Source: Chiloscyllium plagiosum (lineage: Eukaryota). From it: a DNA stretch of 64,000 nucleotides. The notes beneath the pieces are model-generated. The model was given only the letters and a program-made list of their open reading frames with translations. It had not been told where the DNA came from and did no database searches. The position numbers and the translations under genes are program-made. The stretch covers positions 3,896,379 to 3,960,378 of the forward strand of contig NC_057752.1 in the NCBI RefSeq assembly GCF_004010195.1, written 5' to 3'. Of the stretch, positions 1 through 64,000 are shown in pieces (position 1 is the stretch's first letter; each line of letters opens with the position of its first letter).

Positions 1-500
1 GAGGTGATGAGGTTATGGATGGTCTGGGAGATGATGGTTTGGTGGTGGGAGGTGGGGTCATGGTCAAGGGGGCAGTAGGAGGAGGTGTCCGCGAGTTGGT
101 GTTTAGCCTCAGCGATGTAAAGGTCTGTGCACCAAACTACTACCGCGCCTCCCTTGTCTCCCGGTTTGATAGTGAGGTTGGGGCTGGAACGGAGGGAGTG
201 GAGGGCTATACGTTCCGATGCTGAGAGGTTGGAGTGGGTGAGAGGGGTGGAGAGGTTGAGGCGGTCAATGTCACGGCGGCAGTTGGCTATGAAAAGATCG
301 AGGGCGGTAAGAGGCCAACACCGGGTGTCCAGGTGGATGGGGTGTGTTGGAGGCGGGAGAAGGGGTCGTCAGAGGGTGGGTGGGAGTCCTGGTTGGAGAA
401 GTAGGCGCGGAGGCGAAGGCAGCGGAAGAATTGTTCGACGTCTCGCCGCGTGTTGAATTCGTTAATCTGGAAGCGTAGGGGGATGAAGGTATCCGAATAT
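1..500 (-). mobile_element. Penelope-like element (PLE) ORF fragment, region upstream of the RT core
   Basis: Minus strand translates ALHSLRSSPNLTIKPGDKGGAVVVW...QLADTSSYCPLDHDPT; the IKPxDKGGAVV motif is typical of PLE RT N-termini. Right boundary approximate. Confidence 0.75.
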
Positions 501-502
501 GA

Positions 503-2930
503 CCCAGTCCTATTTGCCAGTATTTGGCCTATAACCCTCTAAATCCTCCCTATTCACATACCCATCCAGGTGCCTTTTAAATGCTGTAATTGTATCAGCC
601 TCCACTACTTCCTCTGGCAGCTCATTCCATACAGGCAAGTGTGCCAAATGCCTTCCTCACTACCCTGTCTACCTGCAACTCCACTTTCAAGGAGCTATGC
701 ATTAACTGTAAAGGTACTGCCCTGGTTTGCATTACCAAAATACAACACCCCACGTTTATCTAACTTAAAGTTCATATCCCACTCCTCGCTCCATCTGATG
801 ATGGTCCCATTGTACTCCGAGATAATCATCTTCACTGTCCACTACACCACCTATTTTAGCGTCATTTGCAAACTTACTAACTATACATTCCATATTCACA
901 TCAAAATCATTTATATAAATGACAAAAAGTAGTGGACCCAGCACCGATCCTTGTGGCACTATGCTGGTCACAGGCCTCCAGTCTGAAAAGTAACCTTCTA
1001 CCACCACCCTCTGTCTGCTACCTTCAAGCCAATTTTGTGTCCAATTGGCCAGTTCTCCCTGTATTCCACGTGTTCTAACCTTACTAACCAGTCTACCAAG
1101 TAGAACCTCATTGAATGCTGAAGTCCACATAGACAATGTCTACCATTCTGCCTTCATCAATTTTCTTTGTGACCTCTTCATAAAACTCGATTGAGTTATT
1201 TGAGACATGATTTCCCTCGCACAAAGCCATGTTCACTATCCCTAATCAGTCCTTGCCTTTCCAAATACATGTACATCCTGTCCCTCAGAATCCCCTCCAA
1301 CAACTTAATTACCACTGCCATCAGGCTCACCGGTCTACAGTTCCCTGGCTTTTGCTTACCACCTTTCTTAAATAATGCCACCATATTACCCACTCTCCAG
1401 TCACCCGCGCCTCACCCATGGCCGTCGATGATACAAATATCTCAGCAATCTCTTCCCGAGCTTCTCACAAAGATCTGGGAAACACCTGATCAGGTCCCAA
1501 GGATTTATGTAAATGTATGCATTTAAAAATCTCCAGCACCTTCTCCTTGATAACATGAATCCTTTCCAAGACATCGATATCTATTTCTCCAATTTCCCTA
1601 GCCTCCAAGTCCTTCTCCACAGTAAATAATGAAGCAAAGTGTTCATTTAGTATCTCACCCTTCTCCTATGGTTTCACACATAGATGGTCATGGCAAAAAT
1701 GAGGACTGCAGATGCTGGAGATTAGACTTGAGAGTGTGGTGCTCGAAAAGCACAGCAGGTCAGGTAGCATCCGAGGAGCAGGAGAATCGACATTTCGGAC
1801 AAAAGCCTCAGGAATGAGGCTGTGAGATGAGGGGGTGGTAAAATAAATGGGAGAGGGGGTGGGGCTGGGGGAAAGGTAGCTGAGAGTGCGAGAGGTGGAT
1901 GGAGGTGGGGGTGAGGGTGATAGGTCAGAGACGGGGGTGGAGCAGATAGGTGGGAAGGAAGATGGACAGATAGGACAGGTCATGAGGGCAGTGCTGAGCT
2001 GGAAGGTTAGATCTGGGATAAGGTGGGGGTAGGGGAAATTAGGAAACGGGTGAAATCCACATTGATGCCGTGGGGTTGGAGGGTCCCGAGGTGGAAGATC
2101 AGGCGTTCTTCCTCCAGGCGTTGGGTGGTTAGAGACACAGATGGCGATGTTGATCTTTAAAGGGCCCTATTCTCTCCCTAGTTACTCTTTTGCCCTTAAC
2201 GTACTTATAGAATCTCTTTGGAATCTCCTGAACTCTATTTGCCAAAGCTATCTCATGTCCCCTTTTTGCCCTCCTGATTTCCCTCTCAAATAGATTCCTA
2301 CTTGCCCTTATACTCCTCTAAGGATTCATTCGATCCCAGCTGTCCAAACCCAATATACATTTCCTTCTTTTTCTTGACCACAGCCTTAATTTCTATAGTT
2401 ACCCAGCATTCCCTACACCTACTAGTCTTCCCCTTCACACTAACAGGAACATACTATCTCTGAGCTCTTGTAATCTCATTTTTAAAGGCCTCCCACTTTA
2501 CCTGTGAATAACAACCCCTTCCCATTGACTTTTGAAAGTTCCTGCCTAATACTGTCAAAATTGGCCTTACTCCAGTTTAGAACTTTAACTTTACAATCAG
2601 TTCTATCCTTCTTCATCACTATTTTAAAACTAATAGAATTATGATCACTTGCCCCAAAGTGCTCCCCCACTGACACCTCAGTCCCTTTCCCTGCCTTATT
2701 TTCCAAGAGAAGGTCAAGTTTTACTCCTTCTCTAGTTAGTCCATCCACATATTGAATAAGAGAATTTTCTTGTACACACTTAACAAATTCGTCCCCATCT
2801 AAACCCTTAACACTACTGCAGTCCCTGTCTATGTTTGGAAAGTTAAAATCCCCTACCATTGCAACACTATTATTCTTACAGATATGTATAATTTACTGAC
2901 ATTTTTGTTTCTCAATTTGCCACTGACAAT
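503..2930 (-). mobile_element. Degenerate CR1-clade LINE (HER1-like), internally deleted and interrupted by a PLE
   Basis: Minus ORFs with VGDFNFPNID (APE endonuclease), GNCRPVSL and PQGSVLGPLLFVIYIND/KFAND (RT); same family as 7213-9471. Confidence 0.9.
1691..2133 (-). mobile_element. PLE 3' end (family A) inserted in the CR1 copy
   Basis: Minus strand encodes RLEEERLIFHLGTLQPHGINVDFT (GIY-YIG C-terminal tail), then a C-rich UTR and a pseudo-LTR with a deleted hammerhead core; flanked by imperfect ACAYAGATGG repeats. Confidence 0.75.
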
Positions 2931-3411
2931 TAATCAAATGCACGTTCTTTTACTTTTTTACATTGATTGGAAAAGAATTCCAGGGCTCCAGGGAGGAGGC
3001 ACTGGAGTAGGACTTGCTGAGTTGCCCTTGCAGAATATCAAGGACTGAATAGACTCCATCTGCACTGATACTGTTCAATGATTCTAAATTAGAGGACCCT
3101 ATTTTAATTGGACAAACAAAGTTGCATTTGATTTATCTTTTCCTGTAACATAGTTTTCAGGTTCACTCAGTAACTGCCTGGACTGTTTTAGATATTATAA
3201 AGAGCTTACCATGTGGTAAACCAGGGCAGCAACCCTCTCCCCCAATATTATTCCATGGGACAGTATGTCTTAAATGACCCTCGAAAGAGACAATTCCTTC
3301 AGATTGGAACAAGTTACCAACACCATATAACCCTCAAGTGGCTTGGAGAATCTTTTTCCTCGTGTTCAGTGATTTCCCTTTAATTATCTGCAACCGTTTA
3401 AATTTCAGCCG

Positions 3412-3899
3412 ACCCTCTTCCGCGGTTACGTTAGGGCCCGGGTGTCCTTGGAGAAGGAGCACGCGGTGTCCACCAACACCCTGGAGTTGTTCAGGGAGAG
3501 GTGGGCGCCGCAGGGAGTGGAGTGCATCATTTCTCCCTCCAACTCTATTTTGATTTAATCCCTGCCCTCCCCTTCACTGTTTGATCACACAGCACTGCCC
3601 TTTGATGTAAAGGGCAAGATGTGCAGGTCAGGTGAATTGGCCATGCTAAATTGCCCGTAGTGTTAGGTAAGGGGTAAATGTAGGGGTATGGGTGGGTTGC
3701 ACTTCGGTGGGTCGGTGTGGACTTGTTGGGCCGAAGGGCCTGTTTCCACACTGTAAGTAATCTAATCTAATCTAACACCTGCACACACACACCATGGGTG
3801 CTGGGGAAAAAATAAGCACTACTGAACTTAGGTGGTAGTGTGGGGGTTAAAGAAAAAAGAAAAAAAAGAGAAACTCTAGGGATTATTTCCCCCTCCAAC
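3412..3899 (+). mobile_element. Tx1/L1-clade retrotransposon 3' fragment with nested HE1 SINE piece
   Basis: Encodes [25 protein letters not shown]-rich tail; 13-bp duplication TAAATTTCAGCCG at 3399-3411 and 3900-3912. Confidence 0.6.
3617..3775 (+). mobile_element. HE1-type V-SINE, 3' half
   Basis: Closely matches the 3' half of 34302-34610; (AATCT)n tail. Confidence 0.85.
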
Positions 3900-5425
3900 T
3901 AAATTTCAGCCGCATACAATTTCCCAATCCCACCACTAGGGTGAGCTAGTTACAGGGCAATGGGTTGTTCGGACCAGGATGAATGATGGGCCTTGCAAGC
4001 AAAGCTATTTGAAGTTTGAGAAAGGAACAGAAACGATGGAAGAAGAAGGTGAATTGGAGTGCAGTTAGGTACAGAAAGGGAAGAAAGACTGGATGAGCAG
4101 CAAAAGCGACAGAGAGGAAAAATAAGAAAAAAAAACTTATTTTAAAATTTGGCATATTTAAAACTTACCTGAAAAATTGAAAACCAAAAGAAATGATACT
4201 TATAGGTGTCAATGGCCATTTGGCAGTCATAACTCGTATAACCTCATTACGGGTGCCCCTATTTGCTAGATCTAACTTTCTCTCGTGAATTTGTTACAAG
4301 TTTAATGTGCAAATCTAGCAAGTTCTTGAAGGTAACAGAAAGGTTGAGAGAAAGATGAGTTTTATATCTGGTAATGTTAGGAAGGTAAGTTCTGGAATTT
4401 TCCAATGACATGGCATATCTCCTAAACCCTGAATTTGCTGGCCAATTTTCACTTAATATTGGTGACCTTTCTGAATGTGAGTATTGTTATGATAATGATA
4501 AACATACACTATCAATATTCAACATTTATCAATTGTATTTAATACTGAAGACTTTTATGGATTAAAAAATGGATTTAGAAGGACACAACTGACCTAAAAT
4601 GGCTGCTGTGATCACCTCACAAGCCCACGTAATCTGCACGAAATATACAAAACTGGCTGCATTGGAATTACTAATTTAATCATGAGGCACTGAAATTCAA
4701 AGAGGTGTCAAGAAATTCTCATCTCTAGTTTGATTCTCACTAATTCACATATTGAGAGATGAAAGATTGGCTAGAACTATCAAGTTTAGAGTCCAGAATC
4801 CATAAAGGAACAGTAGTCTCAACACTAGCCTTTGAGCAAAAGGAGACAGAAAGCAACATGAACTGATAACAGCAAGGATCTGAAAAGCTTTTTTTTTTCA
4901 ATTACAGAAACCAATGTCAGTGGAAAGCAATTTGGTAAACCACTATTCACTGGGAAATCGAGGTTATCTGCAAGATGCATAACTCCTGAAGAAACGGGAC
5001 AACCACTAACCATTGTGGCTCAGGTTTCACTCTCACAACCTAAGGACTTTTAAAAACTTTAAATGCAACTGTCTGTACCTTCCTGTCTGCATAAACAATC
5101 TTCTCCCCTGCCCCCCCCTATTTTTAAAAATGTATTATCTGTGTTAGTGTGTATGTGTTTCGTGTTATTTTCTTATTTTTCTCAGGTTTAACATGTAATA
5201 AAACTTGACTCTCACTCAAAAAAAAATTTGGAATTTGCTGGATTTTGATTTGGTTAACTAAGTTTAATGAAATATGATAGCTACGTGCTGAAAAAATAAA
5301 AAAAAGGTTTGTTGCAAGTGACTAAGGGGAAGTTAAAAACAGGTAAACAAAATATGACACTGAACCACATACGAAGATGTTAGATCAGGTAACAGAAAGC
5401 TTGGTCAAAGGGTAATTTTTTAAGA

Positions 5426-5630
5426 TTTGGAGATGCCGGTGTTGGACTGGGGTGTACAAAGTTAAAAATCACACAACACCAGGTTATAGTCCAACAGGTT
5501 TAATTGGAAGCACACTAGCTTTCAGAGTGTCTCTCCTTCACCTGATGAAGGAGCGACGCTCCGAAAGCTAGTGCTTCCAATTAAACCTGTTGGACTATAA
5601 CCTGGTGTTGTGTGATTTTTAACTTTGTCA
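5426..5630. mobile_element. Fold-back mini-PLE (family B) with hammerhead motif
   Basis: Near-perfect palindrome 5456-5628 plus a ~30-nt one-sided tail; TTTTTAAGA duplicated at 5417-5425 and 5631-5639. Confidence 0.8.
5539..5573 (+). ncRNA. Minimal type I hammerhead ribozyme motif
   Basis: CAC-CTGATGA-A-GGAGC-GAC-GCTCC-GAAA-GC-TA-GTG: stem I CAC/GTG, 5-bp stem II, palindromic AGCT stem III. Confidence 0.75.
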
Positions 5631-6371
5631 TTTTTAAGAAATGCCTTAAAAGAGGAAAGCGAGGAAGAGAAATGCAAAATGCTGCAATTGCTGGAAATCT
5701 GAAATAAAAACAAAGTGCTGGTAAAATTCCGCAGAGGTAGCATAATATTCAATCTCACTCTTTTAAAATCAAAATGTTGCTTGACTGGGTGCCAATATAG
5801 GTCAGTGAGCACAGGGGTGATATTAGTTGGTGTGAGTTATGACAAGACAGGAGAGTTTCAGATAATCTCAATATTTTCAGTCCCAATCCTGACTAACATC
5901 TTGAGAATTGCGATTGTCAAAATGCACACACACGCACACGCACGCACACAGAGTCTGAGAAAGCTGACAGGTAAGGGCTGAGGAAATCTCAGAACAGACT
6001 TTGCACCTTATTAATTTCTAATGTGGCTCACATGCCAATAATAAAAGAAAAATCCATTATAATAAATGAAGTATTAGCAGCTCTATTTAAAAATTCATAA
6101 ATCCCAGCCATAAAATGAAAATGTAATTACATTTCTTTATTAAGATTTAAGTATGACCCTGGATTTATGAAGTGACTTTTTTTTTCTGACTTAAACTTTT
6201 CCTGATTTAAAGTTTTTCATGACCTATATTAGTGCATGGGTAAGTAATTGTGGTAAAAATGCATTCTCCAAGCAGAGGGATTATTGATTGTTTCTAAAAG
6301 AAGGCACAGAATGGTTACAGTGCAAGAGGAGGCCACTCAACCCATGATACCCATGCTGGTTCTCTGTCAAA

Positions 6372-6491
6372 GTTTAGATTAGTGTGGTGCTGGAAAAGCA
6401 CAGCCGGTCAGGCAGCATCCAAGGAGCAGGAAAATCAACATTTTGGGCAAAAGCCCTTCATCTGATCTCCAGCATCTGCAGTCCTCACTTT
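6372..6491. mobile_element. Rearranged family A PLE pseudo-LTR remnant
   Basis: GTGCTGGAAAAGCACAG...GGCAGCATCC...GGGCAAAAGCCCTTCATC shared with 40597-40829. Confidence 0.7.
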
Positions 6492-7212
6492 TGTTCATTC
6501 ACCTGTCTTTTCTACCCCAGCCCTGCGAAATGTTTTTCTTCTCAAAATTATTTAATTTCTTTTTCAAACTACCTCTCCCACACTCTTGGGCAGTCCTTTC
6601 CAGATCCCAACCACTTGCTCTATTTAAAAATAAAGGTTTTGCTCATATCACGATTGCTTCTTTTGCCATTCACCTTAAATACGTGTTCTCTGGTTCTTGA
6701 CCCTTCCTACAATGGTAACAGTCTATCCCTATCTGACCTGTCCACTTCTCACGTGATTTTTAATACATTTAATGGCATTCTTCTGAACTGTGATTTTATG
6801 TTGTGACACTGTACCCACTCTCTCACAGGCTGCGAAGATTGATGTCTTGATGCCGATAATGGTTTTCATTGTGCCATTGAGCATCTGGGATTTTTGCAAA
6901 CAATAGGCCAAACAGTATGTCTCTATAACCAGGGAGAATTAATAACTGGGACAGAAACAGAGGAAGGACTGAGAAAGAGGGTGAATGAGAGTAGGCATGG
7001 TCAATCTCAACTCAGGTACAGAAAGAGAAATCAAAAGAAAGCTGGAAAAACTGGACTGAGAGAGAGAGAAAGGAATGTTGAGATGTTACATTTTGTCAAA
7101 ATCTCTGAACACAATTTGCTTTCTGAAGGAATGAAACTCTCCATTCGAAATTGTTTATTTTCTGGGTAGAAATCTACTCTTGGGAAATAAGGCAGGGCAG
7201 GTGACTGAGGGG

Positions 7213-9471
7213 TCACTTTGGGGCCAGCGACCATAATTCTATTAGTTTTAAAATAGTGATGGAAAAGGATAGACCAGATCTAAAAGTTGAAGTTCTAAAT
7301 TGGAGAAAGGCCAATTTTGACGGTATTAGGCAAGAACTTTCAAAAGCTGATTGGAGGCAGATGTTCGCAGGTAAAGGGACGGCTGGAAAATGGGAAGTCT
7401 TCAGAAATGAGATAACAAGAATCCAGAGAAAGTATATTCCTGTCAGGGTGAAAGGGAAGGCTGGTAGGTATAGGGAATGCTGGATGACTAAAGAAATTGA
7501 GGGTTTGGTTAAAAAAGAGAAGGAAGCATATGTCATGTATAGACATGATAGATCGGGTGAATCCTTCGAGTGTAAAGGCAGTAAGAGTATACTTAAGAGG
7601 GAAATCAGGAGGGCAGAAAGGGGACATGAGATAGCTTTGGAAAATAGAGTTAAGGAGAATCCAAAGAGTTTTTACAAATACATTAAGGACAAAAGGGTAA
7701 CTAGAGAGAGAACAGGGCCCCTCAAAGATCAGCAAGGAGGCCTTTGTGTGGAGCCACAGAAATGAGGGAGATACTAAACGAGTATTTTGCAACAGTATTT
7801 ACTGTGGAAAAGGATATGGAAGATATAGAATGTAGGGAAATAGATGGTGACATCTTGAAAAATGTCCATATTACAGAGGAGGAAGTGCTGGATGTCTTGA
7901 AATGCTAAAAGTGGATAAATTCCCAAGACTTGATCAGGTGTACCCTAGAACTCTGTGGGAAGCTAGGGAAGTGATTGCTGGGCCTCTTGCTGAGATATTT
8001 GCATCATCTATAGTCACAGGTGAGGTGTCGGAAGACTGGAGGTTGGCGAATGTGGTGCCACTGTTTAAGAAAGGTGGTAAGGACAAGCCAGGGAACTATA
8101 GACCAGTGAGCCTGACCTCACTGGTGGGCAAGTTGTTGGAGGGAATCCTGAGGGACAGGATGTACATATATTTGGAAAGGCAAGGACTGATTAGGGATAG
8201 CCAACACGGCTTTGTGTGTGGGAAATCATGCCTCACAAACTTGTTTGAGGTTTTTGAAGAAGTAACAGAGACGATTGATGAGGGCAGATCGGACTTGTGA
8301 TCTATATGGACTTCAGTAAGGCGTTCGACAAGGTTCCCCATGGGAGACTGATTAGCAAGGTTAGATCTCATGGAATACAGGGAGAACTAGCCATTTGGAT
8401 ACAGAACTGGCTCAAAGGTAGAACACAGAGGGTGATGGAGGAAGGCTGTTTTTCAGACTGGAGGCCTTTGACCAGTGGAGTGCCACAAGGATCGGTGCTG
8501 GGTCCTCTACTTTTTGTCATTTACATAAATGATTTGGATGCGAGCATAAGAGGTATAGTTAGTAAGTTTGCAGATGACACCAAAATTGGAGGTGTAGTGG
8601 ACAGCGAAGAGGGTTACCTCAGATTACAACAGGATCTTGATCAGATGGGCCAATGGGCTAAAGAGTGGCAGATGGAGTTTAATTCAGATAAATGCGTGGT
8701 GCTGCATTTTGGGAAAGCAAATCTTAGCAGGACTTATACACTTAATGGTAAGGTCCTACGGAGTGTTGCTGAACAAAGAGACCTTGAAGTACAGATTCAT
8801 AGCTCCTTGAAAGTGGAGTTGCAGGTAGATAGGATAGTGAAGAAGGCATTTGGTATGCTTTCCTTTATTGGCAAGAGTATTGAGTATAGGAGTTGGGAGG
8901 TCATGTTGTGGCTGTACGGGACATTGATTTGGCCACTTTTGGAATATTGCGTGCAATGCTGGTCTCCTTCCTATCGGAAGGATGTTGTGAAAGTTGAAAG
9001 GGTTCAGTAAAGATTTATAAGGATGTTGCCAGGGTTCGACGATTTGAGCAATAGGGAGAGGTTGAATAGGCTGGGGCTGTTTTCCCTGGAGCGTTGGAGG
9101 CTGAGGGGTGACCTTATTGAGGTTTGTAAAATCATGAGGACCATGGATAGGATAAATAGACAAAGTCGGGGAGTCCAGAACTGGAGGGCATAGGTTTAGG
9201 GTGAGAGGGGAAAGATATAAAAGAGACCTAAGGGGCAACTTTTTCACGCAGAGGGTGATACATGTATGGAATGACCTGGCAGAGGAAGTGGTGGAGGCTG
9301 GTACAATTGCAACATTTAAAAGGCATCTGGATGGGAATATTAATAGGAAGGGTTTGGAGGGATATGGACCAGGTGCTGGCAGGTGGGACTAGATTGGGTT
9401 GGGATATCTGGTCGGCATGGACGGGTTGGACCAAAGGATCTGTTTCCGTGCTGTACATCTCTATGACTCTA
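7213..9471 (+). mobile_element. 5'-truncated CR1-clade LINE (HER1-like), frameshifted ORF2 with RT and 3' UTR
   Basis: ORFs 7256-7765, 7902-8300 and 8297-9010 carry GNYRPVSLTS, DFSKAFDKV, GVPQGSVLGP and KFADD; ends CTCTATGACTCTA. Confidence 0.95.
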
Positions 9472-10304
9472 AGTGAATTGGTGCTCATGAACAATTATGG
9501 CATTGTTAGAAAGGGTACTTTGCAACGATAATTACTGGATCTAACAGTCTGTGGCGAGTTTAATAGGGTGTTGATGTACAAATCCAGTAACTTAATTGTG
9601 CTCTCAGGGAGGCTGTTCTTGCGTGGCAAAATGGCACAAACTGGCCAGTATTGTTTGAATCTGCAGGATGTCTCACTACAAGTTGCTGGCTGATAGATGC
9701 TCACCATTATTAATGCACCAATCAGGCACCATCCTATCTTCAGCAAAACCAGGTCATTTTTACCTGTGTACTTCCTCTATCGTGCTTCCTACTGTTTCCC
9801 TAATGGGATTTTCCAACAATTTTTGATAATATCATGATCACCATTACTCAGGCTAGCTTTATATTTCCAGATTTAGTCGTTGAATTGAGATTCCACCAGC
9901 TCCTGAGGTGGTATTTAAACCCAGGTCCAAGAGCATTAACCTGGGCCTCTGGGTTACCAATCTGTTAACACTATCACTGTGTGGAGCATCCAATGGCAGG
10001 GATTCTGCGGAGGGGCACTGAATGTGGGAGGTCATGATGACAATTCATCGAATATGTCTGGCCACAGTTAGCAAGCTGATTCTGTCATTGGCGATGGAGC
10101 TGTTGGTGCCAAAGATAGTGAAGATTCCCTTGGACAGGTCAAGGTAGTGGTTAGGGGAAGAGATACTGGTGATGCAATAAGATGTGATGTTTACAGGAAG
10201 AAGGACATATCACAAAGCAAACACCACCCTCCACCCCCCCCCCCAATAAAAAGATCCAGTCTATATTTGACAGAAAGGTGAAAACCAGGAAATCTGAATT
10301 TTGT

Positions 10305-10770
10305 AGGATGTTGCCAGGGTTGGAGGATTTGAGTGCTAGGGAGAGGCTGAACAGGCTGGGGCTGTTTTCCCTGGAGCGTCGGAGGTTGAGGGGTGACCTT
10401 ATAGAGTTTTACAAAATTATGAGGGGCATGGATAGGATAAATAGACAAAGTCTTTTCCCTGGGGTCAGGGAGTCCAGAACTAGAGGGCATAGGTTTAGGG
10501 TGAGAGGGGAAAGATATAAATAAAGACTAACGGGCAACTTTTTCACACAGAGAGTGGTACGTGTATGGAATGAGCTGCCAGAGGAAGTGATGGAGGCTGG
10601 TACAATTGCAACATTTAAGAGGCATCTGGATGGGTATATGAATAGGAAGGGTTTGGAGGGATATGGGCTGGGTGCTGGCAGGTGGGACTAGATTGGGTTG
10701 GGATATCTGGTTGGCATGGACAGGTTGGACCGAAGGGTCTGTTTCCGTGCTGTACATCTCTAGGACTCTA
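10305..10770 (+). mobile_element. CR1 (HER1-like) 3' fragment
   Basis: [10 protein letters not shown]...LGLFSLERRRLRGDLIE; same 3' UTR as 7213-9471. Confidence 0.9.
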
Positions 10771-11186
10771 TGTTGAAGTTGACGGGATATTTATTGGAAA
10801 GCAGAACATCAGGTCACCCTAATTCTTGGGGCAGTGTAGCTAAGAATGCTGAGTGCTCAAAATAGAAAACGCATTGCATTTCAACCACAACAACAGCTCA
10901 CACCTTAATAAAGGTAGATTTTTTTACAACATTTTTAAAAAAAAGGATAATTCTCCAAATGCAAGGGAGGCCTTTAACTGCACATGGCAGCAAAGTTGAT
11001 TTAATATTGGGAAGTACCTGCAGGATACTTGATCATTCCCGTTGTATTATGGTTCATCCCAGTGATCGACCAGACATTTTCTTTCTACCAGGGTGCAACA
11101 CCTTGAAACTGCACAAGTGCAGCTTGAAGGAACTTGTATTCCCCTGTATGCTCCAGATCAACGTTAACACGAGGGAGCTGCTGAGC

Positions 11187-11640
11187 ATCATAGAGTGGTA
11201 CAGCATGGAAACAGACCCTTCGGTCCAACTCATCCATGCCAACCAGGTATCCTAAACTGAACTAGTCCCATTTGCCTGCATTTGGCCCATATCCCTCTAA
11301 ACCTTTCCTATTCATGTACCTGTCCAAATGTCCTTTAAATGTTGTAATTGTACCCCCTTCTACCATTTACTCTGACAGCTCATTGCATACACTCACACCA
11401 CCCTCTGCATGAAAATGTTGCCCCTCAGGTTGCTTTTAAGTCTTTCCCCTCTCACCTTAAACCTCTGCCATCTAGTTTTGGACTCCCCTACCCTCGGGAA
11501 AAGATGTCAGCTATTCACCCTATCTCTGCCCCTCATGATTTTATAACCATCTCTGAGGTCAGCCCTCCACCTCCTGCACTGCAGTGAAAAATGTCCTAGC
11601 CTATCCAATCTCCCTTCATAACTCAAAGTCTCCAGTGCTT
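11187..11640 (-). mobile_element. CR1 (HER1-like) 3' fragment
   Basis: Reverse complement of the same 3' end. Confidence 0.85.
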
Positions 11641-12789
11641 TCCAACATTAGGAGACCGTTCAATCACCAAAGTGTGAAGAGAGTGAGGATTAGCAACAAG
11701 AACAACTCAAATGTCTTTAATGTAATGAAAAGATGACTAGTGGTAGAGCAATTAAATTGAGAGATATAGAAGAGATCAGAATTAGAGGAGCACAGAGTTT
11801 TCAGAGTTGTAGAGTTGGAGGAAATGATAGAGGCAGGGAGAGGTGAGGCCATGGGTTTGAAAATATTTTAACAATTGTTATAGACCAATGGTTTAGTGAA
11901 CACCCTCTATTGTGCAAAGGGTTGGCTTGACTCCTGTATTCTGTGAGCCCCTAAGTATACCTGTGTGGCACGAGGTGAACATAGGATTGCACGAGGTGTG
12001 ATGATCTTCAGAAAGGAATGGACATCTGGTACTCACTGTCTAAATTTCTGTATGAACTCCATTCTTAAAACTGTGACCTCTGAACAACTTCAGAAGATGA
12101 GGAAAGTGAAAAAAGAGATGTTAAGAAGGACCATTTATCCTTCCAGAACATTGACTTTCCATGTTATATTTAACTTCCTTTTATCAAAAGTTGAACATTT
12201 CCCAGTACAGACAATGCAAGACAAAGAAGCCCCTCATTGGAAATCCAAATGGCACAATGCTCTCTGTTAGCACCTGAAGCAAGGAGATTGCTTGTCACAG
12301 AGTGAAGCCTGTGGCAAGAACCTGCATGTGGGGTCTTTTAACATGGAGAGGCTGTTGTGCTACAGCTATCACATGGTTCTAACTGACAAGGAAACCCTCT
12401 GACTCTCATCACCGACCACAGATGCATCAGAAGGTTTTAATGTCCATTTGGCCACACCACATTTACTGTGGCTATCAGATCTTGGAATGGGACATGAATC
12501 CAGAGCTTCTAGGTCAGAGGTCTGAATGCTATCCACTGCACAACAAGAATTTGCATATGACACAACTATAAACGGACTATTATGTTTTATATTATACTTA
12601 ATTCAGGATAATTTGTGAAGCCAACTTGTGTGTATTCATATTCCTGAGACCTTCAGGGGCTGATAATGTAGAGACTGTATTTCTTCATTTTTTTCTGAAT
12701 CTTTGATCATGGATTAAAATGGGAAAAGGATTGCTTTAAAATCCAAGGAATGTGGAAAGGGGTACTGTGCTTTTTAAGAGCAGGATACT

Positions 12790-13100
12790 GTCGCCAAATG
12801 TAGCTCCCACAAATAGCAATGTGATAGTTACCAGATCATGTTGCTGAGATATAAATATTGACCAGGACACCAAAGTCACCAGAATTTCTTATTTGAAATA
12901 ATATGCTGGCATTTGTTCCATCCACATGACAGGGCAGCTGATTTAATGTCTCATCCAAAAGGCATCCTCTGGTAGTACAATACTCCCTCAGTACTTCATG
13001 TCTCAGCACAAGCTGGGAGTATTGGCCTGGATTGTGTGTCAAGTCCCTGGAGTGGGAATCATGACCTTCAGACTGGAGTGCTCTCTACTGAGCCACATCT
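12790..13100 (-). mobile_element. Old Deu-domain SINE remnant
   Basis: Similar to 13268-13770 and, in reverse, to 35680-36060. Confidence 0.5.
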
Positions 13101-13267
13101 CCAAATCAATAGTGTGGCATTTTACTTCGCTGTGATGCTGTTACTTTATCAAACCCACAACCCTCAAAACAACTGCCTCAATTCTAACAAGGTATTACTT
13201 TCACTGGGCGTCTCCTTATCTGCTGTTACCTTGTTAAGCATCTTATCAAGGAAGCAGCCATCTGTAA

Positions 13268-13770
13268 AGAAGACCTGCATTTATATAGAACTTTTCACAA
13301 CCTCAGGATGTCCCAAAGCACTTACACTCAATGAAGTGCTTTTAAAATGGAGTCACTGCTGTAGTTAGGAAACATGGCTGTCAACTTTGCTTGTTGGTGC
13401 AGACTCAATGATTTGAGGGACATCTTCTGGACTGTATGATTTGATCAATTTGCACACAGTGAGCTCCCACTAACAATAACATAATAATGACATCTGTTTT
13501 GTGATGTTGATTAAGGTGTGAGTATTTGCAGAGACTTCAGAGAGAACTCCTCTGCTCCCCTGCAGTTTCTCAGTAATGCCAGGGAATCTTTCCCATCTAT
13601 CTTAGAGGGGGGACAAAGCCTATGTTTAAAATTTCATTCAAAAGACTCTGGCAGTGTAGCACTCCCCCAATACTGCATAATCAGGCTAGATATTTGCACT
13701 GTACCTTTTGGAGTAGGACTTGAATCCATAACCTTTTGCCTCAGAGATGAAAGTGCTCCCAACTGAGTCA
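13268..13770 (-). mobile_element. Deu-SINE (SacSINE1/AmnSINE1-like)
   Basis: Begins AAGACCTGCATTTATATAG...CCTCAGGATGTCCCAAAGCACTT, the reverse of the AmnSINE1-type tail; tRNA-like head near 13720-13770. Confidence 0.6.
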
Positions 13771-14505
13771 CAAACAATTCTTGGGCACAGTGGTTCTTGT
13801 GCTTTACTGACTTTGTTCTATTGTAAAGAGTAGAAGCCATTAAGTTAACACAACCTTATGTACCATCTCACCTTGAGAGAGATTAATTACCCCAGTGTGA
13901 AAGATCAAGTGTGAAGGGGAGCGAGTGTGAAAGATCAAGTGAGACATTCTGCTTATAAGTAGTGTCTACTATAGGAAAGACTGTTAATATTGTCATGGAC
14001 AACATATGCTCTCACCGCCTGTAATCAGTATGTTTTGTATGTGAAGAAGTAAGCCTTTTCTTGCCTTTGGTGTATATTCTAATTCATTAGATCAGCAGCA
14101 AGTTCCCATGAGTTTAAAATAAAGAATATTTAATCTCTCAAATTTACCCCAAATTAATGCAATGCCTCACACTTGGCCTCACACACATACCTGCACACAG
14201 ACAAATTGGACACAGATAAAGATATTAAAGATTACAGTTAATTTAGTTTCTGTTCATTTCAGTTGTGATGAAATGAGAAGTTGATAATTTTGATCCATTG
14301 GGTTTTGATCTTCCCTATCCAATTGAAACAGAGTCTGGAAACTCCATAATCTTAAGTTATCGACCTATACTTAAATAATGAGATGTGTGAGTTCCTCAAA
14401 TAGCAACAAGGTACCCTCATTCATGTCCAGGAATCCACTGGAGATTTAATGCTGTCAGGAGTCCAAATGCCAAACGTCATGTGATTTGCTGTGATTTGCT
14501 AATCT

Positions 14506-14537
<32 letters not shown>
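14506..14537. repeat. (TG)n microsatellite
   Basis: Direct reading. Confidence 0.9.
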
Positions 14538-15532
14538 TCAATTTTAAAAGTATAAACTTGTAAGTTCGTAATAATGGCATACTTGTGCTAAATATGACAA
14601 TATGTTTGATAATACTAGGACTGTGGTGTCAAATAGAAAAACAAGCTTCACTTTTACATTCATACTGGCATTTGAATATTTTCTTCTGTTGTATAAACAC
14701 ATGCAAGAGAGCTGCCTGCCAAGTTTGTCAGTTGGGATGTGACTCATCAATTTTGCCTTAATAAGCACTGTTTCTTGTGTTTAAACTGGTTTGTGGTCAG
14801 TCATGCTCTCATTGATTCTGTTTCCCTCCTGGATTTTGTTCTGGAGAAACTTATAGACAGTAATCCAGTAAGTGGTTCAGGGGGTTTACATTGAGAAGAA
14901 TGCTTTCCTGGGAGTGTTTACAAACTTGCAACTTCGAAAGGTTATGAAGTAGCATATGATGGTTTATGGAGAGAGGTTTCTCTCATCCAGTTTTTGAGTA
15001 GTGGGTTTCTGAAAAATGTCTCGGTAAAAGCATCATCTCAAGTGTTGTTTTTTAAACCTTTCATTTCTTCCAGACTTTATGTAGAGATATTACTGAACAA
15101 GGTTACTCTTCTGCACACATTTGGTTTCAGAATATACTCTATCTTACCTGTTGTGGAGCTGCCAACTGCATTTTTGGTGAGGGTCATCAGGAATTTCCTT
15201 CCCTTCACCTCCTACTTTGCACATGCTTTCCCGACCTGTCACTTTCATCATGTTCCCTGTCCTTTTATCATTTCACAGCCTTTTTCTCTTCCTACCACCC
15301 CTCTCTTCAATAATATTATTATCTTACCTTTTTCCTTCTGAACTACCCATTCATTCTTGTACCTTCCTCTTCCCTCCCTCTGCTATTCCTCCCTTACCTT
15401 CAACCTTGCAGCCATTCCTAACTACCCTCCCCATGAAGGAATGGTTCACTGCTCCCCTCCACTCATTTTAACCTATTCCCTACACCTTCCAACCCTCCAC
15501 TCCTATTCTTGTCCCTCAAAACAGCTTAATTT

Positions 15533-15903
15533 ATAGAGTCACACAGCACGGAAACAGACCCTTCAGTCCAACCCGTCCATGCTGATCAGATATCCCACCT
15601 TAATCGAGTCCCACCTACCAGCACCTGGCTCATATCCTTCTAAACCCTTCCTATTCATGTACCCATCCAGATGCCTTTTAAATGTTGTAATTGTACCAGC
15701 CTCCACCACTTCCTCTTGCAGCTCATTCCACACACAACACCACTCCCTGTGTGAAACAATTGCCCCTTAGGTCCCTTTTATATCTTTCCCCGCTCACCCT
15801 AAGCCTAAGCCGTCTAATTCGGGACACCCCCACCCCAGGGAAAAGACTTTGTCTTTTTACCCTGTCCATGCCCCTCACGATTTTAGAAACTTCTATAAGG
15901 TCA
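15533..15903 (-). mobile_element. CR1 (HER1-like) 3' fragment
   Basis: Reverse of the CR1 3' UTR and RT tail. Confidence 0.85.
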
Positions 15904-16389
15904 TGATAGCTGTCATCATAAACAGGAATTTATCATGTAAAAAATGTGATGAGGACAACTGAAGCTGGGCTTTTACAGATAGGGCATGCATGCAGATGTA
16001 AGATTTGTATCTTCCATAAAGCAAATATAGAACTCAAACTATAAGCTGCACCTGACTCCTATTTGTCTTATGTTTTCAAACTAATAGGTCTATGTTGGGG
16101 CAAAGTTTATGTGGATTCTAATTGGTATCTGGATCCAGACTTGAATACCAACCTTGAAATCAATTAATGGATTTGAATATTGCAGAAGAAGTGAATATGA
16201 TATGTCAACTGTAAAATCAGGTGAAGTTTTCCCTGTCATTTAAATTCATTTCTGCAAATTGTGAGTTTGCACGAATGGTTTTCACAGATGCCTCTGAGGA
16301 ATCTCATTGCCACAGGGACAGATCACGCAAAACTATGATACTCAGCAAGTCTAGGAAGCACCGACTCCCAGGATTTAAAAAAAATTATT

Positions 16390-16890
16390 CATTAGTGGAT
16401 TGTGGGCCTTGTTGGCAAGGCCAGCATCTGTTGCCCTTTCCTAATTGCCCTTGAGGAGGTGGTGACAAGCTGAACTGCTGTAGTCCATACAGTATAGGTA
16501 CATAGTGCTCTTAGGGAGGGAGTTCCAGGATTTTGAACCAGTGACACTGAAGAAATGGCGATATAGTTCCATGTCAGGGTGGTGTGTGGCTTGGAGGGGA
16601 ACTTGCACATGGTGGTGTTCCTACGTATCTTCTACATTTCTAGATGGTAGTGGTCATGTGTTTAGAAGGTTATGTCAAAGGTGCCTTGGTGGGTTGTACA
16701 CACTGGTGATGGAGGGAGTGAATGGTTGTGGTAGGGAATGACATGCCAATCAAGTAGGCTGCTTGGTCCTGAATGGTGTCAAGCTTCAAAAGTGCTGTTG
16801 GAGCTGCGCCCATCCAGGCAAGTGGGGAGTATTTCATCACGCTCCTGACTTGTGCCTTGTAGAAAGTGGACAGGGAGTCGGGAGGTGAGT
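16390..16890 (-). mobile_element. Older CR1/L2-group LINE 3' fragment (YKAQVRSVMxYSPLAW family)
   Basis: ORF 16670-17005 contains FYKAQVRSVMKYSPLAW; related copies at 40130-41400, 59780-60310 and 62265-62835. Confidence 0.75.
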
Positions 16891-17383
16891 TTTTAACAAT
16901 GATCATGAGACACTGATCAAGACCCAAAGTTTCAAGGTTCCAAAGAATGGAAACTCTATTTCTGTCTCCACAGACGCTGCCAGACCTGCTGAGTTTTTTC
17001 AGCATCTGCAGTCATTTGCTTTTATCAGGAGTAAGAGTCCTAACTCATTTTCACTATATTCCTCCATCCCAATTTCTCCATAGTTGAGGGATGCTGGAAT
17101 CGAATGCAACCAACCCGTATAGCTGAATACCACACTTAGTTTTTATTAAGATTGACAAAAGAAAGAAAATGTTTTCATTTCTACAGCACTTCCACAACTG
17201 TTGGCCATACCAAAGCACTATAATGCAAATTAAGTCAATGAGCCAGTTTATAAACTTTTGTTTTTCTAATTGCTGTCCATAAAATGCTGAGGATACCAAT
17301 TTAGTGAACTGCAGAGAAACTTCAAAAACTATGCAGAATTGTACCAGTTTATCTCGATACATTCAATGAATTTACTGTGACAT

Positions 17384-17416
17384 ATCTGCCATCTAAGGGC
17401 CACCAGCGATATTGCA
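17384..17416 (-). promoter_or_regulatory. Candidate CTCF site with upstream motif
   Basis: Minus strand TGCAATATC-5nt-TGGCCCTTAGATGGCAGAT resembles the upstream motif plus core. Confidence 0.45.
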
Positions 17417-17939
17417 GGTGGCATGTTGTACTTAACTGTTAACGTAAATATTTCCATTGCCTTTTTCAGCATTCTCACTATGGAATAACACAAGCGTTTT
17501 GCTTGGTAGCACAAGGTGCCATTTTGAAGAAAGAAGCAAATATTCTCGACTGGAAGGATGATGCTTCAAGCCAGGCTAAACATCAGAATTGTGTCTGGAT
17601 ACTGAGGATGAAGTGAGCTGACAAGAAAATTAATTCTTTCTGTTTCCTTCTGTTCATAAGGATTAGCTACAAGCAAGATACAAATCCAAGCAGTCATCAT
17701 ATACAGCCAATCATCACCTACAACCAGTTTCCATCAGCAGCCATGCAGCAAAAGCCAGGTATGCTGAAAGCATCAGAAGATGGCTTTCTACCAACTAACA
17801 ACTTCAGCCAACTTGTAAGCTACCACTGGGTCTACCTCAAGCAAGACATCATCAGCTGCCTGCCATGAAAAGCAAAGCAGATGCAGAAGATTAAATTCTC
17901 TGGAAAAAAAATCGGGAATCAGGAATTTATGAAGAGTAA

Positions 17940-18298
17940 ATGGTGATATCTTAGTGTTATTATTGCTGGACTATTAAGCCAGAGACCCAGGTCATGTTTT
18001 GGGAACCCAGGTTCGAATCCCACCACAGCAGACAGTAGAATTTGAATTCAGTAAAAAAGAAATCTGGAATTAAGAGTCTAAAATTGACCATTAATTCATT
18101 GTTGATAATTGGAAAACCCCATCTGGTTCACCAATGTCATTGAGGGAAGGAAACTGCCATCCTTACCTGGTCTGGCCTACATGTGACTCCAGACCCACAG
18201 CAATGGGGTTGATTTTCAACTGCCCTCTGAGCAATTAGGAATGGGCAATAAATACTGCCTAGCCATTGATGCCCTCATGCCATGAATGAATAAAGAAT
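17940..18298 (+). mobile_element. tRNA-derived SINE with MetaSINE/SlmI-like core
   Basis: B-box GGTTCGAATCCC at ~18010; core CTGGTTCAC...GGGAAGGAAACTGCCATCCTTACCTGGTCTGGCCTACATGTGACTCCAG; tail shared with the YKAQVRS LINE. Confidence 0.6.
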
Positions 18299-18339
18299 TT
18301 AGAAAATAATTATTTGATATGGGCAGAATCAATCCAGTC

Positions 18340-19090
18340 TTATGTAAAATAATGTTTGACAAGCCTGATGGAGCTTTTGAGAATACTACTGGCAGAGTCA
18401 ATAAGAGGGAAAATCAGGGATTTGTTGTTTTTGGATTTTCAGACGGCTTTGGATAAAGTCCTGCACAGGTTACTGAACAAACAAGCATGGATTAAAGAAT
18501 TGTTAACTGAAAGAAAGAAGAGAGTAAGAATAAATGGATTTTTTTTAATTTTTATTTTTCCCCAGCACCCATGTCATGTGTGTGTGCAGGTATAAGACAC
18601 AGTGAAGAACAACAACTGTGTAAACCTTTAGTTATATTCCACCACCAGATAATAAATGGATATTCCTCAGGTTGGCAGGCTGTGACTGATGAGGTCAGTG
18701 TTTGAACCCCAGCTGTTCACAATCCATGTCAATAAGTGCATGCAGGGGGCCAATTGAAATATTTCCACATTGCTGATGATAGAAGACTTGACGAGAATGT
18801 GACCTGAGAGGAAGATGTAGAGGCTTCAAGAGGATTTAGACAGGCTGCAAGTGGGTAAGAATATGGCAGATGGAATATGATTCCAGTAAGTGTGAGATTA
18901 TTCACTTTGGTTGGAAGAACAAAGGTGCAGAATATTTCTTAAATGGTGAGAGATTAGAAAAATATTTATGTCCAAAGGGATTGAAGTGTCCTTGTTCATA
19001 AGTCAAGTGCAGCAAGCAGTTTGAAAGACAAACAGTATGTTAGTCTTTATTATAAGATCATTTGGGTGCAGGATCAAAGAAGGCTTGCTT
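18340..19090 (+). mobile_element. Highly decayed CR1 RT fragment
   Basis: LDFQTALDKVLH and WQMEY-like remnants. Confidence 0.6.
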
Positions 19091-19092
<2 letters not shown>

Positions 19093-19128
<36 letters not shown>

Positions 19129-19132
19129 TATA
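19093..19132. repeat. (TA)n microsatellite at contig end
   Basis: Direct reading. Confidence 0.9.
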
Positions 19133-19632
19133 NNNNNNNNNNNNNNNNNNNNNNNNNNNNNNNNNNNNNNNNNNNNNNNNNNNNNNNNNNNNNNNNNNNN
19201 NNNNNNNNNNNNNNNNNNNNNNNNNNNNNNNNNNNNNNNNNNNNNNNNNNNNNNNNNNNNNNNNNNNNNNNNNNNNNNNNNNNNNNNNNNNNNNNNNNNN
19301 NNNNNNNNNNNNNNNNNNNNNNNNNNNNNNNNNNNNNNNNNNNNNNNNNNNNNNNNNNNNNNNNNNNNNNNNNNNNNNNNNNNNNNNNNNNNNNNNNNNN
19401 NNNNNNNNNNNNNNNNNNNNNNNNNNNNNNNNNNNNNNNNNNNNNNNNNNNNNNNNNNNNNNNNNNNNNNNNNNNNNNNNNNNNNNNNNNNNNNNNNNNN
19501 NNNNNNNNNNNNNNNNNNNNNNNNNNNNNNNNNNNNNNNNNNNNNNNNNNNNNNNNNNNNNNNNNNNNNNNNNNNNNNNNNNNNNNNNNNNNNNNNNNNN
19601 NNNNNNNNNNNNNNNNNNNNNNNNNNNNNNNN
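19133..19632. other. Assembly gap, 500 N
   Basis: Run of exactly 500 N. Confidence 1.
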
Positions 19633-20590
19633 GCCTTCTGTCAGACAGCCAATCCTCAATCCATGCCAGTTGCTCACCTCGAACACCATGGGCCCTCACT
19701 TTATTCAGCAGCCTCCCGTGAAGTATCTTATCAAAGGCCTTTTGGAAGTGAAGACAGATACCATCCACTGGGTTTCCCTGCTCTAACCTGCTTGTTACAT
19801 CTTCAAAGAATTCTAACAGGCTTGTCAGGCACGACCTTCCCTTACTAGATCCATGCTGACTTGTTTTAATCCGACCTTGCACTTCCACGAATTTAGAAAT
19901 CTCATCCTTAACAATGGATTCTAGAATTTTACCTACAACTGAGGTTAAGCTAATCAGCATACAATTTTCCAACTTTTGTCTTGATCCTTTCTTGAACAAG
20001 GGAGTTACAACAGCGATTTTCCAATCATCTCGGACTTTCCCTGACTCCGGTGGCTTTTGAAAGATCACAACCAACGCCTCCACTATTTCCACAGCCACCT
20101 CCCTCAGAACTCTAGGATGTAGCCCAATGGGGCTAGAAGATTTATCAATTTTTAGATCTTTTAGCTTTTCTAGCACTTTCTCTTTTGTAATGGTTACCAT
20201 ACTCAACTCTGCTCCCGACTCTCCTTAATTGTTGGGATATTACTCGTGTCTTCCATTGTGAAGACTGACACAAAGTACTTATTAAGTTCTTCAGCTATTT
20301 CTTTATTTCCTATCACTAACCTTCCTGCATCAATTTGAATGGCCCAAACTTTTGCCTCTCGTTTGTTTCTTATGTATTGAAAGAAACTTGCATTATCATT
20401 TCTAACATTACTGGCTAGCTTACCTTCATATTTGATCCTCTCCTTCCTTATATCTCTCTTGTTATCCTCTGTTTGTTTTTGTAGTCTTCCCAATCGTCTG
20501 ATTTTAAATTGCTCTTGGCCACTTTATGGGCTCTCTCTTTCTATTTGATACGTTTCCTGACTTCCTTTGTCAGCCATGGCTGTCTAATTC
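19633..20590 (-). mobile_element. CR1-clade LINE ORF2 fragment (second family)
   Basis: GLHPRVLREVA...ISLTSVVGKILE...FQKAFDKILH. Confidence 0.9.
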
Positions 20591-21279
20591 TGCCCCCCAA
20601 CCCTGGCAACATCCTTGTAAATCTTTTCTGAACTCTTTCAAGCTTAAAAGGGATTAGATGTGGAAAAGCTGTAGGGTTTAAAACCAGAGGGGACTGCCTC
20701 AAATATAAGGCAAACCATTCAGGAGTGAGACGATTTCTAGTTACTAATGATATGAGTGTAATAGAGGGCTCTGCTATTGTGGTAGATGATCAGCCACGAG
20801 TGGGCACGGGGGTTGAGTTGTTTATTCGTGCTTTTTTTGCTATAATAAAGCATACATGAGAAAGCAAGCTAGCCTTTACTCGCAACAAGGCTCGTGCACT
20901 TTTATGGAAGCTCCTCGCCAATGGCAGGGAAGCTTATGACAGGAGAACAAGCCTAACATGTTAGACCAGCAAGAATGTAGTCAAGTCTAGGGGGTAATGA
21001 AGGCACGGATGAGGGTTTCAGCAGCAGATGGCCAACTTTGTACCTGCCTCAGCCTCATGTTACAGTCAATTACGGAAGGCCAATTTAGATGCAAATTACA
21101 TAGAAAAATGAACGGGGATAATACAACAGTAACAATTTGTCAAACTTTTCTTTAATGTCTGGTTAAATTTTTTGATTTGTGTACCTTTTCGTTTGTGGGT
21201 GAGACAAGTCAAGCCAGCAGGATCGCCTGACTGAAAGATTTCCGATCAGCCAAACAGGAGTTCTGCTTCTTTGCAGGGA

Positions 21280-21720
21280 GATGGGAACGTCCCTGTCAAG
21301 ACGTGATTGCGTCATTTGGGGCGTTACATTACGCGACGTCCGTGCCTTCGTCAGGAGGCCGTGGAAAAGCCATGTCCTGATTGGCGGTTGGGGGAAATTT
21401 GAAATCAGACCGCGAAAACGTCCAGAGTAACGGAGCGGGCGCCGGGCGGCGGACTGAGTGGTAAGGGCTCCCGGGGGGGAAAAGGAACCGAGTCGGCGAT
21501 CTAGAAATCGTTTCCATTATTCCATCCCTAAGATTTGCGTTGCTCACCCGCCAGCGGGGTGGTGCTGATTGTAAACGGGGGCGAGAAGATGGAGATGGGA
21601 GTCGGTCTCCGGCCCCCTGTGGAAGAGCGGGAAGAGTCGTTTGTTTCTCCTTCCTTCCTGGGTCTCCCCAATCAGAAAAGACGAACCCTTTGTGATGATC
21701 GAAATGTGTGTTGGACCCTC
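21280..21720 (+). promoter_or_regulatory. RACGAP1: CpG-rich RACGAP1 promoter with CCAAT, CHR and E2F-like motifs
   Basis: The most CpG-dense non-repeat stretch; ATTGG 21380-21384, TTTGAA 21398-21403, CGCGAAAA 21411-21418, TTGCGTCA 21307-21314. Confidence 0.8.
21404..21460 (+). other. RACGAP1: Probable non-coding exon 1 of RACGAP1 (5' end approximate)
   Basis: Donor GTG|GTAAGG at 21461; the next exon has only 4 nt before the ATG, so an upstream UTR exon is required. Confidence 0.65.
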
Positions 21721-22010
21721 TAATATATTTTAAAATGTTTAGAAAGCACCAGGTTATTGGCTACTTATAAAACAAAGTATACCTTTTCCGTTCCCCATCC
21801 GTAAAATGACCCAAAGTGCTTCACCGTCAATGATGATCGTTTTTCAACTATAATGATTGCTTTAATATCGGAAGCATTGCAACTAATTTGCACACGGAAA
21901 TCTCCCACAAACAGAAATGTGATAATGACCCAGATAACTGTCTTTGTTATGTTTATTTGAGGTACAAATATTTGCCAGGACACCAGAGGACTTCCCTGTT
22001 CTTTCACATA

Positions 22011-23375
22011 GCCATGATGTGGAGGAGCCGGTGTTGGACTGGGGTGGACAAGTTTAAAACTCTCACACACCAGGTTATATCACAAGCAACAGGTTTATTT
22101 GGAAGCGCTGCTCCTTCATCAGGTAGCTGTGGAGCAGGACCATAAGAGACATAATTTATAGCAAAAGATTAGTGTCATGTAACTGAAATGATATATTGAA
22201 CAAACCTAGATTGCTGTTAAGTCCTTCATCTTTCGATTCATTAATATGCAAGTCCTAGAACTTCTTTCAAGTCACATTCCCAAGATAACTTAAGGTTTTA
22301 TATTTTTTATGAAAAGTAATATCTCAGCTCACACAATGCTTTAAAGGTATGAGGTTATAGTCTGATCTGTATCCCAATCTTGAGTCAGACTGGTTTTATT
22401 TCCAAAGTAGAAATTTATAAAATATTACATAGATTGACTGCCTGCAGATTGTGTGCTTGAGCGAAATAGAATGTGACTGCAAATTCACCCCATAAACATG
22501 AGTGTGCATGCAGATCTGGTCTTCCTATCAGAAGGATGTTGTGAAGCTTGAAAGGGTTCAGAAAAGATTTATCAGGATGTTGCCACGGTTGGAGGATTTG
22601 AGCTATGGGGAGGGATTGAATAAGCTGGGGCTGTTTTCCCTGGAGCGTTGGCAGCTGAGGGGTGACCTTTATAGAGCTCTATAAAATCATGAGGGGCATG
22701 GATAGGATAAATAGACAAAGTCTTTTCTCTGGGGTAAGGGAGTCCAGAACTAGAGGGCATAGGTTTAGGGTGAGAGGGGAAAGATATGAGACCTAAGGAG
22801 CAACTTTTTCACGCAGAGGGTGGTAGGTGTATGGAATGAGCTGCCAGAGGTAGTGGTGGGGGCTAGTATCATTACAACATTATAAAAGGCATCTGGAAGG
22901 GTATATGAATAGGAAGGGTTTAGAGAGATATGGGCTGGGTGCTGGCAGGTCGGACTAGATTGGGTTTGGATATCTGGTCAGCATGGACAAGTTGGACCGA
23001 AGGGTCTGTTTCTGTGCTGTATGTCTCTATGACTGTGAGGGAGAGAGTGTGTATGCTTGATAGTGTGATAGAGTATGTGCCTGTGGAAGTTGAGTGTGGG
23101 TTTTTTTTCTATTAAAATATTCAGTCGCATTCTCAAGATAAAAGTAGTTCTGGGATTTCCATATTAATGAACTAAAATCTGCAACCTATTTTATAGATGA
23201 AAGAGTTAACAGCAATCTAGGTTTGTTCAATATATCATTTCAGTTACATGACTAATCTTTTGCTATGAATTGTCCTATGGTCCTGTTCCATTCTATCTGA
23301 AGAAGTAGCGCTCTGAAAGCTCGTCCTTCCAAATAATGCAGTTGGACTATAACCTGTATTGTGATTTTTAACTTT
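22011..23375. mobile_element. Family B PLE-derived element with long inverted arms, containing a CR1 fragment, inside a Deu-SINE remnant
   Basis: Arms ~22050-22265 and ~23140-23375 are reverse complements; decayed hammerhead cores near 22100-22125 (-) and 23297-23322 (+); CTTTCACATA at 22001-22010 and 23372-23381. Confidence 0.75.
22505..23035 (+). mobile_element. CR1 (HER1-like) 3' fragment
   Basis: YQKDVVKLERVQKRFIRMLP...; CR1 3' UTR. Confidence 0.9.
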
Positions 23376-24847
23376 CACATAATGCCCCAGGATCACCTTG
23401 CATCTGCATCAGAAGGGGTCTCTGTTTAATGTCTTGTCCACTTCTGACAGTGCAGCACTGCCTCAGTGTTGCATTGGGAGCACCAGCCTAAACTTTACTT
23501 TCAGTTTTCTAGTGTGGGAATTGAATCATTTCCCTTTGGACTTGGAGCCAAGAGGGCTCCCAGTTCTCTAAATTGTGGTAATATAGCTGCCGACCTGTGT
23601 ATTGACGGATCAGCAAGCAAGGGGTGTTAGCTGAGGTGGGAAATGGAAAGACCTTCCTTCCCACCCAGCAAAAATGTAACAGCTAACTTTCATGTTGTAA
23701 AATGGAACTTGTGAAGTTTCAGTTAAGTAATTTCAATTCATAACATCAACCCCCACTGCAATCCTGGGGCTGTACATTCCTGGTCTTACACAGAATACGT
23801 TGTGCACATGTGGGCACAAGTGGGATGTGGCTAGATATCCGCATTTATGGAGCTTTTATGTCTTTTGCTGTACACAGCACTTCAATGCTTGTGTGCTTAA
23901 GCAAATACTTTTATTAAGCTTTTGTTCTATTTGAATTGGAGTGGAATGACATTCAAAAAACAGAAATTGTTGTACTTTGAAGTGAATAGTTTTCCTATCT
24001 GTTAATGATATAACTTGTAGCACATTGTTAATACTTGGATTTTTAAACACTGCACTTAATGTGACTGCTTAATCAAATTTTGAGGGTTGTTTAAACGATC
24101 TTTTGCAAATCCAGTTATTTTTGGAATAAACATTGTCAAATATCTTTGCGGAATGACTTAAGGAACTGCTGCTGCACTGTTTTATATTGCTGGAGGCCTT
24201 TTGACCGAGATGTGTCACTGGGACTCTTCAGTTTGCTTAGTTGCTTCAACTGAATTCCATGGAAATTTAGTCCTTAAACTGTTATCAGTTGTAACTGGAT
24301 ACGATTAAAGAATTATTACTTTGTCCCTATCACATCAAACTGTCTTTATTACTGGCTGAAATCATGACATGCTCAATTTCTACTGTTGAGTGATTTTGTT
24401 TGCTTTGTGCTACTGAATTTTAAAGGCCCTTCAGGTCTTAGCTTTTGATGTGCAATAATACTAAACTGGGATTCTTGGATCTGAGCTATAAAGCTGGTGA
24501 CCAGCCTGATCTCTAACTTTGGACTGGCATTTTATGATTCTTTTTCGAAGGAACACCTGGATGTTTATTCCTGCAAATAGTGCATGATACCTTTGTGACT
24601 TTGAGCCAACTGTTTGTTTCCTGCGGGTCGAGATGTCGGCAAAAGGTTAACCTTCACTTAAAGTACCTGTGGGACTAAAACTACATTTAGAAGGAATTTG
24701 ACTCTTGGTTTTTCTCCCACTGTATGAATATTATAGGAGCAACTTTGCACCAAGAAAATTTGTTTTTAAGTTGAGAGATGTGTGGAAGCTATGTTGCTGT
24801 TGTAGTTGCCTTACTTTTATAATACTTTTAATCTGTTTTGTAGGAAA

Positions 24848-24932
24848 ATGGAATCTGCTATGGTCACTCTACGCAACATATTTGAGCAGTTGCTCAGACA
24901 AATGGAAGTACTGAATGAAGGAATTGAACCTC
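24848..24932 (+). CDS. RACGAP1: RACGAP1 coding exon 1 (exon begins 24844)
   Basis: tag|[36 protein letters not shown]|gtaagc. Confidence 0.95.
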
Positions 24933-27900
24933 GTAAGCACATTTTAGTTTTGCTAATATTGGGATGTGGCCATGATCGGTGAAGTTATTCATCTAGCTTT
25001 GTGAGACTGAGTTTTAGTCAGTATACAGAGGAATCTTTACACAGGCCTGAACCCTAACTGGAATCTGTCAAAAAGTTGCAGTAAAAAGGTGTGTGTGTAC
25101 GTGTGTGCACGCACACGGTATTTGGAGACTCACCCCCAAAAGACAGCAGCAGCAGTCTTGTTGGTGTCCAGTCCGGCTGCCTGGAGGAGGGGAGGTGTGG
25201 TGTTGGGGGGGTAGGGGAGGGGTTGTGTTGGGGGAAGGGGGCTCGCGAGCTGTGATGCTGCCTTATCTCCTGAACAGGGAGCAGACTTTACAGAAAACTC
25301 TGAGCCCCAGAGGGAAGGCAATGAATCGATTTACTGAATAATCAATTATCTGAACGAAATAGTGCCCGCCCATCTCGTTCAGACAATCGAGGTTTTTCTG
25401 TATTTGTATAAAACCGGGGGAGAGGACTCCAAAACTGGCTTGGTGAGCAGTAAAACTGCGTATCATGAAGCTTTGTAGACCAACTGAAATATTTGGACTA
25501 CCGAAGCAATTCATTTGTTTCCAGCACAGGATTTCAATTGTTTGTATTTCTGCTGGTACTTTATGCTAATTCATTTTGACTTTACTTAATGGTGTCAAAA
25601 GAATAACAGTGACTTTGTATTAAATTGTATTAAATATTAATTTCTCTGCCTGTGTTTCCACTTTACATTGATTCAGTAGTTAATCTGTGTATTTTCACTT
25701 GTTGCTAAGCTTATTGAAACTATACCCTCTCTCCACCCCCACCTTCCAACATGCTTATGTTCTGCCCCAGGCTGATCTCTCATTTTCAGTGTATTGGTTT
25801 CTCAATCTCATTCTGGTTTATCCCAGTATCAGTTGCTTAAAATCCATACTGCTCAAGTTTCTCCCACTTAAATCTCGTGTCCTACTGGTGTGAGCAGATT
25901 TGTTCACTGTCCTACTTCGGTGTGTTTAATCAGTGAACAAGTCTGACCTTGAATAGTCCTTTCAAAGTGGCTGGACCTGGGAAGTTTTCTGCAGGAGAGA
26001 GCTGCAGAATTTGAAAAATACTCTATTTGGAAATTAATCACTCTCTCTGCACGCAAACAGTCTGGACAATGATTTGCATTCTCCAGATTCAAAGTATGGT
26101 GCTGGAAAAGCACAGCAGGCCAGGCAGCACTTTGTTCCTTGGATGCTGTCTGACCTGTGCTTTTCCACTGTTTTTGACTCTGACTCTCCAGCATCTGCAG
26201 TCCTCACCTTTCTCACCTTCCAGATTCAGAAGAGCCTTAAGATCTAAGAGTCTTTTTTATTTTGTTTTGCCCAAGTGATCCTTTGGGAAGAAAAATGACA
26301 ATCTTTAAAACAAAATTGATACCATATTCCTACATCAACATAGCTGTTTCACATCAACCAATCTAGTATTGATTGTATCTTATGGAGCTTTTGCTTTCGG
26401 TAAGCATTTTTAAAAAATTTATATCATTGTCTTTTTTTCATTCCTTGCAGAATTTATTCAGTTAGCCAAGAACTTTGACGAATGTAGGAAAAAATGGCAA
26501 AAGACCGAACTGGAGCTTTCCCGTGCTACAGAGTGCCTAACGAAAGCTGAGACTGAGCGAAGTGCTCTTGATGTCAAATTAAAGCATGCTCGTAACCAAG
26601 TTGATGTAGAAATGAAACGGCGGCAGAAAGCAGAAACCGAGTGTGAAAGGCTGGTATGTCTGGTTGATCTTAAAATTTCATTTTCATTTTAAACCAGTGA
26701 TAGAAGCAGACTGGCTTATTCGTCTCTCTATATTCAAACTTAACCAGTAGATTTAAGGAACCACCTCCATAATATTAAAGGACCTTTCCACTGAATCGAG
26801 CAGATGTTGCAATTTGATTTCTATTTGTCTTTCCCACATTCCCTCCCCCTACTGTAGTGTGACGACTGTTTTTGGATACAGGCTAATCTTTGAGACCAAA
26901 AACATCACTTTTTTTTTTGCTTTCTGGATGGCATTTATGGCCAAACTTGAGATGAACCACGAGCAGGGAAATAGATGGAATCTTTGCTACATTCTCCAAA
27001 TGCCTCATGAAGTTGCAAATAGTGTTGTGAGATGAATGAGTGCAAACTGAATATTGGATGTAAGTTTGCTCGCTGAGCTGGAATGTTTGTTTTTCGATAT
27101 TTCGTCACCATACTAGGTAACGTCAATGAGCCTCCGGCCTTCTCAAAACTCACCACCACCTATGGACGCAATATGCTAAAACTTGCCCAAAGATGGGAAA
27201 CCAACACGATCCACCAGAGCGTCACCCGGGAACAACTGTACTTCTGGCAATAATTCCTAAAGAAGCAGGAACTACCCAAATGTCTTAAATAAAAACCTTC
27301 CCTTAACACTCTGCTAGCCAAAGGAATAGCAGAGCAAAACAGCTGCAGAATGCTTAAAGAAATGATTAGCAATGTCCACATCTGACTCCATAAATACAAC
27401 TGGGAAATTTCATGCCAAAAAATTTTACTCACAAATGTGACAGACTTTGAATGTACGATGAGCCATAGCCATTTGGCAGCGACAAACACAATGAAAACTA
27501 GACCTGCAGAAAATCTGCAAACTCTCAAAATAACAACACAGACAACCTCGAAGCAAGACGACAAACTCACAGAAGAAACCCGGCAAACCATCAGACAGAC
27601 AGTCTCACCAAAATTAAGCAGGAAAAAGGAAGGAAACACTCTACGCAAGAAAGGGAAGCACTAGAAGGACTCCAAGATAAAAACATTGTTATCCTACCTG
27701 CAGATAAAGGATGCTTGACAGTCATTTTAAACTGGACAGGCTACATTGAAAAAGCGAATGCACTGTTTGCAGATACTGATGCTTACCAACAGGTGGCGAT
27801 AGACCCGACCCCCACAACGAGAGAATCAAATCACAGCTCTACTCAAACTTGAGAAATTTGGAGAATTAAACAAGATTGACTTCTAAAAATTAAACCAGGT

Positions 27901-30900
27901 GGACCCACCATTCCACATTTCTACGGACTACCCAAAATTCTCCAATCAAGAGCCCCCCCCTCTCAGACCCATAGTCTAGCTACCTGGAACACCAATGTAC
28001 AGATTAGCCAAGGCACTGCACCAAAGACTAAACCACTTAGACTCCTGCCACTCTGTTCACTTTACTCTGAACACTTCAACCCCAGGACATCAATGTGGAC
28101 TTCACTAGTTTCCTTATTTCCCCTCCCCCCACCTTACCCCAGTTCCAACCTTCCAGCTCAGCACCATCCTCATGACCTGTCCCACCTGTCAATCTCCCTT
28201 CCCACCTATCCACTCCACCCTCCTCTCCGACCTATCACCTTCATCCCCGCCCCCGTTCACCTAATTGAAGTGTTCAGCCACGGGGTGGTGGGGTTAGGTG
28301 TGGGTGTCCCAGAAACTCCCCACCCCTGAAATATCACCTTCATCCACCTATCGCTTTCTCAGCTACCCCGCCCCCACTTATATCTCAGCCCCGATCCACA
28401 AGCCTCATTCCTGATGAAGGACTCTTTCCCGAATGGTCAATTCTCCTGCTCCTCATGCTGCCTGACCTGTGCTTTTCCAGCACTACACTGTTGGTGACAA
28501 AACATCTGAAAATGAATCTTCCAGCTCAGTGAGTAAATTTACATTCAGAACCTCAACCTGAGCTACAAATCTTCTCAACAGGCTGAATATTATTTGACCC
28601 ACACTTACTTGCAGGTGAACTGATGCATAGACTTGGCAATGTACTAATACAAATAGCACCATCTGAAAGAAGAATGATTCCACGAAGGTTTGGTTTGCTT
28701 TTGCAGCAAACCCATTGACAAATTCTTTGAGTGCATCATTGTCTGATTAAACCTTTTTTGGGAAGACTTGCACATGGATAGTGCAAGTTCTAACTCATCC
28801 ATAATTTGTGGATTTTATACAGGTTGGGGATTGTTTATCAGCAAGTGTTGGGACCAGCTGGTTTTTGGATAAAGGATGCTTTCAGATTTTGGGGTTTGCT
28901 ATTGTTTAGGCTGTTTGGGGAAAATAATTTTACTTTTTTTTCTGACCATGAGATTACCTAAAACTTTTGCCTCCACCCCCACCCCCCAACCCAAGTCCCA
29001 AACAGTTCTGTAGAGGTGTTGAATTTGGCCCTTTGGAAGAAATAACTTTGTTTGGCATAAATGGACCTAAAAGCAAAGTTATTTTTTCCCCTCAAGTGCC
29101 CAAACTTGGTATGTCCACATCCATTTTTGGATCTTGTTTCTGAAAAGACCTTTTTTGGCTTCTAGGTTTTTTGGTTTTCAGAGCTACAGCCAATGGATAC
29201 TCAACCTATACTTTTCATATTTAAACTCATTTCTTTTGAAGTAAATATTGGATGAAGATTTCTTTTTTAAAATCCTGTGCTATCCATCACTAGAATGTAT
29301 GGGTTTTTTTTTGCCTGTTTTGATTCCTTTTTCTCAAGATCGTTGTTAGCACACTGTTGTGTCCAGATTGTGGGTTGAAGTTCCACTGTAATACTAGCCT
29401 TACAGTGCAGTATGAAGAGTTTTTTTACCTTGTCAGATGTCAGGTAGTTGGAAGATCTTAGCGATCTGTCTGCCTAGATCTTCTGTTTATCTTCTCTGCT
29501 GTCACTGAAAAGACCAGAAGGATTCAACACTTTGCATGCAGCAAATGCAATCAATGACATGGTTTTTGCTCCTAAAGTAGCTACTACATTTTACCTAAGT
29601 AACAAGTGATTGCACTTCACAAATAACATTTAGATATGATCCAGTTTAAGTGACTCTGTTGAGGTACTTAACTACATGCAAGTTCTTTCTAATTTTTCTA
29701 ATGATTTATAACAGGAGAAAGAGCCAGGTGCATCTGGCCATCACACAATAATGCTATCATCTCATCCTGTCTCCTCCTGCTTTGATCACATTTACTACAG
29801 TTTTATTTTAACAATCTCTGAAAGTAAGTTGCAGCGCAAGTGGTATTGACATACAGCGGTACCTTCATTAATAATACCTGAGTAACTGTGTTTAAAAAGA
29901 AAAATACTGGAAATAAAGTTTGGATCTAGTAGTATTTATATAAGGTATCTCTCACTGTCTGCTTCGTTCTCACCATTGCTTTCTACAAAGAATTATTTGT
30001 TACATATTGAAAATGCTTAGCAAGCAATCAAAACTGTTGAAATGGAATTTTTATTGCATCTAGATTTGGATACATATAAGGGGATAACCTACAGAGAAAC
30101 AATCCTTCCCTCTCTCATAATCCTATGTTTTGGTAGCAAATAGTGAGGCCACTCTCATTGAGGGAGAAGAGCTGAGAGATCTAGGGATATGCTTCTGTAA
30201 ATATCTGAAAGTGTGCAAGGTTAATAAGGCCATAAAATTGCAAATAAAATGCTGGGCTTCATTTCTAGAGGGAAGGACATTGAGTAAAACCTGTGTAAAA
30301 TATTATGGGTCATACAGAGTTCGGAGTAGTTTTTCGGATCTATATGATGAAAATGTGAGAGGCATTGGAGAAGTAATGATGTCCTGTGGTGATACCAGAA
30401 TGGAGGGCTTGGTTTGGGCAAGCCTGGGATTTTTCTCTTGGAGAAAATTGAGGGATGGCCTTTTGATATTTCCATTTACAGGAGAGACCATCTGAGTTGT
30501 GTATTAAAAAAGTCAGGGAATGCCACGGAAGTTCCTTTTTAAACCAAAGCAATTATGAAACTGGAGAACCTTGCTCTTGAGTAGCCGATGTGAATAATGT
30601 AGATTAATCTTTAAAGTGAGGAAATTTGTTGCTAAATTTATTTTGATTGGATTACAATTTGTGATTAAACTTGTGACCACCAGTTGGTGAAGTCGTTGAT
30701 CAGAAGTCAATCTTTTACTTACTTTGTTTCACTGAGTTGAACTATGTGCACCTTGTGAATTTATTGCACCAGGTACTTTTTGTTTCCTTGTTTTTTTTTA
30801 AACTAACCTGTTGTGATATAAGACACCTCTGGGGCAGGTGAGCCTTATACCCAGGCATTCTGGCTTGGGGTAGGAACGCTACCACTCTACCAGAAAATCA

Positions 30901-33900
30901 CTGGCTCAAGTCATCACTCATTCAGTTCTATCCAGCTATACTCATGAAATTAACCCCAATTTATGAAACTTAAGCTAATATTTAAGATATTTTAATGAGC
31001 TTCATGAAGTATTGTATCTACATGTGCAGTACCTCAGCCCTAAGTTTGAGCACTCGGGACCATTATTACAATCCCAAATTCTCTCCTGTTGCCTCTATTT
31101 TATGAAGCTGCAGGCAAAAGGAAAGAAGGTGCTTAGAGGTTGACCTGCTGCATACCCGGTTTAGAGATTGTGAAATCTAACGAGGCTGCAAAGGGTTTTT
31201 TTTTGATGTGTGAGACAGAATGAAAGACAAATCTTTATTCAATTTCCACCACCAGGAAGAAAGGAAACACCCGAGTGGCCAGTGACAAGCAATGCCCTTC
31301 TCCGAGGGCAATGATGCATGATCAAAAATGTGAAGGGGAGGGCAGGGATTAAATCAAAATAAATTGGAGGGGGAAATAAAGCACTCCACTCCCTGCGGTG
31401 CCTACCTCCCGCTGAACAGCTCAAGGGAGTTGGTAGACACCGCGTGCTCCTTCTCCAGAGACACCCGGGATCAGGAGCATGGGGTTGGAAGTGAAGCCAA
31501 AAGCCGAGAAGGTAATCTAGAAAACTAAAAAGGGAGTACAAACTCCCATTCCCCCATATATACATGGTCCACGGGCTCCACAGCACCACAGAACAAGCAG
31601 TTGGGTTGGGAGTCTGTGAACCACCGTGATCTGCGGTAGGAAGATCACTTTACATCAAATGCCTTATTTGCAGCCAGACATGAGAAGTAAAATGATCAAT
31701 TTGATCTTGTTTCTAAAATGGAACAATTTAAGTTGAGATCTCCTATGTCCTTTAAGAGTTACTAATTGATGCACTATGCAACACTATATTGCATTTTGGC
31801 TGCTCAGAATTGTACTTAAGGCGCAAAACACTTTTAATGCAGGAGGTAGCAAACTGTAATTGAGATGCCTCCGATAAGATGGCACTCTGAGAGCTGTGCA
31901 ACAACCCTAATTGTAGAGGGTAAACTGGTTATGAATGAATGCATCCATTCACTCTATTACATAAAGCTGATTCTGTAGGATGCTGCAAAATGGCAGAATC
32001 CTAAACGCTTCATGAATGGTAGTTGCTGGTATTCAGGTTTGTGCTTTGGAGCCACCTAAGCGTCGATAGAGAGCAAGGACCATGGAAGAAATAGAAAATG
32101 TTGGTACCTACATGCACTCTGAAACTGTCATCCAATGAAAACTGTCCCATCTACACAAACCATAATATAGTCATTGACTCTTGAAGTGCAGTAGTTAGCA
32201 CTTCTTCCCCTGTGCATGCGTATATTGTCTGCTGACTGCAGAAGGTGACCCACAGTAATTAAACTTTATGAACGAAGTATGGGGAAGTGGGGGTAAATAT
32301 TAAAGTCTCAAAGGATCACTTTGTAAGACCATGAAATACAGCGAGCACGATATTGCCGATAGAGAAGTGGAGCCCAAACGTCTCCATTAAAACCGGCCTT
32401 TCAAGGGCTCTACTCCAGCAGGAGAGGTTTTTGAATTTTAAGGGTGAGGTTTACACTGTGGATGGAGCCTTGAAAAGAAAAATGAAATTCAGGAGTAGAA
32501 TGCTTCTTTTAGATGGTTTCTCAACCTGCTCAGAGATATTAGTATGCACTTCTGGAGCAGGTGGGACTTGAACACAGGCTTCCTGGCTCTGAGTTAGTGA
32601 CACTACCACAAGCAAGGCCCCAAGAATGCTGCTTATGATATAGCTACACATAACTTGGCCTGATCCAACTGAAATTGGATGGAGGTCTGTTGTCTGCAGT
32701 ACCTCATTTATCTCACAGTTGTGAAAACTTGGGATTCTAATGTTATGGTCATAGCCCAAAATAATTTTATTGAAGTACATGTACATATTCAGCTAACCTA
32801 TCAACCATTGCGCTTTCTGTAAACATTTGTTCCCTATTAATCTTCAATAGTCATACCACTCCACACTCAAGATGGTGTTGAAAAATATTTCAGTCCTATG
32901 TATGCACATAGGTCTTGGTGCAGTGATAACATTCCTGCGTCTGAGCCAAAAAACTGAGTTTGACTCCCACACCAGGACTTTCTAGCCATGGAAAGTGCAT
33001 TTGTAATGTGTCTAAACCTGTTAAATAGCAGTATGTAAATTATTTTAATATGGCTGATGACCAGCTGTAAGAATGGGAGAGTTTCCTGGTCAGCTATCCT
33101 GTGGAGGACAATGACAAACCACTACAGCCTATAAACATGGGCCAATCTAATGAAATCTGTAGCCTTTGGAAAAGAGCATGGGGAAAAAGACACTAAACGT
33201 GAATATTGTACAAGACCTGATTGCTGTGTAGTGGAGCTTCTTGATCAGATTAGTCCCACTTTCTCCCTCTTGATGGCAGTGACTGGTGCTTGGAGTACAG
33301 CCTTAGGAATAAACTGGTAATCTGGCCCTGTTTTCATTCTTTTTACTTGAACGTAAACAGTGACAATAGCAGACAATTTAACCATTGCAGCCCAACCCTA
33401 ATATTACCCTCGCCTGCTATCAATATGTATAGGGATGCCTGGAGAATGATCAAAAACAGGCACTGTGACCACATTAAGATAAGGTTAACTTGAGCGAGTG
33501 ATACTCTTCTGTTATAGTAATTACTTTCTTTCATTTAAGGAACGTCAGATTCAGCTTATCCGAGAGCTCCTCATAACAGAAGGCTCGACCAGCATTCAGT
33601 TAAATGAAGAACAGAAGTCTGCTCTTGCTTTCCTCAACCCTAAATGCTCAAATTCTAATGGATATGCATCCAACAAACGGTAGTACTGCTCAGTTGCCCA
33701 CAATTTTTTGTGCTGTTAGTTTTGGGGTAAAGCTTCATAATTGCAGAGAAAAAATTGTTGCATGTGGTTTTTGCATCTTGTTAAATCAGGAAGAGTGCAG
33801 TGAGAATTTCATTCGACACTTAAAGGATATCAAATGAAGGGGCAGTTTTTTTTTATACAAAGTACTTTTCCACACACCATAATTATGCTCAACTCTTTTT

Positions 33901-36900
33901 TTTTCCTGGCAGTGGTGGAAGCACAGATTTTCCTTCAGCATTGGAGACTGTCCAGTTAACACTACCTATTTTCCTCGATGCTCCAATAGTTATAGTTACA
34001 TAAAAGATCCATGAAGTTCAAAGTTTGTGAGAAGATTTGTAGCTCGGGTGCTCGTTGCTGTGGTTCTGTTCGCCGAGCTGGAAGTTTTTGTTGCAAACGT
34101 TTCGTCCCCTGTCTAGGTGACATCCTCAGTGCTTGGGAGCCTCCTGTGAAGCGCTTCTGTGGTGTTTCCTCCGGCATTTATAGTGGCCTATCATTCATGT
34201 TGCTTGTCATCTGCGTGTGTGGCTACTAGGGATAGCTGGTCGTGTCGTTTCGTGGCTAGTTGATGTTCGTGGATGCGGATGCACAAAACACTATATAGGA
34301 CGGCACGGTGGCACAGTGGTTAGCACTGCTGCCTCACAGCGCCAGAGACCCGAGTTCAATTCCCGCCTCAGGCGACTGACTGTGTGGAGTTTGCACGTTC
34401 TCCCTGTGTCTGCGTGGGTTTCCTCCGGGTGCTCCGGTTTCCTCCCACAGTCCAAAGATGTGCAGGTCAGGTGAATTGACCATGCTAAATTGCCCGTAGT
34501 GTTAGATATGGGGTAAATGTAGGAGTATGGGTGGGTTGCGCTTCGGCGGGTCGGTGTGGACTTGTTGGGCCGAAGGGCCTGTTTCCACACTGTAATCTAA
34601 TCTAATCTAAAGGACAAACAGGAAGACAGCTAACGATCCCCATCCACGAACATCAACTAGCCACGAAACAACATGACCAGCTATCCCTAGTAGCCACACA
34701 CGCAGACGACAAGCAACATGAATTTGACTGGGACAACACTACCATTATAGGGCAAGCGAAACAAAGAACAGCCAGGGAATTCCGAGAAGCATGGCACTCA
34801 TCCACAAACTCCATCAACAAACACATCGACCTGGACCCAATATACCGGCCACTACAGCGGACAGCTGAAACTGACAACCGGAAGTGGCAGGGACAGGCCA
34901 CTATAAATGCCGGAGCAAACACCACAGAAGTGCTTCACAGGAGGCTCCCAAGCACTGAGGATGTCACCTCGACAGGGGACAAAATGTTTGCAACAAAAAC
35001 TTCCAGCTCGGCGAACAGAACCACAGCATCCATGAAGTGCCCTCGTACAAACAGCTCGGGGCTTGGCCTAAACATCCAGAGGCTGCTTTTGGTGCTGCCT
35101 GTCCCTGCGAAACCATCAAAGAGGACAAGAGTGGAAATGCTAGATTTTCAGATCAGATCTCCAGAGCAGTACTCTGGGGGTTCTAATTTCTCCTGTTCCA
35201 GCAGTTTTAAATTGGAATCCTTCCAGGATGTTTTAAGACCCTGCCCATGCCTGATGTCACTACACTCAGTATTGGAAAAGAGAATCCATTCTCAGCTCTT
35301 AAAGCCAGCAAAGAACGGCAAATGATTCAAGTCAATTATTTTCTTTTAAACGAGTGTACTTTGCGCAAAATTTTTTTTTTCCTTTTCTCCCCCTCCATTT
35401 CCCTTTCTCTTTTAATGGTTAGCAACGGAGCACTCTAATGTGCTGATCAAGACAGTTTAATGTTTTAGTCAACTACTCTCGACTTAAAAGTGAAATGAGA
35501 GATTGCTTCAAAATACTAAACTATTAAACTTGGCTTGTACAAACATTTGATTGTATTATGTGTTTTGCTCATTAATTATTCACCATGGAATTCTAGGTGA
35601 GAAATTTATAATCCAGAATTTTTTTTTAAATCAATAAGTGAAGTTGATCAGTGCTGCAGACATTTGGAGATTTGATGTGCCAACTTGGCTTACTGAATAT
35701 ACTCTCTCTTCTGAGTAAATTTGTGCAATTAAGTCCAACTCCAGAGCTCCAGTGTATAATCTCAGCTGACATTTTAGTACAGTACTCAAGAAATGCTCCG
35801 TTCCCTGGGGGTGCCATCTCCAAACTTTAGTCCCGATGCCTGTTGAGCTGGATATTAAAGGTCACACTGTTTCGCCTTTTCAAAAATGAAATTTCCTCAA
35901 TTAGCATCACTGAGTCAGATTAACTGGTTATTCATCTAATTTTCTGTTTGTGGGACCTTGCTGTGCGCAAACTGGCTGCTGCTTTAGCCTGCAAAGCAAC
36001 AGTAACTGCATTTCAAAAGTGAGCTTTAAAGTGTCTTGCAAATGTGAAAAGCGCTATCTATTACTTGGCATCACCTTGGCTTGACTGTAAGGTACTGTGC
36101 CCACTTATGGTCAGTTTATCCAGTTTGAAAGTTTCCTTGCTCTCAATGAAAATGGAGAGAAATAAAAAGGATCTTCTGTAGTCGTGGGGGTTTGCCATTT
36201 ATCTCCATCCTTGAGTGACACCTATAATCGCAATATTGCTGCTGCTTTTTATTTGGAAACAAATGTGCAGCATACATGCTATTAATGACTGGTGAGGTGA
36301 TAGGGTAATTAAGTCAAATGAATGTTCTTGGTGTGTTGATGATCACTGAGTATTCTTTCTTTTTTTGTTTTAAGATTATCAACAATAGATGAGTCTGGAT
36401 CGTTTGTCTCTCATTCTGATATTAGCTATGACAAGACCGATGACTCGTTGGTAACTATTTTGCATTTTTGATTTGTTGGAATTGGAGACATGTTAATGGC
36501 TTTGATTTACATTAATCTGTCCAGAATTAAATTGCAGAAATTATAGGCTCCTGTGTAGGCAGTTACTTGTTGATATCAAACTTCTTCTGGGGTATGGTAA
36601 GGCCACTTGACAAAATACCTTATTTCAATGTCTGCTATTATAGACAGATTGAACGTGGAATTTACCACCATAACACAGACTTTCAGGCATACTAATGTAG
36701 ACTAGTGGCAAGCAGATGCTTGTGAGAGAGTTGTGGGAAAGCATAACTGTCGATACTGGTTTCTCTGAAACACTTTGACAAGCAGAGTAAAGCGCTCATT
36801 AGCATAGAGAATGCAAAAACAAGCTAAACATCTTAAATATCTGGGTGCCCAAATGTCCCCCAAGTTCAAAGAAATTTATTGCATTTCAATTATTATGTAA

Positions 36901-39900
36901 ACACTCATAGTGATCTGATTGTGCTCAGAAGGCTGACTATTTCATCTGCAGTTTATCTAATGTAGCAACTTTGTGTGGATCTAGATTGAAAACCGTAACC
37001 AGGCAATATTTCCCAAAAGTTATTCACGATTAACAAAATAAAACATTCGTTGTTTAAACAGTTGTCTCTTTCTTGATGCAGGACTGGGATTCCTCCATTG
37101 TGAGGACTGTGAAATTAAAGAAAAGAGAAAAACGGGTAGGTTTCACACTTTAAAGTTATTTATAGTTCAATTTGAACATAATTGGTAAAGTCGCCAAGAA
37201 TGGTCCCAAATTCAATAGATACACTGGCAAAAATGTTAAGCTATTATAACTCCGCTTAGGATGTGCATATTTGCATGGTATTTGTTGCAAGAATGATAAC
37301 CATCCAGCTATATATTCCCTCTGTGTTAATTTGCTTCCTTCACAAGTTGAAGACTTCCCTTGCAAACCATACAATTATTTCATTGCAAGGTATTTCCATT
37401 GAAGATAGCATTGTAATCGTGCCAGCTGAATCTTCGAAATGCGAGGGTAACAAGATCCATCTGCATGGCGTTTTGTATTCTTTCTTTCTTTAAATAATAT
37501 TCTGTTCTTCCTACCAAAGTAATAATCTTACATTTTTTTCCAAAACTATATTATCAAATTTTTGCTCACTCATTAAAACTATCTAGACCCCTTTGCAAAT
37601 TTTCTATATCATTCTCATAACTTATTTTCCCACCTATCCTTGTATTCTCAGCAAATGTGTCTACAGTGCACTCTGTGTCTCTTTGTCCATGTCACGAATA
37701 TAGATTGTAGTTGAGGTTTCAGCACTAATCCCTGTGGCGCTCAACTCATTAGTTTGCAAACTTGAAAGTGATCTCTTTATTCCAACTTTTTTTTATTAGC
37801 CAATCCTCTATCTATTACTTCAAGTCTCTGCCATTTCCTTATTTCCTGTTACTAATCCATTAGTCCCACAATCTAAAAGAGCAGTACTTGTTTTGGCTAT
37901 TCTCTCACTTTTTGTATACTTGCAGAAGCTCTTACTGTCTCTTTTTCTATTTCCATGCTAATTTGCAATGGTATTCCAATTTCTCTCTTGTTTTTAATCA
38001 CATTTTTCTGCTTTTAAATACTTTGCCAATGTTCTGGCCTACCACTCATCTTTGTGACATTTTACACCTATTCTTTCAGTTTATTGCCATCCTTAACTTC
38101 CCTTGCTAGCCACGCTATGGCACCCTTCTCTAAGTCTATCTTTCTCAATGCAACATACTTTTTGAGTTCTGAAACATCTCCTTAAATATCTGTACTGCTT
38201 CTCTGCTGTGTTAACTTTTAGCCTATTTTCCCAATCTATTTTCACTATCTGTATTGTCATAGTTTTGTAATTGTTTTTATTTCAGAAACTAATTTCAGAT
38301 CCAGGTTTCTCCCCTTAACCTGTCACATGGTTAAAATGAAAAATGTCTTCCTTCAAGCCATGCTGTCCTTTGAAAAAAGTGTTTTCTGTTCTGATTGATG
38401 TGAAAGCAGTCTACAAAAGCAAACTTTTCCCTTCAGGAGGTTTCTGGTACACCTGTCTAAATCTATTTATACCTGGATTTAAGGCCATGAGTAATATAAT
38501 TTTCTTCACAGCTATAGTGTGCCATTGTACCTTACCTTGAAGCACTTCAATACAATTTTCCAATTAACGTTATAAATTAGTGTACTAGATTCCTTACTAA
38601 TTGCATGGCCATTATTAAATCCGCCTTTATCAACTGGCTTTGCATTCAGCAAGAAGTTTCTGGTACACTTGTGTGAAAGGAGGCGATTTTCCTGGAAAGG
38701 TCATGGGTAGTGCATTTGCAGAAATAGAAGGTTAGAAATTCACTCATGGCTGTACAGCAATGTACTTTATTTGAAATCACTTTTTAATATATAATGTTGA
38801 TAAGAAAATTGTTCATGCACCAGATTCATTCCTGATTGATAATGGCTGTGCAACCAGTTATGGCTAATTGTATTAAAAATTTTGTATCTGCTTCCTTCTA
38901 GCGTTCTTCAAGAGTCTTGGTTGATGTCCAGCCAGCACCAGCTAAGCGTTCACGATCAATTGAAAAAGTGAGTATGAGAGACAAACGTAATTTGTAGTAG
39001 TTGGTAGTGTTTGTGAGACAGTTGAGTTTGCGGTAACAAAAGCATGATTGAGAGTTTCAGCAGCAAATGAGTTGAGATGGGGATGAAGATGGGCAATATT
39101 AGATCTGGAAATGAGCAATCTTTACATAAATCTGACATCACAAGATCATCTCAGAACCAAGTGTGGCACCAACATTGTGAAAAGAATTGTTTAATCTCAG
39201 ACTAGTACCAGTGAGAGAGATGGATACAGTAGCTTGAAAACAGAGTTTGGTGTATGGACCAAAGACAACAGCTTAAGTCTTCTCTTGAGTTGGGCAAGAT
39301 TCTGCTCAACCAGTGAGAGATACCAAGTTAAGCAAGTTGACCATTTTAGCCAAGGGACACGGTGTGGGATTGAGGTTTAGTGTTATTAGCTTGTGTGAGA
39401 GATTTTAAAGATATGCTTTTGGGTGACAGGTTTGGTTACCTTTTCAGGCAAATGACTCCATTGTGGCTAAAACCACTCTGACCTTGCCAAATAATGGCGG
39501 GCCAATCGAGGCAGTTTCTACAATTGAGACAATACCATACTGGACAAGAAGCAGGAGACGAACAGGTAAGCTCTATTGACAAAATGTTGAAGTCTTCTCT
39601 TCTGAGTTAACATTTGGTGAACAAGATGGATGCTGACAGAAATGTTGCATTTTGGAAAGTTTCCTCTAGAAACTAAGGAATGTGGTTTCTTTCATATGTT
39701 ATTTGTTGCAGGGTATTTTAAGAATTTAGTATTAGTTTGTAGTAAACTCAAGGATTTATGCTTTATAATACTACTAAATTGGATTCTCACTGCATTTATC
39801 CAGAATTTGAATTCTGCAAGATTTCTATCTTTCACATTGCAGTTGGGACTTGTGGTTAAAGCCATTTACAGCTATTGCCTTTGTCCAAATGAAGTTGACT

Positions 39901-42127
39901 TACTTAGCAAAGACCCGTCATTAAATTTAAATACGTCTGCTTTGTCTGACTCAGCTACTCAGGATTTTGAGCAACTGAATTGTGGGAGGAATCTAGGCAC
40001 TCCTTTTTGATAGTTGAACTGAATGCTTTTTTAAAAATGTTTAAAAATCATGTAGAGAAAAATTCCATAAATATCCCCTTCCTTAATGGTAGAGAAGCTC
40101 AGCATATGAGTGCAAAAGACTTGGCTGAAAGAGATGCATCCAACTTCAGCCAGAAGTGCCAAGTGAATGATTCAACTTGACTTCCTCCTGAAGTCTCCAG
40201 CATCCCAGATGCCAGTCTTTAACCAATTTGATTCGCCCCACATAATATCAATAAATGACTGGTGGAAGTCATACCTAGTACAAAGGAAGTTGGTTAAGAT
40301 TGTTGGAATCTAATCTGGTCACAGGGCATCTGCAGGAGCTCCTCAGGATAGTGTCCTAAGCCCAACCATCTTCCGTTGCTTCAACAATGACTTTTCTTTG
40401 ATCATAAGATCAGATTGGCAACGTTCACAGATGATTTCACAATGTTCAGCACCATTCATGAAACCCTAGATGCTGAATAGTCTGTGTCCATTTCTAGCAA
40501 GACTTAGACAGCATCCAAGCTTGGGCTAATAAAGAGCACAGGTGCCAGGCAATGGTAGTCTTCAACAAGAGACAAACTCGCCATCATCCCTTGATGGCGA
40601 AAGTGAGGACTGCACTCACTGGAGATGAGATGCTGGGGATTAGAGTCAAGAATATGGTGCTGGAAAAGCACAGCAGGTCAGGAAGCATCCGAGGAACAGG
40701 AAAATCGATGTTTCGAGCAAAAGCCCTTCATCAGGGCTGATTCCTGACGAAAGGCTTTTGCCCGCAATGTCGATTTTCCTGCTCCTCGGATGCTGCCAGA
40801 CCTGTGCTTTTCCAGCACCACACTCACGACATCATCCCTTGATGTTCAACGGCACTGAATCCTCCGATTTCCTGGGGGTTAGAAGCACAACTGGACTTTC
40901 CATATAAATACTGTGGCTGTAACAGCAGGTCATAAGGCTAGGAGTTCTGCAGTGAGTAACTCGCCTCCTATCTTCCAAAGTCTGTCCACCATGAAATAAC
41001 ATTTCAGGAGTGTGAAGGAATGCTCTTCATTTTCCAAGGTGAGTACAACTCCAACAACACTCGAAGCTTAACACTATCCAGGCCAAAGCAACCCACTTGA
41101 TTTTCATCAATACTCTTTCAAAACCTGGCAGCAGCTTCCAAATCAACGATCATTACCAGCTTGAAGATCAGGGCAGCAGTTGTATGGGAACACCACCACT
41201 TGGTAAGTTCCCATCCAAACTACACGCCATCTTGACTTGGAAGTATGTCACTGCTTCTTCACTGTTGCTGGGTTAATATCCTTCACAGTACTGTGGGTGT
41301 ATCTACCCCTCCAGGATTGCAGAAGTTCAAGAAGGCAGCTCACCATCACCTGCCAGGACATTTGAAGATGGGCATTAAATGTTGGCCTAACCACAGGTAT
41401 CTACACACTGAACAATGTTAAAACAAATATAGTATACCTTTCCTGAACAGAGGTCAATATTTATTCAGATTAGTTGTTCTGCTGTGTATCAGTATGGATT
41501 TATATCTAAATGAGGTAATTTTCTCTTGTTCGCCCTGTTTATCTCCTCTTGCCATGCAGCTTGCAGAGAGCATGTGCTGGAGATTTGTCAGGCTGGTGAT
41601 AATCCTCTGTGCAACCATTTACTATTATTATAATAAGGACCTGTATAATAATTGGGTTTAGATTTGTTCTTGCTCATTTGCATTGAGAATTTGCAGACTT
41701 TTTTGTAGTAAATAAAATCAGGTTAATTAATAATCAAGGCAAAAAATTGTTGGTCCAAATTTGTTATGCTTTTCTTCTGATTGTCTGGCTGTTTTATGTT
41801 TTTGAGTGAAAGTTGAGTTACCAGATGGCTGTCTTGATCACCAGTAAATTATTTGCTTTTTAAGTTCTAATCAACATAATTGTTGGTGACTGTTCCTTTT
41901 TGTATATTGTTTGTTCTCCCTGTCCAGCTGAATTGTCTATGGCTTAACACCATTTACATTACAGCATTTTATTTTTGAAGCAAATCTGAAAGGACCAGAT
42001 CTTGATGCCATTTCGGAAACTCCCTCAAGCACCCCATCAGCAGCCAGTAGATCTGATACTTGCAGCACACCTCAGAGTAATGGAGGGATAAGGGCTCACG
42101 AGTTTGTCTCTAAAACGGTATGTCTGG

Positions 42128-42162
<35 letters not shown>

Positions 42163-45100
42163 CTCTCTTCCTCCGTGCCATCTTCTGTTAAATTTTTCTG
42201 TTGCCGCAATTTTTGGTTTTGTTTAACTATTCTCCATGTAAACGTTTGACTGCAAGCTTTGTCCCAGATTGTTTTCTGGAGTTTGTCGAGTTTACGTGAT
42301 ATTTTGAAATTATTCAATAATTTTTTAGTTAAGAGCGAGGCTTCTTTTCACGTTTTTGCGATCTATAAGTAAGCCTGGGTGTCATGCGCAAACCTAGGAT
42401 TGTCCCAAGCATGGAGCCAAGTATGATGTAATGGGTGATTTATTATCCCAGGTGTCTGCCTGTGCTTCTCTAAAGAAACTGCTTAAAGGTGTATAAGGTG
42501 AGGTTGGAGGCGCACGTATGTGGTACTGACTTCCACAACCCTGGAACAGTGCTGCAGTATTCCAAATGACAATATGTTTGTCCTTTTTATATTTTTATAG
42601 GTTATAAAGCCAGAATCATGTGTTCCTTGTGGCAAAAGGATCAAATTTGGAAAGCTGGCCTTGAAGTGCCGAGACTGCAGAGTGGTGTCTCACCCTGAAT
42701 GCCGAGATCGCTGTGCACTCCCCTGTATCCCAACTTTGGCAGGAACCCCTGTGAAAATTGGAGAAGTAAGCTTCACCCTTAGTCTGAAAATCTGGTATTG
42801 TTATCAGGCAGCAGAATTGATCAATTAAGCCCTTTGCAATTGTAAAGTAAAACTAGATAAACTTGTCTTAAGTTTTTCAACAGTTTAGACCAGCTAAGTG
42901 TTAACAAATCACTCTCAAACATGAAATGACAAATAGCTATTTACAGTGTAATCAGCTGTGGCATTGAGGTACAATATGATACTTTTTAATATTCCATCAA
43001 GTGTTTTCTTTGTCATAAATGATCTGCATAGTTTAACAAATTATCGATTTGGGTGTATGCAATTAATTTATAAATGAAATGTCTAAGTAAATCACCCTCA
43101 TCTTATCATTCTGAATGACTATGGTATTTCTTCTGAAATATTCATCATTTTGTTTGTGTTGCTTCCAGGGGATTTTGGCAGACTTCACATCTTCGAAGTC
43201 ACCCATGATCCCATCCATTGTGGTGCATTGCATCAATGAGATTGAGCAAAGAGGATTATCTGAGGTAGGACTAAAACCTTTCATTACTAATTTGCCAATT
43301 TGGAGCCTTAATACAAAATAAACTGGAGTCCATCAAACCATTTCCATGTCTAGACGTTAAGTTTTCAAGCTGTTTATATTTTTCTTCTCACGCTATTCAG
43401 TCCTGGAGTTCAAGCTCTGTGTAGGCAACGCACTGATGAATTGTAATTATTGTTAAGCAGGGTACCAACAATTCCGATTATTTTTGTGAAGCTTGAAGGA
43501 ACACACTTTGCCCTATAGAAATAATCCTGCCCTTTTACTAGCTACAGCAATAAATTGAGCATGCACTTGCCCCATTCCAACACAAAATGGCACACGCTCA
43601 TCGAACCTCAAAATGCTGATTGTCACAGGCAGGGGTGTTGGGTGCATAACAGTGGGTCCCCTTCAAAATATTGACATCCTGTTTTAATGCTAGGTGAATT
43701 AATGAGCTTGTGTATAAGTGGGCCATTTATCAAAAAAGTAAGGTTGGAAAAGTGTGTTCAAGGTTCACAGAAATAGCTTGTCAGGTTTAATTGTACAATG
43801 CTAGTAACTGGTGTCTCTATTAGACTGGACTATACCGTATCTCTGGGTGTGACCGCACTGTGAAAGAGCTAAAGGAGAAGTTCCTGAGAGGGAAGAACAT
43901 GCCATTGCTCAGTAAAGTGGATGACATTCATGCAATCTGTGGACTTCTGAAAGATTTTCTGAGGAATTTGAAGGAACCCATTGTGACTTTCAAACTGTAT
44001 TCAGCGTTTGTAAGTGCAGCAGGTTTGTAAATTTTGATTCTGGTGATGAGCTTTGAAAAGAGGAACTTGTTTGTTGAATAACTGAAGATATGACTCAGCA
44101 TGGACAATCCAATGGCAATGAAATAAGAGCAAATTACTGCAGATCTAGAAATCTTGAATAAAAACAGAAAATGGAGAAACTCGGCAGGGCCTGCAGCATC
44201 TGTGAAGAGCAAAATTGAGTTCACTTCAGTACTGAAGATTAGACTTGAAACACTTTAACCCTGTTTCTCTCTTGACTGATGCTGCCAGACCCACTGAGTT
44301 TCATCAGGTGTTTTGTTTTTAATTCAACTAAGTCTGTTTTGAGGGTATATAGGTGTCCAGTCAATATTGCCTTTATTAACTGTTGCTTCTGTTTCTAAAG
44401 GCTCCAATTTTGAGACTTAAAATACTAATCATTCTTTAAATATTCGCTGTTCTTTTAATTTTGATGTCAAGTAATCTGTACGTTAGAAAGAAATGAAACA
44501 GCTGTTGCCAGGAAGATCCCAGGTTTGAAGCCCAGTCATTTTTGTACCGCCTCGCCAATGATGACTAAATTCAATGAAATTAAACTCAATGCCTTCCTCG
44601 TTGTCATGAGAGAACCTTGCAGATTTCTGCTCTTGATCATTATTGTGTCATCCGCCCCTCCCATACTCTGCTCGTGTGGGGATATTAGCAAAATCGTCAT
44701 CAGTAGGAGCTGGCTGTGATGCTTCCTGTGATCAGGTTGCCTGCTGGTACTTCCTGTAAAGGTGTGCAGACACAATACCATTTGGGTGAGGTGCCAACAG
44801 ACAGCACCCAATACTGTCTGGAGCAGAAGGAAAAGTCTGATTTTGGGGGGGGAAAATGAATCCCAAAACTATGGTTCAGGAGGGAAAGGGGAAACAAATT
44901 GGGTTACTAGATTGTTAGTTGAACTAGTAAACTTTAACAACCTTGCTAATTTAACATTGGGTATGAAGGCACTTTACAAAGTAGTCAATCCACCTGAGGG
45001 TTCAGATGTGCTCAATAGAAAGGAGCAGCAAGTGTTTGTTGTTTTTAAACTCTTCTGGAGCTATTTGCTTTCCCTTGCATTGGAGCATATGTTTTTGCTT

Positions 45101-48100
45101 TTTTTTATATCTGGCAAGTTTGCTGGTTAAGACAGAGTGGAGTTTAGATTATTGGTCCTGTGTAAAATTGTTGGATATTAACCTAAAAGGGAATGGTATT
45201 CTATGATTGATTTTTTTTTTTGTGCTATATCATTGTGCTTCAGTCTATTCAAAGGGGATAAAATTTTGCAATGTATATTAAAACTGGACTTGTTTTCCTG
45301 TAGGAAATGTAAATTAATTCATTTCATGCATTCAACAGAATTCAGCGTTCCTAACTGATCTTTCCCTAGGGGCAGAGATGTTGCGCAGCTTGTCTCACCA
45401 ATGTTTTGTTTCATTCTGTAGAAATCCCTGACGATGATAACAGTGTTGCAGCAATGTATCAGGCTATCAGTGAGCTGCCCCAACCTAACCGAGATACTTT
45501 GGCATTTCTGATGATTCATCTGCAGAGGTATGTTTGGAAACTTTTGCAGTTTAAGACATTCACTACATCAGGGGTGTCCAATCCTTGGCAGCATTTGTTG
45601 TGGCTGGTGAGTGGCTGATGCATCATAATACATTATTGATTAAAATCTCAATTAAAAGCAGCCATTTCTCATTTTATGAGCGTGTGAATTGGGAGCAGAA
45701 GCAGGCCACTTGATTCTTTTTGCTTCTGCTCCCACCATTCAGTGTGATCTAGGCTCTGGCCTCCACTCCAAATTCCTATCTATCCCCTGATAACCTTTGA
45801 CTCTATTAGTTAGTGAAGAATCTGTCTATTTCTGCCTTAAAAATGTGTCAACGACCCAGCCTCCTCCATCTACAGAGGAGTGAGTTACACTGACACATGA
45901 TCCCCTGGCAGAAACAATTCCTCCCCAACTTTGTCTTCAGTGGGAGACCACTTGTTCTTGCCTCTCCAAAAAGGGAAAATAGTATCCACCGCATCAAATC
46001 CTCTCAGGATTTTGTATGTTATTAATAATATCACATCTCATTCTTCTAAATCTGAATGAGTATTGTGCAACCTTTCCAGAGAAAACCCCTTCGTTCCAGG
46101 TTGCAATCAACTGAACTTTCTCCTAACTGCTTTTCGTGCAATTATATCTTAAATAAGGAGACCAAAAATATACACAGTACACTAAATGTGGTCTCGCATT
46201 GCCATTTTCCTTCTCTCCTTTCCTATCCCGTTCTTCATCTTTTCAATTGCTTTGTAAACAAAAACATGGAGTGAATGCAACTTTGAATCTTGCATGAGTG
46301 GAGGCAGAAGCACTCTGTGCACTGGTTGCCCTTTGCTTGGAAAGGAGTGTAGTTTGACAGGTTCCACTTCATTTCTTTCGTGGGGTTAGGTTTAAATCTT
46401 TTGTTAAGCTTATGACTTCTCATGAAGTAGAAACATTTCCTTTTTATCTACATATTCAAGCTATAATTTGATCTCTGGATTTATTTTTAACTGAGCCTAA
46501 GAAACAGAACAGAAAAAGAAACTGTTCCAGAACCGAGAAGATACCTCACCAATTGGAGAGGTTTTTATAGCCACTTCCAGAATGAGACAGGACATGTTAG
46601 AAGCTACAAAACAAAGCCTTCAAGATGAGATCCAGACTTTGCAAACTCATGTGGAGACAATTCAACAAGTGTTATCTGACCTTAAAAGTCCAGCTCTGTG
46701 CAAAATTCAGAAACCACACCAGCCTTGAAGCCAATCTTGAGCTGTTTATTCTCCCAGTCGTGTTTCGCTCAATTCAATGTTTCAATTCAAATTTGCAAAA
46801 ACAAAATCTGTCATTTTGTTCATGATTATTGGACTGAAGTTTAAGATTTTTGTCCTGTATCTCCATTTATTTGATGGAAACATTTTTTTATTAATAGGCA
46901 TTAGCGAAATTTCATTGCATCATGGAAATTTAATATGGCTTGTGCACCAGTTAGCTGGCTGTATGGTTCTGCTGTGTTCCATTGCTATAAAATCTTGAAT
47001 AATATTTTGCTTGCTTCATTGGTCTGCTCAAGTAAACCAGAAAGTTTGCTTAATTTGATGCAAAACTCTGAACTTGAGTTTTTTTTTCCCTCCCAGAGTG
47101 GCTAACAGCCCAAAATGCAAGATGGACATAACTAACCTTGCCAAGGTCTTTGGCCCTACAATAGTGGGTTATTCCACACCTGATCCATCTCCCATGTCAA
47201 TGCTACAGGAAACCAAGCAGCAACCAAAGGTACGTAGGTGGTGGTCCCAGGTGGTGGAATCAAGTTTGGGCTTTTAAAGTTAACCCTTCCTTTCATGTTC
47301 CTAAGTGACATGCAGAGCTACTGGTGATCAAAACATCTGGTGTACACTGCAAACATTCTGACATCTGTACTGTAATTGCTGCTTTCTGCAGAGGTGAAAA
47401 GGGTGAACTTGGGTCATTATCTCAAAAGGCACAAGACTGTTAGAATTTCTGGTGCTTGCAGTTGGAAGTTTATCTGACGTTGGTGCTATGTGCATCATGT
47501 CACAAAGACAGTCACAGTAGCAATCTTTTATTGTGAACATTATTGTTTTATCTTGGGTTAACCACTAATTGCACAAACCATAATCTCTAGCCTTGGACTT
47601 AATGGCGCAAATAAGTACTCTTATGATCTAGTTATCTGTGACTTTACAAGGTTTTCAGGTAAAATGGTAGCAAGCAGTCTTTTTTTGTTTGTGTGTCTGT
47701 TTTGAAACTGACAATTTAAATGTTGCTGCTTTTGTGGTAGGTGGTTGAACGTTTCCTATCTTTGCCAGTGGAATACTGGAACCAGTTTACAATGGTGGAA
47801 CAGGAGAATATCCAACCTAATCATATCATTGAAAATTCTAATGCTTACAGCACTCCTGATATGAAAGGTAATACTCACGGTTATCTAAACTGGTGAAATA
47901 CCATTCTGACTTGTTTCAAGCTTTGCACTTGAGGGTATCCTCCAATAGTTCAAAATTATTCTTAAGATCGATTTTTCAAGTCTGCTATCGGAAAGATGTT
48001 ATTAAACTTGCAAATCTTTTCTGAACGCTTTCAAGGATGTTGCCAGGTTTGGAGGATTTGGGCTATAGGGAGAGGCTGAATAGGCTGGGGCTTTTTCTCC

Positions 48101-51100
48101 CTGGAGCGTCGAATGCTGAGGGGTGACCTTATAGAGGTTTATAAAATCATGAGGGACATGGATTGGGTAAATAGTCAAGGTCTCTTTCCCAGGGTAGGGG
48201 AGTCCAAAACTTGAGGGCATAGGTTTCAGGTGAGGGGGAACGATTTAAAAAGGGCCTGAACGGCCCCCTTTTCACACAGAGGGTGGTGCGTGTACAGAAT
48301 GACCTGCCAGAGAAGGTGGTGGAGATGGGTACAGTTACAACATTTAAAAGGTATCTGTATAGGTGGATGAATAAGAAGGGTTCTGAGGGATATGGGCTAA
48401 GTGCTGGCAAACGGAAATAGATTGGTTTACATATCTGTCAGTGCGGATGAGTTGGACTGACTGGTCTGTCTCTGTGCTGTATAACTATGACTGTTAGACC
48501 ACTTGGTCCACTGACACCAGTACCTAGCTAAGTCAAAGACTCAGCTTGTGACTTAACCTTAGCATGATCCCATAACATGATGCTGACTCCATCTTTTAGT
48601 TGTGACATTAAACTATGCCATGACCATACTCTGTAGATCCTGTTACAATATTCAAAACCAGGGAACGGGTTCTCCTCATGACTTTGCCAGCATTCGTTCC
48701 TCAAACAGCAGTTCATTCACCATTACTGTAGGATCTTGCTATGTGCAAAATGGATGCTCTGTTTAATAAATTCACTGACACTGCCAATATAATTCATGTA
48801 AGTCACTTTGGGATGTTTGTGAAATGTGACCAGCTGCGACTGTTGAGACCATGGCTCTTTTATTTTTTTCTCTCATTTTTTGGTTTGGACCTGAGAGTTG
48901 AAATTAAGAATTGAACTTTGAATTATAGCTTGCTTTAAAAAGTGCTAACAAGAAGTGAACTAATAGAATCACTGCAACAAGTTGACGAGTATTTTAATTT
49001 GCTGCTGTGAAAAATGCCCAGTATTAATGCACTTGTATGTACATTTGTTAGACTATTAAAAGTGTAGGTGGTAAGTCAGTGTCATAAACTCTCCAAAGTA
49101 ATTGTAATTAAAAACCCCATTTTACACCTGTCTCCTTTCATTGCTTGAAAAGGCTGGTGTAATACTTTATTGAGAAGTTCTCATTTCATTTTGATATCTC
49201 TTCAACTTTGTGCAGTAGTTAGGAATTTTCATTCGTCTATGAAAATTCAGCTTTCCAGGCCTTCCACAACATCCAGGACTGCTCCATTGATGCACATGAG
49301 AGCATAAGCCACTTATCTTGGTGACGTGCTATTACTGTGCATGCAGATACTGTACTTGCACCAGCCTGGGTCCTCCTAAACCAGGAGCACCCAAGTCAGG
49401 ATTATGTCAGGCACAACAGATCTCACTAGTAAAATCTGGTCCAAATTGTAGATCTATCTGCAAATGGAGCTGCTCCAGGACATAATTGGTGCTCCAGTTT
49501 CCTCCCACAATCCAAATATGTGCGGGTTAGGTGAATTGGCCAAGCTAAGATTGTCCATAATGTTCAGGGATGTGTAGGTTAGGGGTAAATGTAGAGTAAC
49601 GTGGAATGGTTCTGGGTGGGTTACTCTTCGGAGGGCCGGTGTGGACTTGTAGGGCTGATTGGCTTGTTTCCATACTGTAGGGATTCTATAACGATCATCT
49701 ATGTGTAACTACACGTTAGTGCAGTCTCAACATAACGGATCTTCCATGAAAATCTAAATGTAAACTCTTGAAAGTATCTGGAGATAAATTACATTTTGGG
49801 TTTCATTTTCTTTGAAGTCTAATTCATTGGTTTCTTCGCAGTGAGTATGCTTGGACCACTGACCACTCCAGAACATCAAATAATTGGCAAAACCCCTTCA
49901 TCCAGCTCCTTATCTGCACGTGTCAAATCCAGTCTGACCAAGACCACTCCCAAGTAAGTAATCTCTCCTGCAGTCTCGAATCTGATGTAAGAAATGCTGT
50001 TTAATTACCATGTTACAGGGGCCAGTTTGTATGTTTGGGTTGCTCCCCCAGTTACCCTTTCCTTGTCTGATATCAATGGCCTTTCAATGTCACTGGGTGG
50101 GACTGCTGGGATTCTCTATGGGTGTAACCACATGGACTGGAGTAATTCAAGAAGGCAGGATGCCACCATTTTCTTGAGGGCAATTGGATGGGCAGTGAAG
50201 TTTTCCCTGAGCCAGGAACAACCACATTCGGTGAACAAAGGAGAAAAGGATCTTGAGATTTTAGTTGAAGCTCACACGCACACGACCCCACCCCACCCCG
50301 ATCTCTGTCACCATCATCACCACACCACCACATCTCTCTCTGATGTGCACGCGTGCTTGCTCTCATGCATGCTCCTCTCTCTCTCTCTCTCTCGCACGCT
50401 TGCTCTGTTCCCCCGTCCTCTGTTCCCCCTACTCCTTCCCCTCCTTTCCCCCTGCTCCTCCTTCCCCACCCCGCTCCTCTTTTTCCCCCCTTCCCTTCAG
50501 TCACTCACTCACGCCTCTCGCTCATATGCACCCTAACCATCTTCCCATCTCCTCCCTTGTGCACACACTTCCTCCTCCCGATTTCCCTCACACACATTCC
50601 CTCCCCTTTTGTGGGCAGGCACTCCTTCACCCTCTGACATCATCTTTCCCAGACAGTATTGGTTGATAACACCAAATGTTGATCTTTTTCCTTTCAACAT
50701 AATAAGTTTGGGATTGTCACAATAATTCCATCGTTCAAAGTTAAAAGCTAGGAACTTCCTTTTCCTGAGGATCCTTGATATTTCTGTTAATATTTTGTAA
50801 ACAAATCAGTTTCAGAATGAATGGTCTCAATTGCTATGCAACATTTACACTGTTCGGGTCTGATTGCAAGCTCTGCCTGTACCCAAATTGCTTGATTAAT
50901 TTGAAGTGACTTGTATTTGTTCAGCTCCATAACTGTCTTGCTGCTTCTACTTTTGAGGGCATTAAAGTTATTTTCTGCCTGCTCTGATCAAATCCAAAAC
51001 CTTGCAATCTGACAAGCAAAACTGCAAACAATTACCATGAAACCTTTTCCTTCAATTTCATTTTGTTAAATGTTTTACAGGTTTGGAAGCAAAGGCAAGT

Positions 51101-51156
51101 CATCAGTCAATTTTAATCGAACTGGAAACTTCTTTGCCTCCCCATTATTGAAATAA
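24848..51156 (+). CDS. RACGAP1: Rac GTPase-activating protein 1 (MgcRacGAP/CYK4, centralspindlin subunit); 16 coding exons, 1893 nt, 630 aa
   Basis: All exons are GT-AG and phase-compatible; coiled coil, C1 zinc finger, RhoGAP domain (GLYRISG arginine finger) and C-terminal FFASPLLK match vertebrate RACGAP1. Confidence 0.98.
26093..26218. mobile_element. Family A fold-back mini-PLE remnant
   Basis: Short inverted arms; 11-bp duplication TCCAGATTCAA at 26082-26092 and 26219-26229. Confidence 0.7.
26451..26653 (+). CDS. RACGAP1: RACGAP1 coding exon 2 (coiled coil)
   Basis: [17 protein letters not shown]...[36 protein letters not shown]. Confidence 0.97.
27052..28578 (+). mobile_element. Degenerate PLE (family C-related) with 5' inverted pseudo-LTR and RT remnant
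   Basis: [10 protein letters not shown] (~27680-27710), FYGLPKI and PLRPIV motifs; inverted ends 27055-27115 and 28490-28545; tail ACCTGAGCTACAAATCTTCTCA. Confidence 0.8.
28070..28482 (+). mobile_element. Family A PLE 3' end nested in the previous PLE
   Basis: [15 protein letters not shown]-rich UTR and decayed hammerhead CTGATGA at 28411. Confidence 0.7.
31226..31470 (-). mobile_element. Tx1/L1-clade 3' fragment
   Basis: Reverse-complement homolog of 3436-3615. Confidence 0.6.
33540..33679 (+). CDS. RACGAP1: RACGAP1 coding exon 3
   Basis: [34 protein letters not shown]...SNK. Confidence 0.97.
34093..34132 (-). ncRNA. Minimal type I hammerhead ribozyme motif (intact)
   Basis: Minus strand GCA-CTGAGGA-T-GTC(A)CCT-AGAC-AGG(G)GAC-GAAA-CG-TT-TGC; stem I GCA/TGC; palindromic ACGT. 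Confidence 0.75.
34302..34610 (+). mobile_element. Full-length HE1-type V-SINE (tRNA-derived)
   Basis: A-box TGGCACAGTGG, B-box GAGTTCAATTCCC, V-core TCTGCGTGGGTTTCCTCCGGGTGCTCCGGTTTCCTCCCACAGTCC, (AATCT)n tail, AGGAC duplication. Confidence 0.92.
35680..36060 (+). mobile_element. Deu-SINE remnant
   Basis: TGTTTGTGGGACCTTGCTGTGCGCAAACTGGCTGC...ACTGCATTTCAAAAGT, AmnSINE1-type 3' region. Confidence 0.6.
36375..36450 (+). CDS. RACGAP1: RACGAP1 coding exon 4
   Basis: [26 protein letters not shown]. Confidence 0.96.
37082..37135 (+). CDS. RACGAP1: RACGAP1 coding exon 5
   Basis: [18 protein letters not shown]. Confidence 0.96.
38902..38967 (+). CDS. RACGAP1: RACGAP1 coding exon 6
   Basis: [22 protein letters not shown]; tag| and |gtgagt. 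Confidence 0.92.
39448..39565 (+). CDS. RACGAP1: RACGAP1 coding exon 7
   Basis: [39 protein letters not shown]. Confidence 0.97.
40130..41400 (+). mobile_element. Older CR1/L2-group LINE remnant (YKAQVRS family)
   Basis: [13 protein letters not shown]...FTDD RT remnants; 3' tail GATGGGCATTAAATGTTGGCC. Confidence 0.7.
40597..40829. mobile_element. Family A fold-back mini-PLE with two opposed hammerhead motifs
   Basis: Inverted arms; minus motif CTGATGA-A-GGGC-TTTT-GCTC-GAAA-CA-TC (40704-40737); 15-bp TSD CATCATCCCTTGATG at 40582-40596 and 40830-40844. Confidence 0.85.
41981..42117 (+). CDS. RACGAP1: RACGAP1 coding exon 8
   Basis: [10 protein letters not shown]...[17 protein letters not shown]; acceptor tttttgaag chosen for phase-1 compatibility. 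Confidence 0.88.
42132..42167. repeat. (CT)n microsatellite just after a splice donor
   Basis: Direct reading. Confidence 0.9.
42601..42765 (+). CDS. RACGAP1: RACGAP1 coding exon 9 (C1 domain)
   Basis: [55 protein letters not shown]. Confidence 0.98.
43169..43264 (+). CDS. RACGAP1: RACGAP1 coding exon 10
   Basis: [32 protein letters not shown]. Confidence 0.98.
43824..44022 (+). CDS. RACGAP1: RACGAP1 coding exon 11 (GAP arginine finger)
   Basis: [21 protein letters not shown]...[16 protein letters not shown]; Arg codon 43836-43838. Confidence 0.97.
44122..44326. mobile_element. Old fold-back element of PLE type (decayed)
   Basis: Inverted arms AAACTCGGCAGGGCCTGCAGCATC / GATGCTGCCAGACCCACTGAGTTT around CTGAAGA...GAAAC. 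Confidence 0.5.
45422..45527 (+). CDS. RACGAP1: RACGAP1 coding exon 12
   Basis: [36 protein letters not shown]. Confidence 0.98.
47097..47229 (+). CDS. RACGAP1: RACGAP1 coding exon 13
   Basis: [24 protein letters not shown]...QQPK. Confidence 0.98.
47741..47867 (+). CDS. RACGAP1: RACGAP1 coding exon 14
   Basis: [23 protein letters not shown]...NAYSTPDMK. Confidence 0.97.
47980..48492 (+). mobile_element. CR1 (HER1-like) 3' fragment
   Basis: Same 3' end as 7213-9471. Confidence 0.85.
49488..49690 (+). mobile_element. HE1-type SINE 3' part
   Basis: GGTGCTCCAGTTTCCTCCCACAATCC...GGTGTGGACTTG. Confidence 0.75.
49842..49953 (+). CDS. RACGAP1: RACGAP1 coding exon 15
   Basis: [37 protein letters not shown]. 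Confidence 0.97.
51081..51156 (+). CDS. RACGAP1: RACGAP1 last coding exon
   Basis: [25 protein letters not shown]. Confidence 0.97.
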
Positions 51157-53125
51157 TTGCACATTAACCAAATAATAGTCTCAAAAATCAAAAAATTCCC
51201 TGGAGCTTTGCATTAAACCAACAAGTGCTACCTGCAGAATTTTAGTATTATAATATGCATCATACAGCAATCCTAAAACAGCAGTTTTAATAATGTGTAA
51301 TCACCAGTCTAATCCTTTAAATATAATGTAGTTGACACTTGTTATTCGAGATGGTAGTTCTTTTTTAAATGTTATGAGTCTATTTTTAAGTAGATAACTT
51401 GTATATTCCAGTTTGTATTACTTGTATGATGGGAACTGAAGGTTGAATTCTGTAACCTGTAGACCACAGCAACTGATTTGAAAAAGCATTGGTATGTGTC
51501 TCAGAAACACTAAAAGTTCAGAGTGAAAGATTATTTTACAGTCAAAGATTGTGGGATCTGTTCTTACAGAATGAGAAATGTATGCAGGATAACTGAATGC
51601 TGTAATCCATAATTATATCCAGCTGACTGAACAATTGTGTTTGGCTGAATTTTATATTCTATAATTTTCTGCCTTTTGTGGAGCTATTAAACCTGTACAA
51701 AAGATCATCTGGGTTTTTTTTTGCTTAAATGTCTTGCTACTTTGGAGGTTAGTTTTTCAGTGGTAATCAATATGTATATGGCAGTTTTGTATTGTTAGCA
51801 ATAGACTTGTATTCAGTGGCTCCACACTTCAGTGGGAATCCACCACAAGCCTAAAATACCATGGAATGAATTTTCTGTCTAGCGATTTCTATTACAAGCA
51901 CAGCCTGACTTCTGCCAGTTTTTAACCCAATTGATTGTGTTGACAAATGTTTAATCCAGTTACAGAACAAAACAGGTTTTCAACCAACTTGTCTTTACCA
52001 CAAAAGTTATGCTTTGACACCAGTAGCTATCAAGTTAAATTAATCACTAGTGGTATTTTTAGTGTGAATTGCTCACAATCCGGACATGATAGAGAATTGT
52101 CAAAGAAATTGGTTTTATAAAATGCATTTCAAATTGAGTTCACTACTTTGTGTACCCTCTTGGCAAACAACTGGGCATAGAACTCTTCAAATGTGGGATT
52201 AGCATGGTCCTTTCAGTGATTTAATAGAGGTTCCATTGTCAAATCTTTGTAGATGATAACTTATATGCTGTTTTATTTTTGTTCAAACATAGCGTTCAGA
52301 CAAACTGGATAAAAATTTGTTTTCTCAGCCATCGACAACCAGAAGTTTCTATTTTTACAAAAAACTTGAATTTTTAAAAATACATGTTTAATTTGGCTTG
52401 TGTCTGTGTATGCGTGTAAACATTAACTTGTGATCCATCTTGAAGTGCAAAATTAAATTGGACACAAACGAAGTGCTGACCTTGGTTATGGCTTGCGATA
52501 TGCATCAATATACTTCTGTGGAGTTATTGAATGTATTTGGCACCAATAATAAAATAGAAAATTGTGACCGAAAGTAGAAGCATGCCTCCAACTAATAAAT
52601 TGTATGTCATGCAAACTAGATTTTAAATTATAGATTATGGTGTTATCTAAATGTAGCTTTTACAGAACATGTCAACGCATCTATTCCTGTCAGCTTTTTT
52701 AATATCCCTTTTTATGCATTTAAGTGGTAACTATTGTAAAATATCTGTACCAAAGACTTGTCTGCGCCTCTCAAATTTGACTTCAGCTATAAAATCCTTG
52801 CTTCAGCTGTCTGCTACACAACTGCAGTGAAACCTGTGTATTAGGCACTAAATCGAAGTGAAAACTGATGCAAGTTGTCAATATGCAGCTTTATTTTTGT
52901 TTTTGTATTTCTCAAAATTGAAACCCCGAATACCAGAGAATGTTTGTTTGAACTGTAGTCTTTTTGAAGTGCTTGCAACTGTTTAAGGATATGTCAGTTA
53001 CCAAATTGCTGCAGCTTTATTGATGCATATTGCACAATATATTGTAAGTTGTTTTCACTGTATTGTTGTGTAATACATGCTCCTCTGTTTCAGTAGCTTC
53101 AGTTAAATAAGTGCAGTGATCAACT
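51157..53125 (+). other. RACGAP1: Probable RACGAP1 3'UTR (end uncertain)
   Basis: AU-rich and free of recognisable repeats; AATAAA at 52548-52553 and 52594-52599; GU-rich tract at 53130-53150. Confidence 0.55.
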
Positions 53126-54628
53126 CTCTGGTGTTTTGTGTGTTTTTTTTATAAACTGTTTGTGTGAATCCCTATGGGTCCATGTACCATGCTGACTTGG
53201 AACTCTATCTCTGTTGCTTTGTCATCATGAGGACGAAATCTTTGAATTCCTTTCCAAAGAGTACTGTGGGTATATCTTCATCAGGTGGACTGCAATAGTC
53301 CAAGAAGGTAACTCACTCGCACTTTCTCTAGGACAATCAGGGATGGACAATAAATGCTAACCAGCAATACCCACATCCCTTGAATAGGTGGAGGGGAAAA
53401 ATGACCTCTCATCAGTGAACTGTCATGGTTTCCTTTATGTAAAATGATATTGTTTCTCCTCACCTTAAGCAAATGCACTGACATGTCTCTGCTGTTGGTA
53501 CGTATTGAATGTTTACATGTGGCTATTCACAATTCTTCACTGATCCTAACTACTTCACCCTTAACATACAGTTTTCCTAATTAGTTTTAAAAGCCCCACA
53601 CAATGCATACAGAATTTAAATGCTTACAGGGAGTTGTAGATGCCTCCATCTTGCAGCGCCAAAAAGTTCTACAGTATTTCCAACCATAAAAACAAAATCT
53701 GAGTAGGGTTAGGTCATTCAGCCACTTGTGCCTGCTTTACCATTCAGTGCAATCGTGGCTGATCTGATTGTGACTTTAATTATACTTTTCTGTCAGCTGC
53801 CTGTAACGCTTAACTCCCTTGTCGTCTAAAATCAATGGATGAATGATATTTGAATTAATATTGTAAGGTATGTATACAATAGCAGCCCAGATAGCCCACT
53901 CACGCAGTGGATCAAGATGTACAAAATGTTTGTCCAAACTTCAAATTTCTGTTTTTTTTTTTAAATTGTTGTCCTTGTGCTGAAATTATTTATTAGGAAA
54001 GGCAAGGTCTTTAGATACATCAAAGGGCTATTCTGCCCAGGAGATCGAAACTGACAATTATGTTCCACAAGACCCCCCACCACTCATGTCATTGAACCTC
54101 TTCACGGCCTTGGCTTTCCCTTCAATGCATCCGTTCTATTTGCACTGTATGAGGTTGTCAGACTTTGATCACCACAGTAAAGAAGCTAAATAAATCCAAT
54201 GAGGAATTCAGGATCGAGACTTATTATTGTGTCCTCTCATATTGCACTCCTTCCCCATGTTCCATTCCCAGTAAATGAAAGTATCTACCTTGTCAAACCC
54301 ATTCCATTAGGTCACCCCGTATGTCAGAAAAGTATCAAGCTGTTCAGCCAAGCTTGATGGATACAGGCTCTCCATTCTGGTGTCCATGTGGAAGTTTTTG
54401 CACCTTCAAGTGCCCCTCTTTGTCCTGAAATCAACCCAAATGTTTTGTTTGCTTTTATTGCTACATTTGATAATTTGTGAATCTCTCCTTAAATTCCCTT
54501 GCTCCCCTATTTGGGCACTTAGACTCCAAGGAGTATGTTTTCTTATTAATCACTATAAAACCACTTACCCATATTGAAATGCAACTGCTTTGTAATAGTT
54601 GTTCTTTATGGATAAACTTAACAAAAGA

Positions 54629-55141
54629 TTGTGAGAAGATTTGTAGCTCGGGTGCTCGTTGTTGTGGTTCTGGTCGCCGAGCTGGGAATTTGTGTTGCAG
54701 ATGTTTTGTCCCCTGTCAAGGTGACATCCTCAGTGCTTGGGAACCTCCTGTGAAGACAGCTAACGATCCGCATCCATGAACACCAACTAGCCACGAAACG
54801 ACACGACCAGCTATCCTTAGTAGCCACACACGCAGATGACAAACAACATGAGTTTGACTGGGACAACACTACTATTATAGGACAAGCCAAACAGAGAACA
54901 ACCAGGGAATTCCTCGAGGCATGGCACTCATCCACAGATTCAATCAATAAGCACATCGACCTGGACCCAATATACCGACCACTGTAGCGGACAGCTGGAA
55001 CTGACAACCGGAAGTGGCAGATTCAAACCACTACAAATGCCAGAGGAAAGATCACAGAAGCGCTTCACAGGAGGATGTCACCTAGACAGGGGACGAAACC
55101 TCTGCAACACAAATTCCCAGCTCGGCGAACAGAACCACAAC
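54629..55141. mobile_element. Family C PLE with inverted pseudo-LTR and GIY-YIG tail
   Basis: [11 protein letters not shown]...REFLEAWHS; TSD ACTT(A/C)ACAAAAGA at 54616-54628 and 55142-55154. Confidence 0.85.
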
Positions 55142-58100
55142 ACTTCACAAAAGAAGTAGGTAAAGGTAGATATGTAGGACTGCAACTTGAGCAGTTTGTG
55201 GTTTGGTATTAATTCAGGTGATAGCACCCTTGGAGGATAGTCCTGTAAGGCTGGGGTAATTTTATTATGATCCTTTTCTCACATTTTTCTTGAAGGGGGA
55301 AGGGGTGCCGTGAACCAAATACTGGCTTGTGTTCTCAGATATGCTTTTCCAGTAACTTGCTCAGTTACAAAAATGTGACCCAGCCTTAAATCCAGCAAAC
55401 ATTTCAGAACATGGTAACTCAACCCATGATGTTTAAAGTAAGACCACCATTATAGAAAAATGCACAAAGCAAGTGGGAAGTAAGGAAAATCTTTTTCACC
55501 CAGTGAGTAGTTGGGGTATAGAATGCACTGGCTGGATATATAGTGGAGGCCAGTTCAATCAAGGCATTCAAGTGGGGCACTATATGGTTACTTGGATCAA
55601 AGTAATGCCCAAGAGAATGGGGCAAAAGGAGATTAAGAATAATGCTCATTTAACGCCCTGAGGAGTCTTCTATGCCATAACACCTCTTTGAAATGTAATC
55701 ATAGATATTATAAACTCATATAATATTATGTGTGCTCAATGTACACCTCTTTAGCAGCAATAGACATCTTAAAGTGATTTCTATTAAAAGGTTTTTTTGG
55801 TGAACTACTTAACAGTTTCAGTCCAACATGGCAGTGAGATAGGGTTCCTGCTTTGGAGCTTGTCCACTCCGACTGTTTTGCTATTCCTTTTTTTTTTCCT
55901 TCCTTGCCTTTTTTTCCCCCTCCTCCTTACTTGTCCTGAGATTGGACAGCAGCAGCGAAAGCCCAGCATGTGGAACTTGAATGATCTCAAGCTGGGCCCA
56001 GGATACAAACGTCTGGTGAGCCTACCACAGACCTTGAGCTGGGCCCACAGCACATATCCTAAGCCAGGCCCAGGGTGTGGGATTACAATGGACCTCAAGT
56101 GGGCTGAGCACAGAGGCGAGTGAGCAAGCACTGGACTTGTGCAGCTGCTCCATTGGCAGAGGTGATGTTGGTGAAGTAGGCCCAGTGGCAAAAGATGGCA
56201 CCTGAGGATTGACAACTTCATTGGTTGGGTCTGGTGCTGACAGTGGAGCGGTAGTGGAAGGGCTTCATGACAACATCAATGAGGTGGGCCCAGTGCCAAG
56301 AGATGAGACTCCTGTTGGGTCTGGTGCAGGTGGCAGCAAGGCAGTGGTGGAGGAGCATCAGACCAATGGCAAAGATGGTGCCTGAGGATCAGCAACATAA
56401 ATATTGGTTGTGTCCAGTGTGGATTGGGATGGTGGTGCAGGTGAAGTTGGTTGTGATGAGTTGGCTCAGGGTTTATGGACTCTCTGCAAGCTATATCTTA
56501 AATTATTCAAAATGGTGCTGTTTCATGGCAACAAACTAAACTTTTCACTCTTGTAGAACTGTAATATATACATGACATTAAAATTATAATGACTCTGTAA
56601 ATGCACCATTGTGTAGTCCTGAACCATACAAAGCAAGAAGATTGAGTTGGGTCCATTGTCTCTGCTCAGTCTAACCATTGCTACTATTAACAATTGTATC
56701 CCTCAGCGAGAGTGGAATTTAAAAAAAACACCCAGCCAGGTTTACTGTAAGGAAATGGAAATGATGTCTCTCTGAAGCAGCCTCTTGTTTCCAAGGTTAT
56801 CCTGTGTGTACTCTCGTTGAGACCAAGGTGGAAATATAGCAACTTGGATGAGGTGCTGGTGGGTGCATACTAAGTAGGGAATAATATCCCAGTATGAAAT
56901 GATTTTTCCAGCCAAGAAGATAAATAAATCCAGACCAGAGCCCGCCTCTTGTGCTCAGAGCATCTCGGAAGGAATTCATCCTCTTCTTCAGGTAGTAAAG
57001 GCATTGAGGCTGTGCCATCACTGTGTCCATTTCAGATTCTGAGGTCTTTTTGACGCTGGGCAGAGGGGGAGAATCCATGGTTTTCAACAGCTTTCCAGGT
57101 GTTCTGAGGGGCCGGGTATGTTTTGCCCCTGTCCCGTTTGCAAATTTACAGCTTCCATGCGGTCCACATGCTTGTTCAGGATTACTTACTTTGTAGGTCA
57201 CTGGACCTTACCTCATGTCGGCCATGCCCCTTACCCAGTCAGGCTATTTCCATGTTTTTGCCACCAGAGTTTGTCCCATGAAGTAAACTATCTCTCTCAC
57301 TTAGCAGAGTCTTATGTCTGGCATTGGCGTTCCTGGTGCTGTTTCACCCTCACCTCCATCCCCCTCCCCCCAGGTCCGGGAAGATCAGACTTAACCTGGT
57401 GTGGAGTCTTCTCCCCATTAGCAACTGTGCTGGAGATATCTTTGTAGCTGCATGGGGGATGGTCCAATAATCAAATAGGAACTGGGACAGTTTGGTATCA
57501 AGTGAAGCTGTCGGCTGTTTCTTTAAGCCTGCTTTCAAAGTTTGAACTGCTCTTTCGGCCAGACCATTGGACAGTAAGAACTAGGAGCAGGAGTAGGCTG
57601 CCTGACCCTTCAAGCCTGCTCTGCCATTCAATAAGGTCATGGCTGATCTGTTTGTGGACTCAGATCCACTTACCCGCAAACTCACCATATCCATTAATTC
57701 CTTTATTGTTCAAAAAAAATCTATCTTAGCTTTAAAAACGTTGACTGAAGTAGCATCAACTACTTCACTGGGCAAGGAATGCCATAGATTAGCAACCCTC
57801 TGGGTGAAGGAGTTCATTCTCAATTCAGTCCGAAATCTGCTCCCCCTTATCTTGAGGCTATGCCCTCTTGTCGCAGTTTCACCCATCAGTGGAAACATCC
57901 TCTCTACTTCTATCTTATCTATTCCCTTCATAATTCTATCAGTATCCATAAAATATGCCCCTCATTCTTCTGAATTCCAATTAATATAATCTCAATCTAC
58001 TCAGTCCCTCCTCATGAACCAACCCCCTCAACTCCGGAATCAACCTAGTGAACCTCCTCTGCACCCCCTCCAGTGCCAGTACATCCTTTCTCAAGTAAGG

Positions 58101-58235
58101 AGACCAGAACTGCACACAGTACTCTAGGACTCATCAGCACGCTATCCAGCTACAACATAACCTCCCTGTGTTTTTAAAATCAATCCCTTTCGCAATGAAG
58201 GATAAAATTCCATTTGCCTTCCTAATTACTTGTTG

Positions 58236-58438
58236 GAGAAAGTGAGGTCTGCAGATGCTGGAGATCAGAGCTGGAAATGTGTTGCTGGAAAAGCGCAGCA
58301 GGTCAGGCAGCATCCAGGGAACAGGAGAATCGACGTTTCGGGCATAAGCCTGAAGAAGGGCTTATGCTCGAAACGTCGATTCTCCTGTTCCCTGGATGCT
58401 GCCTGACCTGCTGCACTTTACCAGCAACACATTTCCAG
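58236..58438. mobile_element. Family A fold-back mini-PLE with hammerhead core
   Basis: Near-perfect inverted arms; CTGAAGA-A-GGGC-TTAT-GCTC-GAAA-CG-TC at 58350-58377; TSD CTAATTACTTGTTG at 58222-58235 and 58439-58452. Confidence 0.87.
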
Positions 58439-58607
58439 CTAATTACTTGTTGTACCTGCAGACCAGCCCTCTGTGATTCATGCACAAGGACACCCAGGTC
58501 CCCCTGATAGTCGCATGCTGCAACTTTTTACCATTCAAGTAATAATCCTTTTTACTGTTACTCCTACAATAATGGACGATTTTACATTTATTAATATTGT
58601 ATTCCAT

Positions 58608-58902
58608 GGTTTGGGAGAAGATTTGTAGCTCGGGTGCTCGTTGTTGTGGTTCTGTTTGCCGAGGCATGGCACTCATCCACAGACTCTATCAACAAACACA
58701 TCGACCTGGACCCAATATACCGGCCACTACAGCGGACAGCTGGAACTGACAACCGGAAGCGGCAGAGACAGGCCACTATAAATGCCGGAGGAAACATCAC
58801 AGAAGCGCTTCACAGGAGGCTCCCAAGCACTTAGGATGTCACCTAGACAGGGGACGAAACGTTTGCAAGACAAATTCCCAGCTCGGCGAACAGAACCACA
58901 AC
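58608..58902. mobile_element. Short family C PLE
   Basis: Short inverted arm plus [31 protein letters not shown](C/T)CAT at 58596-58607 and 58903-58914. Confidence 0.85.
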
Positions 58903-59109
58903 ATTGTATTTCATCTCAAAGTTTCCCAGTCCTCTGCATACTTTGCTCTGCCACTTATTTTAGTCTCATCTGCAGACTTTGACACACTAGATGTGGTTCC
59001 CAACTCCCAAATCATTGCAATAAATTGTGAATGGATGATATGGAGCTGTCAAATACCAACTGACTTCAGGAAATACTCCAATCTCCTGCTGGTAAATGTT
59101 CTGTTTTCT

Positions 59110-59189
59110 GTGACCAGCACTTCCAGGAGTCTGTATATTGCAAAAGATAGTGACCAGCACTTCCAGGAGTCTGTATATTGCAAAAGATA
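59110..59189. repeat. Perfect 40-bp tandem duplication
   Basis: GTGACCAGCACTTCCAGGAGTCTGTATATTGCAAAAGATA x2. Confidence 0.95.
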
Positions 59190-59779
59190 CTTGCACCTTT
59201 TTTATTGTTGTCCCTGTTTGGCGAATGAATTCTATGCACGTCCAACCACTGACTAAGAGCAATGAATCCAAGAAAGGACCAGCATGGTCAATGTGTAACC
59301 GAGTGCAGGGGTTACCCAGCCACTCCTACAAATGTGGGGGATCTGCACTTTGGGTATTGCCCCACCAATGCAGCTATGTCTGCATCTAATCCTGGCCACC
59401 AGACATCACCAGACCCATCCAGGAGTGTCCAAACTGAAGATGTTGGCAAGAGGTTGGGTTCAGTCAGTATCTGGCAGTGAGCTTTACTCAGGACAATCAC
59501 TCTTGTTCCCCGTAATAATATGCTGTCCCCTACGGTGATCTGGTCTCTCTGGGTCCAGAAAAGCTTCAGTTCTGGTTGTTTTGACCCTTCTGTTTCCCCC
59601 ATCAGCACCAGCTGTTTTAGTTTTGCCAGGACTGGATCTTTTTGTGTCCACAGTCTGATATTGTCAGCAGGGACGAGAAGGGTGTCCAGAAAGTTTAAAA
59701 CCAGAATGGACTCTTACAGTGGCAGCACTACCGTTGGAGTATCTGCCAATGGGAGGCCGCTCAATGCATTCCCATTTGA

Positions 59780-60310
59780 TTCCCCAAAGCCTGTCCACCA
59801 TCTACAAGGCCCAAGTCAGGAGTGTGATGGAATACTCCCCACTTGCCTGGATGGGGGCAGCTCCAACAACACTCAAGAAGCTCAACACCATCCAGGACAA
59901 AGTAGTTCGCGTGATTAGCCCCACATCCACAAACATCCACTCCCTCCATCACTGACGCTCAGTAGCAACAGTGTGTACTAACTACAAGACTCACTGCAGA
60001 AATTCACCAGATCCTCAGAGAGCACCTTTCAAACCCACAACCACTTCCACTTAGAAGGACAAAGGCAGCAGCTACATGGCAACACCATCATCCGCAAGTT
60101 CCCCTCCAAGCCACTCACCATCCTGACTTGGAAATCTATCACTGTCCCTTCAGTGTCGCTCAGTCAAACTCCCTCCCTCAGGGCATTGTGGGTCAACCCA
60201 CAGCATGTGGACTGCAGTGATTCTAAAAGGCAGCTCACCCCCACCTTCTCAAGGGGCAACTGGGAAAGAGCAATAAATGCTGGACTCAGCCACGACGACC
60301 TCATCCCACA
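59780..60310 (+). mobile_element. YKAQVRS-family LINE 3' fragment
   Basis: IYKAQVRSVMEYSPLAWMGAAPTTL. Confidence 0.8.
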
Positions 60311-61314
60311 ACTGAATTTTTAAGAAGTTTTAATGGGTACAGAAAATGAACATCTACCCGAGAGGGCAGCCAGGGCCTTGGCTGAACATGTTCACCTGAA
60401 AGATGGGACCTCTGACAGTTTGGAGCTTCAGCCTTGATTTTTGCCCTGCAGTCTCTGGAATGGGTCTGAAATCCATGACGTTCTGACCTGGAGATGCATG
60501 CGCTACTCTGAGCCATCACTGACAATCAAACCACCCTGTGTAAAGAGGTTTCTTCTGAATTGTCAATTAGATTTATGAGCGTCTCTCTTATATTTATCAT
60601 CTCTCGTTCTGAACCGCCCTCGGCCTCGCCCCATAAGTGGAAACATTTGCTGACATTTTGCATTGAGCACAACTAACTGAATGGGGCTACGTCATTATTT
60701 GCAAAAGTTTCTCAATTACAAAAGAGAACAATAGCCTAAAAGTAGCTGAGATACAGAATGATTCATAGAGCCAGCTTGTATGAATTCCTCATTGCAGATC
60801 AGAGTCATTAAATTCACTTCTTCGTTCTCCATGTGGTCTTTATTCTATTACTTGTCTTCATTTCATTTCTCTTCGTCACCTCTGCTATCATCACTCCAGG
60901 GAATGCAAAAGGGTTTGTTATAATTACAAGCTAGTGGCTCACAAATCAGATTGCACATGGCATTTGCGTCTATATTTGTTTGCGTAGCTGAAATTGCAAA
61001 ATTAAAATTACTCAATCATTTAATTCTGTTCCCCCAAAGAGATTTGAAATCAAGCAAAAAAAAAATCTTCCTGTAGTTACAACACCTCACCTCCCATAAT
61101 CGCATTAACTATCATGTTGTTTCTCACACCAGGTTACAAAATTATACATTAACCGTAATACAAGTTTTGAGTAAAATACTTGGATCACCAACTAAATGAC
61201 AGGAATACTTGAAACAAATTTAATTTTAAATGACAGTAAAATTGTAAAAGGCCTCCAGTTCTACCTGAAAATCTAGTCATTTCTCATTGAATGTGGAAAA
61301 GAGGGAAACTTGTA

Positions 61315-61590
61315 TTAAAATGTAAATGGCCACAGAGCTGGTGTATTCCTGACATACTGAAGGTAAGTGGGATCACGTCCCCACCTTGACATTGCTTGCT
61401 TTTCTAGTATTGGAATTCCACTGACATGGGTAAGCAAGTACCACAGAAATATTGGGGACAGCACACTGAAATAGTCCACTCCCTTCATAACTGAAGAAGC
61501 TGAGATGAACAGGCCAGTCCATTGAAGTATTTCTCCCAAGTAGTTTGGATGGCGACTATAAGCCCAGAGTCCAGTCTGAATGAATTTGCC
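61315..61590 (-). CDS. DUF1295 / steroid 5-alpha-reductase-like membrane protein, last exon
   Basis: cag|GKFIQTGLWAYSRHPNYLGEILQWTG...SGIPILEK...YLQYVRNTPALWPFTF*. Confidence 0.92.
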   Translation of the reverse strand, partial: GKFIQTGLWAYSRHPNYLGEILQWTGLFISASSVMKGVDYFSVLSPIFLWYLLTHVSGIPILEKQAMSRWGRDPTYLQYVRNTPALWPFTF

Positions 61591-62264
61591 CTGATTGGGG
61601 GGAAAAAACAACATTGTGAACTCCTGAAGAACATGTCTTTTTGTTTGTCTTCCCCATTAACCCTGCCACACTGAACAAAATGCAAGTTAGTGACAGCTAT
61701 TTTTATTTGCAAAGACCTTAATGCTACTGTGTCCTGACCTGAGAGACAGCTTATGATGAGAAAATTAATATAGGTTAATGAAACTAAAAATCTTTGCTAC
61801 AGTTTTTAAACCATTTGCAACCGAGCAGATTTCAAAAGTATGTCAGTTGTACTAGTTACATCCTGTAAAAATTCCAGTAGATTCATCAAGCATGATTTCT
61901 CTGTCGTAAACCCATGCTGTCACTATTTTCCAAGTACTCTGTTCGTAAATCTTATATCATGGAGCCCTGTTGCAATAGCTACTTAGAAGTAATTTAACCA
62001 GGTGACAATTGGTCCCTTTGTCAGAAACTTAATTCGATGATTGAGCCGTATTTTTCTTAAAACTCAAACCGGCTGTCAGCATTGTAACCATCTGCCTGTG
62101 TTTAATGCTCCGACATGACTAACATAAAGATGGACAGTAATTGTGGCAATTTTGCTGATATTTCTAGTTCATTACCAGGTAATATTGTATTATTTGTATA
62201 ACATCACAATCATGAGGACTCCGTAGCCATTGAAAGGTGTGTTCTTGGAAAGAATCATGGTGAG

Positions 62265-62835
62265 TAACTCACCTACTGACCCCACCCAGGCCCCCAAAGG
62301 CTGTCCACCATCGACAAGGCACAAGTCAGGAGTGTGAGGGAATTTTCCACACACACCTGGATGAGAGCAGCTCCAACAACACTTAAGAAGCTCAACACCA
62401 TCCAGGACAAAGCAACCCATTTAACTGATCCTTATCCATCACCTTTAACATTCACTCCCATCACCACTGATGCACAGTGGCAGCAGTGAATACCATCTAC
62501 AAGGTTCACTGCAGCACCTCACCCAGCCCCCTTCTTTGACAGCACCTTCCAAACCCACGACCTCTACCAACTTGAAAGACAAGGACAACAAATGCACAGG
62601 AACACCACCACCTACAAGTTCCCCTCTAAGCCACACACCATCCTGACTTGGAGCTAAAAGCACTGTTCCTTCACTGTTACTGCCTCAAACATCAAGTCCC
62701 TTTCTAACAGCACTGTGTAGGCACCAGCACCGCATGGGCTGATGGGGTTCAAGAAGGCAACTTCAAGGGCAGTTAGGGATGGGCAATAAATGTTGACATA
62801 GTCAATTAATTAATAAATTGTAACACATCCCATGA
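62265..62835 (+). mobile_element. YKAQVRS-family LINE 3' fragment in an intron of the DUF1295 gene
   Basis: Homologous to 59780-60310. Confidence 0.75.
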
Positions 62836-62972
62836 AAAAAAGTTAAGAAAATAATAATCCAAATATCTTGGGGATTGCACTGTAAATTATGTCACTGTGA
62901 TCCCTTGCTCCTAGCACCATGGGAATAAATGAGTGAGGCAGGGTCATTAAAAGTATAGTATAATTCACTTAC

Positions 62973-63145
62973 AACATTATCAGGATGACTTTTGAAATTC
63001 CACTTCTGCTGGTCTGCAATTGTTTCTGTAACAAAGCCCAAAACCCAGATTATCCATCCAGTATAATCTCGGACACACAAAGGCCTGTCCTTTCCCCGAG
63101 TGTTTAGAATTAGTGTAGGAAGAAGTGTTACAAAGATCCAAATAC
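62973..63145 (-). CDS. DUF1295 gene, penultimate exon
   Basis: tag|(G)IWIFVTLLPTLILN...GWIIWVLGFVTETIADQQKWNFKSHPDNV|gtaagt; phase 0 joins the last exon. Confidence 0.92.
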
Positions 63146-63219
63146 CTAAAAAACAGGAAGAAAACTTCTGTTGAACTGGCACAACTGAACCATTCAAGAG
63201 TCTCTTAGTTACAGCATTT

Positions 63220-63252
63220 TAGCGCCATCTAATGTTGTTTCACTGTACAGCA
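63220..63252 (-). promoter_or_regulatory. Candidate CTCF site with upstream motif
   Basis: TGCTGTACA-5nt-ACAACATTAGATGGCGCTA. Confidence 0.3.
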
Positions 63253-63429
63253 TTTTTTGTCGTACACTGTAGCCCAGATTACAAATTTGTTTTACAATGC
63301 TGACGTTGTGGGATGGGGAAATGGATCAATTTGTCTGCCTATGTACATTTAAAGGTGAATCCAAGAAAATCAGTAGGAACTGGTATGATCACAACTACAG
63401 TAGTGCAGAGATATGGCTTCTGTGCTATC

Positions 63430-63757
63430 ATCATGCTGCAGCTTTACAAAACTCTAGTGCGGCCGCACTTGGAGTGTTGCGTACAGTTCTGGTCACTGCA
63501 TTATAGGAAGGATGTGGAAGCTTTGAAAGAGTACAGTGGAGATTTACTAGGATGTTGCCTGGTATGGAGGGAAGGTCTTATGAGGAAAGGCTGAGGGACT
63601 TGAGGATGTTTTTGTTAGAGAGAAGGTTGAGAGGTGATTTAATTGAAACATATAAGATAATCAGAGGGTTAGATAGGGTGGACAGTGAGAGCCTTTTTCC
63701 TCGGATGGTGATGGCTAGCACAAGGGGACATAGCTTTAAATTGAGAGGTGATAGATA
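63430..63757 (+). mobile_element. CR1 3' fragment
   Basis: LYKTLVRPHLECCVQFWS; RRLRGDLIETYKI. Confidence 0.9.
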
Positions 63758-64000
63758 TCATAGAATCCCTACAGTGCGGAAACAGGGCCTTCGGCCCAGC
63801 AAGTCCACGCTGACCCTCTGAAGAGAATCCCACCCAAACCTATTCCTCATGACTCTACATCTCCCCTAGCTAATGCACATAACCTACACATCCCTGAACA
63901 CTATGGGCAATTTAGCTTGGCCAATTCACCTAACCTGCACATCTTTGGATTGTGGGAGGAAACCGGAGCACCCGGAGGAAACCCACACAGACACGGGGAG
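63758..64000 (-). mobile_element. HE1-type V-SINE running off the window
   Basis: Reverse V-core GGAGGAAACCGGAGCACCCGGAGGAAACCCAC. Confidence 0.85.

Follow-up and report, generated by a model that had tools for sequence, protein, structure and literature searches.

What are the short, mirror-image repeats that recur along this stretch of the Chiloscyllium plagiosum genome, and how did they come to be mirror images? In the window, i.e., the whole stretch of 64,000 nucleotides that was analysed, the first-pass annotation had named about ten sites as insertions of hammerhead-bearing Penelope-like elements (PLEs), and all 12 named positions were borne out as repeat insertions. Very probably, these are 5′-truncated, dead copies of four repeat families, A to D: coding remnants tie family A (Neptune-type) and family C (Poseidon-type) to PLEs with a reverse transcriptase (RT) plus a GIY-YIG endonuclease (EN), D is related to C in sequence, and B probably makes up a fourth family of this sort. 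Each mirror-image end probably formed while its copy was being inserted. The copies, including their pseudo-LTRs (pLTRs) and TSDs, are as follows.

A1691: 1688-2134, minus strand; single 5′-truncated copy with endonuclease C-terminus (~2010-2126), 3′ UTR, pLTR and tail; hammerhead with a 3-nt core deletion; weak TSD 1678-1687/2135-2144
B5426: 5426-5630, unstranded; fold-back with tailed arm minus (5426-5541) and tailless arm plus; TSD 5417-5425/5631-5639
A6372: 6372-6492, unstranded; tailless arm in antisense that stops in the core and is followed by nothing but a sense tail; core decayed; no TSD found
B22011: 22011-23371, unstranded; long inverted copy whose tailed arm (minus) has a long 3′ UTR; its tailless arm is plus (~23135-23371); both hammerheads damaged; TSD 22001-22010/23372-23381
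A26093: 26092-26218, unstranded; short inverted copy without hammerhead; TSD 26082-26091/26219-26228
D27052: 27056-28582, unstranded; antisense pLTR without tail (27056-27138), N-terminus of a broken ORF in sense, with a DKG motif (~27139-28060), sense pLTR half plus tail (28491-28582); TSD 27047-27055/28583-28591
A28070: 28062-28490, plus strand; tailless copy nested in D27052, with endonuclease C-terminus and 3′ UTR; decayed hammerhead at 28411; no TSD found
C34018: 34018-35027, unstranded; inverted, tailed arm minus; sense arm from ~34282, in which the GIY-YIG ORF end runs into the hammerhead, with a SINE-like insert (~34301-34610); TSD 34007-34017/35028-35038
A40597: 40597-40829, unstranded; fold-back, both cores mutated; 15-bp TSD 40582-40596/40830-40844
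C54629: 54629-55141, unstranded; inverted, with a remnant of the endonuclease C-terminus; cores either mutated or deleted; TSD 54616-54628/55142-55154
A58236: 58236-58438, unstranded; fold-back with tailed arm minus (58236-58349) and tailless arm plus; TSD 58222-58235/58439-58452
C58608: 58608-58902, unstranded; inverted; tailed arm short, sense arm carrying the ORF end and a single core mutation; TSD 58596-58607/58903-58914

Three families had been proposed. We find four, since the copy at 27052, placed in C before, belongs to a sister family of C: D aligns to C with scores of 36-39, compared with shuffle maxima of 23-26, and both end in the same 17-nt tail end. The proposed lack of evident similarity between A, B and C stood, with no significant alignment except for an 11-nt stretch common to A and B. 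B22011 extends further than first noted, to 23371, its right arm having been overlooked, and contains a CR1-like piece (~22514-23040). With nested CR1 and SINE pieces subtracted, PLE ends make up ~5.2 kb of 63.5 kb here, or 8%. The pLTR bins exceed the unique flanks in depth by 3 to 4 orders of magnitude (one DNA run; a rough figure), in keeping with the high-copy, multi-family character put forward originally.

The assignment to PLEs held for A and C, which their remnants tie to RT plus GIY-YIG proteins. The window itself harbors only the endonuclease ends of these two families; via the shark homologues P0024 and P0001, both are linked to an RT with a C-terminal GIY-YIG domain that has two cysteines between GIY and YIG. 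The A remnant aligns with whale shark P0024 at 74% over 38 aa (E 2e-12), a protein with a YIDD motif, a CX5CxxC linker and a GIY-YIG domain above the Pfam cut-off. It also matches zebra shark P0026, which continues through an A-like 3′ UTR into residues matching the frame of A's hammerhead, a 14-aa match that is not significant by itself. Over 83 aa, Chiloscyllium punctatum P0001 shares 92% identity with the C remnant; this protein has RVT_1 at E 3e-6 (under Pfam's cut-off) and a CxxC-split GIY-YIG motif. A CX2-5CxxC linker between RT and EN is present in P0024, P0057 and P0041 and absent from P0001, P0005 and P0008. Judged from these sequences, family C would be Poseidon-type, lacking the linker zinc finger, and family A would be Neptune-type, where the choice between Neptune and Nematis is made by the linker motif alone, and this motif is common to both.

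For D, the pLTR resembles the C-terminus of zebra shark P0008 (71% over 28 aa, E 0.001). Its ORF piece contains a stretch that we take, by eye, to be like the start of an RT; the piece found no match in Pfam or the PDB and no good match among the compared proteins, most of which lack N-termini. None of seven PLE fragments from the window scored above the Pfam cut-off, and the PDB yielded no PLE relative. As leads, the ESM Atlas returned GIY-YIG-named clusters at 0.92-0.94, with Pfam on 17% and 46% of members. Family B left no coding remnant in the window and no convincing match among 83 proteins compared, such that its PLE assignment is still one by architecture, as was stated at the outset. 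DNA patterns for B and A had no matches among metagenome, viral and prokaryote contigs, a collection that does not comprise shark assemblies and is uninformative on B.

With respect to the ribozyme, a strict descriptor recovered exactly three intact minimal cores in the window, one in each of A, B and C, compared with a chance expectation of 0.025 on average and 1 at most in 200 dinucleotide shuffles.

5542-5570, plus strand: family B core; 5-bp stem II, AGCU palindrome, predicted cut after 5570
34096-34129, minus strand: family C core; stem II with an A-G mismatch, ACGU palindrome, H = U
58350-58377, plus strand: family A core; 4-bp stem II, ACGU palindrome, predicted cut after 58377

These are the cores described before for the best copy of each family: CUGANGA, one extra nucleotide, stem II and GAAA overlapping a palindromic ACGU or AGCU, followed by H. 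All three have the features of the minimal type I PLE hammerhead, namely the core, the extra nucleotide after position 9, the G10.1-C11.1 pair and palindromic positions 15.2-16.2. In the A core at 58350, the native 5′ strand of stem I was mostly lost at the junction. To call the insertions hammerhead-bearing was nevertheless an overstatement, since only 3 of the 18 arms that overlap the motif keep an intact core, A26093 has no motif, and most others are decayed, many of the core changes being CG>TG/CA. Allowing one mismatch gave seven matches, versus 0-2 per shuffle in ten shuffles; one of them (23412, minus strand) lies outside every element and was discarded as chance. In family C, the last ORF codons and the stop lie inside the core and stem II.

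Two further points concern the structure. The different stem II sequences had been taken as compensating, but this covariation was not borne out: the families cannot be aligned outside the core, and differing stems are therefore not evidence of covariation. Within A or C, no stem covariation was seen by eye, and where C has the A-G mismatch in stem II, D has an A-U pair. The monomer folds of the three intact cores were no more stable than shuffles (z -0.75 to -1.16), as expected for a minimal PLE hammerhead. Cofolding did not produce the active dimer, an uninformative result in an energy model that ignores core contacts. The fold-backs have a minimum free energy of -131 to -176 kcal/mol and each is predicted to fold into a single long hairpin in which the core is buried, either paired or in the apex. 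Rfam gave no hammerhead match in the window, even at E 10, and its miRNA, snoRNA and lncRNA matches were rejected, lying far under the gathering scores. In poly(A) single-cell data (X21, mostly divergent copies), 7,301 reads on the mapped stretch 21950-28620, which leaves out family C, showed no pile-up of molecule starts or ends; a library of this type can hardly reveal one, and the result carries no weight on cleavage. A second run, X22, had no reads there.

The layout of the insertions is much more uniform than their sequence. Ten of the 12 copies, from all four families, are inverted, A1691 and A28070 being single-armed, and a tail of ~27-38 nt sits at exactly one end in all ten inverted copies. 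The tailless ends of the three C copies coincide within ~1 nt. Direct-repeat TSDs of 9-15 bp scoring 8 or more flank 10 of 12 copies (9 or more: 9 of 12), compared with 291 random boundary pairs, of which eight reached 8, three reached 9 and none 11. Both observations uphold the first-pass annotation. The TSD of A1691 is the weakest (9 of 10 letters), and none was detectable for A6372 and A28070, with element boundaries set by eye and 12 nt slack. On average, the TSDs have an AT content of 69%, versus 59% for the window.

This architecture is already published for endonuclease-bearing PLEs (Arkhipova 2013, Cervera 2014, Craig 2021, Frangieh 2024), and its recurrence in unrelated families is therefore expected. 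Arkhipova 2013 (PMC3846280) describes an inverted pLTR, a 31-bp tail and an 8-10 bp TSD, and Fig. 2 of Craig 2021 (PMC8557442) has the same insertion layout. Shared with the units of these two papers are the 5′ truncation, the adjacent inverted copy, the 30-40 bp one-ended tail, the TSDs, and a pLTR with a hammerhead and TATA plus Inr-like motifs, whereas TSDs of up to 15 bp, the many copies of only 120-230 bp and the shark host differ. As in the metazoan minimal hammerheads of Cervera and De la Pena 2014 (PMC4209133), CUGANGA is followed by an extra nucleotide, stem II is variable with G10.1-C11.1, GAAA and the palindromic positions 15.2-16.2 are present, and several families occur per genome, mostly solo. 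Opposite-strand hammerhead pairs 100-700 bp apart were reported there for Schistosoma, whose helix I has 4-5 bp compared with ~3 bp here.

How might a single insertion yield two opposed arms? In work by Frangieh 2024 (PMC11167929) on anole Poseidon in vitro, reverse transcription had dual internal start sites and the template was uncleaved. Extrapolating from this, the PLE protein would nick both target strands 9-15 bp apart, and reverse transcription would be primed from each nick, at two internal sites bracketing the 27-38 nt tail. This would give two cDNAs, one tailed and one tailless, both stopping early, which, as we propose ourselves, would join head to head, often via 1-4 nt of microhomology. 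The product would be a TSD, an arm, an inverted arm and a TSD, with a single terminal tail. Hammerhead cleavage of the template is unlikely, because the arms run through the cut site. The hammerhead would be carried along passively from the parent pLTR. Autonomous copies would use it as a dimeric or protein-assisted ribozyme; in these dead copies it would decay neutrally and, in the fold-backs, lie buried in the predicted hairpin. C and probably D would, like the Poseidon PAc of Anolis carolinensis (PMC11167929), be Poseidon-type, and they share with it an A/C-rich tail (57-69% A+C), two preferred 3′ ends, AT-rich targets and a template that, here by deduction from sequence, was likely not ribozyme-cleaved. 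In contrast, the PAc ORF starts at stem II, where the ORF of family C ends.

The inner ends of the arms raise a further question. Of the 22 arm ends, eight fall within -11 to +12 of the core and the cut site has none; this clustering has a binomial p of 3e-4 to 0.01 (null shares 8.5-15%), for an interval chosen post hoc. It is possible, if doubtful, that short arms stop at this upstream edge at a 3′ splice site or at a folded, protein-bound ribozyme acting as a roadblock, and not at a transcription start. In A, B and C alike, one copy or more has CACAG at a distance of 4-14 nt upstream of the core, and in D. virilis the intron is reported to end where helix I begins (PMC4209133). However, the TATAAAT at -38 in B, if a promoter, leaves no space for an intron before -4, and there is no spliced joint among the 15 rows listed, out of those and 1,242 further rows, of the read mapping on 21950-28620. 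A rather unlikely reading, which we offer tentatively, is that in Neptune- and Poseidon-type shark PLEs the pLTR promoter starts 4-20 nt upstream of the core. TATAAAT lies at -53 in C as well (chance ~2.5% per stretch of 35 nt). In A, the TATA-like motif, at ~-32 to -36, is weaker. A YYANWYY initiator lies at -4 in both A copies; in one B copy it is found at ~-7. Starting from the tail of the 5′ pLTR, reverse transcription would run off the capped end after ~100-130 nt and mass-produce hammerhead-centred palindromes. The ribozyme would sit at the mRNA cap end, and its protein-assisted cleavage there would remove the cap from the element's own message.

For the inverted arm itself, self-priming (snap-back) on an antisense template, proposed for the same structures in Arkhipova 2013 (PMC3846280), is unlikely to have replaced priming from two nicks. 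There are small palindromes at the junctions of A40597 and A58236, and RNA reads cover the pLTRs in both directions, which may be intronic read-through. Snap-back alone, however, leaves the one-ended tail in 10 of 10 copies unexplained, as well as the very unequal arms of C58608 and D27052 and those of A6372, which cannot fold back because there is no overlap between its two parts. In vitro work supports nicking of both strands with two internal start sites (PMC11167929).

The first-pass annotation further saw a distinct system with non-coding ~200-bp forms, and these fold-backs could be dedicated non-autonomous ribozyme elements, akin to retrozymes or MITEs, amplified as units by PLE proteins. 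This is very unlikely. Three are of similar size (A58236 203, B5426 205 and A40597 233 bp), read depth over the pLTR bins is very high, and non-autonomous derivatives of PLEs are on record (Li, Clavereau and Pollet 2026 preprint, bioRxiv 10.64898/2026.07.22.740005). However, no two copies share a junction: all differ among the four inverted A, three C and two B copies, such that the ~200-bp forms are likely one-off truncations and not a self-amplifying non-coding family. This comparison covers 12 copies of one window, and a master fold-back family may exist elsewhere. Lengths form a continuum from 121 to 1527 bp, ORF ends are part of four copies, few cores are intact, and the core is buried in the predicted hairpin. 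The uniform length, shared centre and symmetric termini of a MITE or self-amplifying family are not seen here, with differing junctions and termini made asymmetric by the tail. Non-LTR retrozymes, reported in the preprint from the one chondrichthyan sampled, are likewise PLE-derived and non-coding with a type I hammerhead, but form head-to-tail tandems with at least two intact ribozymes, whereas the shark copies are head-to-head, dispersed and mostly decayed. Neither head-to-tail tandems of at least two intact hammerhead units nor partial-tandem full-length copies with direct pLTRs occur in the window. That B is not a PLE but some other fold-back repeat with a hammerhead-like core is most improbable, for although a coding link was not found, B has the full PLE signature of a 30-nt one-sided tail, 9-10 bp TSDs and variable inner ends, together with an intact minimal core with extra nucleotide, G10.1-C11.1 pair and palindrome, and TATAAAT upstream.

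We found no account of hammerhead PLEs or their fold-backs in sharks in the literature outside subscription papers; the lone match for "shark" refers to the ribozyme's name and not to the animal, and neither the main text nor supplement file 2 of PMC4209133 names a shark. For annotation, it matters that PLE ends could be mislabelled as MITEs or as microRNA hairpins, the best Rfam matches being weak miRNA models. With so many short copies, such a genome also documents the PLE integration reaction on a large, natural scale. The one-sided tails, the lengths of the TSDs and the inner ends could be used to test the two-site priming model in vivo, and the same copies could test where the template RNA starts relative to the ribozyme. 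The role of the PLE ribozyme was stated to be unclear (PMC8557442). If transcription does start just upstream of the core and the ribozyme decaps the transcript there, it would provide a built-in negative feedback on the element's own mRNA, which would be a function for the PLE hammerhead.

All 12 positions listed in the first-pass annotation are repeat insertions, and their reading as hammerhead ends of Penelope-like elements (PLEs) was real and correctly recognised, if ordinary in kind. A strict minimal-hammerhead descriptor, which matched a mean of 0.025 sites in 200 shuffles, recovers three sites (5542 and 58350 on the plus strand, 34129 on the minus strand), and these are the copies picked earlier as the best preserved. 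As a general description "hammerhead-bearing" goes too far, however: the core is intact in 3 of the 18 motif-overlapping arms, among which the left arm of A58236 counts with half a motif. In the remaining 15, mutation, deletion or a junction has broken the motif, often at CpGs flanking GAAA, and the family A copy at 26093 has no hammerhead. The core damage looks like neutral decay. RNA reads of other A copies mostly run on into intact GAAACGUC (the loose end behind 26129 has 544 RNA reads, with an agreement of 0.75), and therefore the majority of family A has the site.

Families A, B and C are separate, as proposed, and cannot be aligned with one another except for an 11-nt match between A and B (score 22 versus a shuffle maximum of 20, in one of four A-B pairs). 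The copy at 27052, however, belongs not to C, where it had been placed, but to a fourth family, D: its alignment score against C lies above all 300 shuffles and the tail end is common to both, but its stem II is its own. This copy is a 1.5-kb unit bounded by a target-site duplication (TSD) and containing the N-terminus of an ORF, and the family A copy at 28070 is nested in it at the place where the remainder of the ORF is absent. Within the unit (27056-28582), this A piece, itself lacking a TSD, takes the place of most of the D ORF; its first bases recur in inverted form at 28266-28278, followed by ~60 unrelated nt. The arrangement may reflect either nested insertion accompanied by deletion or template switching from one family to the other. 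The B copy at 22011 had been drawn too short; its right end is at 23371.

Ten of the 12 copies are bracketed by TSDs of 9-15 bp; among 291 random pairs the weakest accepted score was reached by 8 and a score of 11 by none. Inverted arms with a one-sided tail were likewise found, ten copies being inverted, each with ~27-38 nt of tail at a single end. Two joints, 26207 to 22015 and 26207 to 27055, each present in nine contigs, connect the end of an A tail with the outer ends of a B and a D copy, respectively; they may reflect insertion beside the ends of other PLEs, or chance in families so numerous. The claim of high copy number is borne out by DNA run X1, where the families are abundant and end-biased: summed contig depth, which is not copy number, is 16-43 in unique bins, 310,757 and 953,162 in the pseudo-LTRs (pLTRs) of B and A, and 40,019-52,742 in the D pLTR as compared to 1,145-7,925 at the D ORF start.

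The proposed link to RT/GIY-YIG ORFs holds for A and C through protein remnants. In family C, the sense arms carry the coding sequence for the last part of a GIY-YIG domain, which matches P0001, a shark RT+GIY-YIG protein without the CX2-5CxxC linker; the remnants are 83-92% identical to Chiloscyllium punctatum and Hemiscyllium proteins, 76% to Rhincodon and 66% to Stegostoma proteins, which makes a bamboo shark or a near relative the likely host. By the linker criterion set out in Craig 2021 (PMC8557442), family C is classed as Penelope/Poseidon. Its ORF terminates within the ribozyme, with the last codons (TEDVT) overlapping CUGAGGA and the stop codon in loop II:

34955-34975, plus strand: overlap of C ORF end and hammerhead
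34109-34129, minus strand: overlap of C ORF end and hammerhead

The equivalent protein ends are TDEVS in Hemiscyllium and ADDVT in zebra shark and, judging from amino acids only, those of the three shark genera would be compatible with keeping CUGANGA. For family A, a stretch of 43 codons (2010-2138) picked out whale shark fragments, whose profile in turn retrieved 60 longer proteins. In P0024, one of the proteins linked to the family, RT, linker and GIY-YIG are all present; by the linker motif, which is common to Nematis, the family is classed as Neptune-type. In the zebra shark protein P0026, the frame runs through an A-like 3′ UTR into the hammerhead frame. Family D has a DKG motif, and its pLTR matches the tail of P0008. 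No coding link for family B was found in window copies, contig collections, reads or fetched proteins. Its upstream end is CA/CT-rich, as presumably is the 3′ UTR of a second shark Neptune family, which we take as a lead only. PLE endonuclease pieces also occur inside database isoforms (P0002, P0007, P0040, P0076, P0077, P0083) of the shark or ray host genes MAP3K7, NT5DC1, NMUR1, ULK1, HHAT and DCC, as annotation artefacts or exonised repeats.

The surrounding sequence is repeat-rich vertebrate DNA of 41% GC:

19133-19632: assembly gap of 500 N
61315-61656 and 62892-63218, minus strand: exons of a gene for a DUF1295/steroid 5-alpha-reductase-like membrane protein near the window end (Pfam E 1e-28 and 1e-12)
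34301-34610, 3616-3775, 49488-49680, 63770-64000: tRNA-like SINE family with CR1-like 3′ end
791-2892, 7201-9476, 19633-20523 and others: numerous fragments of CR1-like LINEs, on either strand
58987-59713: broken frames resembling Gypsy-type pol (RNase H/integrase region), judged by eye only
25060-25520: moderately repeated element without annotation, one copy in the window (run X1 depth 1,000-30,000)
16950-17015: short repeat, weakly similar to the A pLTR (27/32 nt), with its own tail-like stretch

The last is perhaps a fifth, older family. Some CR1-like pieces pair up as kilobase inverted repeats. In the SINE copies, which we take to resemble the shark HE1 SINE, ARAGORN called no tRNA; one copy interrupts a GIY-YIG remnant and is accompanied by a duplication of 5-6 bp.

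With respect to insertion, the copies have fixed outer and variable inner ends, an asymmetric tail and TSDs; most inversion junctions show 1-4 nt of microhomology, and none is common to two copies. According to Frangieh 2024 (PMC11167929), an anole Poseidon protein prefers AT-rich DNA, nicks and extends both target strands, uses two internal start sites that bracket the tail, and works from an uncleaved RNA template; its hammerhead cuts only with the protein present. Staggered nicks would prime two cDNAs, one per start site, which would then meet head to head; this would account for one tail per copy and for unequal or non-overlapping arms. That the inverted arm instead arises by self-priming on an antisense template, as Arkhipova 2013 (PMC3846280) proposes, seems unlikely.

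Relative to core C3, eight of the 22 inner arm ends fall in the interval from −11 to +12 (both ends of A58236, A40597 and B5426, the left ends of A6372 and the D copy), a further one lies at −22 (C54629, left), and none of the 22 is at the cut site, the nearest being ~8 nt past it. Against null shares of 5, 8.5, 12 and 15%, the binomial p is 7e-6, 3e-4, 3e-3 and 0.011, respectively, with ends read by eye, an interval set post hoc and copies picked by the first-pass annotation. It is possible, if doubtful, that these ends are set by a 3′ splice site or a protein-bound ribozyme roadblock rather than by transcription start; the CACAG that precedes each core would suit a splice site. In D. virilis, an internal promoter without TATA and an intron 46 nt past the start are described in Schostak 2008, and the intron end abuts helix I according to PMC4209133. 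A pLTR promoter starting transcription at the upstream edge of the ribozyme is a tentative alternative, itself less likely than not. Of the two B arms, one has TATAAAT at −38 and the other TATGAA; TATAAAT also stands at −53 in all three C arms long enough to include it, and family A has only TATAT or TTTAT at ~−32 to −36. A start 30 nt past TATA would fall at ~−4 in A, −8 in B and −22 in C, near arm ends. A YYANWYY initiator is found at −4 in both A copies and at about −7 in one of two B arms, and in none of the C arms checked. TATA and Inr are reported for a rotifer Penelope pLTR (Arkhipova 2013, PMC3846280).

Each of the short A and B fold-backs is predicted to fold into one hairpin (−131 to −176 kcal/mol) with the core paired or looped out, so that ribozyme activity is improbable in them. 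The existence of a non-coding ribozyme system in its own right is unsupported, since the junctions all differ and the fold-back cores are predicted to be buried. If transcribed, 58236-58438, 5426-5630 and 40597-40829 would form near-perfect hairpins of 80-90 bp, candidate ADAR or Dicer substrates; heavy editing of Penelope is reported for a lizard (PMC5625713).

The literature searched held no shark-specific account of such elements. Penelope is listed in the genome paper of the whale shark, and Li 2026 (bioRxiv 10.64898/2026.07.22.740005) reports tandem retrozymes from a single chondrichthyan, with Neptune and Poseidon the widespread PLE clades of vertebrates. The minimal hammerhead motif is described by Cervera and De la Pena 2014 (PMC4209133), who find more than one family in a genome, solo copies by the thousand, pairs on opposite strands, and dimers that cleave weakly; an inverted copy with tail is in print in Craig 2021 (PMC8557442) and Arkhipova 2013 (PMC3846280). 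Families A and C, and probably B and D, add to PLE clades already described, and their ribozyme and insertion layout are known as well.
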